A stretch of 64,000 nt of DNA from an uncultured Gemmatimonadales bacterium (lineage in GTDB: Bacteria > Gemmatimonadota > Gemmatimonadetes > Gemmatimonadales > Gemmatimonadaceae). The stretch spans positions 1,184,001-1,248,000 of the forward strand of contig CAWKNZ010000002.1 in assembly GCA_963851265.1 (NCBI GenBank), given 5' to 3'. The translations under genes and the position numbers were made by a program. The notes beneath the pieces were generated by a model. It was given only the letters and a program-made list of their open reading frames with translations. It was not told where the DNA came from and did no database searches. Below, piece after piece: positions 1-64,000 of the stretch; within the stretch, counting starts at the first letter, position 1; each line of letters begins with the position of its first letter.

Positions 1-264
1 GTCGAGCGCGGGCGCGGCATCGTCGCCGTGGTGGGCGCGGGGCTGACCGACGATCCGAGCGCGCTCGCGCGCGCCTTCGCCGCACTCGGGCCGGGCGTAC
101 GCGTCCACATGGCCACGGTCAGCGCGACCGGGATCAACCTCACGCTCGTCCTCGATTCGGACCACGTCGGGCCCGCGATGCACCGGCTGCACGATGCCTT
201 CTTCGAGACGCCGGTGAGCGCGCCCGCGAGTGCGCCGGCGACTGCGCCCGCGGTGGCCGCGTGA
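1..264 (+). CDS. lysC: Aspartate kinase, C-terminal ACT domain (partial, runs off the window start)
   Basis: Open frame from base 1: GIVAVVGAGL...SATGINLTLVLD..AMHRLHDAFF is a typical aspartokinase ACT2 end; stop overlaps the dapB start. Confidence 0.8.
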   Translation, partial: VERGRGIVAVVGAGLTDDPSALARAFAALGPGVRVHMATVSATGINLTLVLDSDHVGPAMHRLHDAFFETPVSAPASAPATAPAVAA

Positions 265-977
265 TCGGGGAAGGGCGGGTGCGCGCCGCCGTCATCGGAC
301 GCGGGCGGATGGGCCGTTCGATCGAGGCGCTCGCCGACGAGCACGGCGTGGAAGTCGTGGCGAGCCTCGGACGGGGCGATCCGGTCGGGCGCGAGACGTT
401 AGGCGGCGCCGCCGTGGCGATCGAATTCACCGAACCCGGTGCGGCACTCGCGAATCTGCGTGCCTGCGCCGCCGCGGGCTGTCCCGTCGTCGTCGGGACG
501 ACCGGCTGGGGCGCGCCGGACGCGGCATTGCGCGCGGAACTCGCGGCCGCGGGCGCGCGCGCACTCGTTGCCGCTAACTTCTCGCTGGGAGTCAACGCGT
601 TGCTCGCGGCGGTGGGCCCCATCGCCGCGGCGCTCACGCGCGCGGGGTTCGTGGACCACCTCGTCGAGACGCACCACGCCGCGAAAAAGGACGCGCCGTC
701 GGGTACGGCACTCGCCATCGCCGACGCGGTCCAGCGCGACGCGGCGCGGCCGCCGATCAGCAGCGTGCGCGTCGGCTTCGTCCCGGGCACGCACACGCTC
801 GTGTTCGACGCGCCGTACGAGCAGGTTCGTATCACGCACGAGGCGCGTGACCGGCGCGTCTTCGCGTCCGGCGCACTCGTCGCGGCGCGCTGGCTCGCGG
901 CGGGCCGGCCGCCGGGACTCTACACCATGCAGGACGTGATCGCGCCCGCGGCCGACGCGTCGGAGGCACCCCGATGA
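261..977 (+). CDS. dapB: 4-hydroxy-tetrahydrodipicolinate reductase
   Basis: GRGRMG NAD-binding motif, VVGTTG, ANFSLG, ETHHAAKKDAPSGTA, HEARDRRVFASGA. Confidence 0.95.
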   Translation: MIGEGRVRAAVIGRGRMGRSIEALADEHGVEVVASLGRGDPVGRETLGGAAVAIEFTEPGAALANLRACAAAGCPVVVGTTGWGAPDAALRAELAAAGARALVAANFSLGVNALLAAVGPIAAALTRAGFVDHLVETHHAAKKDAPSGTALAIADAVQRDAARPPISSVRVGFVPGTHTLVFDAPYEQVRITHEARDRRVFASGALVAARWLAAGRPPGLYTMQDVIAPAADASEAPR

Positions 978-1969
978 GCGACCCGACATCCGGACGGCCG
1001 ACCCCGGCCGTGCTCGACGCCACGCCGCACGCGCGTCCCGGCGCGCGGCTGCGCGGCTGCGGCACGGCCCTCGTCACTCCATTCACCCGGGACGGTGCGG
1101 TCGACGTCGCCGCGCTGCGGCGCCTCGTCGCGTGGCAGCTCGCCGAGGGCGTGCACTTCGTCGTGCCGTGCGGGTCGACGGGCGAGGCGGCGACGCTGAC
1201 CGCCGACGAGCACCGGCGCGTCGTCGAGATTGTCGTCGACGAAGTTGCCGGACGCGTGCCAGTGCTCGCGGGCGCGGGATCGAACGACACGCGCAAGGCG
1301 ATCGAGGTGTCGCACGCAATGCGCGACGCCGGCGCGACCCACCTGCTGCACGTCTCGCCGATGTACAGCAAGCCGCCCCAGCGCGGGATCGAGGCGCACT
1401 TCCGCGCGATCGCCGACGCGGTCGCGCTTCCGATCGTCCTCTACAACGTGCCGGGTCGCACGGCGAGCAACATGGAAGCGGCGACGACGCTCCGACTCGC
1501 CGAGGTCGAGAACATCGTCGCGATCAAGGAAGCGTCGGGCAACCTCGCGCAGGTCGACGCGATCCTCCGCGACCGCCCGGCCGACTTCACCGTGCTCTCC
1601 GGCGACGACGCGCTCACGCTGTCGATGATCGGACTCGGCGCCGAGGGAGTCATCTCGGTGGTGTCCAACGCCACGCCGCGCGCGATGGCACAGCTCTGCG
1701 ACATGGCCGCAACTGGCGAGGCGGACGCCGCGCTCGAGACCCACCGACGTCTCGCGCCCTGGATGGATGCGGCATTCGTCGAGTCGAACCCGATCCCGGT
1801 CAAGGCCGCGCTCGCCATGTTGGGCGTTTGCGGCGACGCGGTCCGCTTGCCGCTCGTTCCGCTCGCCGATGAGCACCGGGCGCCCGTCGAGCGCGCGCTC
1901 CGGGCGGCCGGTGCGTTCGAACACGCGCCGGCGCGGTCGGACGCCCGCGAGGTGCTCGCGAGTGTCTGA
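974..1969 (+). CDS. dapA: 4-hydroxy-tetrahydrodipicolinate synthase
   Basis: TALVTPF, GSTGE, LYNVPGRT, IKEASG, ESNPIPVK. Confidence 0.97.
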   Translation: MSDPTSGRPTPAVLDATPHARPGARLRGCGTALVTPFTRDGAVDVAALRRLVAWQLAEGVHFVVPCGSTGEAATLTADEHRRVVEIVVDEVAGRVPVLAGAGSNDTRKAIEVSHAMRDAGATHLLHVSPMYSKPPQRGIEAHFRAIADAVALPIVLYNVPGRTASNMEAATTLRLAEVENIVAIKEASGNLAQVDAILRDRPADFTVLSGDDALTLSMIGLGAEGVISVVSNATPRAMAQLCDMAATGEADAALETHRRLAPWMDAAFVESNPIPVKAALAMLGVCGDAVRLPLVPLADEHRAPVERALRAAGAFEHAPARSDAREVLASV

Positions 1970-2825
1970 CGCGCACACCGAGCTCGAAGCACGCGTGCTC
2001 GCGTCAGCAAACACGCCGCCGGCGGAACCGCTGCCCGGCGACGCCGGCGAGACGGTCGAACAGCTGCTCGCCGCTCTCGAGGCGGGCGGCCTGCGTGCCG
2101 CCGAGCAGGACGCGGACGGAACGTGGCGCGCCGTGCCCTGGGTGAAGCGCGGCATCCTGCTCGCGTTCCGTCTCGGCCGCGTCGTCGACATGTCGCCGGC
2201 CACCGACGGCGGCCCGGGGTTCCGCTTTTACGATAAGAACACCGTTCCGCCGCGCGACATCGCGATCGACGCGGGCGTCCGCCTCGTTCCCGGCGGCTCC
2301 GCGGTGCGACGCGGCGCCTACCTCGCCGCGGGCGTCGTCTGCATGCCGCCGATGTACGTCAACGTCGGCGCATGGATCGGCGCCGGCACGATGGTCGACT
2401 CGCACGCCCTCGTCGGCTCCTGCGCGCAGATCGGCGCGCGCGTGCACCTGAGCGCCGCGGCGCAGATCGGCGGCGTGCTCGAGCCGGTGAACGCTGCGCC
2501 TGTGGTGATCGAGGACGACGTGCTCGTCGGCGGCAACTGCGGCGTTTACGAAGGCACGGTGGTCCGGCGCGGTGCCGTGCTCGCCGCGGGCGTCGTGCTC
2601 ACGCGCGGCACGCCCGTGTACGACCTCGTGCGCGAGACCGTCTACCGGGCGACCGCCGACGCGCCACTCGAGATCCCACAGGATGCCGTCGTCGTGCCCG
2701 GAGCGCGGCGCGTGCGCGGCGGCTGGGCCGAGGCCGAGGGGCTGATGCTGCAGACCCCCGTGGTCGTCAAGTACCGCGACGAGCGCACCCAGCTCGCGAC
2801 CGCGCTCGAACAGTGGCTGCGTTAG
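1962..2825 (+). CDS. dapD: Tetrahydrodipicolinate N-succinyltransferase
   Basis: WVKRGILLAFR, MPPMYVNVGA, GSCAQIG, IGGVLEP, hexapeptide repeats; GTG at 1962 overlaps the dapA end. Confidence 0.95.
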   Translation: MSDAHTELEARVLASANTPPAEPLPGDAGETVEQLLAALEAGGLRAAEQDADGTWRAVPWVKRGILLAFRLGRVVDMSPATDGGPGFRFYDKNTVPPRDIAIDAGVRLVPGGSAVRRGAYLAAGVVCMPPMYVNVGAWIGAGTMVDSHALVGSCAQIGARVHLSAAAQIGGVLEPVNAAPVVIEDDVLVGGNCGVYEGTVVRRGAVLAAGVVLTRGTPVYDLVRETVYRATADAPLEIPQDAVVVPGARRVRGGWAEAEGLMLQTPVVVKYRDERTQLATALEQWLR

Positions 2826-4100
2826 GCGCCGGGCGGACGACCGTGGCCGGCACGGTTCGCGTGCCCGGCGACAAGTCGATCAGCCACCGCGCGCTCATGT
2901 TCGCCGCCCTCGCGTCGGGCAACTCGCGCGTTCGCGGCCTCCAGGACGGCGCGGACGTTCGCGCGACGGCGGGCGCGTTGCGCGCGCTCGGCGCCGAGAT
3001 CGCGGACGACTCCGACGGCACGCTCGTGCGCGGCGGTGCGCTCCGGCCCGCGACGCAGGCGCTCGCGTGCGAGAACAGCGGCACCACCGCCCGACTGCTG
3101 GCCGGCGTCGCCGCTGCGCAGCCGTTCACCACGCGCTTCGTCGGCGACGCCTCCTTGTCTCGCCGCCCGATGGCGCGGGTGGCGGAGCCGCTACGCGCCA
3201 TGGGCGCGTCGCGTCGAGTTCGACGGCTCGCAGCCGCGACTGCCGATGACGGTCGCCGGGGGCTCGCTGACGAACATCGAGTGGACGATCGCGACGGCGA
3301 GCGCACAGGTGAAGAGCGCGATCCTCCTCGCGGGTCTGCTCGCGGGCGTCGAGGTCGTCGTGCGCGAGCCGCACCTTTCGCGCGACCACACCGAGCGCAT
3401 GCTCGCCGCGCGCGGGGGCCAGGTGTACGTGCGCGACGGCGCCGTCTGGCTGCCGCCCGGCCAGCACCTGGTGCCGCTCGACGTCACCGTCCCCGCCGAC
3501 CCGTCGTCCGCCGCGTTCTTCGCCGCGCTCGCCGCCCTCGCCGCGCGCGGCTCGCTCACGCTTCCTGGCGTCTGTCTCAACCCTACGCGTACCGGCTTCT
3601 TCGGCGTGCTCGCGCGGATGGGTGCGCAGCTCGAGTTCACCGACCGTGCGAACGACGGCGGCGAGCCGGTCGGCACGCTCATCGCGCACGCCGCGGCCGG
3701 GCTGCGCGGCGTCGAGGTCGACGCGGCGGAGGTGCCGTCGATGATCGATGAACTGCCGCTCCTCGCGTGCGTCGCCGCCTGCGCCGAGGGCGAGACCACC
3801 GTGCGCGGCGCGTCGGAGCTGCGCGTGAAGGAAAGCGACCGGATTGCGACCGTCGTCGCGAATCTTCGCGCGCTCGGGGTCGAAGCCGACGAGCTGCCCG
3901 ACGGCTTCGTCGTCCACGGTGGCGGGCCGCGCCGACTCGACGGCGCTGTCGCGGCGCACGGCGATCACCGGCTCGCCATGGCGTTTGGCGTCCTCGGCGC
4001 GCTCGACGGGAACGACGTGAGGGTCGACGATCCGGCGTGCGTCGAGGTGTCGTACCCGGCGTTCTGGCGCGATCTCGCCGGCGCGGTCGGCTCGGGATGA
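2813..4100 (+). CDS. aroA: EPSP synthase, split by a +1 frameshift near 3205-3212 (probable sequencing error)
   Basis: First frame: PGDKSISHRAL, ENSGTTARL, SLSRRPM. Second frame: ASAQVKSA, RDHTERML, LRVKESDR, DHRLAM. Start 2813 or 2843. Confidence 0.9.
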
Positions 4101-4819
4101 GCGCCGCGTCCGTTCACCGGCGACCGATCGTCGTCGCGATCGACGGCCCGGCCGCGAGCGGGAAGTCGTCGACCGCTCGATGGGTCGCCGAGCGATTGCG
4201 CTTTCATCACGTCGACTCCGGCGCCCTCTACCGTGCGGTGACCCTGCTCGCGCTCCGCGAGCACGGCGCGGCGGCCGAGCGGTGGACCGGCGATGCGCTG
4301 GTCGCCGAAGCGGCCCGCGTCGGGCTTCTTCCCGTGCCGGCCGGCTTCGACCCCGCGATCGACGGGGCGTCGGTGGCCGAGGCCGTCCGCGGGAGCGATG
4401 TCACGCGCCACGTTTCGGCCGTGGCGCAGATGCCGGCCGTTCGGTCTTGGGTCAACGAGCGCGTGCGCGCGGCCGCGACGGCTCACCCCGTCGTGGTCGA
4501 CGGCCGCGACATCGGGACGGTGGTGTTCCCAGACGCTGCGCTCAAGATCTTCCTGGTGGCGGACCCGTGGGAGCGCGCGCGGCGTCGCCTTCTTCAGCAG
4601 CACGGCCGCGCGCCCGATGAGGCGGAGATCGCGGCCGAGACCGACCGGCTGGTCCAGCGGGATGCGCTCGACGCGACACAGACGGTGCAGGCGCGTGACG
4701 CGATCCTGCTCGACACCACGTTTCTGACGCAATCCGAGCAGGTGGACCGGATCGTCGCCCTCGTCCAGGCGCTGCCCGCGGCCGGGCGCGCCGCCCCGGA
4801 GCCGAGCTCGAGCGTGTAA
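4097..4819 (+). CDS. cmk: Cytidylate kinase
   Basis: AIDGPAASGKSS P-loop, DSGALYRA, DGRDIGTVVFPDA. Confidence 0.96.
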   Translation: MSAASVHRRPIVVAIDGPAASGKSSTARWVAERLRFHHVDSGALYRAVTLLALREHGAAAERWTGDALVAEAARVGLLPVPAGFDPAIDGASVAEAVRGSDVTRHVSAVAQMPAVRSWVNERVRAAATAHPVVVDGRDIGTVVFPDAALKIFLVADPWERARRRLLQQHGRAPDEAEIAAETDRLVQRDALDATQTVQARDAILLDTTFLTQSEQVDRIVALVQALPAAGRAAPEPSSSV

Positions 4820-4855
4820 GTGTCGCTCGGGTACGCACTTCCGTGCGTCGCTGCG

Positions 4856-4884
4856 TTGACGCGCGAGAAGGGACGCGCTATGAT
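4856..4884 (+). promoter_or_regulatory. Sigma70-type promoter of rpsA
   Basis: TTGACG (4856-4861), 17 bp spacer, TATGAT (4879-4884) in the cmk-rpsA gap. Confidence 0.75.
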
Positions 4885-4987
4885 GCAAGGTTCGCGCTGC
4901 GTGACCGGCCTTCGGTCGTGGCGTCCCTTCCTTCATGACTCGACGCGGCGAGCCTAAAGACCCCGCGGTTCGGAGAGCAGCTTCGGT

Positions 4988-6811
4988 ATGACCGAGCTCG
5001 ACACCAACACCACCGAGGACGCGGCCATGTTCGCGTCCAACGGCTCCACGAACGGCTCCAACGGATTCGGCATGGGCAGCGGGCTCACGGCGCGCGAAAA
5101 GCGCGACCTGCAGCGCGCCCAACTGCGTCCGCTCGCGAACCGTCGCCCCGAGCTCTACGACGAGGACGAATACTCGTCGGACGAGTACGATGCGATGGTC
5201 GACATGTACAACGGCACGCTCGCGTCGATCGAAGAGGGCGAGATCGTCAAGTCGACGGTCCTCGAGATCCGCGACAACATGGTCGTCCTCGACATCGGCT
5301 TCAAATCCGAAGGGACGATCCCGCTCGAGGAGTTCAAGGACCTCCCCGACCTGAAGCCCGGCGATGAAGTCGAGGTGCTGCTCGAGCACCTCGAGGACAA
5401 CGAGGGCTCGGTGGTGCTGTCGAAGAAGAAGGCGGACTTCATGCGCGTGTGGGAGCGCATTCGGGTCGCCTACGAGACCGACCAGCCGGTGACCGGCACG
5501 CTGACCAAGAAGATCAAGGGCGGCGTCGTGGTCGACCTCATGGGCGTCGACGCGTTCCTCCCCGGCTCGCAGATCGCGCTGCGCCGCGTGCCGAACATCG
5601 ACGACCTGCTCGGCCAGACGTACGATTTCAAGATCATCAAGCTCAACAAGCGCCGCCGCAACATCGTGGTGAGCCGCCGCGTCATCCTCGAGCAGGAGCG
5701 GAGCGGCAAGCGCGAGAAGCTGATGAAGGAGCTGTCGAAGGATCAGATCCGGAAGGGCGTCGTCAAGAACATCACCGACTTCGGTGCGTTCATCGACCTC
5801 GGCGGGGTCGACGGCCTCCTCCACATCACGGACATGTCGTGGGGCCGCATCCAGCACCCGACCGAGATGGTGCAGATCGGCCAGGAGCTGGAGATCAAGG
5901 TCCTCGACATCGACTGGGATCGCGAGCGGATCTCGCTCGGCCTCAAGCAGCTCCAGTCGTATCCGTGGAAGGACGTGGCGGCCAAGTACCCGGTCGGCAC
6001 GCGTGTCCAGGGCCGCGTCGTCAGCATCACGAACTACGGCGCGTTCATCGAGCTCGAGCCCGGCATCGAGGGCCTGGTCCACATCTCCGAGATGAGCTGG
6101 ACGCGTAACGTCCGGCACCCGTCGAAGCTCGTCAGCATCGGCGAGAGCATCGAGGCGGTGGTGCTCAAGGTCGACCCGGACGAGGAGAAGATCTCGCTCG
6201 GGATGAAGCAGACCGAAACCGATCCGTGGACCGTGCTGCCGCTCAAGTACCCGGTCGGCACGCGCATCACCGGCAAGGTTCGCAACCTGACGTCGTTTGG
6301 CGCGTTCGTCGAGATCGAGCCCGGCATCGACGGCCTGATCCACATCTCCGACATGAGCTGGACCAAACGCGTCCAGCACCCGTCGGAGGTCGTGAAGAAG
6401 GGCGATACCGTCGACGTCGTGATCCTCAACATCGACAGCGAGAACAAGCGCATCTCGCTCGGCCTCAAGCAGGCCGAGGCGGATCCGTGGCTCACGATCG
6501 CGGAGACGCTCCCGGTCGGAACGGAACAGCGCTCGACTATCGTGCGTTTGATGGACAAGGGCGTCGTCGTCGACATGGGCGACAACCTCGAAGGCTTCGT
6601 CCCGCTCTCGCAGCTCAACATCACGGGCCGGATCGTGAGCAACCCGGCCGACGTCGCGTACGAGGGGATGTTCCTCGACACGCGCGTGATGGAGGTCGAT
6701 CCGATTCAGCGCCGCATCGTGCTCTCGGTGACCAACATCCCCGACGAGCAGCCGCCGCGCCCGGAGGCGCCGTCGGTCGTGCACTCGAGTGAAGAAGAAG
6801 GGATGCTATAA
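4988..6811 (+). CDS. rpsA: 30S ribosomal protein S1 (six S1 domains, N-terminal extension)
   Basis: DIGFKSEG, AFLPGSQI, repeated FGAFI/VE..G..GL.HIS.MSW. Confidence 0.98.
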   Translation: MTELDTNTTEDAAMFASNGSTNGSNGFGMGSGLTAREKRDLQRAQLRPLANRRPELYDEDEYSSDEYDAMVDMYNGTLASIEEGEIVKSTVLEIRDNMVVLDIGFKSEGTIPLEEFKDLPDLKPGDEVEVLLEHLEDNEGSVVLSKKKADFMRVWERIRVAYETDQPVTGTLTKKIKGGVVVDLMGVDAFLPGSQIALRRVPNIDDLLGQTYDFKIIKLNKRRRNIVVSRRVILEQERSGKREKLMKELSKDQIRKGVVKNITDFGAFIDLGGVDGLLHITDMSWGRIQHPTEMVQIGQELEIKVLDIDWDRERISLGLKQLQSYPWKDVAAKYPVGTRVQGRVVSITNYGAFIELEPGIEGLVHISEMSWTRNVRHPSKLVSIGESIEAVVLKVDPDEEKISLGMKQTETDPWTVLPLKYPVGTRITGKVRNLTSFGAFVEIEPGIDGLIHISDMSWTKRVQHPSEVVKKGDTVDVVILNIDSENKRISLGLKQAEADPWLTIAETLPVGTEQRSTIVRLMDKGVVVDMGDNLEGFVPLSQLNITGRIVSNPADVAYEGMFLDTRVMEVDPIQRRIVLSVTNIPDEQPPRPEAPSVVHSSEEEGML

Positions 6812-6937
6812 GGCGATTCGTCGCCCGTAGCACCACGCCGCCCGCGCCAGCCCCCGTGCTGTCGCGGGCGTCGTGCGTTCGACCACCCGCGCGCCGGCTA
6901 CCCGCCCCGGGAGCCCGCCGCTAGGTTGGCGCGCACG

Positions 6938-8490
6938 ATGTCCATGCGCGCGAAACTCGAAACGCTCGCCGCGCGCCGCGCGGCCTCCGAACTCGGCGGC
7001 GGCGCGGCCCGCCTCAAGGCCCAGCACGACAAGGGCAAGCTCTCCGCCCGCGAACGGCTCGACGTGCTGCTCGACGAGGGCACGTTCGTCGAGGTCGATC
7101 GTTTCGTCACCGCGCGCGCCGCGTCCGACGGCAACGGCGCCGACGGCCCCGTGTACGGCGACGGCGTGGTCACCGGCTCCGGCCGCATCGACGGGCGCCT
7201 CGTCTACGTGTTCTCGCAGGACTTCACCGTGTACGGCGGCTCGCTGGCCGAGGCCCACGCGCAGAAGATCTGCAAAATCATGGACCTCGCCGTGCGTAAC
7301 GGGGCCCCGGTCGTCGGCCTCAACGACTCGGGCGGCGCGCGCATCCAGGACGGCGTCGTCGCGTTAGGCGGGTACGCCGACATCTTCCTGCGCAACACGC
7401 TGGCGTCGGGAGTCGTGCCGCAAATCTCCGCCATCCTCGGCCCGTGCGCCGGCGGCGCGGTGTACTCGCCCGCGATCACCGACTTCATCTACATGGTGCG
7501 CGGCTCGAGCTACATGTTCGTGACCGGGCCGAACGTGGTGAAGACGGTCACGCACGAGGACGTGACGATGGAACAGCTCGGGGGCGCCGACACGCACGCG
7601 GCCACGTCGGGCGTCGCCCACTTCGCCCACGACTCCGAGCTCGCGTCGCTCGCGGCGATCCGCGAGCTGTTCCGGTACATCCCGAGCAACAATCTCGACG
7701 ACCCGCCGCGCGGGCGCGGCGCCGACCCGCGGGACCGCCGAGACGAAGCGCTGCTCGACGTCGTGCCCGACAATCCCAACCGCCCGTACGACATCCACGA
7801 CGTGATCCGCCGCGTGATCGACGACGGCGAGTTCTACGAGGTGCAGGCCGAGTACGCGGCGAACATCGTTTGCGGCTTCGCACACCTCGGCGCGCACTCC
7901 GTCGGGGTTGTCGCCAACCAGCCGGCGGTGCTCGCCGGCGTCCTCGATATCAACGCCTCGCTCAAGGCGGCGCGCTTCATCCGGTTCTGCGACGCGTTCA
8001 ACATCCCGATCGTCACCTTCGAGGACGTCCCCGGCTTCCTGCCCGGCGTCGCGCAGGAGCACGGCGGCATCATCAAGCACGGCGCGAAGCTGCTGTACGC
8101 CTACTGCGAGGCGACCGTGCCGAAGCTGACCGTCATCACGCGCAAGGCGTACGGCGGCGCGTACGACGTGATGAGTTCGAAGCACATCCGCGGTGACTTC
8201 AACGTCGCGTGGCCGACCGCCGAGATCGCGGTCATGGGGCCGAAGGGCGCGGTCGAGATCATCTACAAGCGCGAGATCGCCGAAGCCGACGACGCGGCTG
8301 CCGCGACCGACGCGCGCGTCGCCGAATACACCGAGCGGTTCGCCAATCCGTATGTCGCGGCCGCGCGCGGGTACGTCGACGACATCATCGACCCGCGCGA
8401 CACGCGCCCGCGACTCATCGAGGCGCTCGACGCGTTGCAGGGCAAGCGGGATCGCAACCCGGCCAAGAAGCACGGGAACCTGCCGCTCTG

Positions 8491-8491
<1 letters not shown>
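6938..8491 (+). CDS. pccB: Acyl-CoA (propionyl/methylmalonyl-CoA) carboxylase carboxyltransferase subunit
   Basis: [46 protein letters not shown]. Confidence 0.9.
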
Positions 8492-10037
<1,546 letters not shown>

Positions 10038-10041
<4 letters not shown>

Positions 10042-11405
10042 AGCGGGCTGGCGGTCAGCGGCGCGGGCATCCGCGCGGCCGCACGCGGCCGGTCGCGGCG
10101 GCACCGGGCGGCCCCGCCCGCGAACTGGAAGTCGACGCGATCGCCGCCGGTGGCGACGGCGTCGGGCGTCACGACGGACTCGTCGTATTCGTGCCGCGCA
10201 GCGCGCCCGGCGACATCGTGCGCGCGCGCTGGACGCCGTCCGGGCGCTTCGCACGGGGCGCGCTCGTCGACGTGGTGCGTCCATCCCCCGAACGCGTCGA
10301 GCCGGCGTGTGCGCACTACACCGACGATCGCTGCGGCGGCTGTCAGCTGCAGCACCTCGCGCTGTCGGCGCAGCACGCGGCCAAGCGCCGGCTCGTCGCC
10401 GACGCGCTCGCCCGTATCGGGCGACGCGACGTGGACGTCGCGCCCGTCGTCGCGAGCCCGCGGGCATGGCGGTACCGGCGCAAGCTCACGCTTGCGCTGC
10501 GCCGCGGCGTGGACGGCAGTTGGATCGCCGGACTACACCCGTATGACGCGCCAACGGCGGTTTTCCGACTCCGCGACTGTCCCATCACCGATGAGCGGGT
10601 CGTCGCCGTCTGGCGCGCCGTGCTCGCGACGGCCGCGCTGCTCCCGGGTGATGCCGCGGCGCTCCGTGGCGCCGTCCGGCTGCTCGATGACGCGTCGGTC
10701 CCCGATGGAGGGGCGAGCGCGACGTTCACGCTCGAGGGCGGAACACGCTGGGATCGCGCCGACGATTTCTTCGAGCGCGTTCCCGCGCTCGCGGGGCTCT
10801 GGTGGCGGCGCGAGGGCGGCGATAGACGGCTCCTGCACGCGCGCGGGCGGGCGGACGCCGGCGCGTCGTTCGCGCAGGTCAACGCGGGCGTCGCGCGCGT
10901 TCTGTACGCGGACGTGGTCGAGACGCTCCGGGATCTCCACCCGACGACGCTGGTCGACGCGTACGCGGGCACGGGCGACGTGGCACTCGCCCTCGCGCGT
11001 GAGGGCGTGCGCGTCACCGCGATCGAACTCGATCGCGACGCGGCCGCGCTCGCGGCGGAGCGTCTCGCGCCCTATGGTGGCCGCTCGATCCGGGCGAGTG
11101 TGGAACACGCGCTCGCCGGCGCGCTTCCGGCTTCCGCCGTGCTCGTGAATCCACCGCGCACCGGGCTCGACGCAGCGACGGCAGACACACTCGAACGCGC
11201 GGCGGGAGGCGCGTTCGGTCCGCCGCCCGAGGTGCTGCTGTACGTGAGCTGCAACCCGGCGACGCTCGCACGCGACCTCGCGCGCATGCCCTCGTACACG
11301 ATCCGGCGCGCGACGCCGTACGACATGTTCCCGCAAACCGCGCACGTCGAGACGCTCGTCGTGCTCGACCGCGCGGCGCGACCCATCACGGAGGAGTCGG
11401 CGTGA
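10038..11405 (+). CDS. rlmD: TrmA/RlmD-family RNA uracil-5 methyltransferase with TRAM domain
   Basis: TRAM N-terminus, C..CGGC..C Fe-S ligands, SFAQVN, DAYAGTG, NPPRTG, YVSCNPATLARD, DMFPQTAHVE. Confidence 0.85.
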
Positions 11406-11902
11406 AGTACGTGGTCGAAATCGACGGACACCGCACCGAGGTCGAGATCGTCGGCGACGAGGTCCGCATCGAAGGGGAGACGGTGCGCGCCGCGCTTACC
11501 GAGGTGCGCGGCACACCCGTGAGCGTGCTCGTGGTCGGCGACGCCGTGCACCGGGTCATCGCGCGGCGCGGCGCCTCGCGCGGGAGCTACGAACTGACCA
11601 TCGACGGACGGAGCTACGCGGCCGACGCCGTCGACGAGCGCACGCGCGCGATCCGCGACCTGTCGGCCGCGAGCGCTGCGGCGGTCGGGCCCGCGCCGCT
11701 GGTCGCGCCGATGCCCGGCCTCGTCGTACGGGTCGACGTATCGCCCGGCGACGTCGTCGCGAGCGGGCAGGCGCTCGTGGTGATGGAGGCGATGAAGATG
11801 GAGAACGAGTTGCGCGCGCCGAGCGGCGGAACCGTGAAGCGCGTCGCGGTCGCGCCCGGTACCGCGGTCGAAAAAGGGACGGTGCTGGTCGAGCTCGATT
11901 GA
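11402..11902 (+). CDS. Biotin carboxyl carrier protein (BT-like plus biotinyl domain)
   Basis: APMPGLV and EAMKMENE biotinylation motif. Confidence 0.93.
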   Translation: MKYVVEIDGHRTEVEIVGDEVRIEGETVRAALTEVRGTPVSVLVVGDAVHRVIARRGASRGSYELTIDGRSYAADAVDERTRAIRDLSAASAAAVGPAPLVAPMPGLVVRVDVSPGDVVASGQALVVMEAMKMENELRAPSGGTVKRVAVAPGTAVEKGTVLVELD

Positions 11903-11939
11903 GCGCGAGGCTCGCGGTCGAATCGGCGCTAGCCGTTCA

Positions 11940-11968
11940 TTGACAACGACTTACGTCCCCACTAGCAT
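11940..11968 (+). promoter_or_regulatory. Sigma70-type promoter of rplM-rpsI
   Basis: TTGACA (11940-11945), 17 bp spacer, TAGCAT (11963-11968). Confidence 0.75.
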
Positions 11969-12067
11969 CCGAGACTGCGCGAAAACGCCTTCTGCACGGA
12001 CCGGAGGGCGGCCGAGACCCGGGTTGCGATACGCACCGGTGAGGCGCCGTCGTCCCAGAGACAGCAC

Positions 12068-12529
12068 ATGCGTTCCACCTACACCGCGACGCCAGCGGAC
12101 ATTGAGCCGCGCTGGTACGTCGTGGACGCCGAGGGCATGGTCCTCGGGCGTCTCGCTTCGGAGGTCGCCAAGATCCTCCGCGGCAAGCACAAGCCGATGT
12201 TCACGCCCCACATGGACACCGGCGACTTCGTGATCGTTGTCAACGCGAGCAAGGTGCGCGTGACGGGCCGCAAGGCGGAGCAGAAGACGTACTTCAAGCA
12301 CACCGGCTACATGGGTCACGACCGGCAGATCCCGTTCGCGACCATGATCGCCAAGCACCCCGAGCGCGTCATCGAGAAGGCGGTGTTCGGGATGCTGCCG
12401 AAGTCGTCGCTCGCCAAGCAGGAGATCCGCCGCAAGCTGCGTGTCTACGCCGGGGCCGAGCACCCGCACGTGGCGCAGCAGGCGACGCCGCTCACGTTCG
12501 ACGCACTCACCACCGCGGGGGCGAAGTAA
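12068..12529 (+). CDS. rplM: 50S ribosomal protein L13
   Basis: [40 protein letters not shown]. Confidence 0.98.
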
Positions 12530-12530
12530 G

Positions 12531-12923
12531 ATGGCCGAAGGAACTCTGCACGCGATCGGCCGCCGCAAGGAAGCGGTGTGCCGCGTGTACATGACGCCGG
12601 GTTCGGGCAAGTGGGAGATCAACGGTCGCCAACTCGGCGACTACTTCCCGCGCCCGGTGCTCGTCAGCTCCATCCAGCTGCCGTTCGTCGCGACCGAGAA
12701 CCTCGGCAAGTACGACGTCAAGGCCAACCTCGACGGCGGCGGCCAGGCGGGTCAGGCCGGGGCCCTTCGTCTGGCCATCGCCCGCGCGCTCGTGATGACG
12801 GACGAGACGTACCGCCCGAAGCTGCGCGAACTCGGTCTGCTCACGCGCGACGCGCGCGCGGTCGAGCGCAAGAAGCCCGGCCGTCCCAAGGCCCGTAAGC
12901 GCTTCCAGTTCTCCAAGCGCTAG
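12531..12923 (+). CDS. rpsI: 30S ribosomal protein S9
   Basis: GRRKEAV, GGGQAGQAGA, LLTRDAR.VERKKPG, QFSKR. Confidence 0.98.
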   Translation: MAEGTLHAIGRRKEAVCRVYMTPGSGKWEINGRQLGDYFPRPVLVSSIQLPFVATENLGKYDVKANLDGGGQAGQAGALRLAIARALVMTDETYRPKLRELGLLTRDARAVERKKPGRPKARKRFQFSKR

Positions 12924-13054
12924 TCGCACCGGTCCACATCTCGCACGCCTCCCGAGCGCCGCGCGGGTGCCCGCCCCACGAGTCCGACTCCGGGGCGGGT
13001 CGCGCGGCGCCGCGACGGGGGCGGACGACCAACCCACGTTAGGCACACACCACC

Positions 13055-14116
13055 ATGGCCACGACCGTCACGCCCGACCAGCAGCAGTCCGAGGGCGGCG
13101 CCCAGCCGCCCCGCATGCTCGACCAACTCCTCGCCGCCGGCGTCCACTTCGGGCACCAGACGCGCCGGTGGAATCCCAAGATGCGCCGCTTCATCTTCGC
13201 GGAGCGCAACGGGATTCACATCATCGACCTGCAGAAGACCCTGCGCCAGCTCGACCTCGCGCGGCAGCTCGTCCGCGAGACCGTCGCGCGCGGGGAGCAG
13301 GTCCTGTTCGTCTGCACCAAGCGCCAGCTCGCCGCGATCGTCCAGAGCGAGGCGGAGCGCGCGGGTTCGTACTTCATCACCGAGCGCTGGCTCGGTGGGC
13401 TGCTGACGAACTTTTCCACGGCCAAGAAGCAGATCAAGAAGCTGAAGGAGCTCGAAGCCGGTTCGGAAGAGGGCGGCGACTTCGCGAACTACACGAAGAA
13501 GGAGCAGCTCATGATGACCCGTGAGCGCGACAAGCTCGCGAAGAATCTGTCGGGCATCAAGAACATGGGTCGTCTTCCGGGCCTGCTCTTCGTCGTCGAT
13601 TCCAAGAAGGAGCACATCGCCGTCGAGGAGGCTCGCAAGCTCGGCATCCCCGTCGTCGCGATCGTCGACACCAACGCGGATCCGGACCTCATCACGGTCC
13701 CGATCGCCGGAAACGACGATGCGATCCGCTCGGTCGAGCTGATCGCGCGCACGATCGCCGACACGATCGCCGAGGCGCGGCGCGAGGCCCCGCAGCGGCA
13801 GGAAACGGACGAGGCGCAGGACAGCTACACGTACTCGTCCGACCGCGGCAGCGAGCGTACGGACCGCGGCGGAGATCGCGGCGGCGACCGTGGGCCGCGT
13901 GGTGGCCAGGGCGGCGGCGAGGGCGGCGCGGGTGGCGCCGGCGGCCCCGGAGGCGGCGATCGCACGCGGCGTCCGCGTCGTCGTCGCGCCCGCCCGGACG
14001 CCATCGCCGCCGCGCGCCGGCCCGGTGCGCCCGGCGAGGGTGGCGAGGGTGGTGACCTGCCCGCCGAGGGTGGCGAAAGCCCGGTTCGCGACAGCACGAA
14101 CACCGGCGACGCCTGA
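13055..14116 (+). CDS. rpsB: 30S ribosomal protein S2 with long Gly/Arg-rich C-terminal tail
   Basis: [41 protein letters not shown]. Confidence 0.98.
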
Positions 14117-14268
14117 GCCGGCCACCCGTGAACCGCCGGCGCCCCCGGCGCCGCGCGACGGGCCGCCCGTCCTCGTTCCCCCGCTAGATTCGATGCGCCG
14201 CCGGCCCGTGCCGGCGGCGTTTCCACGACAGCCCCGCGTCGTCCGCGACGCGTTCGGAGATACATGAG

Positions 14269-15147
14269 ATGAGCACCGCCACCTTCACCGCGAAGGACGT
14301 CCAGGAGCTGCGCCAGCGCACCGGCGCGGGCATGATGGACTGCAAGAAGGCCCTGGAGGAAAACCAGGGAAACATGGAGGCCTCGGTCGACTACCTGCGC
14401 AAGAAAGGCATCGCGAAGGCCGAGAAGCGCGCCGGTAAGAGCACGAGCGAGGGCGTGGTCCGCGCCGAGATCGGGCAGAACGGGTCGACGGGTGTGCTCG
14501 TCGAGATCAACTGCGAGACCGACTTCGTCGCGCGGAACGAGGGGTTCCAGGCGATCGCGAAGACCGTCGCCGACCAGGCGCTCGCGACGTCGACCGCCAG
14601 TGACGCCAACGCACTCCTGAGTTCCACGATCGCCGGTGGCCAGTCGGTCGAGGAGTACGTCAAGGAGAGCTCGGCGAAGATGGGCGAGGCCGTGAACGTG
14701 CGTCGCGTGGCGCGCTTCGACGCGCCTAACGGCGTCGTCGGGTCGTACGTGCACTTCAACGGCAAGATTGGCGTGCTCGTCGAGGTAGAGGCAGCCAACG
14801 GGTCGAAGGACGAGGCCCTCACGACGCTTGCCCGCACGCTCGCCGAGCACGTGGCGGCTGCAGCGCCGGTCGGCGTCGATCGCGATACCGTCCCGGCCGA
14901 CGTCGTCGAGCGCGAGCGCGCGATCTTCATCGACCAGGTGCGCGCGAGCGGCAAGCCCGAAGCGATGATCGACAAGATCGTGACTGGCAAGGTCGAGGCC
15001 TACTACAAGGACGTCGCGCTCGTCCACCAGGCCTGGATCCGCGAGCCGAAGACGACGATCCAGCAGGTCGTCGATCAGGCCGCCAAGCAGGTCGGCGCGC
15101 CGGTCACCGTCAAGCGCTTCGCACGTTTTCAGCTCGGGCAGGAGTGA
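14269..15147 (+). CDS. tsf: Elongation factor Ts
   Basis: [28 protein letters not shown]. Confidence 0.98.
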
Positions 15148-15154
15148 GCCGCGC

Positions 15155-15898
15155 GTGAGCGACCCGGACCAACGCGTCGCGTCGGTCTCGGCACTGCGTT
15201 ACCCGCGGGTCCTCCTCAAGCTGTCCGGGGAGGCGCTCGCGGGTGAGCGCGGGTTCGGGTTCGACTTCGACCGGCTGAGCTTTTTCGCCGAACAGATCGT
15301 GGACGTCGCCCGCGCGGGTGCCACCGTCGGCCTCGTGATCGGGGGCGGCAACATCGTACGCGGCGCGCAGCTCTCGCGGATGGGAATGGAGCGCGTCGGC
15401 GCCGATTACATGGGCATGCTCGGCACGGTGATCAACGCGCTCGCGCTACAGGACGCGCTCGAGAAGCGCGGCCTCGACACGCGCGTGATGACGGCGATCC
15501 GCATGGAGGAACTCGCCGAACCGTTCATCCGACGCCGGGCGCTGCGACACTTCGAGCAGGGGCGGATCGTCATCTTCGCGGCGGGTACCGGAAACCCGTA
15601 CTTCTCGACCGATACGGCCGCGGTGCTGCGCGCGATCCAGATTAAGGCGGACGTGATCGTGAAGGCGACGAGCGTCGACGGCGTGTACTCCGCCGACCCG
15701 AAGCTCGACCCGAACGCGACGCGCTACGACACGATCAGCTACCGTGACGTGATGCTCGGCGATCTGCGGGTGATGGATCAGACCGCGGTGACACTCTGCC
15801 GCGAGAACAATCTGCCACTCATCGTGCTCAACATCCACGACGCCGGCGCGGCGCTTCGAGCCGTGCGTGGCGAGAAGGTCGGAACCCTCGTGAGCTGA
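15155..15898 (+). CDS. pyrH: UMP kinase
   Basis: [35 protein letters not shown]. Confidence 0.98.
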
Positions 15899-15903
15899 AC
15901 CGA

Positions 15904-16458
15904 ATGGCCACCATCAAGGACATCCTGCAGCAGGGCCGCACGGCGATGGAGAAGGGCGTCGACTCGGCCAAGCGCGAGTTCGCCACCGTGCGCGCTGGCA
16001 AGGCGAGCGCGAACATGCTCGACGCGATCCGGGTCGACGCGTACGGGTCCGAGCTGCCGCTCAACCAGGTCGCGTCGGTGAGCGCGCCCGAACCGCGACT
16101 CATCCTCGTGACGCCGTTCGATCGCGGGCAGGCGAAGGCGATCGAGAAGGCGATCCGGGACAGCGACCTCGGGCTCGAGCCGTCTAACATGAGCGGCGTG
16201 ATCCGCGTTCCGCTGCCGCAACTCAACGAGCAGCGCCGCAAGGAGCTGGTCAAGGTCGCGCACAAGTACGCCGAAGACGGACGCGTCGCCGTGCGTCACG
16301 CGCGTACCGAGGCGCGTGACCGCATCAAGAAGCTCGACGGCGTGTCCGAAGACGAGAAGTCCCGGGCCGAGAAGGAGCTGCAGAAGCTCACCGACGATCA
16401 CATCGCCAAGGTCGAGGCCCTTCTGAAGACGAAGGAAGCCGAGATCCTCGCCGTCTGA
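15904..16458 (+). CDS. frr: Ribosome recycling factor
   Basis: VRAGKAS, PLNQVA, EQRRKELVK, QKLTD, KEAEIL. Confidence 0.97.
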   Translation: MATIKDILQQGRTAMEKGVDSAKREFATVRAGKASANMLDAIRVDAYGSELPLNQVASVSAPEPRLILVTPFDRGQAKAIEKAIRDSDLGLEPSNMSGVIRVPLPQLNEQRRKELVKVAHKYAEDGRVAVRHARTEARDRIKKLDGVSEDEKSRAEKELQKLTDDHIAKVEALLKTKEAEILAV

Positions 16459-16490
16459 TCGCGCCCACCCCCGCGTCCGCCCTGCGCGCC

Positions 16491-17246
16491 GTGGCCGCCG
16501 AGCCGTCCGTCGACGATCTGCTGGCGCGCGTGCGCTCGAGCGGCGACGTGCCGCGCCACGTCGCGGTGATCATGGACGGCAACGGCCGGTGGGCGCGTCA
16601 ACGCCTGCTGCCTCGACCGTTGGGCCACCGATCCGGCATGAAGTCCGTTCGCGACGTGGTCACGGGCGCGCTCGAGGCCGGAGTCGAGTTCCTGTCGCTC
16701 TACGCGTTCTCGCAGGAGAACTGGCAGCGGCCCGCGCCCGAGGTCGGCGCACTCATGTCGCTGCTGGAGGAGTACATCGCGCGCGAGGTTGACGAGTTGC
16801 GCGAGCGTGGGGTCCGCGTGCGCGTACTCGGCGACCTCGCGCGCCTCACGGGCGCGCCGGCGCGGGCCGTCGAGCGCGTGGTCGCGGAGACCGCGCACAA
16901 CCAGCGGCTCGTGCTCAACCTGTTCATCTCGTACGGGTCGCGCGCCGAACTGCTCGGCGCCATCCGAGCGATCGCCGACGACGTGGCCGCCGGCCGCGTC
17001 TCCGCCGCGGATTTGCGCGAGGAACACGTGTCCGAGCGTCTTTACACGGCCGGGATCCCTGACCCCGACCTGCTGATCCGCACGTCGGGTGAGCAGCGGC
17101 TGTCCAACTTCCTGCTGTGGCAGATCGCGTACACGGAGCTTTTCATCTCGCCCGTGCTGTGGCCCGACTTCGGGCGCCGCGAGCTGTTCGAGGCGATCAC
17201 CGCCTATCAGTCGCGCGAGCGGCGATTCGGGCGCGTCACGGCGTGA
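16491..17246 (+). CDS. uppS: Undecaprenyl diphosphate synthase
   Basis: HVAVIMDGNGRWA, YAFSQENWQRP, LIRTSGEQRLSNFLLWQ. Confidence 0.97.
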   Translation: MAAEPSVDDLLARVRSSGDVPRHVAVIMDGNGRWARQRLLPRPLGHRSGMKSVRDVVTGALEAGVEFLSLYAFSQENWQRPAPEVGALMSLLEEYIAREVDELRERGVRVRVLGDLARLTGAPARAVERVVAETAHNQRLVLNLFISYGSRAELLGAIRAIADDVAAGRVSAADLREEHVSERLYTAGIPDPDLLIRTSGEQRLSNFLLWQIAYTELFISPVLWPDFGRRELFEAITAYQSRERRFGRVTA

Positions 17247-17299
17247 GCGCGCGCTCCTCGGGTGCGCGGTCGTGAGCGGGCGCGCGTGAGGCGGCGCCG

Positions 17300-18163
17300 G
17301 TGAGCGAACTCGCGCAACGCGTGGCGTCGGCCGTGGTCGCCGTCCCCGTCACGCTCGCCTGCGTGTGGTTCGGAGACGCACCGCTCGCGACGCTCCTCGC
17401 GGCGGCGGCCGCCGTTGGCGCATGGGAGTTCTACCGCATGGCCGACGCGGCGAGCGGCGCGCAATCGCTCTCGCGCACCGGGATCGTGCTCGCGGCGCTG
17501 GTTCCGATCCTCGTGCACGCGGCGGCGCGCGGACTCGGCCAGCCTCCGCTCGCTGCCGCCGTCGTCGTCGTGCTCGCCCTTCTCGCCGCCGCCATCTGGC
17601 GTCGCGGTGCCGACGGCCGTCCGCTCGTCGCCGTCGCGACGACCGTTCTCGGTGTTCTCTACGTCGGCGTGCCGCTCGCCTACGGCTACGCGCTCCGGAA
17701 CTTCGACTACGTCGTGGGGCGCGCGGCGGGAAGTGCGCTCGTGATGCTTCCCCTGCTGTGCACGTGGGCGAGCGACATCGGCGCGTACGCGGCCGGACGC
17801 ACGATCGGCGGCGCCAAGCTGATCCCGGCGGTGAGTCCTGGGAAGACGATCTCGGGCGCGGTCGGCGCCCTCGCGGCGTCGGCCGCGGTCGCGGCCGTGT
17901 ACGCGCCGAACGTGTTGCGGCCCGTCGCCAACCTGGGTTTCGCTCCGGGGCGGGCCATCCTATTCGGGCTGCTCGTGTCGATCGCCGCGCAGATCGGCGA
18001 CCTGGTCGAATCGCTGCTGAAGCGCGACGCCGGGGTCAAGGACTCGTCCCACCTGATTCCGGGACACGGGGGCGTGCTCGACCGCGTCGACTCGCTCCTC
18101 TTCGTGCTGCCCGCGAGTCACCTGCTGCTCGGGTGGCTGCTACTGCCGGCGTTCGGCGGGTGA
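17300..18163 (+). CDS. cdsA: Phosphatidate cytidylyltransferase
   Basis: Multi-TM; SDIGAY, SPGKT, GDLVESLLKRDAGVKDS, GHGGVLDRVDS. Confidence 0.96.
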   Translation: MSELAQRVASAVVAVPVTLACVWFGDAPLATLLAAAAAVGAWEFYRMADAASGAQSLSRTGIVLAALVPILVHAAARGLGQPPLAAAVVVVLALLAAAIWRRGADGRPLVAVATTVLGVLYVGVPLAYGYALRNFDYVVGRAAGSALVMLPLLCTWASDIGAYAAGRTIGGAKLIPAVSPGKTISGAVGALAASAAVAAVYAPNVLRPVANLGFAPGRAILFGLLVSIAAQIGDLVESLLKRDAGVKDSSHLIPGHGGVLDRVDSLLFVLPASHLLLGWLLLPAFGG

Positions 18164-19314
18164 GCACCGGCCGCGCGTTAGGCGCCGCGCCGCGCGGCGT
18201 CGCCGTGTTGGGCAGCACCGGCTCCATCGGGACGGCCACGCTCCGCGTGCTCGCGCGGCACGCCGACCGCTTCGCGGTCCGCGCGGTGACCGCGCATCGG
18301 AACGCCGAACTCCTCGCGCAACAGGCCGCGGAGTTCGCCCCGGGCTATATCGGCGTGACGGATCCGGAGTCGGCCCGCGATGGCTGGCATGCTGGCGCTG
18401 ACGTGCTGCTGGAGGCGGCGACGCGCTCCGACGTCGACGTGGTCGTCAACGCCGTCGTCGGCGCTGCCGGCCTCGACGCGACTCTCGCGGCGCTGCGAGC
18501 GGGACGTCGCGTCGCGCTCGCGAACAAGGAAACGCTGGTCATGGCGGGCCGACTCGTGCGCGCGGCCGCTCGCGCCGGATGCGGCGAACTCGTGCCCGTG
18601 GACAGTGAACACTCCGCGATCCTGCAGTGCATCGCCGGGCGGCCGGGTCAGGCCGTGCGCCGACTGATCATCACTGCGTCGGGCGGCCCGTTTCGCACGT
18701 GGGACGCGGCTCGCCTCGCGGGCGCGACGATCGCCGACGCGCTCCGGCATCCGACGTGGACGATGGGCCGAAAGATCACGGTCGACAGTGCCTCGCTCGC
18801 GAACAAGGCTCTCGAGGTGATCGAAGCGCACGAACTCTTCGGCGTTCCGTACGACAGGATCGAGGTCGTGGTCCATCCGCAGAGCGTCGTGCATTCGATG
18901 GTCGAGTTCGTCGACGGCAGCGTGCTCGCGCAGCTTGGAACCCCGAGCATGGAAGTGCCGATCCTGTATGCCCTGACGCACCCGGAGCGGGCGGCCGACA
19001 CCGCACTCCCGCCGTTCGATCCGGTCGCGCACGGGCGACTCGACTTCGAGCCGGTTCGGCGCGACGCGTTCCCGATGCTCGATCTCGGGATCACGGCGGG
19101 GCGTAGCGGCGGCGCCGCACCGGCCGTGTACAACGCGGCGAACGAAGCCGCCGTCGCGGGGTTCCTCGAAGGCCGCCTCACCTTCGGTCAGATTCCGGTC
19201 GTGGTCGAATCAGCGCTCGACGCGCTCGGCACCCTTCCGGGCGAGACGCTCGACCACCTCCGAACGGCCGACGCCACCGCGCGGCGTCACGTCCGAGAAT
19301 ACCTCGCGCGCTGA
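18160..19314 (+). CDS. dxr: 1-deoxy-D-xylulose-5-phosphate reductoisomerase
   Basis: LGSTGSIG, LANKE, PVDSEH, TASGGPFR, HPTWTMGRKITVDSA, NAANE. Confidence 0.97.
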   Translation: MSTGRALGAAPRGVAVLGSTGSIGTATLRVLARHADRFAVRAVTAHRNAELLAQQAAEFAPGYIGVTDPESARDGWHAGADVLLEAATRSDVDVVVNAVVGAAGLDATLAALRAGRRVALANKETLVMAGRLVRAAARAGCGELVPVDSEHSAILQCIAGRPGQAVRRLIITASGGPFRTWDAARLAGATIADALRHPTWTMGRKITVDSASLANKALEVIEAHELFGVPYDRIEVVVHPQSVVHSMVEFVDGSVLAQLGTPSMEVPILYALTHPERAADTALPPFDPVAHGRLDFEPVRRDAFPMLDLGITAGRSGGAAPAVYNAANEAAVAGFLEGRLTFGQIPVVVESALDALGTLPGETLDHLRTADATARRHVREYLAR

Positions 19315-19371
19315 ACCACGCGCGTCCGCGCCAGACGGACGCGACGGCGACCAACGCACCACCGTACCCCC

Positions 19372-20592
19372 ATGCTCGCCATATTCGCGCCGCTCCTCGT
19401 GTTCGGGCTCGTGGTGTTCGTCCACGAGTTCGGGCATTTTCTCGCGGCCAAACTGACCGGCGTGTACGCCCCGCGCTTTTCGATCGGATTCGGGCCGGCC
19501 CTTCTGAAGAAGCGCATTGGCGAGACGGAGTACGTCCTCGCCTTGTTGCCGCTGGGCGGGTACGTCCGGATGGCATCGCGGGAGGACGACGCCGTCGCGT
19601 TCCTCGAGGGCGGCGCCGAGCATCCGGCGGGTGCGGTGCCCGTCACTGGCGGGAACGCGGCCGGGCGCGTCACCGACGACCACACCGGGGACCCGCACCG
19701 CGGGCGGGATTGGGACCCGAACGCGCTCGCGCCATTCGGACCACGACCTGTCCCGGCACACCGGTGGTTCGAGTCGAAGCCTCTGGTCGCGCGGCTCTTC
19801 ATCCTGCTCGCGGGCGTGACCATGAACATCGCGCTCGCCTTCACGGTCTACGCGACCAACTACGCGGTCCGGGGTCGACCGTACGTGCCGCCGGTCGTCG
19901 ATTCGGTCGTGCCCGGGCGCCCGGCAGCGCTCGCGGGCTTGCAGGGGGGCGACAGCATCACCGCTGTCGACGGCCGACCGATCCGCACGTGGACCGAGCT
20001 GGTCGCGCGCGTGAGCGCGGTTCCGCCGAGCACCCTGACCCTGCGCGTCGTCCGCCGGACGGGGACGACGGACGTTCGCATCACGCCGGTGCTCGCCGAG
20101 GCGCCCGACCCCGCGACCGGCGCACCGAGGACGGTCGGACAGATCGGCGCCTACGTCCGTCCGACGATCGTGCGCGAGCCGATCGGCGTCAGCACCGCGA
20201 TCCGCGAAGGTGCCCTCAACACGTGGCAGGACGCGACAGCGGTGGTCGACGTGTTGCGCGGCCTCTTTGGCGGGAAGGTCGCGGTGTCGAATCTTGGCGG
20301 GCCGATTGCAATCGCGCGTACGTCCGTCGCTGCCGCGCGCGCCGGGTTCGAATCGCTGTTGCGACTCGTCGCATTCCTCAGCGTGAACATCGCCGTCCTG
20401 AACCTGCTCCCGGTCCCCGTTCTCGACGGCGGCCAGGTGTTGCTCAACGTGCTCGAGGCGGCGAAGGGGAGTGCGTTCAGCGCGCGCGTTCGCGAGCAGA
20501 TCCTCCGCGTTGGACTCGCGGCAGTCGCGTTGCTCTTCGTGACCGTCATGTGGAATGACCTGTCGCGCCTCGTCGGCGACTGGCTCCGGTGA
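19372..20592 (+). CDS. rseP: RIP (M50) metalloprotease with PDZ domain
   Basis: HEFGH, FSIGFG, LPLGGYVRM, NLLPVPVLDGG. Confidence 0.95.
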   Translation: MLAIFAPLLVFGLVVFVHEFGHFLAAKLTGVYAPRFSIGFGPALLKKRIGETEYVLALLPLGGYVRMASREDDAVAFLEGGAEHPAGAVPVTGGNAAGRVTDDHTGDPHRGRDWDPNALAPFGPRPVPAHRWFESKPLVARLFILLAGVTMNIALAFTVYATNYAVRGRPYVPPVVDSVVPGRPAALAGLQGGDSITAVDGRPIRTWTELVARVSAVPPSTLTLRVVRRTGTTDVRITPVLAEAPDPATGAPRTVGQIGAYVRPTIVREPIGVSTAIREGALNTWQDATAVVDVLRGLFGGKVAVSNLGGPIAIARTSVAAARAGFESLLRLVAFLSVNIAVLNLLPVPVLDGGQVLLNVLEAAKGSAFSARVREQILRVGLAAVALLFVTVMWNDLSRLVGDWLR

Positions 20593-21104
20593 GCGGAGGC
20601 CGCGTCGGCGCCGCCCTCGCCGGCGCGGCGATTCTCTGCTCGGCGTGCCATCGCGCCGGCCCGGCGACGACGCCGTTTCCTAGCCCGCCGGGCGCGCCGC
20701 CGGAGGTGCAAGCGCCCGTCGGCGCGGCGCCGATCGGAGGCGTCGCGACGCCGGCCGCGGTGAATTCGCCCGACCCGCAGACACGGCGGTTCGACGTCGT
20801 CGCGGTCGAGGACACGACGTTCACGATCCTCATCGGCGCTGATCGGTGGGTGCGGCGCGGCACCGTCGGCGTCACCGTCGATCCCAGGCGCCGCGACGCG
20901 CTCGTCGCGAAGTTCCGCGTGCTGTCGCGCGCCGGAGACAGCGTGACCGCGCTCATCACCGGCCAAACCACGCGCGTGTCGTTGACCGACGTCGCGCTCA
21001 TGCGTGAACCCGTTCCCGGCCCGCTGCGCCGCCCGGTATTCTGGGGCGGCCTGTTCGTTGGCGCAGCTCTTGGCGCGGCAGCGACGTTGCTCGTGCGCCA
21101 CTGA
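20589..21104 (+). CDS. Hypothetical exported protein, possible lipoprotein with C-terminal TM helix
   Basis: GTG overlaps the rseP stop; hydrophobic leader ending LCSAC; C-terminal FWGGLFVGAALGAAATLLV. Confidence 0.65.
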   Translation: MSGGRVGAALAGAAILCSACHRAGPATTPFPSPPGAPPEVQAPVGAAPIGGVATPAAVNSPDPQTRRFDVVAVEDTTFTILIGADRWVRRGTVGVTVDPRRRDALVAKFRVLSRAGDSVTALITGQTTRVSLTDVALMREPVPGPLRRPVFWGGLFVGAALGAAATLLVRH

Positions 21105-21173
21105 TTCGGCCCGCGGCACTGCCGGCGGGCTCAGCGCCGTTCGAGCGTCGAGCTACTGAGAGCCCCGGCCGAG

Positions 21174-23084
21174 CTACTGACAGAGCAGTTTGTGCGGCTC
21201 GCGACGCGTCTTGCCCGCGACGACCGGGAGGCGGTCGTCGCTGTACGACGCGCAGGCGCTCGCCTCGACCGTTAGGCGATACGTACCGTCTGGGAGAACG
21301 AGCGGTTCGGAGAGGGGGAGCACACCCTCGCGTGTCGGTCCGCCGCGGAGCGGGACGAGCGTGTAATGCGGGGTCGACGTGGCGCTGAAATCGAGCAACA
21401 ACCGGCCACACGGGATCGGCTCCAACGTGATGGCCCGTCGGGTTCCCGGGACCACGTCGACCGCAACCGCCGTGTCGGCCGAGGAGCAGCCCGGGAGTCC
21501 CCCAACGCTCGCGCGTACCGTATAGCGGCCGGCCGGTATCGGCCCGCTCCGCCATGGCCCGCGCCCGACCGACTCGCCGTCGAGGTACACGTCGGCCTCG
21601 GACGGTACCGAGACTGAAACCGTGCCGGCGCCGACGGCCTTGGCCGGTCCGCCGCGCGCCGCGGCTGACCGCACTCTGCCGCCCATTACCGTGGCGACAT
21701 CGGCGCTGCCCGGGAGGGCCGCGCTCGCCATCGATGCGAGTTCGGCGCGACGGGCCGCTGTGGCGGCCGCAAGACGTAATGCCGAGTCGCTCGTTGAGCC
21801 CGGCGACCGGTTCGACAGGTCCGTGCCGGGCGCGACAGCCGGACGCGCCGAATCGGCGCCCAGCGACGTCACCGCGTGCGCGTCGAGGGTCGTCCCGAGA
21901 CCAGTCGCGGGGCGCGGCGCCGCCGTCGGCGCGACCGGACTTCGTGTCGGCGTCCGCTCGGGCGAGCCGCGGACCGCGAGCAGACGCCCGCCCACGATCG
22001 CGATGCTTCCGGCCGCGAGCGTCGCCGCAGCCCACCGCCAGCGCTTCGGCGCGCCGCGCGCGGCGGACGCAGCGGCGACGCGCGGAATCTCGGTGGTGTT
22101 CAGCCGGTTACCGGCCGCGCCGCGCAGGGCGTCGAGGGCGTCGGCCAGCGCGTCGCCTGTCTGGTACCGCGCCGCGGGATCCTTGGCGAGCGCACGCGCG
22201 ACCACGGCATCGAAGCGCCCATCGAGGTCGCCGTTCACGCTCGACGGCGGCGGTGCGGTCTCTTCGACGTGCTGCCGCATGACGACGTACCAATCGTCAC
22301 CGGCGAACGGCACGACACCCGTTGCCGCGCGGTACAGTGTGACGGCGAGCGAGTACAAGTCGCTCCGACCATCGAGCGCGAGTCCTCGGGCCTGCTCGGG
22401 CGAGAAGTACGCGGGCGTTCCGAGGAGGACTTGACGACTCGGCCCCGACGGCGCGGCGCTGAGTGCGCGTGCGATCCCGAAGTCGGTGACGACTGCGCGC
22501 CCGTCGCGGGCGAACAGCACGTTCTCCGGCTTGACGTCGCGGTGTACGATGCCCTGACGGTGGGCGTATGCGAGACCGCGCGCGACCTCCGCACCGATCC
22601 GCGCCACGTCGGACTCGCCGAGTGCCCCGCCCGCGTTGAGACGGTCGGCGAGCGAGTGCGGCAGGTAGTCCATCACCAAGTACGGCGCGCCGACCGGGAT
22701 ACCGTCGAAGGGCTCGGTCAGGCGCCCGACCGTCAGGACGGTGATGACGTGGGGGTGTCGGAGCTTCGCCGCCGTCGTTGCCTCGCGCCGGAACCGTTCG
22801 ACGACTTCTGCGTCGTGGGCGAGCTCCGGGCGGAGCACCTTGATCGCGACGTCGAGCTCGAGGTCTGGGTCGACGGCGTGGTAGACGCGGGCGAATCCGC
22901 CGACGCCGACCGACCGCACGACGCGGTAGCGGCCGAACAATCGGCCGCCAACCTCGGCGTCGGTCGGGGGGGGCGCAGCGACGAATTCGGGCGCGTCTGA
23001 CAGGGGCGGGACGGCGAAGGATGGACGCGGGCTGGCGAGCGCCGGCGCGCACGACGCCAACGGCCGCTGTCGCAGACTTGTCAC
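21174..23084 (-). CDS. Hanks-type Ser/Thr protein kinase with TM helix and extracytoplasmic PEGA-like beta region
   Basis: [62 protein letters not shown]; exact start uncertain. Confidence 0.9.
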
Positions 23085-23165
23085 GGCGGGGTTGCGGGAG
23101 TAAGCTTATGTGCTTACGAGCGTTGCGCGCTTGAGCGCCGCCGGACGTGCCGAGAATATACATCC

Positions 23166-23426
23166 ATGGCTTTCGAGAAAGCACCGACCATCACCAAGTA
23201 CCAGACGCACGAGTCCGACACGGGTTCGACGCGCGTCCAGGTCGCGGTCCTGACGGACCGCATCAACTACCTGACCGATCACTTCCGAACCCACCAGAAG
23301 GATCACCACGGACGGCTCGGGCTTCTGAAGATGGTCGGTAAGCGCCGGCGGCTGCTCGACTACCTGAAGCGTACGGACGTCGCGGGATACCGCACGCTCG
23401 TCACGGAGCTCGGGCTTCGGCACTGA
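23166..23426 (+). CDS. rpsO: 30S ribosomal protein S15
   Basis: [38 protein letters not shown]. Confidence 0.98.
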
Positions 23427-23444
23427 GTGGTTCGCAGGATCAAT

Positions 23445-23484
23445 CGCGCGGGCGCAGCGACTGCGGCCGCGCGTTTTGTGTTTT
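23445..23484 (+). terminator. Probable intrinsic terminator or attenuator between rpsO and pnp
   Basis: CGCGCGG-G-CGCAG/CGA/CTGCG-G-CCGCGCG stem followed by TTTTGTGTTTT. Confidence 0.65.
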
Positions 23485-23670
23485 GCACGTGCGGCTCGCA
23501 CGTGGCGTCTCCCCTGCCGTCAGCTTGTTGCGCAGCGGGTCTGTTGTGGCCGCCGGATGTCGTCGTCTCCGGTCGCCTGCCGTTCTCCGGGCTCCACGAT
23601 TGGCTAGCGGAGCGCTAGCGGGCCCCGGACGGCTTCCTCCATCGCGCCTGGCGCGCGAGAGTACCTCTTT

Positions 23671-25938
23671 ATGATGCAACGCGTAGAACGCACCTTCGCC
23701 GGCCGCCGCCTCGTGATCGAGACGGGCCGCATGGCGAAGCAGGCGGCCGGCTCGGCCCTCGTCCAGTACGGCGACACGATGGTGCTCGCCACGGTGACGG
23801 TGAGCGACAACCAGAGCACGCTTCCGTTCTTCCCCCTCACGGTCGAATACCGTGAGAAGACCTACGCCGCGGGCAAGATCCCCGGTGGCTACATCAAGCG
23901 CGAGACGCGCCCCGCCGACGCCGAGATCCTGTCGGCCCGGATCATCGACCGGTCGATCCGCCCGCTCTTTCCCGAGGGCTTCAAGAACGAAGTCCAGGTC
24001 TTCGTCTACGTCATCTCCGCCGACCAGGAGAACGACCCCGACGTTCTCGCCCTGGTCGCGACGAGCTACGCGCTGAACGCCTCACGTGTGCCGTTCCTCG
24101 GCCCGATCGCCGGAGTTCGCGTCGGGCGCGTGCAGGGCAGCTGGATCCTCAACCCGACGTTCCAGCAGCTGCAGTACAGCGACCTCGAACTCGTCGTCGC
24201 GGGCTCGCAGGACTCGATCGTGATGGTCGAGGGCGGCGCGCTGGAAGTGAGCGAGGACGACGTCGTGCAGGCCCTCACCGTCGGGCACAACGGAATCCGC
24301 GAGCTCATCGACGCCCAGCGCGAACTGCTCGGCAAGGCCGGGCAGGTCGAGAAGATGGCGTGGAGCAAGGCCGAGATCCCCGAAGCCGTCACCGCCCGCG
24401 TGAAGGAGCTCGCCGAAGGCCGGATCGCCGAGGCGATCAATCAGGCCGACAAGGCGAGTCGCGTGCAGGCCGTCGACGCTGTCAAGAAGGCCGTGAAGGA
24501 GCAGCTGCTCCCCGAACTGCCCGACAACTCGAAGGACCTCGGCGCGATCCTCGGCGATATCGAGTACAACGCGCTCCGCGGTCAGGTGCTCGACACCGGC
24601 CTTCGCGTCGATGGGCGCAAGCCCAACGAGGTCCGCGCGATCTCGATCGATACGGGCCTCCTCCCGCGCGCGCACGGGTCGGCGCTGTTCACCCGCGGCC
24701 AGACGCAAGCGCTCGTCGCGGTCACGTTAGGCACGGCCAACGACGTCCAGCGCCTCGACTCCGTGAACGACGCGGCCGAGACGACCAAGTCGTTCATGCT
24801 GCATTACAACTTCCCGCCGTTCTCGACCGGCGAGGTCCGCCCGGTGCGCGGCACGAGCCGCCGCGAGATCGGGCACGGCAACCTCGCCGAGCGCGCCCTG
24901 CAGGGCGTGCTCCCCGAGTTCGAGCAATTCCCGTATACGGTACGCATCGTCTCCGACGTCCTCGAGAGCAACGGCTCGTCGTCGATGGCGTCGGTGTGCG
25001 GCGGTTCGCTCGCCCTGTTCGACGCCGGCGTGCCGATGCGCGCGGCGGTCGCCGGTGTGGCGATGGGCCTCATCAAGGAAGGCGAGCGGTACGCGGTCCT
25101 CACCGACATCCTCGGCACCGAGGACCACCTCGGCGACATGGACTTCAAGGTCGCGGGGACGGCGGCGGGCATCACCTCGATCCAGATGGACATCAAGATC
25201 GAGGGGCTCGACCTCCAGATCCTGACGGAAGCGCTGACGCAGGCCAAGGAAGGTCGCCTGCACATCCTCGGCGAGATGGACAAGGCGCTCGCGGCACCGC
25301 GCGCCGAGATGTCGGCGTACGCGCCCCGCATCGTCACGATCCAGATCAGCCCCGAGAAGATCGGCGATCTCATCGGTCCCAAGGGCAAGACGATCCGCGG
25401 CATTCAGGAAGAGACCAAGACCGAAGTCACGGTCGACGACACGGGCCTCGTCACGATTGCGGCCGTCGGCGCCGAATCGATGGACCGTGCGAAGCAGATG
25501 GTCGTCGCGCTCACCGCGGAGCCGATCGTCGGCGACGTGTACGAGGGGACGGTCAAGAGCACGACGGCGTTCGGCGCGTTCATCGAGATCATGCCGGGCA
25601 CCGAAGCGCTGCTGCACATCTCCGAGATGAAGCACGGCCGCGTCGAAAAGACCGAGGACGTGGTCAAGAAGGGCGACACGGTGAAGGTGAAGCTGATCGA
25701 GCGCGACGAGCGCGGGCGCCTGCGCCTTTCGATGAAGGCACTCGAGCCGAAGCCGGAAGGGATGACCGAGTCCGACGGCAACGGGAACGGCGCGGGCGGC
25801 GACGCCGACGGCCGCGGCGAGCGCCCGGCACGGTCTGGGAGCGACCGCGGCGGCCGCGACCGCGGTCCGCGCGGAGAAGGCTCGCGCGGGGAAAGCTCGC
25901 GCGGCGAGGCCCGCAGTGGGGGCCGCGATCGCGAGTGA
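23671..25938 (+). CDS. pnp: Polyribonucleotide nucleotidyltransferase
   Basis: ETGRMAKQA, DRSIRPLFP, HGSALFTRGQTQ, ESNGSSSMASVCG, EDHLGDMDFKVAG, KH and S1 domains. Confidence 0.98.
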   Translation: MMQRVERTFAGRRLVIETGRMAKQAAGSALVQYGDTMVLATVTVSDNQSTLPFFPLTVEYREKTYAAGKIPGGYIKRETRPADAEILSARIIDRSIRPLFPEGFKNEVQVFVYVISADQENDPDVLALVATSYALNASRVPFLGPIAGVRVGRVQGSWILNPTFQQLQYSDLELVVAGSQDSIVMVEGGALEVSEDDVVQALTVGHNGIRELIDAQRELLGKAGQVEKMAWSKAEIPEAVTARVKELAEGRIAEAINQADKASRVQAVDAVKKAVKEQLLPELPDNSKDLGAILGDIEYNALRGQVLDTGLRVDGRKPNEVRAISIDTGLLPRAHGSALFTRGQTQALVAVTLGTANDVQRLDSVNDAAETTKSFMLHYNFPPFSTGEVRPVRGTSRREIGHGNLAERALQGVLPEFEQFPYTVRIVSDVLESNGSSSMASVCGGSLALFDAGVPMRAAVAGVAMGLIKEGERYAVLTDILGTEDHLGDMDFKVAGTAAGITSIQMDIKIEGLDLQILTEALTQAKEGRLHILGEMDKALAAPRAEMSAYAPRIVTIQISPEKIGDLIGPKGKTIRGIQEETKTEVTVDDTGLVTIAAVGAESMDRAKQMVVALTAEPIVGDVYEGTVKSTTAFGAFIEIMPGTEALLHISEMKHGRVEKTEDVVKKGDTVKVKLIERDERGRLRLSMKALEPKPEGMTESDGNGNGAGGDADGRGERPARSGSDRGGRDRGPRGEGSRGESSRGEARSGGRDRE

Positions 25939-27221
25939 CGCTTCTCACGGCACGGGGCGCGTCGGCTGACGCCGACGTCCCCCCGCGCCGCACGACGCTG
26001 CCTAACGGACTGACCGTACTTTCGGCCCGCGTGCCGAGGGTGCGGTCGGTTGCGTTCGGCGCGTTCGTGCGCGCGGGATCGCTGCACGAGAGCCGCGCGA
26101 CGATGGGCGTGGCACACCTGCTCGAGCACATGGTCTTCAAGGGCACGCCGACGCGCACCGCGCGGCAGCTCTCGCTCGACGTCGAAACGCTCGGCGGCTC
26201 GCTCGACGCGTACACCACCCGCGAGTACACGTCGTATCAGGCGCGCGTGCTCGCCGACGACGTGCGCGTAGCCGCCGATGTGATCGGGGACCTCGTCTTC
26301 CGCCCGCTGCTGCGCGACGAGGACCTCGCGCTCGAGCGGAACGTGATCCTCGAAGAGATCGGGACGATGGAAGACACCCCCGACGACCTCGTGTTCGAGC
26401 TGCACAACGCCCTGCTCTGGGGCGACCACCCGCACGGCTACTCGATTCTCGGCACGCGCGAATCCGTCGGGGCGCTCACGGGAGACGACCTGCGCGCGCT
26501 GCACGCGCGGGCGTACCACCCCGGCCAGATAATCGTCGCCGCGGCCGGTGCGGTCGAGCACGACGAGCTGGTGGAGGTGCTGCGTGCGACCGGGTGGGGC
26601 GACGTACCGGCGGGCGACCCCGCGCCGCTCGTCACCATCGCACCGCGATTCGAGCCGCCCGCGTACAAGCACGTGCCGAACCGCGAGCTGACGCAGACCC
26701 ACGTCGTCTTCGGCGCGCCGGGCGTGTCACACGCCGACCCCCGTCGCGATGCGCTGGCGCTGGTCAGCACCGTCCTCGGCGGCGGGATGAGCTCGCGCCT
26801 GTTCCAGACCGTTCGCGAGGAGCTCGGGCTCGCGTACACGGTCCAGACGACCCAGTCGGTGCACGCCGACGCCGGTACCCACGGCGTGTACTTCGCGAGC
26901 GCGGCCAAGACGGCGCGGAAGGCGGCCGACGCCGTGCGTCGCGAGTACGCGCGGTTACACAGCGAGGGGCTGCCGGACGCGGAACTGGACGCAGCCAAAC
27001 GACAGATCCGCGGACAGGTGCTCCTGAGCGCGGACAGCGTGACGAACGCCATGTACCGGGCGGCCGAGACCGCGCTGTTCGAGGAGCCCTACCGGTCGCT
27101 CGACGAAGTCGTCGCGCGCATCGACGCCGTGACGCCCGACGACGTGCGGGCACTCTGCGCCGAGCTGTACGACCCCGAGCGCCAGACCGTCCTCAGTCTC
27201 GGCCCGAAGCCCGTCGCCTGA
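25935..27221 (+). CDS. M16 (pitrilysin family) zinc peptidase
   Basis: [11 protein letters not shown] (HxxEH), [28 protein letters not shown]. Confidence 0.93.
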
Positions 27222-27307
27222 GCGCCGCGGCGCGCCCGCCGGCTCGCGCCGCGTGGCTAAGTTGCGCTGGAATCGACCCACCTCCGACCCTGTTTCCGTT
27301 CCGCCCC

Positions 27308-28441
27308 ATGCTGATTGGCGTCCCGAAAGAGATCAAGACCAACGAAAACCGCGTCGCCCTCGTCCCAGCCGGGGTCGAGGCGCTCGTGAGTGCTGGCCAC
27401 GACGTGCTGGTCGAGACGGGCGCGGGAGAGGGGAGCGGGTTCTCGGACGACACGTACACCGCGGTCGGCGGTCGAATTGGCGCCGATGCGGACGCCGTGT
27501 GGGGCGAGGCCGACATGATCATGAAGGTGAAGGAGCCGATCGAACCGGAGTGGAAGCGCATTCGGCGCGGGCAGGTCCTCTTCACGTACTTCCACTTCGC
27601 GGCCGACGAACGGCTCACGCGCGCGCACCTCGATAGCGGCGCGACGTGCATCGCTTACGAGACCGTCGAGCTCCCGACGCGCGAGTTGCCGCTACTGACG
27701 CCGATGTCCGAAGTGGCGGGGCGCATGGCCGTCCAGGAAGGGGCGAAGTACCTCGAGAAGCTGTACGGCGGCCGTGGCGTGCTGCTCGGCGGCGTTCCCG
27801 GCGTGGCGCCGGCGAAGGTGGTGATCCTCGGCGGCGGCATCGTCGGCATCAACGCGGCGAAGATGGCCGCGGGGCTCGGCGCCAAGGTCCTCGTGCTCGA
27901 CATCAGCCTCGACCGCCTGCGGTACCTGTCCGACGTCATGCCCGCCAACGTGCAGCTGATCTATTCGAACCGGCAGAACGTGCTCGAGTCGATCGCCACG
28001 GCGGACCTGGTCGTTGGCGCCGTGCTGATTCCGGGCGCGAAAGCTCCGAAGCTGATTCGCCGCCCCGACCTCGCCCACATGCGTCCGGGGTCCGTGATCG
28101 TCGACGTGGCCATCGATCAGGGCGGCTGCATCGAGACCATGCACCCGACGACGCACGAGAATCCGACGTTCACGGTGGACGGCATCATCCACTACGCCGT
28201 GGCCAACATGCCGGGCGGGGTGCCGCGCACCTCGACGCTCGCGCTCACGAACGCGACGCTGCCGTACGCGCTCCAGCTCGCGAACAAGGGGTGGCGGCGC
28301 GCGCTGCAGGACAATCCCGCCCTGCGTCGCGGTCTGAACGTCGCCGACGGCCACGTGACGTATGCGGCTGTGGCGGAGGCGTTCGGGCTCGAGCACACGC
28401 CGGCGGACGACGTCCTCGCGCTCGAACCGGCTGGAGTGTGA
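27308..28441 (+). CDS. ald: Alanine dehydrogenase
   Basis: [40 protein letters not shown]. Confidence 0.97.
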
Positions 28442-28640
28442 CGCGCCGCGGGTGAGCGCCGCGCGGGCCGGTTGAACGGGCCGTCGGCGCGGGCTACGTT
28501 AGGGGGTCAGCGGGCCGCTCTCGGTTGCGCCCGCCTCTCCCCCGACCGCGTCTGCGCGGCGGGTCATCCCCGCGCCGTCGCCCCCGCGGCTCCCCGCACC
28601 GGGCGCGGCGCGGTCCTCGTTCCGCACTGACGCGCTCCTA

Positions 28641-29678
28641 ATGCGCTGGCCTTTCTCGAAGTCCGGGTCGCTGTTTCCCGCAAACGCAATCGCCGTAGAC
28701 CTCGGCACCGCGAACACGCTCGTCTACGTCAAGGGCGAAGGGATCGTCCTCAACGAGCCGTCGGTCGTCGCGATCGACCGCGACACGAAGCGGATGCGTG
28801 GCGTCGGCCTAGAGGCCAAGCGCATGCTTGGCCGAACGCCGGAGGGCATCATCGCGGTACGCCCGTTGAAGGACGGCGTGATCGCCGATTTCGACGTGAC
28901 CGAGAAGATGCTGCGCTACTTCCTCACGCTCGTGATCGAGAAGCACGTCTTCAAGGTCAAGCCGCGCGTGATCGTCTGCGTGCCGTCGGGCATCACGGAG
29001 GTCGAGAAGCGCGCGGTCCGCGATTCGGCGATCGGCGCCGGCGCGAAGGAGGTGTTCATGGTGTCCGAACCGATGGCTGCCGCGATCGGCGTCGGGCTCC
29101 CGGTCGAGAGCCCGACCGGCAACATGGTGATCGACATTGGCGGTGGCACGACCGAGATCGCGGTCATCGCGCTCGCGGGAATCGTCAGCGACACGTCGAT
29201 CCGCACGGGCGGCGACGAGCTCGACGTCGCGGTCGTGCAGTTCATGCGCAAGAATTACAACCTGCTGATCGGCGAGCCGACGGCGGAGCAGATCAAGATC
29301 CACATCGGGTCCGCGTATCCGACGGGCGACGAGAAGGAGATGGACGTCAAGGGGCGCGATCTGGTGTCGGGGATCCCGAAGACCGTGCGCGTGCATTCGG
29401 CCGAGATCCGCGAAGCCATCCAGGAGCCGATTCAACAGATCGTCGACGCCGTGCGGCGGGCGCTCGAGATCACGCCGCCCGAACTCGCGTCCGACATCGT
29501 CGATCGCGGCATCGTGATGACCGGCGGCGGCGCGCTGATACGCGGGCTCGATCTCATGCTGAGTCAGGAGACGGGGCTGCCGATCCACGTCGACGGCGAT
29601 CCGCTCACGTGCGTCGTTCGTGGCACGGGACGCATCCTCGATGACGAGGAGAAGTACTGGTCGGTGCTCACCACCTGA
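28641..29678 (+). CDS. mreB: Rod shape-determining protein MreB
   Basis: [31 protein letters not shown]. Confidence 0.98.
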
Positions 29679-29692
29679 TCGGGAGCTGACGA

Positions 29693-31171
29693 ATGGCGGT
29701 CTCGCTGCGCGCCGGACGTCTCGAAGAACCGTCGAAGTCACGCTCGACGCGTCGCACGCGGCTGCCCGGTTCGGCACCGGCGCGCGCGCGGAGTTCGGCC
29801 GCGGTCGATTCCGTCGTGCTCGGGATCTGCGTCGGCGTTGCGCTGCTCGCGAATCTGTTGCCGTCCGTGATCCGCGACCGGACCTCGGCGGAGCTGCGTC
29901 GGACGGTGGCGGCGCCGCTCGCCGTGCTCGAACAGTGGACCGAGCTGCGCCGCGCTGCGTTCCTCTCGTACGACGACCGTGTGGCCGCGCGAGGAGCCAT
30001 CACGCGCGACGTTCAGGAGGCGGCCGCACTGCGGGAGGAGAACGCGCGCCTTCGCCAGCTCCTGGCCCTCGGCGCGCGCCTGCGGTGGGGCTTCGTCACG
30101 GCAGAGGCGGTACCGAGCCAGCAGGCGGGTGAACTGGGCAGCGCGCAGACGCTGCAGGCTTTCAAGGTGACCGTGGGCAGTCGCGCCGGGGTCGCGCTGT
30201 TCACGCCGGTGATCGCGCCGGCAGGCCTCGTCGGGATGGTCCAGCAGGTCGACCCCGTGCGCAGCCAGGTCATCTCGTACGCACACCCCGACTTCCGCGT
30301 CAGCGCACAGGCGGACTCGGCGTACGGCATCGTGCAGCCGCACCTCGGCTCGGGCGCGGAACGTGGACTGCTCGAGTTGCACGGCGTCGCGTTTCGGAGC
30401 CCGCTCAAAGCCGGCCAGGCGGTCATCAGCTCGGGGCTCGGCGGCACGTATCCGGCCGGGATTCCGATCGGGACAGTCATCCGCGAGATCCAGACGCCCG
30501 AGCGCTGGGCGCGAACGTACCTCCTTCAACCGGCGGTGAACCTCGCGGAGGTCGGCCCGGTGCTGCTCCTGCTGCGCGCGCGCGCCGACGCCGGGCTCGA
30601 TTCGGTCTGGTCGTCGGTGCACGCCGTCGACGTGACGTCGCGTCGCGTGGCCGCGGCGGGCGACTCGATCCAGCGCGAGGAGCTCGCGCGCGAGGCGGCG
30701 GCGCGGCGTGCGGCGCTCGACTCGACTCGTGGCGACAGCGCGCGCCGCGACTCGACCGCCGCCGCGACGCGAGACGGCGCCACGCGCGTCGACTCGGCCG
30801 CGCCGGCGACGCCGGCGCGGTCCGAGGGCGACGTGCGTCCGGCGGCGCCACGCCCGGTCGCGCCGCGCACGGCGGCGCCGCGCTCCGGCGATGCAGCCAC
30901 CGGCGATGCGCGGCCCAACGACGGGCGAGGTGAAGCGGGTACGGGATCCGACGCGGCGTCGCGCACCGCGACCGCGGGTGCGAGCGGCGCGCGCGCGGAC
31001 TCCGGTCACGCCCGGCCGCCGCGCCCAACGGTTCCGCTTCTCGGCGCGACTCCGTCGGGTGCGGGCATCGGGACCGCGTCGAGCGCGCCGCGTTCCCGGC
31101 CGCGTACGTCGCCCGCGGGCTCTGCGGCGCGGGCACGCGGTGACAGCGCCGCGCGCGGACCGCGTCCGTGA
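29693..31171 (+). CDS. mreC: Rod shape-determining protein MreC with long low-complexity C-terminal tail
   Basis: TM helix, LREENARLRQLL coiled coil, GLVG, SSGLGGTYPAGIPIG; lies between mreB and mreD. Confidence 0.9.
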   Translation: MAVSLRAGRLEEPSKSRSTRRTRLPGSAPARARSSAAVDSVVLGICVGVALLANLLPSVIRDRTSAELRRTVAAPLAVLEQWTELRRAAFLSYDDRVAARGAITRDVQEAAALREENARLRQLLALGARLRWGFVTAEAVPSQQAGELGSAQTLQAFKVTVGSRAGVALFTPVIAPAGLVGMVQQVDPVRSQVISYAHPDFRVSAQADSAYGIVQPHLGSGAERGLLELHGVAFRSPLKAGQAVISSGLGGTYPAGIPIGTVIREIQTPERWARTYLLQPAVNLAEVGPVLLLLRARADAGLDSVWSSVHAVDVTSRRVAAAGDSIQREELAREAAARRAALDSTRGDSARRDSTAAATRDGATRVDSAAPATPARSEGDVRPAAPRPVAPRTAAPRSGDAATGDARPNDGRGEAGTGSDAASRTATAGASGARADSGHARPPRPTVPLLGATPSGAGIGTASSAPRSRPRTSPAGSAARARGDSAARGPRP

Positions 31172-31181
31172 GGAACGCGGC

Positions 31182-31670
31182 GTGAGAGGCCTGCTTGCCC
31201 TGCGAGTGGCGTTCGTCGTGCTCGTGCTACTCGTGTTGCAGTTCACGGTGCGACCGTTCCTCGGCTGGCGCGCGCCGATCGACTTCCTCACGATCGCCGT
31301 GCTGCTCGCGGCGGTTCGCGTGCGGCCGGGCGCGGCGGCGTTGATCGGGCTCACCCTCGGGCTACTTGCCGATGCGTTGACGCCGAGTGCGTTTGGGAGC
31401 GGTGCGCTGGCACTCACGCTCGTCGCTTACGGGGCGTCGACCCTCAAGGCCGTCTTCTTTGCAGACAACGCCGCGCTCAGCGCGCTGTTCGTGTTCGCCG
31501 GGAAGTGGATCTTCGACGTCGTGTACTTGGTATCAGAGCGCCGGGTCCGCGGAGCGGAACTGCTCGTACAGCTGCTGCTCTGGTCGCCGCTCGCCGCGAC
31601 CGCGACCGCCGTGACGGCCCTGCTCCTGCTGGTCGCTTTACGCCCGGCGATCGGCCGCGCGACGGTCTGA
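31182..31670 (+). CDS. mreD: Rod shape-determining protein MreD
   Basis: Hydrophobic multi-TM; GLLADAL..FG..ALA; GAGGAA upstream of the GTG; synteny. Confidence 0.85.
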   Translation: MRGLLALRVAFVVLVLLVLQFTVRPFLGWRAPIDFLTIAVLLAAVRVRPGAAALIGLTLGLLADALTPSAFGSGALALTLVAYGASTLKAVFFADNAALSALFVFAGKWIFDVVYLVSERRVRGAELLVQLLLWSPLAATATAVTALLLLVALRPAIGRATV

Positions 31671-31731
31671 GCGCGTCGCCGTACGGCGACGGCCACAGTT
31701 CGCTTCCTGATGCTTCGGCCGTGACGCACTC

Positions 31732-33522
31732 GTGAGCTTCCTCACCAGCGACGTGGTCCGGCGCGCCCGCGCGGCGCGTCTGGTCATCCTCCTCGCGTTC
31801 CTATTCCTGGGCGCGGGCTTTTACCGCGCCCAGGTGCTCCGTCACGCCGAGTACGTGACGCAATCCGAGGAGAATCGGCTGCGCGAGATTCCGCTCCCCG
31901 CGGCGCGCGGCACCATCTACGACCGCAACGGCAAGGTCATCGCGGAGAACCTGCCGGGCTACACGGTCTCGATCCTCGCCCCGAGCGCGGATTCGCTGCG
32001 CTCCGCGCTCCGTCGTCTGCAGGAGATCGTCAACGACAGCTCGCGCGGTCGCATTCCGCTGTCCGACGACGACATCGAGATCGCCGTCAAGAGATTCAAT
32101 CGCGCGCCTAACCGTCCCGCGGTGGTACTGGCGGACGCCGGGTTCCAGCCGGTCTCGATCCTCGAGGAGCACCGGAGCGAGTTTCCGGGGCTGATCATCC
32201 AGAGCACGCCGAAGCGCTGGTATCCGGACGCGGCCGCGGTGGCGCCGTTCGTGGGCTACACCGGCGAGATATCGGAGACCGAGCTGTCGTCCCCGCGCTT
32301 CGACGGGTACAAGGCCGGGATGCGCGTCGGCAAGCGCGGGCTCGAGGAGCAGTACGAGCCGACGCTGCGCGGCCGAGAGGGGTATCGCTTCGTCGAGGTC
32401 GACGCGCGCGGACGCGTCGTGCGCGAGGCCGGTGCCCGCGCCGACCAGGAGCCGGTGCCCGGCCCCGACCTGCAGACGAACATCGACATCGACCTGCAGC
32501 GCTTCGTCATGCACTACTTCGCCGATTCGTTGCAGGGCGCGGTGGTCGCGCTCGAGCCGAAGACGGGCGGAGTCCTGGCGCTGTACTCCGGGCCGAGCTA
32601 CGACCCGAATCGGTTCACCGGAGGCATCCCCAAGAGCTACTGGGATTCTCTCAACACGAATCCCAAGCGGCCGCTGTACAACAAGGCGGTGCAGGGCCGG
32701 TACCCGCCCGCGTCGACGTTCAAGCTCGCGACCGCCGTTCTCGGTTTGCAGAGCGGCGTGGTGAAGCTGACCGACCACATGCCGCAACCTTGCACGGGCG
32801 GGTTCACCTTCGGGCGGTACTGGCGATGCTGGAACAAGCATGGCCACGGCGATCTCAACTTGTCGCGCGCGATCGAAACGTCGTGCGACGTCTACTTCTA
32901 CCAGCTCGGGCTCAAGATCGGGCTGCGCAACCTCGTCGCGGGTGGAGTCTCGCTCCGGTTCGGCGATCGGAGCGGCATCGACCTCCCCAGCGAGACCAAA
33001 CCCGAATTTCCATACGCGCTCGACTACTACCGGCGCAAGTTCCCGCGCGGGTTCGTTCCGGCTTCCGAGGCACTGAACATCGCGATCGGCCAGGGCTCGG
33101 ACGCGCAGACCGTCGTGAACATGGCGAAGTTCTACGCGGCGCTCGCGAACGACGGGACGATGCCGCAGCCGTCGCTCGTCCGGCGGGTGACGCCGCGGCA
33201 GCGAGTGTTCCAGCTTGCCGACACCGACATGGCGGGTGTGCGCAACGCACTCGCTGGCGTACTCGAGCGCGGCACCGCACGGAGTGCGCAGCTGCAGGGC
33301 GTCGCGATCGCCGGCAAGACCGGGACGGCGCAGAACCCGCCTAACCCCGATCACGCGTGGTTCGTCGGGTTCGCCCCGGCCGACGACCCGAAGATCGTCG
33401 TGGCCGTGTTCCTCGAGTACGGCCTGCACGGTGACCACGCCGCGCGCGTGGCGAGCAAGATCATCGAAGCCTACCTCAAGAAGCCGATGGTCACCTCCGA
33501 CGCCGTGGTTCAGGGCGAATGA
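31732..33522 (+). CDS. mrdA: Penicillin-binding protein 2
   Basis: RGTIYDRNG, YPPASTFK (SxxK), SCDVYFY, KTGTAQ. Confidence 0.96.
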   Translation: MSFLTSDVVRRARAARLVILLAFLFLGAGFYRAQVLRHAEYVTQSEENRLREIPLPAARGTIYDRNGKVIAENLPGYTVSILAPSADSLRSALRRLQEIVNDSSRGRIPLSDDDIEIAVKRFNRAPNRPAVVLADAGFQPVSILEEHRSEFPGLIIQSTPKRWYPDAAAVAPFVGYTGEISETELSSPRFDGYKAGMRVGKRGLEEQYEPTLRGREGYRFVEVDARGRVVREAGARADQEPVPGPDLQTNIDIDLQRFVMHYFADSLQGAVVALEPKTGGVLALYSGPSYDPNRFTGGIPKSYWDSLNTNPKRPLYNKAVQGRYPPASTFKLATAVLGLQSGVVKLTDHMPQPCTGGFTFGRYWRCWNKHGHGDLNLSRAIETSCDVYFYQLGLKIGLRNLVAGGVSLRFGDRSGIDLPSETKPEFPYALDYYRRKFPRGFVPASEALNIAIGQGSDAQTVVNMAKFYAALANDGTMPQPSLVRRVTPRQRVFQLADTDMAGVRNALAGVLERGTARSAQLQGVAIAGKTGTAQNPPNPDHAWFVGFAPADDPKIVVAVFLEYGLHGDHAARVASKIIEAYLKKPMVTSDAVVQGE

Positions 33523-34793
33523 CGGCACGTTCGGGTGGGCTGACGGCGCGACGGGGGATCTCGGACTGGACGTTCGTCAGCCTCGGCATCCTGCTCTCGA
33601 TCTACGGGATCGCGATGGTGTACTCCGCCGGCCAGACCGACGTGCCGATCGCGGTGGTCGCGGGGGCGTGGAAGCGTCAGATGCTCTGGTTCGCGCTGTC
33701 CCTCCCCGCGGCCTACATCGTGAGCCGCGCGAGTATGCGGCTCATCGAATGGATCTCCTGGCCGGCGTACCTGTTCGGACTCTTCCTCCTCGCGGTCACG
33801 CTCGTGTTCGGCTCGGGCGCGGGAACCGCGGCGAGCGTGAAGGGGTGGCTCACGATCGGGGGCGTCCGGCTCGGTCAGCCGTCAGAGCTGGCGAAGCCGC
33901 TGACGGTACTCCTGCTCGCGCGCGTCCTCACGGAGCGGCGAGAAGACCCGAAATGGATCATGGACCTCTGGCGACCGCTGCTGGCCGTCGGCGTTCCGTG
34001 GCTGCTGATCATGCTGCAGCCGGACCTCGGCTCCGGACTCGCGTTCATCGGCATCCTGTTCGCGATGCTGTTTTGGGCGGGCGTACCGTGGCCGATGATC
34101 ATCCTGCTCGCGAGCCCCGGCGTGAGCCTGGTGCTGTCGTTCAACACGACGTTGTGGGGCGCGTGGTTCTTCGTGTTGATCGCGATCGTGTTCTACTACA
34201 AGCCGTACCTGCTGGAGGGCGTGGCCCTCATGGTCCTGAACATCGGGACGGGGCTGGCTTCGCAGCCGTTCTGGGACAAGCTGAAGCCGTATCAGCAGAA
34301 GCGCTTGATGGTGTTCCTCGATCCGCAGAACGATCCGCGCGCGTCGGGCTACCACGTGATCCAGTCGCAGGTCGCGATCGGCTCGGGCGGCTGGGTCGGC
34401 AAGGGGTGGACGCAAGGCACGCAAAAGCGACTCGCGTTCCTCCCGGCGCAGCACACCGACTTCATCTGGGCGGTCGTCGGCGAGGAGCTCGGCTTCGTTG
34501 GCGTGACGGTCGGGCTCGCGCTGTTTCTGGCGCTGCTGATGCGCGGCACGCGCATCGCGTCACGCGCCACCGACCCGTTCGCCTCACTCGCGGCGTTCGG
34601 GCTCGTGTCGATCTGGTTCGTGCACATCCTGGTGAACGTCGGCATGACGCTCAACCTGATGCCGATCACCGGAATTCCACTGCCCTTCTTCAGCTACGGC
34701 GGCTCGTCGCTGCTCATCAGCTGGTTGATGATCGGCCTGCTGGTACGCATAGCGAGCGAGGGCAGGGGGCGCACGGACGCGGTGACGGTGTAA
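33519..34793 (+). CDS. rodA: SEDS peptidoglycan glycosyltransferase RodA
   Basis: QPSELAK, QPDLG, GYHVIQS..AIGSGG, HTDFI, PITGIPLPFFSYGGSS. Confidence 0.96.
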   Translation: MTARSGGLTARRGISDWTFVSLGILLSIYGIAMVYSAGQTDVPIAVVAGAWKRQMLWFALSLPAAYIVSRASMRLIEWISWPAYLFGLFLLAVTLVFGSGAGTAASVKGWLTIGGVRLGQPSELAKPLTVLLLARVLTERREDPKWIMDLWRPLLAVGVPWLLIMLQPDLGSGLAFIGILFAMLFWAGVPWPMIILLASPGVSLVLSFNTTLWGAWFFVLIAIVFYYKPYLLEGVALMVLNIGTGLASQPFWDKLKPYQQKRLMVFLDPQNDPRASGYHVIQSQVAIGSGGWVGKGWTQGTQKRLAFLPAQHTDFIWAVVGEELGFVGVTVGLALFLALLMRGTRIASRATDPFASLAAFGLVSIWFVHILVNVGMTLNLMPITGIPLPFFSYGGSSLLISWLMIGLLVRIASEGRGRTDAVTV

Positions 34794-34828
34794 CGCAGAC
34801 GCCGCTCTCGATCGGCTTAGATTGTGGT

Positions 34829-35689
34829 ATGGCTTGGTTCAGGAAAGAGAAGAAACCGCGGCTCCCGCAGCGCGAACGGCTCGAAATTCCGCCGGATGCG
34901 TGGGAGAAGTGCGAGGCGTGCGGCCACACGGACCTGCGGGAAAAGTTCGTGCGGAACCTCAACGTGTGCCCGAACTGCGACTACCATCGTCGCATCCGCG
35001 CGCTCGACTACTGCAACATCCTGCTCGACGAGGGATGGTCGGAAACCGAGACGTCGCTGCGCTCCGCCGACCCGCTCGGGTTCCCCGAGTACCAGGCGCG
35101 GCTCGCGAAGGCGCAGACCAAGGTCGGTGAGTCCGACGCGATCCTGACGGCGACGGGCACGGTCGGCGATATCCCGGTCAACCTCGGCGTGATGGACTTC
35201 GCCTTCATGGGCGGCTCGATGGGATCGGTCGTCGGCGAGAAGATCGCCCGCGCGGGGCAGCGCGCGCTCGAGAAGAAGCAGCCGCTCATCATCGTGTCCA
35301 CGTCGGGCGGCGCACGCATGCAGGAAGGTGTGCTGTCGCTCATGCAGATGGCGAAGGCGGCCGCCGTGCTGTCGCAACTGGCCGAACGGCGCATTCCGTA
35401 CGTGTCGCTGCTGACCAATCCGACCACGGGTGGCGTGAGCGCGAGCTACGCGATGCTCGGCGACCTCATTCTCGCCGAGCCGGGCGCGGTGATCGGGTTC
35501 GCGGGGCCGCGCGTGATCAAGCAGACTCTCGGGCAGGACCTGCCGGAGGGCTTTCAGACGGCGGAGTTCCTCCTCGAGCACGGGATGCTCGACGCGGTGG
35601 TGCATCGCCGGCAACTCAAAGGCACGATCGGGCAGATGTTGCGACATATGACCGGCAAGCCCGCGGCCGCGGGCTACGCGGCAGACTGA
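34829..35689 (+). CDS. accD: Acetyl-CoA carboxylase carboxyltransferase beta subunit
   Basis: WEKCEAC..CPNC zinc ribbon, FMGGSMGSVVGE, SGGARMQEG, PTTGGVSAS. Confidence 0.97.
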   Translation: MAWFRKEKKPRLPQRERLEIPPDAWEKCEACGHTDLREKFVRNLNVCPNCDYHRRIRALDYCNILLDEGWSETETSLRSADPLGFPEYQARLAKAQTKVGESDAILTATGTVGDIPVNLGVMDFAFMGGSMGSVVGEKIARAGQRALEKKQPLIIVSTSGGARMQEGVLSLMQMAKAAAVLSQLAERRIPYVSLLTNPTTGGVSASYAMLGDLILAEPGAVIGFAGPRVIKQTLGQDLPEGFQTAEFLLEHGMLDAVVHRRQLKGTIGQMLRHMTGKPAAAGYAAD

Positions 35690-35703
35690 CCGCGGCATCA
35701 GCC

Positions 35704-36996
35704 GTGAGCGCGTACCGGGCCACGCTCGATGCCCTGTTCGCGCGCACCGGCGGCGCGAGCCGGTACGGCCTCGAGCGCGTGCACGCGCTGCTCGCGACTC
35801 TCGGCGATCCCCACCAGCGGTACCCGGTCTTTCACGTCGCCGGGACGAACGGGAAGGGGAGCACGGTCGCGCTGCTCACCGCGCTGCTTCGCGCGCAGGG
35901 GTTGCGAGTCGGTACGTACACGTCGCCGCACCTGGTCGACTTCCGCGAGCGCGTCGTCGTCGACGGTCGTGCGATTGCGGAGCACGAGGTGCTCGACTTC
36001 CTCGCGCGCTCCGACGCGGACGGCGTGGCGCTTGGCGCGACGTTCTTCGAGGTCACGACGGCGCTCGCCTTCGACCACTTCGCGCGCGAGCGTGTCGACG
36101 TCGCGGTGATCGAGACCGGACTCGGCGGCCGGCTCGATGCGACGAACGTCGTGACGCCGGTGGTCGCCGGCGTGACCGAGATCGGGCTCGACCACACCGA
36201 GTTGCTCGGGACGACGATCGGCGCGATCGCGCTCGAAAAGGCGGGGATCTACAAGGCCGGGATGCCGGCCGTCGTGGGCGCGTGGGGTGCCGACGCGCGC
36301 GACGTGCTGAGTGCACGGGCGCGCGCACTCGGTGCCGATCCGGTTCGCGTCGTGGCGGACGAGTGCCGGCTCTCGGACGTGCAGGTTGGCGCTGACGGGA
36401 CGCGGTTCGTGCTGCGCCACGCCGGAGTCGAGCGCGCGTTGCGCGTCCCGCTGCGTGGGGCGTTCCAGCCGCGCAACGCCGCGACCGCGTTGACGATGCT
36501 CGATGCCGCCGGGCCCGCGTACGCGCTGGACGCCGAGGCCGTCGACGCGGCGCTGGCGCGCGTGCGCCTACCCGGGCGCGCGGATCGGCGCGGGCGGTGG
36601 CTGTTCGACGTCGCGCACAACCCCGACGGGGCGCTCGCGCTCCGCGACACCGTCGACGCGCTGTCGACGGACGGTTTCGGATTACCCCGACCGATCACGG
36701 CGCTCGTCGGCGTCCTCGCCGACAAGGATTGGCGGGGCGTGTTGGACGCGCTCGCGCCGGTCGTCGACACGTTCGTGCTCTCGACGCCCCCGACCGCGCC
36801 GGCGGGCCGCGTGTGGGATCTGCGCGAGGTTGGTGCGCACGTCGCCGCGCGCGGGTACGTGGCGGAGATCGAACCGGACTTCGATCGCGCCCTCGCCGTG
36901 GTCGACGCTCGCCCCGGGACGGCGCTGGTGACGGGCTCGTTCCACACCGTCGGCGACGCGATGGCGCGCTTGCAGGCGGATCCGCTGGCCGCGTAG
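35704..36996 (+). CDS. folC: Folylpolyglutamate/dihydrofolate synthase
   Basis: HVAGTNGKGST, YTSPHL, ETGLGGRLDATNV, DVAHNPDG, TGS. Confidence 0.96.
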   Translation: MSAYRATLDALFARTGGASRYGLERVHALLATLGDPHQRYPVFHVAGTNGKGSTVALLTALLRAQGLRVGTYTSPHLVDFRERVVVDGRAIAEHEVLDFLARSDADGVALGATFFEVTTALAFDHFARERVDVAVIETGLGGRLDATNVVTPVVAGVTEIGLDHTELLGTTIGAIALEKAGIYKAGMPAVVGAWGADARDVLSARARALGADPVRVVADECRLSDVQVGADGTRFVLRHAGVERALRVPLRGAFQPRNAATALTMLDAAGPAYALDAEAVDAALARVRLPGRADRRGRWLFDVAHNPDGALALRDTVDALSTDGFGLPRPITALVGVLADKDWRGVLDALAPVVDTFVLSTPPTAPAGRVWDLREVGAHVAARGYVAEIEPDFDRALAVVDARPGTALVTGSFHTVGDAMARLQADPLAA

Positions 36997-37005
36997 CTTA
37001 GCCTG

Positions 37006-38370
37006 ATGTCCGCCAAGCCGCTCCCGGGATTTCGCGACTTCTACCCGCAGGAGTTCGCCGAGCGCGCGTACATCTTCCGCGTGTGGCGCGAGGTCGCGGC
37101 GCGGTACGGCTTCGTGGAGTACGACGGGCCGCCGTTGGAGCCGCTCGATCTGTACACGCGCAAGAGCGGCGACGAGATCGTCACGCAGCTCTACAACTTC
37201 ACGGACAAGGGCGGCCGCGACGTCGCGTTGCGCCCCGAGATGACGCCGACGTTCGCGCGGCTCGTCGGCGCGAAGGCGAACGCGCTGCGCAAGCCTGTGC
37301 GCTGGTTCTCGATTCCGCAGCTGTTCCGGTACGAGCGGCAGCAGCGGGGACGGCTCCGCGAGCACTTCCAGCTCAACGTCGACCTCGTGGGCGAGGCCGA
37401 CGTGACGGCGGACTCGGAGCTGCTCTCGGTCGCGGTGGACATCATGCGCGGCTTCGGCCTGACGCACGAGGACGTGCGGGCGCGCGTGAGCGACCGCCGG
37501 CTGCTCGCGGCGCTGCTGCGCGGCATCGGCCTAACGGACGAACAGCTTCCCGCGGCGTACGCCGCCGTGGACAAGGTCGAACGCGACCCGCGCGACGTGC
37601 TCGTCGAACGGCTGACCGCGGCCGGCGTCGGCGCCGAGGCCGCCGGGCGCGTGCTCGACCTCGCGCGCGCCACGACCGTCGACGCGTTGCGCGCCGAGCA
37701 CGGCGCCGACCCCGCGGTGACCGAGGCGCTCGACCGCATGGCGCGGTACGTCGAGTACTGCGACGCGCTCGGCATCGCCGAGTGGGTATCGATCGACCTG
37801 TCGATCGTGCGCGGGCTGGCGTACTACACGGGCGTGGTGTTCGAGCTGTTCGACGCGAAGGGCGAGTTCCGGGCGATCTGTGGCGGCGGCCGCTACGACG
37901 CGCTGTTAGGCGCCCTCGGCGGTGCGGAGATGCCGGCGCTCGGCTTCGGGATGGGCGACGTCGTGCTGGGCGAGCTGCTCCGAGATCGGAAGCTGATGCC
38001 CGCGGCCGAGCCCGCACTCGACTACTGGGTCGAGGTCGATCCCGCGGCGCCGGATGCCCAGCCACGCGCGATGGCGCTCGCGACGCGACTGCGTGCGCGG
38101 TGGCGCGCGCGTCGAGTATCCGCTCCGGCGCGCAGGCGGTCGGCAAACAGACAGAAGGCGGCGTTCGCACGCCGGCGCTTGCCGCATCGTTCGCGCGCTC
38201 GGGCCGAACGACTCGGCGCGATGAGTACGAGATCGAAGTCCTCGCCGACGGCGCGCGCACGAAGTCGTGCGCGGCGATGCCTGGATATCCGAGCCGTCCG
38301 GCGAACCCGCTCGCGCGACGACCGACGAACACTCGCAAACCGAACTGCATGGCCGACGACAAGAAGCTGA
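37006..38370 (+). CDS. hisS: Histidyl-tRNA synthetase; anticodon-binding domain disrupted by several indels after about 38095, true stop uncertain
   Basis: [49 protein letters not shown]. Confidence 0.93.
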
Positions 38371-39815
38371 CCACCCGCGCCGCCGACTTCAGCGCCTGGT
38401 ACAACGAACTGGTCGTGCGGGCGGAGCTCGCCGACTACGCGCCGGTGCGCGGCTGCATGGTCATCCGACCCAACGGCTACGGGATCTGGGAGCGCATGCA
38501 GCGCGCGCTCGACGACATGTTCAAGGAGACGGGGCACGTCAACGCGTACTTCCCGCTCTTCATCCCGCAGAGCTTCCTCAGCAAGGAGGCGCAGCACGTC
38601 GAGGGCTTCGCGCCCGAGACGGCGGTGGTCACGCACGGCGGCGGGAAGGAGCTGGAGGAGCCGCTCGTCGTCCGGCCCACGTCGGAGACCATCATCTACT
38701 CGATGTTCTCGAAGTGGGTGCAGAGTTACCGCGACCTGCCGCTGCTCTACAACCAGTGGGCGAACGTCGTGCGCTGGGAGATGCGCACGCGGCTGTTCCT
38801 GCGGACGCTCGAGTTCCTGTGGCAGGAGGGGCACACCGCGCACGCCACGCACGACGAGGCGGAAGAGGAGGCGCGGAAGATGCTCGGTGTGTACCGCGAC
38901 TTCATGGAAGGGTGGATCGCGATGCCCGTGGTCACCGGGCAGAAGACCGAGAGCGAGAAGTTCGCGGGCGCGCTGCGCACGTATAGCTGTGAGGCGATGA
39001 TGCAGGACGGGCGCGCGCTGCAGGCGGGCACGTCGCACAACCTCGGGCAGAACTTCGCGAAGGCGTTCGACCTCACGTTCCAGAGCGAGGCCGGCACCGT
39101 CGAGCATGCGTGGAACACGAGCTGGGGCGTGTCGACGCGGATGGTCGGCGGCCTCATCATGACCCACTCGGACGACAACGGCCTCCAAACGCCGCCGCTG
39201 CTCGCGCCAATCGAGCTCGTCATCGTGCCGATCTATCGGACCGACGAGGACCGCGCGCGCGTGGTCGAGGCGGCCGAACGGATACGGCGGGCACTCGCCG
39301 ACTGGGAGCGGCGCGACCCCAATCGCTTACGTGTGCACGTCGACGTACGGGAGGGCCTCAAGCCCGGCGCGAAGTACTACCACTGGGAACTGCGGGGCAT
39401 CCCCGTCCGCATGGAACTCGGGCCCCGCGACCTCGATGCGAATCAGGCGGTGCTCGTCCGGCGGGATACGCGTGCGAAGAAGACCGTCTCGCTCGACGCG
39501 ATCGGCGAAGAAGTCGAGGAGCTGCTCGAGACCATCCAGAACGACATGCTCGCGGCGGCCCGCGCGCGTCTCGACGCGCGCTCGTATCGCGGCGTGACGA
39601 GCTACGACCAGTTCAAGGAGATCGTCGAGGCGGGTGGGTTCGTGTACGCCGGCTGGAACGGCGACCCGGCGGTCGAGGCGCGCGTGAAGGAGGAGACCAA
39701 GGCCACCATCCGCGTGATCCCGGACGAGGAGTTCCGGAGCGCCGAAGCGCCGACGCGCTGCCTGGTCACCGGGGAGCCGGCGCGGCACGAGGTGCTGTGG
39801 GCGCGGGCGTACTAG
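38349..39815 (+). CDS. proS: Prolyl-tRNA synthetase, archaeal/eukaryotic type without editing insert
   Basis: [50 protein letters not shown]-terminal ARAY. Confidence 0.97.
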
Positions 39816-41101
39816 CGCCGCGCGACGCGGCGGTCGCGGACGCGCCGGCCGCGTTCGCGCACCTGGACGGCGTCCTCCACGCCGGCGGAGTGTCGCTCCC
39901 CGCGATCGCCGACGCGGTCGGGACGCCGACGTACGTGTACGACGTCGCGACCGTGCGGGCGCAGTACGCGCGGCTCGTGCGCGCGTTCGCCGGCGTTCCG
40001 CACCGAATCCACTACAGCGTGAAGGCCAACTCCAACCTGTCGATCCTCCGCGAATTCCAGGCGTTAGGCGCGGGGGTGGACGTGGTGTCGGGGGGCGAAC
40101 TGTTCCGCGCGCGCGAGGCCGGGTTCGGGCGGGGCGACGTGGTGTTCAGCGGCGTCGGAAAGACGGCGCGCGAGCTCGGCGAGGCGCTCGACGCCGGCGT
40201 GCTGTTCGTCAACGTCGAGAGCGAGGGCGAACTGCTGCTGCTCGACGCGGTCGCGGCGGATCGCCGCGTCGTCGCGCCGCTCGCGCTACGCGTAAACCCC
40301 GAAGTCAGCGTGGACAGCCCGCACGAGTACATCCGGACCGGCGAAAAGGGGCACAAGTTCGGCATTCCGTTCGACGAGGTGCCCGCCGCGGCGGAGCTTG
40401 CCCGCTCGCTCGACCACGTGCGGCTCGTCGGATTGGACATGCACATCGGGTCGCAACTGGCGACCTTCGACCCGTACGGCGCCGCTCTCCTACGCGTGAT
40501 CGGGTTGCTGACACGCCTGCGCGCGGACGGGGCCGACACGATCGAGTACCTCGACATCGGCGGCGGCCTCGCCGTCACGTATCGGGACGAGCCGGCGGCC
40601 GACGTCGACCGTTTCGCCCGCGGCGTCAGGGACGCGATTCGCGGGCTCGGCGTCTCACTGGTGCTCGAACCGGGGCGCTTCCTCGTCGCCGAGTCTGGCG
40701 TGCTGCTCGCGCGCGTGCTCTACCGCAAGCGGAGCGGCGGCAAGGAATACGTGATCACCGACGCCGGAATGAACGACCTCGTGCGGCCGTCGCACTACGA
40801 CGCGTACCATGCCATCACGCCCGTGGTCCCGCGCGGCGGCCGCGTGCTCGCCGACGTCGTCGGACCGGTGTGCGAGAGCGGAGACTTTCTCGCGCTCGAC
40901 CGCGAACTCGACGACGTGCGGCCCGGGGACCTCCTCGCCGTGCACACGGCCGGAGCCTACGGTTTCGCGATGTCGTCCAACTACAACTCGCGCCCGCGCG
41001 CGGCGGAGGTCGTCGTCGACGGCGGCGCGTGGCGCGTCGTGACGACGCGCGAGTCGTACGAGGACCTCGTGCGGCACGAGCGGGACGGAGGTGCGCCGTG
41101 A
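39797..41101 (+). CDS. lysA: Diaminopimelate decarboxylase
   Basis: YSVKAN (PLP lysine), [37 protein letters not shown] start inferred, overlapping the proS end. Confidence 0.95.
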
Positions 41102-41607
41102 AGGTCGGGCTGATCAGCGACACGCACGACCGGGTGCCGGCCGTGGAGGCGCTCGTCTCGCGGATGGCCGCGGCCGGTGCCGAGTTCGTGCTGCACGCGG
41201 GCGACTACTGCGCCCCGTTCTCGCTCGCGCCGTTCCGCACCGCGGGGCTGCCGCTGCTCGGCGTGTTCGGCCGGAACGATGGCGACCGCGACGGACTACG
41301 TGCGATGGCCGCGGCGCTCCCGGCGGGTGGCGAGCTGTTCGAGTCGCCGCACTCCCTCGAGTTGGGCGGCCGGTCGCTACTGCTGGTCCACGACCTCGGG
41401 GACGCGCTCGCGCGCTCGGTCGAGGGCCACGCGGTCGTGATCCACGGGTGTTCGCACCGCGCCGAAGTGCGCCAGCGCGGCTCGACTCTCGTGGTGAACC
41501 CCGGCGAGGGGTGCGGGTGGCTGACGGGGACGTGCACCGCGATGGTGCTCGACCTCGACGCGCTCACGGTGGAGCGGCTCGCGCTCGACCTTCCGCGTAC
41601 GGCCTGA
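41098..41607 (+). CDS. YfcE/MJ0936-family metallophosphoesterase
   Basis: ISDTHD, HAGD, GRND, NPGE. Confidence 0.85.
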
Positions 41608-41633
41608 CGTACGGCCTGACGTACGGCCTGACG
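41596..41633 (+). repeat. Tandem repeat, 3 x 12 bp CGTACGGCCTGA
   Basis: Exact units at 41596, 41608 and 41620; the first contains the phosphoesterase stop codon. Confidence 0.95.
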
Positions 41634-41698
41634 GGTTCGCGGTCGCCGCGCTCGGGAGGCCGGCGTGCCGGCGTCTTTCGTCTTCTATCTCCACGATC

Positions 41699-43243
41699 GT
41701 GTCCAGCCGCATCCTCATCCTCGACTACGGGTCGCAGTACACGCAACTGATCGCGCGCCGCGTGCGCGAGGCGCGCGTCTACTCCGAGATTCACCCGCCG
41801 ACGCGCACGATCGAGTGGATCCGGGACTGGGCGCCGACGGGAATCATCCTGTCAGGCGGCCCCAACTCGGTGTACGGTGAGAACGTCCCGACCGCGGACC
41901 CCGCGCTGCTCGACGTCGCGCCGATCCTCGGCATCTGCTACGGGATGCAACTCGTCGCGCACCTCTCGCGCGGTGCGGTCACGCGCGGCGGGCGGCGCGA
42001 GTACGGCCGCGCGGAGATGCGCGTCGACGAACCCGCCGGACTCTTCGCCGGATTCGACGCCGGCGAGACCGCGACGGTGTGGATGAGCCACGGGGATCAC
42101 GTCGACGTGGTGCCCGAGGGCTACGTCGTCACGGCCAGCAGCGCGACGAACCCGATCGCTGCGATGCGCCACGTCGCGAAGCCGATCCACTGCGTGCAGT
42201 TCCACCCCGAGGTCGCGCATACGCCGCGCGGCACCGAGCTCATCGCCAACTTCCTCTTCGCCGTGTGCGGGGCGGACGCGACGTGGACGCCGGGCGCGTT
42301 CGTTGCCGAGGAGGTCGAGCGCGTGCGCGGGCGCGTCGGCGCGTCGCGCGTGATCTGCGGACTCTCCGGCGGCGTGGACTCGGCCGTCGCCGCGGCGCTC
42401 GTGCACCGTGCTGTCGGCGACCAGCTCACCTGCATCTTCGTCGACACGGGACTGCTGCGGCGGCACGAGCGCGATCAGGTCGAGCGCACGTTCCGCCAGC
42501 ACATGCACGTGGATCTTCGCGTCGTCGACGCGTCGGAGCGCTTCCTTACCGCGTTGGCGGGCGTCGACGACCCGGAGCAGAAGCGCAAGATCATCGGGCA
42601 CACGTTCATCGACGTGTTCGAGGATGCCGCTGCGTCGGTCGGCACCGACGTCCGATTCCTCGTGCAGGGAACGCTGTATCCCGACGTGATCGAGAGCGCG
42701 TCACCGACGGGCGGCGCGAGCGTGACGATCAAGACGCATCACAACGTGGGGGGCCTCAAGCCCGACATGCAGTTCCAGCTCATCGAGCCCTTGCGCGAGC
42801 TGTTCAAGGACGAGGTGCGGAACGTCGGGCGTGAGCTCGGGCTTCCCGAGGAGATGGTAGGACGGCACCCGTTCCCCGGGCCGGGCCTCGCCATCCGCGT
42901 GCTCGGCGCGGTCACGCCCGCGCAGCTGGAGGTGCTCCGCGCGGCCGACGCGATCTACCTCGAGGAGATCCGCGCCGCAGGACTGTACGACGAGATCTGG
43001 CAGGCGTTCGCGGTGCTCCTCCCCGTGCGGAGCGTCGGCGTGATGGGGGACGAGCGAACGTACGACTACGTGCTCGCGCTGCGCGCCGTGACGAGTACGG
43101 ACGGGATGACGGCCGACTGGTATCCGATGCCCCACGACGTGCTCGCGCGCATGTCCAATCGGATCATCAACGAGGTGGACGGCGTCAACCGCGTCGCGTA
43201 CGACGTCAGCTCCAAGCCGCCCGCCACGATCGAGTGGGAGTGA
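41699..43243 (+). CDS. guaA: GMP synthase (glutamine-hydrolysing)
   Basis: [48 protein letters not shown]. Confidence 0.98.
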
Positions 43244-43267
43244 GGCCGTGCGGGCGGCGCGGCTGCG

Positions 43268-43720
43268 TTACACGCCCTTCTCCTTCAGCAGCTCCATGAA
43301 CTGACTCGGCTGCGTCAGCTCCAACAGCCGCTGCGGTACGTCGGGCTCCTTGCTGAACTGCGCGATCTTGCCGAGCACCGGTAAGTACTGGTTCGAGACC
43401 TCGAGCGGCGGCGCGACGATGAGGAAGCAGAAGTGCACCGGCTTCTCGTCGATCGCCTTGAAGTCGATCCCGTCCTTCTTGCGCCCGAAGGCCACGCGGA
43501 GCTTGTTGACGACGAGCGATCGGCAGTGCGGGATTGCGATACCGCGGCCGATGCCCGTGGAGCCGAGGTTCTCGCGACGCTTGAGCATCTTGAAGAGCAT
43601 CCCCTCGGACTTATCGTCGAGCTTCAGCAGACTGATGAGTTCCTTGAGGACGTCGTCCTTGCTGGTCGCCTCGAGGTCGAGTCGGACGGCGTCCTCGGAG
43701 AAAAACTCGCGCAGTTCCAT
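43268..43720 (-). CDS. PTS EIIA domain protein (fructose/mannitol/Ntr family)
   Basis: RENLGSTGIGRGIAIPHCR with phospho-His; F.AID.KPV. Confidence 0.9.
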   Translation of the reverse strand: MELREFFSEDAVRLDLEATSKDDVLKELISLLKLDDKSEGMLFKMLKRRENLGSTGIGRGIAIPHCRSLVVNKLRVAFGRKKDGIDFKAIDEKPVHFCFLIVAPPLEVSNQYLPVLGKIAQFSKEPDVPQRLLELTQPSQFMELLKEKGV

Positions 43721-43842
43721 GGCACGTACGGGAGGAAGGCCGCGCGAGGCGAGACGTGGTGCTGCAGCGCGGCGGAGCACGCCAAGCTAGGAACGGCCCG
43801 CTCGAGCGGCAAGCGCGGTCCGGGGCGGCTAACTTCCCTCGT

Positions 43843-44908
43843 ATGCCCGCGTTCCCTTTCCCCGTCACCGCCGCGGTCCCGCTCTACCTCGCGCCGATGG
43901 CCGGAGTGTCGGAGTCACCGTTTCGGCGGCTCTGCCGTGCGCACGGCGCCGACGTCGTCGTGACCGAGTTCCTCTCCGCTGAGGGGATCCGGCGGGAGAA
44001 CGAGGCGACGCTCCGAAAGCTGCGCTTCGGACCGGACGAGCGGCCGATCGGCGTGCAGATCTTCGGCGCCGATGCCGGTGGCGATGGCGGACGCAGCCGC
44101 GCTCGTCACCGACGTGTTTCAACCCGAGTTCGTCGACATCAACTTCGGGTGCCCGGTGAAGAAGGTGGTCCGGCGGAACGGCGGGTCCGGGTGCCTCAAG
44201 GACATGGACCTCGTCGCCTCGATCATCCGCGCCGTGGCCGCGGCGACGCACCTCCCGGTGACGGTGAAGACGCGAAGCGGCTGGAGTGAGGACACGCGCG
44301 ACCCCGTGGGTATCGCGCTGCGGATGCAGGACGCTGGGGCGCGCGCGTTCACGTTGCACGCGCGCACGCGGACGCAGATGTACACCGGGCACGCACGCTG
44401 GGAGGAGATCGCGGCCGTGGTCGAGGCGCTCGACGTCCCGGTGATCGGGAACGGCGACATCAAGACCCCGGAAGATGCGCTCCGCATGTTGCAGGTGACC
44501 GGCGCGGCCGGGATCATGATCGGGCGCGGCTCGTACGGGCAGCCGTGGATCTTCGATCAGGCCAAGGACCTGATCGCCGGCCGGGAGATGCGGGCGACGC
44601 CGCCGGTCGAGGAACGGTTCGCGGTCGCGCTCGGGCATGCGCGGATGGTGCGGGCGTACGAAGTCGACCCGGTCGGCGCGGCGCTCGAATTCCGCAAGCA
44701 CCTGGGGTGGTACGTGAAGGGGCTGCCGAACTCGGCCGACCTACGGCGCCGGTTGCACACGGTCAACTCGTTCGACGAAGTCGAGGGGATCTTCGCCGAC
44801 TACCTCGACCGCCGCGCGCGCGGAGAGTTCGCCGACACGCCCGCCGCCGTCGCGGCCGGCGGTGACGACGGGCCCGAGTTCACCGACCCCTGCTGCGCGG
44901 TGGACTGA
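43843..44908 (+). CDS. dusB: tRNA-dihydrouridine synthase, split by a +1 frameshift near 44074 (probable sequencing error)
   Basis: First frame: LAPMAGV, GVQIFG. Second frame: DINFGCP, VTVKTR, LHAR, NGDI, MIGRG, RKHL.WY. Confidence 0.9.
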
Positions 44909-44911
44909 CGC

Positions 44912-44941
44912 TGGCACCTCCGCCGGTCGCGCGTGTATACT
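44912..44941 (+). promoter_or_regulatory. Probable ssrA promoter
   Basis: TATACT (44936-44941) 8 nt before the tmRNA 5' end; weak -35 TGGCAC at 18 bp spacing. Confidence 0.55.
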
Positions 44942-44949
44942 GTGGGAAC

Positions 44950-45305
44950 GGGGGTGACTGGCTTCGACGGGGTCGGTAACGCCGTGGTTGCGTGTCCAGG
45001 TGCTGAGCCCTGGTGAAACACTCGGCAAAACACTACACGCCAACAACAACCTGGCGCTCGCTGCCTAACCCTTAGGGGTTAGCGTGGCAGTGCTCACGGA
45101 GTAGCCCGCCCGGGGCGACACGTGAGTAACGCAAATCTGGGCTAGTCCTGCGGTGTGTCGTCTATCGCGGGGCGAAACTCTAGACGACTTGTCTGGGCGT
45201 GGGCGGCCTGCCGGCCAGCGACCAGAGACCTCAATCGGCAGGATACACACGTAGACGCTGCGGTATAGCTCATCTCGGACAGGGGTTCGACTCCCCTCAC
45301 CTCCA
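44950..45305 (+). ncRNA. ssrA: tmRNA; tag peptide ANNNLALAA encoded at 45039-45068
   Basis: 5' GGGGGTGA..TTCGAC pairs with 3' CACCTCCA, G3-U wobble; T-arm GGGGTTCGACTCCCC; tag ends ALAA-stop; CCA not encoded. Confidence 0.96.
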
Positions 45306-45312
45306 CTGTCGT

Positions 45313-45352
45313 GACGCGGGCCGGTGTGCATTTCTGCACACCGGCCCGCGTC
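45313..45352. terminator. Perfect 18 bp hairpin between convergent ssrA and ppdK
   Basis: GACGCGGGCCGGTGTGCA-TTTC-TGCACACCGGCCCGCGTC; no long U tract. Confidence 0.6.
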
Positions 45353-45381
45353 GCGTTCGGCGCGCCGGTCGCCGCTGGCGC

Positions 45382-48354
45382 TCAGGGCACCCGCCGGAGG
45401 CTGGCCGCGCCCGCGCGCTCGCCGCCATCGCGGCTCGCGAGCGCGGCGTGCGCTGCCGCGAGGCGTGCGACCGGCACGCGGTACGGCGAGCACGACACGT
45501 AATCGAGACCGCTGCGGTGGAAGAACTGCACCGACCGCGGCTCGCCGCCGTGCTCTCCGCAGACGCCGACCTTGAGCGTCGGGCGCGTCGCCCGTCCGTC
45601 GTAGATCGCGCGTCGGATGATCTTGCCGACTCCGGCGACATCCAGAACCTGGAAGGGGTCGTCGGGGAGGATACCCTTGGCGACGTACTGAGGCAGAAAC
45701 CGCCCGGCGTCGTCGCGCGACAGGCCGAGCACGGTCTGCGTGAGGTCGTTCGTTCCGAACGAGAAAAACTCGGCGGTCTGCGCGATTTCGTCGGCGGTCA
45801 GCGCGGCGCGCGGCAACTCGATCATCGTTCCGACGAGGAAGGGTACGTGTTCGCCCATCGTGCCCATGACATCGTCGGCGACCTTCCGGACGATCGCATT
45901 CTGGTGCTCAAACTCGCGGGCGGTCGCGACGAGTGGGATCATGATCTCGGGCCGAACGTCCACCCCGCGGCGCGCCGCGCGCACGGCGGCCTCGAAGACC
46001 GCCCGCGCCTGCATCTCGGTGATTTCGGGGTAGGTGATTCCGAGGCGGCAGCCGCGGTGACCGAGCATCGGGTTCGACTCACGCAGGTCGTCGACCGTGC
46101 GGTGCAGCTCGTCGCGCGAGATCCCGAGCGTGCGGGCCAGCATCTTCGTCTCCTCGCCGCCGTGCGGGAGGAACTCGTGCAGCGGCGGGTCGAGGAGGCG
46201 AACGGTGACCGGGTAGCCGTCCATCGCTTCGAAGATGCCTTCGAAGTCCGTTCGCTGCATGGGGAGCAGCTTGGCGAGGGCGCGCCGGCGGCCGCCCTCG
46301 TCGCGGGCGACGATCATCTCGCGCATCGGCGTGATGCGGTCGCCCTCGAAGAACATGTGCTCCGTCCGGCACAGGCCGATCCCCTCGGCGCCGAACGCCC
46401 TCGCGACGCGGGCGTCCTTGGGCGTGTCGGCGTTGGCGCGGACGCGGAGCGTGCGCACCTCGTCGGCCCACGCCAGTAGCTGGCTAAACGCGCGGTACGT
46501 CGGCGAGGATGCCGCGAGGGCCTGGCCGCTCACGACGCGCACGACCTCGCTCGGGACCGTCGGGAGGTCACCGAGGTAGACGTTCCCGCTCGAGCCGTCG
46601 AGCGTGACGAAGTCGCCCTCGTGGACGATGGTCGAGCCGACGGTGAAGCGGCGGCGGTCATCATCGACCGACATCGCGGACGCACCGACGACGGCGCACT
46701 TCCCCATCCCGCGCGCGACCACCGCCGCGTGACTGGTCATCCCGCCACGGGCGGTGAGGATTGCGCGCGCGGCGACCATGCCGTGGAAGTCTTCGGGCGT
46801 GGTCTCCTCGCGCACGAGGATCACCGCCTCGCCCGCGTGCGCCCGACGCTCGGCGCTGTCGGCGTCGAACACTGCCGCGCCGCTCGCCGCGCCGGGGCTG
46901 GCCGGGAGCCCGGTCGCGACCGGGGTCGCGCGTACGGCCGCATCGATCACCGGGTGCAACAGCTGATCGAGCTGCGCGGGCTGCACGCGCGCGACGGCCT
47001 CGGCGCGCGAGATCAGTCCCTCGCGGACCATGTCCTCGGCGATTCGCACCGCCGCGGGCGCGGCGCGCTTTCCGGTCCGCGTTTGCAGGAGGTACAGCTT
47101 CCCGCGCTCGACCGTGAACTCGATGTCCTGCATGTCGCGGAAGTGCGATTCGAGCCGCTGCTGCGTGGCGAGCAGGTCGTCGTAGGCCTTCGGCAGTCGC
47201 TGCGCCATGTCGTCGATGCGGAGCGGCGTGCGGATGCCCGCGACCACGTCCTCGCCCTGCGCGTTGACGAGGAACTCGCCGTAGAACCGCCGCTCGCCCG
47301 TGGACGGGTCGCGCGTGAAGGCGACCCCCGTCCCCGAGTCGTCGCCCATGTTGCCGAAGACCATCGCGACGACGTTGACCGCCGTGCCTAACGAGTCGTC
47401 GATGCCGTTCACGCGCCGGTAGTCGACCGCCTTTTTGAGCGTCCAGGACGTCCACACGGCGCGGATCGCGCCCCACAGCTGCGCCTCGGGGTCGGACGGG
47501 AAGTCCTCGCCGGTGGCCGCGCGCACCAGCGCCTTGTACTCGGCGACGAGCGCGCGGAGCGCGTCGGCCGGCAACTCGGCGTCCGACTCGACCCCCACGC
47601 TCGTCCGCTTGGCCGCGAGCTGCGCCTCGAACCGGTGCTGCGGCACCCCGAGCACGACGTCGGCGTACATCTGGATGAACCGCCGGTACGAATCGAAGGC
47701 GAAGCGCGGATTCGCGCTCTGCCGCGCGAGGCCTTCGACCGCGGCGTCGTTCAGTCCGAGGTTGAGGATGGTCTCCATCATCCCCGGCATCGACACCGGC
47801 GCGCCCGAACGCACGCTCACGAGCAGCGGATCGTCGGCATCGCCGAACCGCTTGCCCGCGTCCTGCTCCAGACGTGCGAGGTGATGCGCGACGGCGTCCC
47901 GGAGATGGTCCGGGACGCCGCCATTCGCGAGGAAGTCGCCGCATGCGCTGCAGGCGATCGTGAATCCCGGGGGGACCGGCACGCCGAGATTCACCATCTC
48001 GGCGAGGTTCGCGCCCTTGCCGCCGAGGACCGCTTTCATGCCGCGCGTGCCGTCGGCGCCGCCCGGGCCAAAGCGGTAGACGAGCCGCGGCGGAGCTGAC
48101 GGCGCGGCCGCCGCAGAGCCGTTCGACGCCGTCCCGGCTTGCCCGTGCGCGTCGGCGGGCTCGCCCGGACGGACCGGGTCCTGCTCGGCCGCATCGATCA
48201 GGGCGTCGGCGGCCTCGTTGGCCGCGTTGTCGCCAACGTCGGCCGAGCTGGTGTCGTCGACCTCGGTGGGCGCGGGGAGGTCGGCCGGCGCCGACTCGAT
48301 GAGCGGGTCGCCGGCCAGGGCGGGAGGAAGCGCGGTTTCTGCGTCAGACGTCAT
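45382..48354 (-). CDS. ppdK: Pyruvate phosphate dikinase with N-terminal extension
   Basis: LGGKGANLAEM, SVRSGA..SMPGMM, GGMTSHAAVVARG, GLCRTEHMF, GTNDLTQ, GVCGEHGG; start uncertain. Confidence 0.96.
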   Translation of the reverse strand: MTSDAETALPPALAGDPLIESAPADLPAPTEVDDTSSADVGDNAANEAADALIDAAEQDPVRPGEPADAHGQAGTASNGSAAAAPSAPPRLVYRFGPGGADGTRGMKAVLGGKGANLAEMVNLGVPVPPGFTIACSACGDFLANGGVPDHLRDAVAHHLARLEQDAGKRFGDADDPLLVSVRSGAPVSMPGMMETILNLGLNDAAVEGLARQSANPRFAFDSYRRFIQMYADVVLGVPQHRFEAQLAAKRTSVGVESDAELPADALRALVAEYKALVRAATGEDFPSDPEAQLWGAIRAVWTSWTLKKAVDYRRVNGIDDSLGTAVNVVAMVFGNMGDDSGTGVAFTRDPSTGERRFYGEFLVNAQGEDVVAGIRTPLRIDDMAQRLPKAYDDLLATQQRLESHFRDMQDIEFTVERGKLYLLQTRTGKRAAPAAVRIAEDMVREGLISRAEAVARVQPAQLDQLLHPVIDAAVRATPVATGLPASPGAASGAAVFDADSAERRAHAGEAVILVREETTPEDFHGMVAARAILTARGGMTSHAAVVARGMGKCAVVGASAMSVDDDRRRFTVGSTIVHEGDFVTLDGSSGNVYLGDLPTVPSEVVRVVSGQALAASSPTYRAFSQLLAWADEVRTLRVRANADTPKDARVARAFGAEGIGLCRTEHMFFEGDRITPMREMIVARDEGGRRRALAKLLPMQRTDFEGIFEAMDGYPVTVRLLDPPLHEFLPHGGEETKMLARTLGISRDELHRTVDDLRESNPMLGHRGCRLGITYPEITEMQARAVFEAAVRAARRGVDVRPEIMIPLVATAREFEHQNAIVRKVADDVMGTMGEHVPFLVGTMIELPRAALTADEIAQTAEFFSFGTNDLTQTVLGLSRDDAGRFLPQYVAKGILPDDPFQVLDVAGVGKIIRRAIYDGRATRPTLKVGVCGEHGGEPRSVQFFHRSGLDYVSCSPYRVPVARLAAAHAALASRDGGERAGAASLRRVP

Positions 48355-48408
48355 GAGGGACGGTCGTTCGGCACACCGCGCAGCGGACGCAGCGCTAGGG
48401 GCGGGTGC

Positions 48409-49794
<1,386 letters not shown>

Positions 49795-49853
49795 GACGGG
49801 ACAGCTCGCGAAGGCTCGAGGGGGTGCCGATCAGGACGTGCCGATCGTGCAGA

Positions 49854-52154
49854 TCAGGATGCCGCGGCGCCGGACATGGCGGCGGGGATCGTATCGTGAT
49901 ACCCGCGCGCGAGCGCGTCGGTCGGTGCCGACCAGATCGCGTCGCCGACGCGTACGCGGAATCCGGCGTCGGCCCCGGTGACGCGGCCGATGACAGCCGC
50001 CGGAACACCGTGCTCGGCCGCGTGGCGAAGAACCTCGTCGGCCGCCTGGGTCGACACGATCACGCGCCCGTGCGCCTCGCCGTACAGGAGCGCACGGATC
50101 GGCAGGTGCGACCACGCCGTCAGGTCGATGTCGACGCCTGTTCGCACGTCGGGGTCGGCCATCGTGCATTCGGCCAGCGCCACGGCGAGGCCGCCGTCGC
50201 TCGTATCGTGGGCCGACCTCACGACGCCGGCGCGGATCGCGGCGAGCAGCGCGTCGATGAGCCGTCGCTCCCCATCGAGGTCGACGCGCGGCGGCGCGCC
50301 CGCGACGCGGCCGTGGACCCGCGCGAGGTACTCGCTGCCACCGAGCGCGTCGGTGTTGTCGCCGAGCAGGACGACGGCGTCGGCGGACGCGCCCTCGGTC
50401 GGCGCGCGGAACGCGGCACGCGTGACGTGGGCGAGCGAGTCGATCAGTCCCACCATGCCGACGACGGGCGTGGGGTAGATCGCGCCCGTCGGGTTCTCGT
50501 TGTACAGCGACACGTTGCCGCCCGTGACCGGCGTGCCTAACACACGGCACGCCTCGCCCATCCCGCCCACCGCCTCGCGGAGCTGGTGATAAACGTCGGG
50601 GCGGGTGGGATTCCCGAAATTGAGATTGTTCGTGATCGCGAGCGGGCGCGCGCCGGTGCACGCGACGTTCCGCGCGGCTTCGGCGACGGCTCCCTTTGCA
50701 CCCTCGCGCGGGTCGAGGTAGCAGTGCCGACCGTTGCAGTCGGTTTTCACGGCGACGGCGCGGTCGGTTCCGCGGAGCCGCACCACGGCGGCGTCGCCTC
50801 CCGGCCCGATGACCGTGTTGGTGCGGACCATCGTGTCGTACTGACGGTAGACCCACCGCTTGCTCGCGATGGTCGGGCTCGCGAGCAGTTCGCCGAGCGC
50901 CCAGAGCGGGTCCGCTTCCTCGGCGCGTTCGGGAATCCCGGACACATCGGTCGTGCGGAGCGCCCGGACGACTTCGGACTCCGCCGCCTCCGGCGTGTAC
51001 ATCGGGCAGTCGGTGACGAGGCGCGTGCCGGGGAACTCGGCGACGATGCGCTCGCCCTCTGTCACCCGGTACACCGGCTCGGCGATCACCTCGCCGATCA
51101 CCGCCGCCGTCAGATCCCACTTTTCGAGCACCGCGCGCACGGCGTCCTCGCGCCCGCGTTTCGCGACGACGAGCATCCGCTCCTGCGACTCGCTGAGGAG
51201 GATCTCGTAGGGCGTCATGTTCGGCTCGCGTACCGGCACCTTCGTCACGTCGATCGTGACGCCCACATCTCCACGCTCGGCCATCTCGGCACTCGACGAG
51301 GTCAGGCCGGCCGCGCCCATATCCTGGATGGCGACGATGTCGCCCGAGGCGATCAGTTCGAGCGATGCCTCCAAGAGCAGCTTCTCGGTGAACGGATCCC
51401 CAACCTGAACGCGCGGCCGCTTGGCCTCGGTTGCGGCCGAAAGGTCTTCGGACGCGAACGACGCGCCGTGGATCCCGTCGCGCCCTGTGCGCGCGCCGAC
51501 GGCGAGGATGGGATTGCCGACGCCCTGCGCGACCGCGCGAATGAGTTCGTCCTCGCGAAGCAGGCCGACGCACATCGCGTTGACGAGCGGGTTGCCCTCG
51601 TACGCGGCGTCGAACGCGACCTCGCCCGCCACCGTCGGCACGCCGACGCAGTTCCCGTAGTCGCCGATGCCCTTCACGACGCCTGCGAACAGGTGTCGCA
51701 CGCGTGGCGAGTCGAGCGACCCGAAACGCAGGGAGTTGAGCATCGCGACGGGGCGCGCGCCCATGGTGAACACGTCGCGCAGGATACCGCCGACGCCGGT
51801 CGCCGCGCCCTGGTACGGCTCCACGGCGGACGGGTGGTTGTGCGACTCGATCTTGAACGCGACGGCGAGCCCGTCGCCGACGGCGATGACGCCCGCGTTC
51901 TCGCCCGGCCCCTGCAGCACCCAGGGCGCCTGTGTCGGCAGCGTGCGGAGGAGCGGGCGCGAATGCTTGTACGAGCAGTGCTCGCTCCACAACGCGCTCA
52001 CGACGCCGAGCTCGGTGTAGGTCGGGGTGCGACCGAGCATCGCGAGCAGGCGCTCGTACTCGAACGGCGTGATGCCGTGTTCTGCGACCAGGTCCGGGGT
52101 GATCTCGGGGTCTCCCGGGCGGGGCAGCACGGCGGCGGGAGCGGTGGGCGTCAC
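49854..52154 (-). CDS. purL: FGAM synthase subunit PurL (small type)
   Basis: [45 protein letters not shown]. Confidence 0.98.
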
Positions 52155-52164
52155 GGCCGTAGCC

Positions 52165-52467
52165 TCAGCGCGGGAGACCGAACAGCGAGTTGATGTAGCG
52201 CTTGACCTCGCTCTCCTCGACGTGCTCGAGCAGCTCGAGCTCGCCGCGGTTGAGCCATGTCCCCCCGCAGTCGGGGCAGAGGTCGATCGTCACCCCGTGG
52301 TGCGAGCGCGGCGCGAGGTGGCCGCCGCAGTTGGGACAGCGCATGACGTGCGACTCGCGCTCGCGTCGCTCGCGCTCCTCGTCGAGCTTGCGCCGGCGTT
52401 CGGCGAGCAGCTCGGCGTTCTCGCGCGCGAAGTAGACGCCCTCGTTGCGGCGCAGCGGGTCGCTCAT
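52165..52467 (-). CDS. Small zinc-ribbon (zf-TFIIB-like) protein with N-terminal coiled coil
   Basis: MRCPNCG..L...[19 protein letters not shown]-rich helical N-terminus. Confidence 0.8.
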
Positions 52468-52506
52468 GTGCGGTGGTGGTGCAAGAGTGGAGGTGTCGAA
52501 AGGTGG

Positions 52507-53199
52507 TTACGCCGCGACCGTGGCGAGCAGCGACTCGAACAGGCGCAGGCCGTGATCGCCGCCCACGAGCGGGTCGACCGCGCGCTCGGGGTGCGGCATC
52601 ATGCCGAGCACGTTGCGCCGTTCCGAAAGGATGCCGGCGATGTGGCGCATCGAACCGTTCGGGTTGCCCTCGTCGCCGGGGGCGCCGCGCTCGTCCACGT
52701 AGCGGAACGCGACGAGTCCGTCGCCTTCAAGGCGGTCGAGCGTTTCGGGGTCGGCGACGTATCGGCCGTCGCCGTGTGCGATGGGAATGCGCAGCAGCTC
52801 GCCGGAGGCGTAGGCGCCCGTGAACGGCGACGCGGTGCTCTCTACGCGGAGGGTGCGCCACTCGCACACATACCTGAGCGACGCGTTACGCAGCAGCGCG
52901 CCCGGCAGGAGGCCCGCCTCGCAGGCGATCTGAAATCCGTTGCAGATCGCGAGCACCGGCGCGCCGCGCTTCGCGTGCTCGGCTACGGCGGTCATCACGG
53001 GGCTGAAGCGCGCGATCGCGCCGCACCGCAGGTAGTCGCCGTAGCTGAACCCGCCCGGGAGCACGACGACGTCCGCGCCGCCGAGCGAGGTCGCCTTGTG
53101 CCACACGTACTCCGCGCGCTCGCCGAGGCCGTCGACGACCGCGTGGTAGGCGTCGTAGTCGCAGTTGGAGCCGGGGAAGGTGACGATGCCGACGCGCAT
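52507..53199 (-). CDS. purQ: FGAM synthase glutaminase subunit
   Basis: [36 protein letters not shown]. Confidence 0.98.
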
Positions 53200-53209
53200 G
53201 CGGCCTCCG

Positions 53210-53503
53210 TTAGACCGCGGCCTGCGCCGCGACGTGCTCGACGACGTAGTCCTCGGTCACCGGATTGGCGAGCAGGCGCTCGCACGCGGCGACGGCCTGG
53301 TCGCGAGCGGCCTGCTCGTCGGCGGCCGCGAGGTCGAGGACGACGTGACGGCCGACGCGGACGTCGGCGACGTCACGGAAGCCGAGCGCGTGCAGCGCGT
53401 CGGACACGGCCTTTCCCTGCGGGTCGAGGAGCCCGCGACGGGGCACCACGCGGATGTCGATGCGATAGGTCTGCACGGAGTGATTCGGGGCCGGGGCGAT
53501 CAC
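53210..53503 (-). CDS. purS: FGAM synthase subunit PurS
   Basis: [22 protein letters not shown]; start 53503 (overlaps the pssA stop) or 53476. Confidence 0.95.
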
Positions 53504-54444
53504 GGTTGGACGGGCGTCGCGGACGCAGGACCGTCGTCCGCGCCGCTACGGCGCGCCCGCCCGAAGCGGCGACGCGCGCGGTCGCGCTCAAGCGGGTGCG
53601 AACCGTACGCCTCGAGCGGGTCGACGTAGTCGTCCCTCCGGCGCCGCGGCGCGACGTCGGTGAGCGGAAGATCGAAGAGGCCCAGCACGAGTGCACGAGC
53701 GAGCCCGTACACGAGATAGCTGATCCCGAACAGGAACAGGAAGTAGCGCGGGAACCCGATCGTCCCGACGATGATCGCGAGGATCAACAGCAATGCGCCG
53801 ACCTGGCGCGGCGAACGCACCCCCGGCCGCGGCCAGGCCGGGTACGGCACGTTGCTGATCATCATCGCCGCGAGGAGAACCATCAGGATCGGCATGATCT
53901 CCTGCCACGGCAGGTCGACGATGCGCGTCTGCTTGTAGAGCGGCGTCTGCGTGAACCAGTAGTACGTCGCGAGCGTCCCGCCGGCCGCAGGGCTCGGCAG
54001 GCCGACGAAGAACCGCTTCGACCCCCCAGCCTGGGTGACGTTGAAGCGCGCGAGCCGCATCACGGCGCACGCCGTGAAAAAAAACACCGGGAAGCGCGCC
54101 CACCCCTCGCGCGGGAGAACGCTGAAATACACGATCAGCGCGGGCGCGAGCCCGAACGAAACGGCATCGACGAGCGAGTCGAGCTCCTCGCCGAACCGGC
54201 CGCCCGTACGGGTCGCACGCGCAACGGCACCGTCGAACGCGTCGCAGACGCCGCCGAGTACGATGAAGAGCACCGCGTTCGAGAAATCGCCGTTCGCCGC
54301 GGCGATGATCGAGAAGATGCCGAAGAGCAGGTTGCCGAGCGTGAGTCCGTTCGGCAGCGCGGGCGCGGCGCGGCGGAGCCGGCGCCGCCGGGCACTCGGC
54401 GGCAGTCGGTCGTCGAGGTCCGTGTCGACGTTCGCGTCGCGCAT
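53500..54444 (-). CDS. pssA: CDP-diacylglycerol--serine O-phosphatidyltransferase
   Basis: LPNGLTLGN, DAFDGAVAR..FGEELDSLVDAVSFG, RLARFN, FVGLPSP; adjacent to psd. Confidence 0.9.
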   Translation of the reverse strand: MRDANVDTDLDDRLPPSARRRRLRRAAPALPNGLTLGNLLFGIFSIIAAANGDFSNAVLFIVLGGVCDAFDGAVARATRTGGRFGEELDSLVDAVSFGLAPALIVYFSVLPREGWARFPVFFFTACAVMRLARFNVTQAGGSKRFFVGLPSPAAGGTLATYYWFTQTPLYKQTRIVDLPWQEIMPILMVLLAAMMISNVPYPAWPRPGVRSPRQVGALLLILAIIVGTIGFPRYFLFLFGISYLVYGLARALVLGLFDLPLTDVAPRRRRDDYVDPLEAYGSHPLERDRARRRFGRARRSGADDGPASATPVQP

Positions 54445-54467
54445 CGCCCGATCCGACCGCGCGCGCC

Positions 54468-55133
54468 TCAGGCGCGCAACTCGGCGATGACCGTCGCGCC
54501 CGCGGCAGTCTGCTCGCCGAGGGCCACGCGGAGTTCCGCGTCGGGCGGCACGAACACGTCGACGCGCGAGCCGAAGCGGATCAGTCCCATGCGATCGCCC
54601 TGGTGCACCTGCTCGCCGTCGCGGCTGTACGTGATGATGCGCCGCGCGATCAGGCCGGCGATCTGGCGCACGAGCACCCGTCCATTCGGCGCGTCGATCC
54701 CGACCGACATCTGCTCGTTCTCCGCGCTCGACTCGGGAGTGACCGCGTTGCGGAACTTGCCTTTCGCGTACCGGACGTGCCGCACGGTGCCGCTCACCGG
54801 GTAGCGGTTGACGTGCACCGAGAACACGTTCATGAAGATCGAGACGCGCCGGGCGCGCCCCCCGATGAACGATGGCTCGTCGACGTCGGTGATCAGCACG
54901 ACCTTGCCGTCGGCCGGCGCGACGACGAGGCGTTCGCCCCGATCGCCCGCGCGCTCGGGATCGCGGAAGAAGTAGGCCACCCACCCCGCGATCAGCACCG
55001 CGACCAGCGCGACGGTCCAGCGTCCGGGGCCGCCGAAGCCGATTCCGCCCGCGCCCGCCGCCCAGAGTACGAGCGCGAGCGCGACGAACGCGCTGATGGC
55101 GATGAACGGGCGACCCTCGCGGGCAAAACTCAC
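54468..55133 (-). CDS. psd: Phosphatidylserine decarboxylase proenzyme
   Basis: FFRDPER, APADG, IFMNVFSVHVNR, QIAGLIARRI, RFGSRVD autocleavage site. Confidence 0.95.
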   Translation of the reverse strand: MSFAREGRPFIAISAFVALALVLWAAGAGGIGFGGPGRWTVALVAVLIAGWVAYFFRDPERAGDRGERLVVAPADGKVVLITDVDEPSFIGGRARRVSIFMNVFSVHVNRYPVSGTVRHVRYAKGKFRNAVTPESSAENEQMSVGIDAPNGRVLVRQIAGLIARRIITYSRDGEQVHQGDRMGLIRFGSRVDVFVPPDAELRVALGEQTAAGATVIAELRA

Positions 55134-55162
55134 GGCGCGGCTGATCCTCGGCGGGCCGGCGG

Positions 55163-56095
55163 CTACGCCGCTAGCTCGAGGGGCGCTCCGGTAATCCGGC
55201 GGAAGGCTTCAAGATAGCGCGCACTGGTCGCCGACACGACCTCGGGCGGTAGGTCCGGGCCGGGGGCCTCGCCGTTCCACCGCCCCGCCGCCTTCTCAGC
55301 GGCGAGCCAGTCGCGCAGCGGCTGCTTGTCGAAGCTCGGCGGGGCGCGGCCCGGCACGACCGCGTCGGCCGGCCAGAATCGTGAGCTGTCGGGCGTGAGC
55401 ACCTCGTCGACGAGGATGATTTCGTCGCCCGCGCGCCCGAACTCGAACTTCGTGTCGGCGATGACCAGGCCGCGCGCTGCCGCGTGCTCGCGCCCGAATT
55501 CGTACACGGCCCGGCTCGCGCGTTCGAGCGCTGCGGCGGTCGCGCCGCCGATCCGCTCGGCGACGACCGCCGGCGTGATGTTCTCGTCGTGCCCCGTTTC
55601 GGCCTTCGTCGCGGGGGAGAACAGCGCCGGCTCGAGGCGATCGCTCTCGCGGAGCCCACGCGCGAGCGGCTCGCCGGCGAGCGTTCCGCGCGCCGCGTAT
55701 TCCTTCCACGCCGATCCGGCGATGTACCCGCGCACCACGCACTCGACCGGAAACACCTCCGCGGCGCGGCCGAGCATCGCGCGCCCGCGCAACTCCGCCT
55801 CGCGCCCGGCGAGCGTCGGCACCGCGGCGACAATCTCCGCGGCGTCGGCCGCGAGCATGTGGTGCGCGACGACGCCGGCCGCGCCGAGCGCGCGCAGCCA
55901 CCACGCGGTCAACTGCGTGAGCACCGCGCCCTTGTGCGGGATCGCGTTGGGCATGACGACGTCGAACGCGCTGACCCGGTCCGACGCGACGAGCAGGACG
56001 CGGCCGTCCCCGGCGTCGTACACCTCGCGCACCTTCCCGCGTCGCAGCAGTGGAAGTGGAAGCGCGCTCTCGCGCATCGGCTCTCGTGCGGTCAT
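55163..56095 (-). CDS. purC: SAICAR synthase
   Basis: [44 protein letters not shown]. Confidence 0.97.
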
Positions 56096-57558
56096 ACGCG
56101 CACCTCGTCCGCCACGTCGTGTTCCGCTCCGGCCAGCAGCGGTTCGACGACCTCGGCGAGGAACTCATCGACCTGCTCGGGCGCGCGGCCGACGAACCGG
56201 CGCGGGTCGATCGCCGCACGCATGTCGTCGAGCGAGATGCCGAGCGCGGCGAACTCGGGGTCGGTCGCGAGCCGTTCGAGCAGGTCGTTGCGCTCGCTCT
56301 CGCCGTCCTTGAGCGCACGGGAGGCTTCGACGCTGTGGCGGCGAATCACCTCGTGCACCGCCTGACGATCGCCGCCCGCGCGAACCGCGCGAACGAGCAG
56401 TTCCTCGGTCGCCATGAACGGGAGTTCGTCCATGACGCGGCGCCGGATGCGCGCCGGATGCACTTCGAGCCCGCTCGCGACGTTTCCGTACAGGACGAGA
56501 ATCGCGTCCGTCGCGAGGAACGCCTCGGGGATCGCGAGGCGGCGGTTGGCCGAATCGTCGAGGGTGCGCTCGAAGTACTGGACGCTGTGCGTCGCGTTGG
56601 CGTTCGGCTCGATCGAGAGGACGAAACGCGCGAGCGCGTTGATCCGCTCGCTCCGCATCGGGTTGCGTTTGTACGCCATCGCGGACGAGCCGATCTGCTC
56701 CTTGCCGAACGGCTCCTCGACCTCGCCGAACGCCTGCAGCATGCGAAGATCGGACGCGAACTTGGCCGCGCTCGCCGCGAGGCCACTCACCACTCCGAGC
56801 ACCTGCGCGTCGAGCTTGCGCGAATAGGTCTGTCCCGACACTGGGATCGTTGTGGCAAACCCCATCTTTTCGGTGACCATCCGGTCGAGCGCTCGCACCT
56901 TCTCGTGGTCCCCGTCGAAGATGGCGAGGAAGCTCGCTTGCGTACCGGTGGTGCCCTTCACGCCCCGGAACGGGAGCGTTTCGATGCGCCGGTCGATCTC
57001 GGCTACGTCGAGCACGAGGTCCTGCATCCAGAGCGCCGCGCGCTTGCCGACGGTCACGAGCTGCGCGGGCTGCAGGTGCGTGTAGCCCAACGCGGGCTCC
57101 GCGCGCCAGCGCCGGGCGAACTCCGCGAGTGACGCGAGCACGCCGAGGGTCTTGCGGCGCAGCAGGTCGAGGCCGCGGCGCATCAACAGGAGATCGCCGT
57201 TGTCGGTGACGTAGCAACTAGTCGCACCGAGGTGGATGACGCGGCGCGCGGCCGGCGCTCGGTCGGCGAACGCGTGGACGTGCGCCATCACGTCGTGGCG
57301 GAAGCGCGCCTCGTACGCCGCGACCGCGGCGAAGTCGATGTCGTCGAGGTGCGCGCGCATCTCCGTGATCGCCTCGTCCGGGATGTCGACGCCGAGCGCG
57401 CGCTGCGATTCGGCGAGCGCGAGCCAGAGTCGACGCCAGAGCGCGTGCCGCTCCTGAGACGACCAGAGCGCGAGCATCGCGGGCGACGCGTAGCGCGCGC
57501 TTAACGGAGAGCTGTAGCGGGCGTGGGCTGCGTCGGGGGCGGTCTCGGGCGGCGTCAC
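56092..57558 (-). CDS. purB: Adenylosuccinate lyase
   Basis: [43 protein letters not shown]. Confidence 0.96.
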
Positions 57559-59027
57559 TGGCGGATGAGGAAGTCGGTGAACGCGTAGCGGCCGCCGCGC
57601 TCGAACACGAGGCGGATCGGGCCGCGCCCCGCGTAGACGTCGAGCGCGCGCGCGACCTCGTCGGCGGTCTGCACGGGCGTGCGGTTCACCTGCACGATGA
57701 CGTCGCCCGGCTCGATGCCGAGGTCGGCGGTCACGCGCGATGATGTCTGAAACACGAGCGCGCCGGCGGTCGACTGCACGCGGCGCTCGGCGCGGATCGT
57801 GGGCGTGAGCGTGACCAGTTGCAGCTCGCGCAGCACGGTCACCTTCGGCGCGGAGACCTCGGGCACGTCGCTCGGCTGCAACGTCGCGGTGCGCTCGACG
57901 CCCGCCCGTCGGAGAACGACCGGGGCCGTTTCGCCCGGGCGCAATTCGAGCAGGGCGGCCTCCCAGTCGAACGGGTTGCGGAGCGCGCGCGTCCCGACGC
58001 GGCGCAGCTGATCGCCGGCGCGGATATCGGCGCGCGCGGCGGGCGAGCCCGGGGCGATCGAGCGGACGACGACGCCGATGGTGAGCAGGTCGCGCGGGTT
58101 GGACGTCGCGGGCGCGGCGAGCGTGAGGCCGACCCACGCGCGGCGGACCACGCCGTGCGCGAGCAGGTCCTCCGCGACGCGGCGCGCGCGATTGATCGGG
58201 ATCGCGAAGCCGAGACCCACCGACCCGCCGCTCGGCGTGTAGATCGAGCTGTTGACGCCGATGACCTCGCCGGCGCCGTCGACCAGCGGCCCGCCCGAGT
58301 TCCCCGGGTTGATGGCCGCGTCGGTCTGGAGCATGTCGACGTACACGCCGCCGCCCTCGACCACGCCGACGAGGTTGCGCCCGGTCGCGGAGATCACGCC
58401 CGCCGTCACGCTCGGCTCGGTGTTGCCGAGCACGAAGCCGTACGGGTTGCCGATCGCGACGGCCCATTCGCCAATCATGAGCTGGTCGGAGTCGCCGAGC
58501 GGCGCGACGGGGAGGCCGCGCGCGTCGATCTTGAGGACGGCGAGGTCGTTGGCCTCGTCGGCGCCGACCACGCGGGCCGTGTAGGTCGTACCGTCACGCA
58601 GCGCGACCGACACGCGCTGCGCGCCGCTGACGACGTGGGCGTTGGTCACGACGACTCCGTCGGCGCGCACGATGAATCCCGACCCGATTCCGGAGCGACG
58701 TTGCGCGCCGCCGGGCTGCTGGCCGAAGTAGTCGAACGGGTCGACGGGCCGTTGCTCGACCGATTCGGTCTGCACGGTGACCACCGCTGGGGCGATCCGG
58801 GCGACGGCCGTGACGATCGCCGTCCGACGGCCGGCGGTGATCTCCGCGTCGGCCGGCGCAACCGCCTGCGGCAGTCGTGCCGCCGCGGGCGTGCTGCTCG
58901 GTGCCGCGCCGCTCGCCTGCGCGTGCGAGTCCGACGGCGCGCCCTGGCACCCCACCGCGAGAAGCAGGGCGGCAGACGTCCACCGGCCTGCCGCGCGGCG
59001 CCGGCGGCGCGCGGCGCGGTCGCTCAC
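57555..59027 (-). CDS. HtrA/DegP-family serine protease with two PDZ domains, possible lipoprotein
   Basis: GSGFI, TNAHVV, DLAVL, QTDAAINPGNSGGPL; leader ending LLAVGC. Confidence 0.93.
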   Translation of the reverse strand: MSDRAARRRRRAAGRWTSAALLLAVGCQGAPSDSHAQASGAAPSSTPAAARLPQAVAPADAEITAGRRTAIVTAVARIAPAVVTVQTESVEQRPVDPFDYFGQQPGGAQRRSGIGSGFIVRADGVVVTNAHVVSGAQRVSVALRDGTTYTARVVGADEANDLAVLKIDARGLPVAPLGDSDQLMIGEWAVAIGNPYGFVLGNTEPSVTAGVISATGRNLVGVVEGGGVYVDMLQTDAAINPGNSGGPLVDGAGEVIGVNSSIYTPSGGSVGLGFAIPINRARRVAEDLLAHGVVRRAWVGLTLAAPATSNPRDLLTIGVVVRSIAPGSPAARADIRAGDQLRRVGTRALRNPFDWEAALLELRPGETAPVVLRRAGVERTATLQPSDVPEVSAPKVTVLRELQLVTLTPTIRAERRVQSTAGALVFQTSSRVTADLGIEPGDVIVQVNRTPVQTADEVARALDVYAGRGPIRLVFERGGRYAFTDFLIRQ

Positions 59028-59698
59028 GCCGGCGCGAGGCGCGGGCGTGGGCGCGCGCTGAGCTCTTTGAGCAGCCCGTCCACTCCGCGGTCCGTAAGCG
59101 GGTGCACGAGAAACGACCGCAGACTCGCGACGTCGAGGATCACGGCGTCCGCGCCGGCGAGGCCGCACGCCGTGAACGCGGCGGAGCTGTGCGGCAGCGC
59201 GGCGGCCACATCGCATTCGATGCCGCCGCGGTCGAACAGCTGGCGTACCTCGCGCACGACGGCGAGGCTGTCCTGCCCGAGCCCCTCGAGCTGGTCAACC
59301 GGGACGACCACCGTGGTCGCACCGGCTTTGGCCGCGAAGAGCGCCTGCGCCGCGCTGAACACGAGCGTCGCGGCGACCCGAACGCCTTCGCTCTGCAGCC
59401 GGCGGATCGCCGTGACCGCCTCGTCGACGAGGGGGACCTGCACGACGAGGTTGTCCGCCACGCGGGCGAGTTCGCGCCCGTCGCGGTGGATGTCGGCGAT
59501 GTCGACCGACGCGACGCCGGCGTGCACGGGGACCAGCACGCTCCGCGCGATCTCGCCGAGCAGTTCGCGGTGCGCCTGGGCGTCACCGGCACGCTCCTCC
59601 GCGAGGCGGGCCGGCGACGTCACGATCCCGTCGACGAGGCCGTGCTCGGTTGCCCAGCGGACGTCGGACGGAGAGGCGGAGGCGAGCAGGATCTTCAT
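59024..59698 (-). CDS. Transaldolase/FSA-family protein lacking the catalytic residues
   Basis: Fold motifs GLVDG..T.P, TLVFSAAQALFAAKAGA and HPLTD.G retained; Schiff-base Lys appears replaced by Gln. Confidence 0.85.
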   Translation of the reverse strand: MKILLASASPSDVRWATEHGLVDGIVTSPARLAEERAGDAQAHRELLGEIARSVLVPVHAGVASVDIADIHRDGRELARVADNLVVQVPLVDEAVTAIRRLQSEGVRVAATLVFSAAQALFAAKAGATTVVVPVDQLEGLGQDSLAVVREVRQLFDRGGIECDVAAALPHSSAAFTACGLAGADAVILDVASLRSFLVHPLTDRGVDGLLKELSARPRPRLAPA

Positions 59699-60567
59699 GC
59701 GGCGTCGGCGAGCACGGTAGGGGGCGGAGCCGGGATGGCGCGTTCGGCGTCGACGCGCGCGGCGTCGGCGGGCGGGCCGTCCGCGTAGAGCGCGGCAGGA
59801 TAGCGAACCGCGTCGAGGTACAGCGCGTGCGGCGGTGCGGGCGGAGAAACGCCGCGATTGTCCGGCGCGTCGAGCAGGCGTCCGACGTCGTCGGCCCCGC
59901 GCCGGCCACTGGCGCAGTCGAGCATCGTGCCGACGAGGAATCGCACCATGTGGTGTAGAAATCGATTCGCCTCGACGGTGAACGCGAGCCCGCCGGCCCG
60001 CGTCGTCCAGGCGGCGACGTCCACGCGGCAGCGGTGATCGTCGGCCGCCGGCGCGGTGCCCTTCACCGCGTAGCCGCGGAAGCCGTGCTCGCCGAGGAGT
60101 GCGGCCGCCGCGCGCTCGAGCGTCGCGAGGTCGAGCGGCGTGCCGTACGCGTACTCCCGCCCGCGCCGAAATGGCGACGCGGCGGCGGCGTCGGTTCCGA
60201 CGAGATACGTGTACCGACGCGCGACGGCGCCGTAGCGGGCGTGGAAGGCGGGTCGCATCTCGTGCGCCTCGGCGACCCACACGTCACCGGGGAGCACCGC
60301 GTTGAGCGCGCGGCGGAGTGTCGCCGCCGACCAGCGCGCCGGAACGCGCACGCCGGCGGCCTGCCCGCGGGCATGCACGCCCGCGTCGGTGCGTCCGGCT
60401 CCGAGCACGGGCACGTGACGGCGCGTGAGGCGCTCGAGGGCGAGCTCCAGTACGCCCTGGACCGTGCGCGCCTCGCGCTGCCGCTGCCAGCCCGCGAACT
60501 GCGCGCCGTCATATTGCAGCACCAGCTGCAGTGAGCGCTCGGAGGCGTCGGTCGTGTCGAAGGCCAT
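59695..60567 (-). CDS. truA: tRNA pseudouridine(38-40) synthase
   Basis: YDG..F.GWQ.Q, AGRTDAGVHA.GQ, FHARY, FLHHMVR. Confidence 0.97.
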   Translation of the reverse strand: MAFDTTDASERSLQLVLQYDGAQFAGWQRQREARTVQGVLELALERLTRRHVPVLGAGRTDAGVHARGQAAGVRVPARWSAATLRRALNAVLPGDVWVAEAHEMRPAFHARYGAVARRYTYLVGTDAAAASPFRRGREYAYGTPLDLATLERAAAALLGEHGFRGYAVKGTAPAADDHRCRVDVAAWTTRAGGLAFTVEANRFLHHMVRFLVGTMLDCASGRRGADDVGRLLDAPDNRGVSPPAPPHALYLDAVRYPAALYADGPPADAARVDAERAIPAPPPTVLADAA

Positions 60568-60626
60568 CGCGGGCTGAAGCTAGCCGTGCCGGGAACGGGC
60601 GAGCAACTTACGCAGACCAGACGCCC

Positions 60627-62000
60627 ATGCCCGCACCCGCCCGTACGCTCGCCTCCCTCGCCCACGCGCTCGGCGCTGCCGCCGACGCGGACGCCGCGTT
60701 GCTCGCGTTCGCCGAGTCGATAGCCGAGCTGGACCGCGGCGCGCAGCCTGCCCTCTTCACCTACGACGGGCGTCGTCAGCTGCTCGTCTCGCGCCGCACG
60801 GTGGCGGAGGGGCGCGTGCTCGCGGCCGAGACCGAGGTCAGCCTCGAACACCTCCCCGCGGCCGCGCGTCAGCATCTGACGCTCGGCGGCCGCTTCACCG
60901 ATCTGGGTGACCGATCGCCGGAGTTCGCGCGGCTGTTCGGGATGGCCACGCCGCTCGACGGTTCGCTCGCGCTGCGCGGAATGCGGGCCGAGGGCCAGCT
61001 CGTCGCCGTGCTCGCACTGCGCGAACCCCGGCGCATGTTCGGCGCGCGCGTCGTCGAGCGCGCCGAGCCGGCCGCGGCACTGTTCGACCTCGCACTCGCC
61101 CGCTTCGCGGAGCGCGACGCGCGCGTCGAAGCGGTCGAGACGCTCGAGACGGTCACGCGTCGCGTGCACGGCGAGTACGTTCGCAAGTTGAATGGGCTCG
61201 AGAGCGAGCTGGCGGCGCTCCGCTCGGCCGGCGTGGACCCGCTCCGACGCCCTGCGCCGCCGGCCGAGCGCCTCGGCGCCGAGCGCGCCGTCGCGCAGGC
61301 GGCAGAGCAGGTGCGCCGGGCCGAGCGCCGGACCGAGCTGCTCGAACAGCAGCTCGCCGCGAGCGGAGGGCAGCTCGCGCAGGCGCAGCTCGAATCGCAC
61401 CGGCGCGGCGAGGCGCTGCGTCAGACCGAACGCACGCTCTACCTCCTCGACCGGGTGCTCGGGCTCGACGCGGCAGCGACCGACCCCCAGCAGCTCGCCG
61501 ACGGCCTGCTCGCGCTCGTCGGCGACGACATGCAGGCCCAACGTTGCTCGCTGGTCCTCCGCGCACCCGACCCGGGCTGGCTGTACCTCGCGGCGGCGCG
61601 GGGCGTGGCGCCGCACGTGCTCGACGGCGTCCGCATCCGCATGGGCGAAGGGGTCGCGGGACGCGTCGCGGCGGCACGCGAGCCGCTGCTCGTGCGCGAC
61701 GTGCGTGACGCGAGCGCGCACCCCCTGCTGCACGATCAGTATTTCACGATGGGCAGCTTCATCAGCTTTCCGCTCGTCTACCACGACGACCTCGTGGGCG
61801 TCGTGAATCTGACGAACCGGTCGTCGGCCACGTCCTACAGCGAGGACGACGTGGATCGCGTGCGCCTGCTCGCGCTCGTGATCGCGCTCGTGGCCACGCA
61901 CGCGCGGCTCCCCGAGCGCCTCGCCGCGGACAATCCCCGGCTCGCGTGGACGCCGGCGGGCGCCGGCGAGGCCGCGGCGGTGCCGGCGGTCGGCGTTTGA
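60627..62000 (+). CDS. GAF-domain protein (GAF-like, coiled coil, GAF; no output domain)
   Basis: C-terminal GEGVAGRVA..REPLLV.D...SFISFPL...LVGVVNLTN..YSEDD; central heptad-rich helix. Confidence 0.8.
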   Translation: MPAPARTLASLAHALGAAADADAALLAFAESIAELDRGAQPALFTYDGRRQLLVSRRTVAEGRVLAAETEVSLEHLPAAARQHLTLGGRFTDLGDRSPEFARLFGMATPLDGSLALRGMRAEGQLVAVLALREPRRMFGARVVERAEPAAALFDLALARFAERDARVEAVETLETVTRRVHGEYVRKLNGLESELAALRSAGVDPLRRPAPPAERLGAERAVAQAAEQVRRAERRTELLEQQLAASGGQLAQAQLESHRRGEALRQTERTLYLLDRVLGLDAAATDPQQLADGLLALVGDDMQAQRCSLVLRAPDPGWLYLAAARGVAPHVLDGVRIRMGEGVAGRVAAAREPLLVRDVRDASAHPLLHDQYFTMGSFISFPLVYHDDLVGVVNLTNRSSATSYSEDDVDRVRLLALVIALVATHARLPERLAADNPRLAWTPAGAGEAAAVPAVGV

Positions 62001-62040
62001 GGCGGGTCGGCGTGCGCGATCGCGCGACGGCGGGCGGCCG

Positions 62041-63150
62041 ATGAGCTCCGCGGCTGCGGTCGCGGGCGGCGCGCCCGCCGCGCCTCCGGACGCGCCGGCG
62101 GCCCCGCTCCGCGCGGCGCTGCGCGAGCTGGCCGCCGGTCGCGCGGTCCGACCGTCGGACGTCACCGACGCCTTCGAGGTCGTGATGCGCGGCGAGGCGA
62201 CGCCCGCCCAGATCGCCGCCCTGCTCATGGGGCTCCGGGTGAGGGGCGAGACTGCGCCGGAGATCGCCGCCGTCGCGCGCGCGCTGCGCGCCGTGATGGT
62301 TCGGTTGCCCGCGGACCGCCCGGAGGCGCTCGTCGACACGTGCGGCACGGGCGGTGGCGCGATCAGCACGTTCAACATCTCGACCGCCGCTGCACTGGTC
62401 GCCGCCGGGGCCGGCGTGCGCATCGCGAAACACGGGAACCGCTCGTTCACGTCCCGCTCGGGGAGCGCCGACGTGCTCGAAGCGTTAGGCGTACCCGTGG
62501 ATCCGACGGTGCCGGAAATGCAGCGCGCGCTCGCGTCGGCGGGCATCGCCTTCATGTACGCGCCGCGGATGCACCCCGCGATGCGGCATGTGGGCGCGGT
62601 GCGGCGGGAACTCGGCGTGCCGACGGTGATGAACGTCGTCGGCCCGCTCGCGAATCCGGCGATGGCTGGGCGTCAGGTGGTCGGCGTGGCCGATGCGCAC
62701 CGCGCGCCGCTCATCGCGGGCGCGCTCGCGGACCTCGGCGCCGTACACGCGCTCGTCGTGCACGGTGAGCCAGGTCTGGACGAGATCTCGCCACTCGGAC
62801 CGACGCACGTGTACGAGGTTCTCGCCGACGGCGGCGGAGGTGATCCCGCCGCGCGGCCGGTCGCGCGGGAGTGGACGATCAGGCCCGAGGCGCTCGGGCT
62901 CCGCGTGAACGACGCGTCGGACCTGGCCGGCGGCGAACCGGCAGAGAACGCCCGGGTCGTGCTCGACGTGCTCGGCGGCGGCGGGAGCGCGGGAGCGCGC
63001 GCCGCGGTGTTGCTCAACGCGGGCGCCGCGGTCTACGTGGCCGGACTCGACGCGACGTACGAAGCCGCCGTCGAGCGCGCACGGGCGGCGCTCGACGGCG
63101 GCTTGGGGTTACGAACGCTGGAGCGGCTGCGGGCGGCGTACGGCGCGTAA
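62041..63150 (+). CDS. trpD: Anthranilate phosphoribosyltransferase
   Basis: DTCGTGG, TFNIST, KHGNRS..S.SGSADVLE, HPAMR, GPLANP, LDE. Confidence 0.96.
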   Translation: MSSAAAVAGGAPAAPPDAPAAPLRAALRELAAGRAVRPSDVTDAFEVVMRGEATPAQIAALLMGLRVRGETAPEIAAVARALRAVMVRLPADRPEALVDTCGTGGGAISTFNISTAAALVAAGAGVRIAKHGNRSFTSRSGSADVLEALGVPVDPTVPEMQRALASAGIAFMYAPRMHPAMRHVGAVRRELGVPTVMNVVGPLANPAMAGRQVVGVADAHRAPLIAGALADLGAVHALVVHGEPGLDEISPLGPTHVYEVLADGGGGDPAARPVAREWTIRPEALGLRVNDASDLAGGEPAENARVVLDVLGGGGSAGARAAVLLNAGAAVYVAGLDATYEAAVERARAALDGGLGLRTLERLRAAYGA

Positions 63151-63180
63151 CCGCGACGGCGGCGCGCCCGCGCCGTGCTC

Positions 63181-63798
63181 TCAGAAGCGACGGAGCACCC
63201 CGACGACGACGCCCTGGATGCTGATGTCGTTCTCGTGCACGTAGATCGGCTCCATCGTCTCGTTCGCGGGCTGCAGGCGAATGCGGCCGTCGCGCTCGCG
63301 GTAGAACTTCTTCACGGTCGAGGACCCGCCCGCCGCGCCCTGGGTCATCGCGATCACCATCTCGCCGTTGTCGGCGCTGCGACGCTCGTTGACGACGACG
63401 AAATCGCCGTCGTGAATGTGCGCGTCGACCATCGACTGCCCGCGCACCTTGAGCACGTAGTGGGAGCCGCTCTTGCGAAGGAAGCTCTCCGGCACGGTCA
63501 TCGTCTCGCCTGAGGCCATCGACTCGATCGGCACGCCGGCCGCGACGGCGCCGAGCACCGGCAACTCGACCGCGCGCGGATAGACGTCCGTCTCGAGGAT
63601 CTCGATCGCGCGGCTCTCGTTGTAGCTCCGCTTGATGTAGCCCTTCCGCTCGAGGTTGCTCAGGTGTTCGTGGACCGTGGCCAGCGAGTTATAGTTGAAC
63701 GCCTCGGCGATTTCTTCGAAGCTCGGCGCGAAGCCGTTCGTCTGCGAGTAGCTGCCGAGGTAGTTGAGGATCTCGCGCTGGCGCTTCGTGAGCGGCAT
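63181..63798 (-). CDS. lexA: SOS repressor LexA
   Basis: LTKRQREIL, PSFEEIA, HL..LERKGYI, VAAG cleavage site, GQSM serine, TVKK lysine. Confidence 0.97.
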   Translation of the reverse strand: MPLTKRQREILNYLGSYSQTNGFAPSFEEIAEAFNYNSLATVHEHLSNLERKGYIKRSYNESRAIEILETDVYPRAVELPVLGAVAAGVPIESMASGETMTVPESFLRKSGSHYVLKVRGQSMVDAHIHDGDFVVVNERRSADNGEMVIAMTQGAAGGSSTVKKFYRERDGRIRLQPANETMEPIYVHENDISIQGVVVGVLRRF

Positions 63799-63939
63799 GG
63801 GGGCTCCCGGGCCGAGCGGCCCGTCGGTCCGCGGCCCGAAGGTCGCGGTAGGTGCAGTCAGACCCGGCTCGGGGCGATCCGTCGCCGGCGGGGCAGGGCG
63901 AGGACGGAAGCCAGTGGATGGCGTGCGTCCGCGTGTCAC

Positions 63940-63985
63940 CCGAACAGTCGCCGAAAACGCTAGCCGAAGATCGGCCGAAGTGCAA
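63940..63985 (-). promoter_or_regulatory. lexA promoter overlapped by four TTCGG direct repeats (putative LexA operators)
   Basis: Minus strand TTGCAC (63985-63980), 17 bp spacer, TAGCGT (63962-63957); plus-strand CCGAA at 63940, 63951, 63964, 63975. Confidence 0.7.
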
Positions 63986-64000
63986 GGAAGCCGTGGACGC

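What the first reader, a model, noticed from the sequence alone, without database searches (positions are those of the whole stretch)
398..62490. Highly iterated non-palindromic motif (C)GTTAGGC(R) dispersed through core genes: candidate uptake-sequence, Chi-like or chromosome-organising signal
Seen: by manual scan, exact GTTAGGC at 398, 2821, 7363, 9030, 13038, 18177, 21271, 24726, 37905, 40063, 62484 and its complement GCCTAAC at 14724, 26000, 32106, 33339, 37529, 45063, 47386, 50535. That is 19 copies, about 1 per 3.4 kb, and I may have missed some. I found only about 13 other TTAG/CTAA tetramers, several of them putative -10 boxes or stop codons, so over half of all TTAG sit in this exact context, where base composition would predict a few percent. 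14/19 copies extend to CGTTAGGC and 18/19 are followed by a purine. The motif is read as TTA-GGC (Leu-Gly) in dapB, pccB, accC, dxr, pnp, hisS, lysA, ppdK, purL and trpD, as CCT-AAC (Pro-Asn) in tsf, the M16 peptidase and mrdA (twice), and as CTA-ACG in hisS and the kinase. It also overlaps stop codons (dapD, tmRNA tag) and occurs in the non-coding rpsB leader. It imposes AT-ending codons (TTA, CTA, CCT) that are otherwise rare here. Known: frame-independent, codon-distorting iteration is how Neisseria DUS, Pasteurellaceae USS, cyanobacterial HIP1 and Chi/KOPS appear. Inference: the motif is selected or driven at DNA level. The 11:8 strand split argues against a strongly polar KOPS-like role. 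I know of no described motif with this sequence in this lineage.
Basis: partly seen in the sequence, partly recalled or inferred. Interest (0 to 1): 0.85.

Follow-up and report, generated by a model that had tools for sequence, protein, structure and literature searches.

The report
Hyper-abundant GTTAGGC genome word, Gemmatimonadaceae
A soil bacterium of the family Gemmatimonadaceae has written the seven-letter DNA word GTTAGGC about 1,800 times into its genes, stop codons and spacers against its own codon habits, much as Neisseria and Haemophilus write the tags by which they recognise their own DNA, but what reads the word is still unknown.

Summary
Genome-wide there are 1,762 copies. Called genes hold 1,286, against 72 after synonymous-codon shuffling.

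The word is driven or selected at DNA level. It fills the same share of synonymous sites on both strands: TTA at 17.3% of G|Leu|GGC, CCT at 18.2% of G|Pro|AAC. Copies avoid each other within about 300 bp. They are kept 2-3 times better than matched 7-mers within the genus.

In 151 family genomes the state is on or off: 46 rich, 91 poor. It needs at least 7 changes on a tree.

None of the genes I tested tracks it: integron integrase, Vsr, RecC, C5 methylase, VirB4, an Eco57I-like methylase and two minor pilins. ComEC and PilT are present but nearly universal.

Best reading, at 0.4: a DNA-uptake-type self tag with an unknown reader.

This scan found the same word before, in three other windows of this genome and in at least five other genomes. 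I found no paper on it.

The parts
398..404 (+). GTTAGGC copy in dapB, read G|TTA|GGC (Leu-Gly)
   Evidence: kept in G002, differs in G001
2821..2827 (+). copy over the dapD stop codon (GT|TAG|GC)
   Evidence: kept in G004 and G002
7363..7369 (+). copy in the carboxyl transferase gene (pccB-like), G|TTA|GGC
   Evidence: kept in all 3 genus relatives
9030..9036 (+). copy in the biotin carboxylase gene (accC), G|TTA|GGC
   Evidence: kept in all 3 relatives
13038..13044 (+). non-coding copy 17 bases before the rpsB start
   Evidence: kept in all 3 relatives
14724..14730 (-). copy in tsf, read on the sense strand as G|CCT|AAC (Pro-Asn)
   Evidence: kept only in G002
18177..18183 (+). copy in dxr, G|TTA|GGC
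   Evidence: kept only in G002
21271..21277 (+). copy antisense in the Ser/Thr kinase gene, read xGC|CTA|ACx
   Evidence: in none of the 3 relatives
24726..24732 (+). copy in pnp, G|TTA|GGC
   Evidence: kept in all 3 relatives
26000..26006 (-). copy 40 bases before my called start of the M16 peptidase gene, possibly inside the true gene
   Evidence: kept only in G004
32106..32112 (-). copy in mrdA (PBP2), G|CCT|AAC
   Evidence: kept only in G002
33339..33345 (-). second copy in mrdA, G|CCT|AAC at a variable residue
   Evidence: in none of the 3 relatives
37529..37535 (-). copy in hisS read GGC|CTA|ACG; Leu here where most relatives have Val
   Evidence: kept in all 3 relatives
37905..37911 (+). 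copy in hisS, G|TTA|GGC; Gly at a variable position
   Evidence: kept in all 3 relatives
40063..40069 (+). copy in lysA, G|TTA|GGC
   Evidence: kept in G004 and G002
45063..45069 (-). copy in the tmRNA gene: last Ala codon and stop of the tag (GCC|TAA|C)
   Evidence: kept in all 3 relatives
47386..47392 (-). copy in ppdK (gene on the - strand), G|TTA|GGC
   Evidence: kept in G001 and G002
50535..50541 (-). copy in purL (gene on the - strand), G|TTA|GGC
   Evidence: kept only in G001
62484..62490 (+). copy in trpD, G|TTA|GGC
   Evidence: kept in all 3 relatives

Best explanation
GTTAGGC, in extended form (C)GTTAGGC(R), is a double-stranded, orientation-independent genomic word. A process acting on DNA segments, not on single sites, builds it up and keeps it. 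I think it most likely works like the DNA-uptake-enhancing sequences of Neisseriaceae and Pasteurellaceae. In that reading a surface or periplasmic reader of a type IV pilus and ComEC uptake route prefers fragments that carry the word. Homologous recombination then fixes new copies, and one copy per fragment is enough.

Shown here: the excess, strand symmetry, frame use, short-range avoidance between copies, conservation with turnover, the on/off distribution, and the presence of pilus and ComEC genes.

Inferred: uptake bias, the drive through recombination, and the existence of a specific reader that is gained and lost.
For: 1. DNA-level and strand-symmetric. TTA fills 992 of 5,737 G|Leu|GGC sites (17.3%) and CCT fills 199 of 1,095 G|Pro|AAC sites (18.2%). 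With C as the preceding base the shares are 0.2% and 0.6%. 77% of in-frame TTA codons sit in the word.
2. No clear replication polarity: 18.4% against 13.0% with a terminus guessed from gene orientation, and 16.2% against 17.0% by GC3 skew.
3. Copies avoid each other. Among 6,832 synonymous sites with 1,191 filled, pairs under 100 bp number 2 against 34 +/- 5.6, under 300 bp 26 against 99 +/- 8.9, and 0 of 1,000 permutations go as low. The effect does not depend on orientation: 41 same-strand and 37 opposite-strand close pairs. In samples of 7 other genomes, 6 show fewer gaps under 300 bp than Poisson predicts (38 observed, about 75 expected).
4. Placement. 122 of 433 TAA stops and 83 of 739 TAG stops are written with the word. 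Convergent spacers carry 1.14 per kb against 0.35 in divergent ones.
5. Strength. The word forces residue changes at variable positions, for example hisS GVT to GLT.
6. Persistence with turnover. It is kept in 56-79% of cases against 23-29% for frame-matched 7-mers at 83-85% DNA identity. Of 65 pooled sites only 8 are shared by all four genomes.
7. Density among rich genomes spans 0.05-1.33 per kb for the 8-mer. That fits accumulation and decay better than a fixed structural need.
8. Machinery. G000 has a pilSR-pilA-pilMNOQ cluster. ComEC is in 45 of 46 rich genomes, and the three genera without it are all poor. PilT is in 151 of 151.
9. Known uptake sequences show even spacing, no orientation bias, many copies inside genes and one effective copy per fragment (passages of PMC1939737).
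Against: - Nothing here shows uptake, and I found no paper on competence in this phylum in my search.
- ComEC and PilT are nearly universal in the family, so they do not explain the on/off state.
- Two G000 minor pilins, the receptor class of Neisseria, do not track the word in a 5-genome panel.
- Unlike DUS and USS, about two thirds of family genomes have no word at all, and 400 kb of one poor genome shows no alternative word.
- The word is only 7-8 bp long.
- G051 shows an excess, not a lack, of gaps under 300 bp (14 against 6.4).
- A conserved 45-kb tract around mnmG-parAB-mnmE has no copy in G000, which an uptake drive does not predict.
- The identity with the integron core GTTRRRY is unexplained.
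Confidence: 0.4

Rival explanations
1. The word is the binding site of an intracellular protein, for example one for nucleoid organisation, repair or recombination. Selection keeps one site every kilobase or so.
For: Copies avoid each other within about 300 bp and orientation does not matter. Existing copies are conserved. One 45-kb tract around mnmG-parA-parB-mnmE has no copy in G000; 5.6e-5 such gaps are expected. Its aligned orthologous part holds only 2 copies in G004 and 1 in G001.
Against: Density differs about 25-fold among rich genomes, and two thirds of the family manage without the word. The 52-60 kb around parB carries near-average density in 4 of 4 other rich genera checked: 8-mer 0.55 against 0.60, 0.71 against 0.97, 0.48 against 0.51 and 0.95 against 1.25 per kb. 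No candidate protein was found.
Confidence: 0.25
2. A HIP1-like, methylation-linked word. A methyltransferase marks the word, and a repair or uptake step that depends on the mark creates and keeps copies.
For: A 7-bp non-palindromic word suits the specificity of MmeI/Eco57I-type enzymes (recalled). Such a gene, with an SNF2 helicase next to it, is in G000 and in 144 of 151 family genomes. HIP1 is described as quasi-periodic, recognised by two methylases, enhancing transformation in a methylation-dependent way, and hypothesised to be an uptake sequence (abstract of PMC13756078).
Against: C5 methylase (PF00145) is in 11 of 46 rich and 24 of 91 poor genomes, and in none of G000, G001, G004, G008 or G012. 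Vsr is in 9 of 46 against 18 of 91. PF01555, PF02384 and PF02086 show no pattern shared by G000, G012 and G060. The Eco57I-like protein is as common in poor genomes (87 of 91). Across 21 sequences it has no region specific to rich genomes: identity is 0.516 within rich, 0.483 within poor and 0.493 between, with 1 of 1,062 columns disjoint. Site-by-site repair would not make copies avoid each other.
Confidence: 0.1
3. A link to integrons. The word equals the integron core site (GTTRRRY, inverse RYYYAAC), so genome copies act as, or stem from, integrase recombination sites.
For: The word fits the published core and inverse core (passages of PMC3053210). In the word-poor genome G015, 22 hairpin pairs of GCCTAAC, 65-129 bases, then GTTAGGC (start to start), lie in 25 kb; the typical cassette-type pairs recur about every 0.5-1.5 kb, and the 8 that were folded gave free energies of -8.6 to -34.9, seven of them -24 to -35 against -11 to -25 in shuffles. 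G000 has 9 such pairs and an integrase match. 205 genes carry the word over the stop codon, as cassette genes often do (recalled).
Against: Integrase above the cut-off is in 28 of 46 rich and 52 of 91 poor genomes (p 0.72). Seven very rich genomes, among them G001, G012, G093 and G141, lack a full copy. At most 18 of 1,762 copies lie in attC-like pairs. The rest are single copies inside conserved genes.
Confidence: 0.07
4. A Chi-like signal that tells a double-strand-break helicase-nuclease to stop degrading and start recombination.
For: The word is over-represented, lies in core genes and is specific to certain lineages. One estimate gives a mild leading-strand excess of 18.4% against 13.0%.
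Against: RecC was not found in G000 (94% complete) and is in only 4 of 46 rich genomes against 12 of 91 poor ones. The second polarity estimate shows none. An apparent run of same-strand copies in G004 was an artefact of a truncated listing: the real count is 32 + and 43 - in 120 kb. AddAB and AdnAB were not tested.
Confidence: 0.05
5. A site-autonomous mutation or repair bias, with no reader and no function.
For: One-step neighbours such as GTTGGGC are also raised in the same context: G|TTG|GGC 449 against C|TTG|GGC 19.
Against: Independent sites would not avoid each other. Making TTA from CTC or CTG needs two changes against a strong G+C pressure. Copies are conserved above background.
Confidence: 0.03

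Closest known systems
DNA uptake sequences: DUS of Neisseriaceae and USS of Pasteurellaceae (together DUES)
   Same: A short non-palindromic word far above expectation, in both orientations without replication polarity. Many copies lie inside genes in tolerated frames, spacers and gene ends are enriched, spacing is more even than chance, and residue changes are forced at tolerant positions. The published features come from passages of PMC1939737.
   Different: The word is shorter, 7-8 bp against 9-12 (the published lengths are recalled). It is on or off within one family, with no dialect seen in the one poor genome examined. No uptake data exist and no receptor is known; two minor pilins did not track it. 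The phylum, Gemmatimonadota, is new for this kind of word.
HIP1 (GCGATCGC) of cyanobacteria
   Same: A hyper-abundant, conserved word with quasi-periodic spacing that is missing in some lineages. It is now hypothesised to be an uptake recognition sequence (abstract of PMC13756078).
   Different: HIP1 is a palindrome recognised by two methylases. This word is not a palindrome, and no methylase family tracks it. VirB4, my proxy for the type IV secretion system that correlates with HIP1, is rare here: 5 of 151.
Integron core site GTTRRRY and inverse core RYYYAAC of attC
   Same: The letters are identical. The family's own cassette arrays use GCCTAAC...GTTAGGC hairpins (PMC3053210).
   Different: About 99% of G000 copies are single, unpaired and inside housekeeping genes. 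Integrase presence is independent of the word.
Chi of RecBCD/AddAB and KOPS of FtsK
   Same: Over-represented short words in core DNA.
   Different: Those words are strongly polar about ori and ter (recalled). Here polarity is weak or absent, and RecC was not found in G000.

Membership tests
DUES (DUS/USS) | Short word many-fold above expectation genome-wide | tested here: met
   1,762 copies; 1,286 in genes against 71.6 +/- 7.5 in synonymous shuffles
DUES (DUS/USS) | Both orientations, no replication polarity | tested here: met
   Occupancy 17.3% sense and 18.2% antisense; leading against lagging 18.4/13.0% and 16.2/17.0%. The origin and terminus are not firmly placed in this 12-contig assembly.
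DUES (DUS/USS) | Spacing more even than chance; one copy per fragment suffices | tested here: met
   Pairs under 300 bp: 26 against 99 +/- 8.9, 0 of 1,000 permutations as low. A deficit is seen in 6 of 7 other genome samples; G051 is the exception.
DUES (DUS/USS) | Competent cells prefer DNA that carries the word | not testable with these tools
   Needs uptake or transformation assays
DUES (DUS/USS) | Uptake machinery present (type IV pilus, ComEC) | tested here: met
   pilSR-pilA-pilMNOQ in G000. ComEC at G000:C2:1510102 and in 45 of 46 rich genomes. PilT in 151 of 151. None of these separates rich from poor genomes.
DUES (DUS/USS) | Dedicated receptor (a minor pilin in Neisseria) | tested here: inconclusive
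   Two G000 minor pilins do not follow the word in a panel of 3 rich and 2 poor genomes. Other pilin-like genes were not tested.
DUES (DUS/USS) | Present throughout the family, as dialects | tested here: not met
   46 rich, 91 poor and 14 intermediate of 151 genomes. No alternative word in 400 kb of poor genome G006.
Chi | Orientation bias with replication, and a cognate RecBCD or AddAB | tested here: not met
   Polarity weak or absent. RecC not found in G000 and in only 4 of 46 rich genomes. AddAB not tested.
KOPS | Strong polarity toward dif | tested here: not met
   Strand follows gene orientation, with a steady sense to antisense ratio of about 4:1 along the contigs
HIP1-like methylation word | Palindrome with a cognate methylase that tracks it | tested here: not met
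   Not a palindrome. C5 methylase 11 of 46 against 24 of 91; Eco57I-like 43 of 46 against 87 of 91. Panel for PF01555, PF02384 and PF02086. Base modification itself was not testable.
Integron attC/attI site | Fits the core GTTRRRY | tested here: met
   GTTAGGC fits GTTRRRY and GCCTAAC fits RYYYAAC (consensus from PMC3053210)
Integron attC/attI site | Inverse core and core 57-141 bp apart, forming a hairpin beside cassettes | tested here: not met
   Only 9 such pairs in G000, at most 18 of 1,762 copies. Met in G015:C95 with 22 pairs.
Integron attC/attI site | Depends on an integron integrase | tested here: not met
   28 of 46 rich against 52 of 91 poor genomes, p 0.72

The most novel reading that the evidence does not exclude
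The genome word and the universal integron core site are the same letters for a reason. In word-rich Gemmatimonadaceae, thousands of ordinary genes are bounded by GTTAGGC, and 205 end in GCC|TAA|C or GT|TAG|GC exactly as cassette genes end in the inverse core. Such genomes could therefore be places where genes are turned into integron cassettes, or where cassettes land at single genomic sites. The still unknown reader of the word would then be tied to that traffic. The lack of association with integrase presence speaks against this reading but does not exclude it.
Probability: 0.05. Interest if true: 0.95.

Novelty: new variant of a known kind. Interest (0 to 1): 0.72.

Why it matters
Words that a genome writes thousands of times against its own codon habits are rare. 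The best understood ones, DUS and USS, govern which DNA a cell accepts. A further case matters for three reasons:
- It lies in a different phylum of abundant soil bacteria.
- Its state is a clean on/off within one family, with at least seven changes on a tree. That makes the unknown reader findable by phylogenetic profiling.
- It would extend sequence-specific self-recognition of DNA beyond two proteobacterial families.

It also gives a simple marker for foreign DNA in these genomes. And it raises the open question of why the word equals the integron core site.

Tried and rejected
**Genes that do not track the word**
- Integron integrase as driver: no association.
- Vsr-type repair: 29 of 151 genomes, none in G000's genus.
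- RecC: 17 of 151, none in G000.
- Type IV secretion, with VirB4 as proxy, prompted by the HIP1 paper: 5 of 151.
- C5 methylase: no association.
- PF01555, PF02384 and PF02086 in a 5-genome panel: no pattern.
- The family-wide Eco57I/MmeI-like methylase: no region specific to rich genomes.
- Two minor pilins as receptor: they do not track the word.

**Apparent patterns that did not hold**
- An 'all + strand' run in G004:C1 and similar runs in other rich genomes came from truncated listings. The real count is 32 + and 43 -.
- Exclusion from the origin or ParB region. The 45-kb word-free tract of G000 holds mnmG-parAB-mnmE. But the 52-60 kb around parB has near-average density in G051, G060, G059 and G012. 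The dnaA gene lies about 170 kb away on the same contig.
- That tract as a foreign island. It is syntenic in G001, G003 and G004 at 74-88% identity in the BLAST pieces, and 80-81% over the aligned G004 and G001 stretches.
- A dialect in poor genomes: none in 400 kb of G006.

**Methods that gave little**
- Maximum-order Markov scores do not flag the 7-mer, because its sub-words are saturated by it. Lower-order models do.
- DtxR/IdeR iron boxes contain the word (consensus recalled; a DtxR paper appeared in the listing). The flanks of the 1,762 copies are not conserved beyond -1 and +7.
- The first tree run did not finish in time, so the tree is from FastTree.
- PMC4670013 was opened for the core site, but the word is not in its held main text.

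Full report
**What is there.** The window is G000:C2:1184001-1248000 of a 4.6-Mb, 73% G+C, 12-contig assembly. HisS and its flanks place it in Gemmatimonadaceae. The nearest named relative is Roseisolibacter sp. H3M3-2, at 73% HisS identity.

All 19 copies lie at the stated places, against 1.78 expected. The window holds 32 TTAG/CTAA in all; 14 of 19 copies have C before and 18 of 19 a purine after. Every gene name given is confirmed by Pfam. The tmRNA tag ANNNLALAA* ends in GCC-TAA-C.

**Genome-wide excess.** There are 1,762 copies, about 0.38 per kb on every contig.
- 71% of all TTAG lie in the word.
- Variants at word positions 1, 5, 6 and 7 have 8-213 copies.
- The flanks carry little: C 79% at -1 and G/A 76% at +7.
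- Shuffling synonymous codons within each gene keeps proteins and codon use, including the rare codons the word itself brings. It leaves 71.6 +/- 7.5 copies against 1,286 observed.

Gene calls are my own: a codon log-odds caller giving 3,710 genes over 88% of the genome. Frame counts rest on it.

**A DNA-level, strand-symmetric word.**
- Copies fall as G|TTA|GGC (sense) 992, G|CCT|AAC (antisense) 199, xGC|CTA|ACx 70, GTT|AGG|C 23, across gene ends 191 and in spacers 287.
- The sense excess only reflects how common Leu-Gly is. TTA fills 17.3% of G|Leu|GGC sites and CCT fills 18.2% of G|Pro|AAC sites, against 0.2-0.6% when the base before is C. A signal read in translation or in RNA would not do this.
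- Strand follows gene orientation along the contigs.
- Replication polarity is weak or absent: 18.4% against 13.0% with a terminus guessed from gene orientation, and 16.2% against 17.0% by GC3 skew, which is noisy here.
- A run of same-strand copies in G004 seen in a listing was an artefact. The stretch holds 32 + and 43 -.

**Copies avoid each other.** Among 6,832 synonymous sites, 1,191 are filled.

| Distance between filled sites | Observed pairs | Expected from permutation |
|---|---|---|
| under 100 bp | 2 | 34 +/- 5.6 |
| under 200 bp | 10 | 68 |
| under 300 bp | 26 | 99 |
| under 500 bp | 80 | 159 |

None of 1,000 permutations goes as low. Orientation does not matter. In stretches of seven other rich genomes, six show fewer gaps under 300 bp than Poisson predicts (38 against about 75). 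G051 shows the opposite, 14 against 6.4. So the force acts on segments, not on single sites. That speaks against a pure mutation or repair bias.

**Placement.**
- 122 of 433 TAA stops are GCC|TAA|C and 83 of 739 TAG stops are GT|TAG|GC.
- Convergent spacers carry 1.14 per kb, divergent ones 0.35.
- Density rises with local G+C.

**Evolution.**
- In syntenic DNA of three genomes of the same genus (83-85% identity), the window's copies are kept in 11 of 16, 10 of 18 and 15 of 19 cases. Frame-matched 7-mers are kept in 23-29%.
- Of 65 pooled sites, 8 are in all four genomes and many are private. The word is therefore both maintained and still being gained and lost.
- In distant relatives the same positions often hold other residues. 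The word also costs amino-acid changes at tolerant positions.

**Distribution.**
- In 151 family genomes the state is bimodal. 46 have at least twice the reversed-word control, 91 have less than half, and 14 lie between; 27 of 77 genera have a rich member. Four of these genomes are unpublished (G011, G045, G046, G144). None is in the rich class and no conclusion depends on them.
- On a FastTree of three concatenated proteins (71 rows), the rich label needs 7 changes against 19.7 when shuffled. Pure rich clades stand beside pure poor ones.
- Loci under 6 kb or with fewer than 500 aligned residues were left out of that tree.
- Outside the family, 1 of 119 genomes of the phylum is mildly enriched: G275, ratio 2.5. 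That survey includes unpublished G203 and G232.
- A poor genome, G006, shows no other hyper-abundant word in 400 kb.

| Gene or family | Rich genomes | Poor genomes |
|---|---|---|
| Integron integrase | 28 of 46 | 52 of 91 |
| ComEC | 45 of 46 | 81 of 91 |
| Vsr | 9 of 46 | 18 of 91 |
| RecC | 4 of 46 | 12 of 91 |
| C5 methylase | 11 of 46 | 24 of 91 |
| Eco57I-like methylase | 43 of 46 | 87 of 91 |
| VirB4 | 2 of 46 | 3 of 91 |
| PilT | 46 of 46 | 91 of 91 |

- G000 lacks any match to Vsr, RecC, C5 methylase, PF01555 and PF02086. It has only broken pieces of PF02384.
- The Eco57I-like protein shows no region specific to rich genomes.
- Two minor pilins of G000 do not follow the word.
- G000 does have a full pilus cluster and ComEC.

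So the uptake route is available, but it does not explain the on/off state.

**Integron link.** The word is the published integron core, with its complement as the inverse core (PMC3053210, passages). Poor genomes carry the word mainly in cassette arrays: G015:C95 has 22 hairpin pairs in 25 kb. In G000 only 9 such pairs exist, and integrase does not track the word. The identity of letters is real, but its meaning is open.

**An unexplained tract.** The largest word-free stretch is 45 kb, at G000:C1:182876-227962; 5.6e-5 such gaps are expected. It holds mnmG, parA, parB and mnmE. It is native and syntenic in the genus, and its aligned part holds only 2 copies in G004 and 1 in G001. The parB surroundings of four other rich genera have near-average density, so this is not a general origin effect.

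**Verdict.**
- The feature is real and strong, and I could not find it in print. Searches: the word with Gemmatimonadetes, and Gemmatimonas with transformation terms.
- It works most like an uptake-type self tag (0.4). An intracellular binding site is the main rival (0.25).
- It fails one family trait of DUS and USS, namely family-wide presence with dialects, and its receptor is unknown. I therefore file it as a new variant of that kind, not as a member.
- This scan reported the same word before, in other windows of this genome and in other genomes. Those notes gave me the integron lead, which I tested.

**New in this report:**
- equal occupancy of synonymous sites on both strands;
- avoidance between copies within about 300 bp;
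- the bimodal family survey with contingency tests on eight gene families;
- the count of state changes on a tree;
- the word-free parAB tract.

Noticed in passing
window 44950-45306: A tmRNA gene with tag ANNNLALAA*. The last Ala codon and the stop are written with the word, and this copy is kept in all three genus relatives.
   Followed up: yes
L103-L104 (G015:C95:1-25000): An integron cassette array in a word-poor genome of a neighbouring family. It has 22 attC-like hairpin pairs of GCCTAAC, 65-129 bases, then GTTAGGC (start to start), in 25 kb. Of the 8 folded, seven gave -24 to -35 against about -11 to -25 in shuffles; one short overlapping pair gave -8.6.
   Followed up: partly
G000:C10:188936-203792, C2:116027-116147, C6:1592-1708 and 34252-34324, C9:56165, C11:4066; integrase match at G000:C6:5244-6044: Nine attC-like pairs in G000, some folding well above shuffles. 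An integron integrase match lies on the strand opposite a large serine recombinase ORF in my own gene calls.
   Followed up: partly
G000:C7:583220-584149; L135:2085-7702 (G060): A conserved pair of genes: an MmeI/Eco57I-like N6 DNA methylase of about 1,070 aa and an SNF2-family helicase of about 780 aa. The methylase is matched in 144 of 151 family genomes; the helicase-sized ORF follows it in most of the 21 genomes where I looked. That is unusually constant for a restriction-modification-like gene, and it is not linked to the word.
   Followed up: partly
G000:C1:182876-227962 (L131-L133): A 45-kb tract with no copy of the word, holding mnmG, parA, parB and mnmE. It is syntenic in the genus and word-poor there too, but the parB surroundings are not word-poor in four other rich genera. 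The dnaA gene lies at C1:12048-12530.
   Followed up: yes
G000 whole genome: Words around AGCGCT (AGGCGCT 2,075 against 1,040 expected, AAGCGCT 635 against 234) top the maximum-order Markov list.
   Followed up: no
L161-L163 (G051:C1:1291001-1351000): In G051 the copies tend to lie in close pairs: 14 gaps under 300 bp against 6.4 expected, mostly on the same strand. This is the opposite of G000.
   Followed up: no
G000:C7:771474-772495 and C9:923-1858: N6_Mtase (PF02384) matches broken into several pieces. They look like decayed methylase genes.
   Followed up: no
G275 (family f2, genus g109): The only genome outside Gemmatimonadaceae among 119 searched with a mild excess of the 8-mer: 726 against 293 for the control. 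Two genomes of the same genus are not enriched.
   Followed up: no
G000 gene set (own calls): Stop codon use is TGA 2,533, TAG 739 and TAA 433. The TAA share is high for 73% G+C, and 28% of TAA stops are due to the word.
   Followed up: yes
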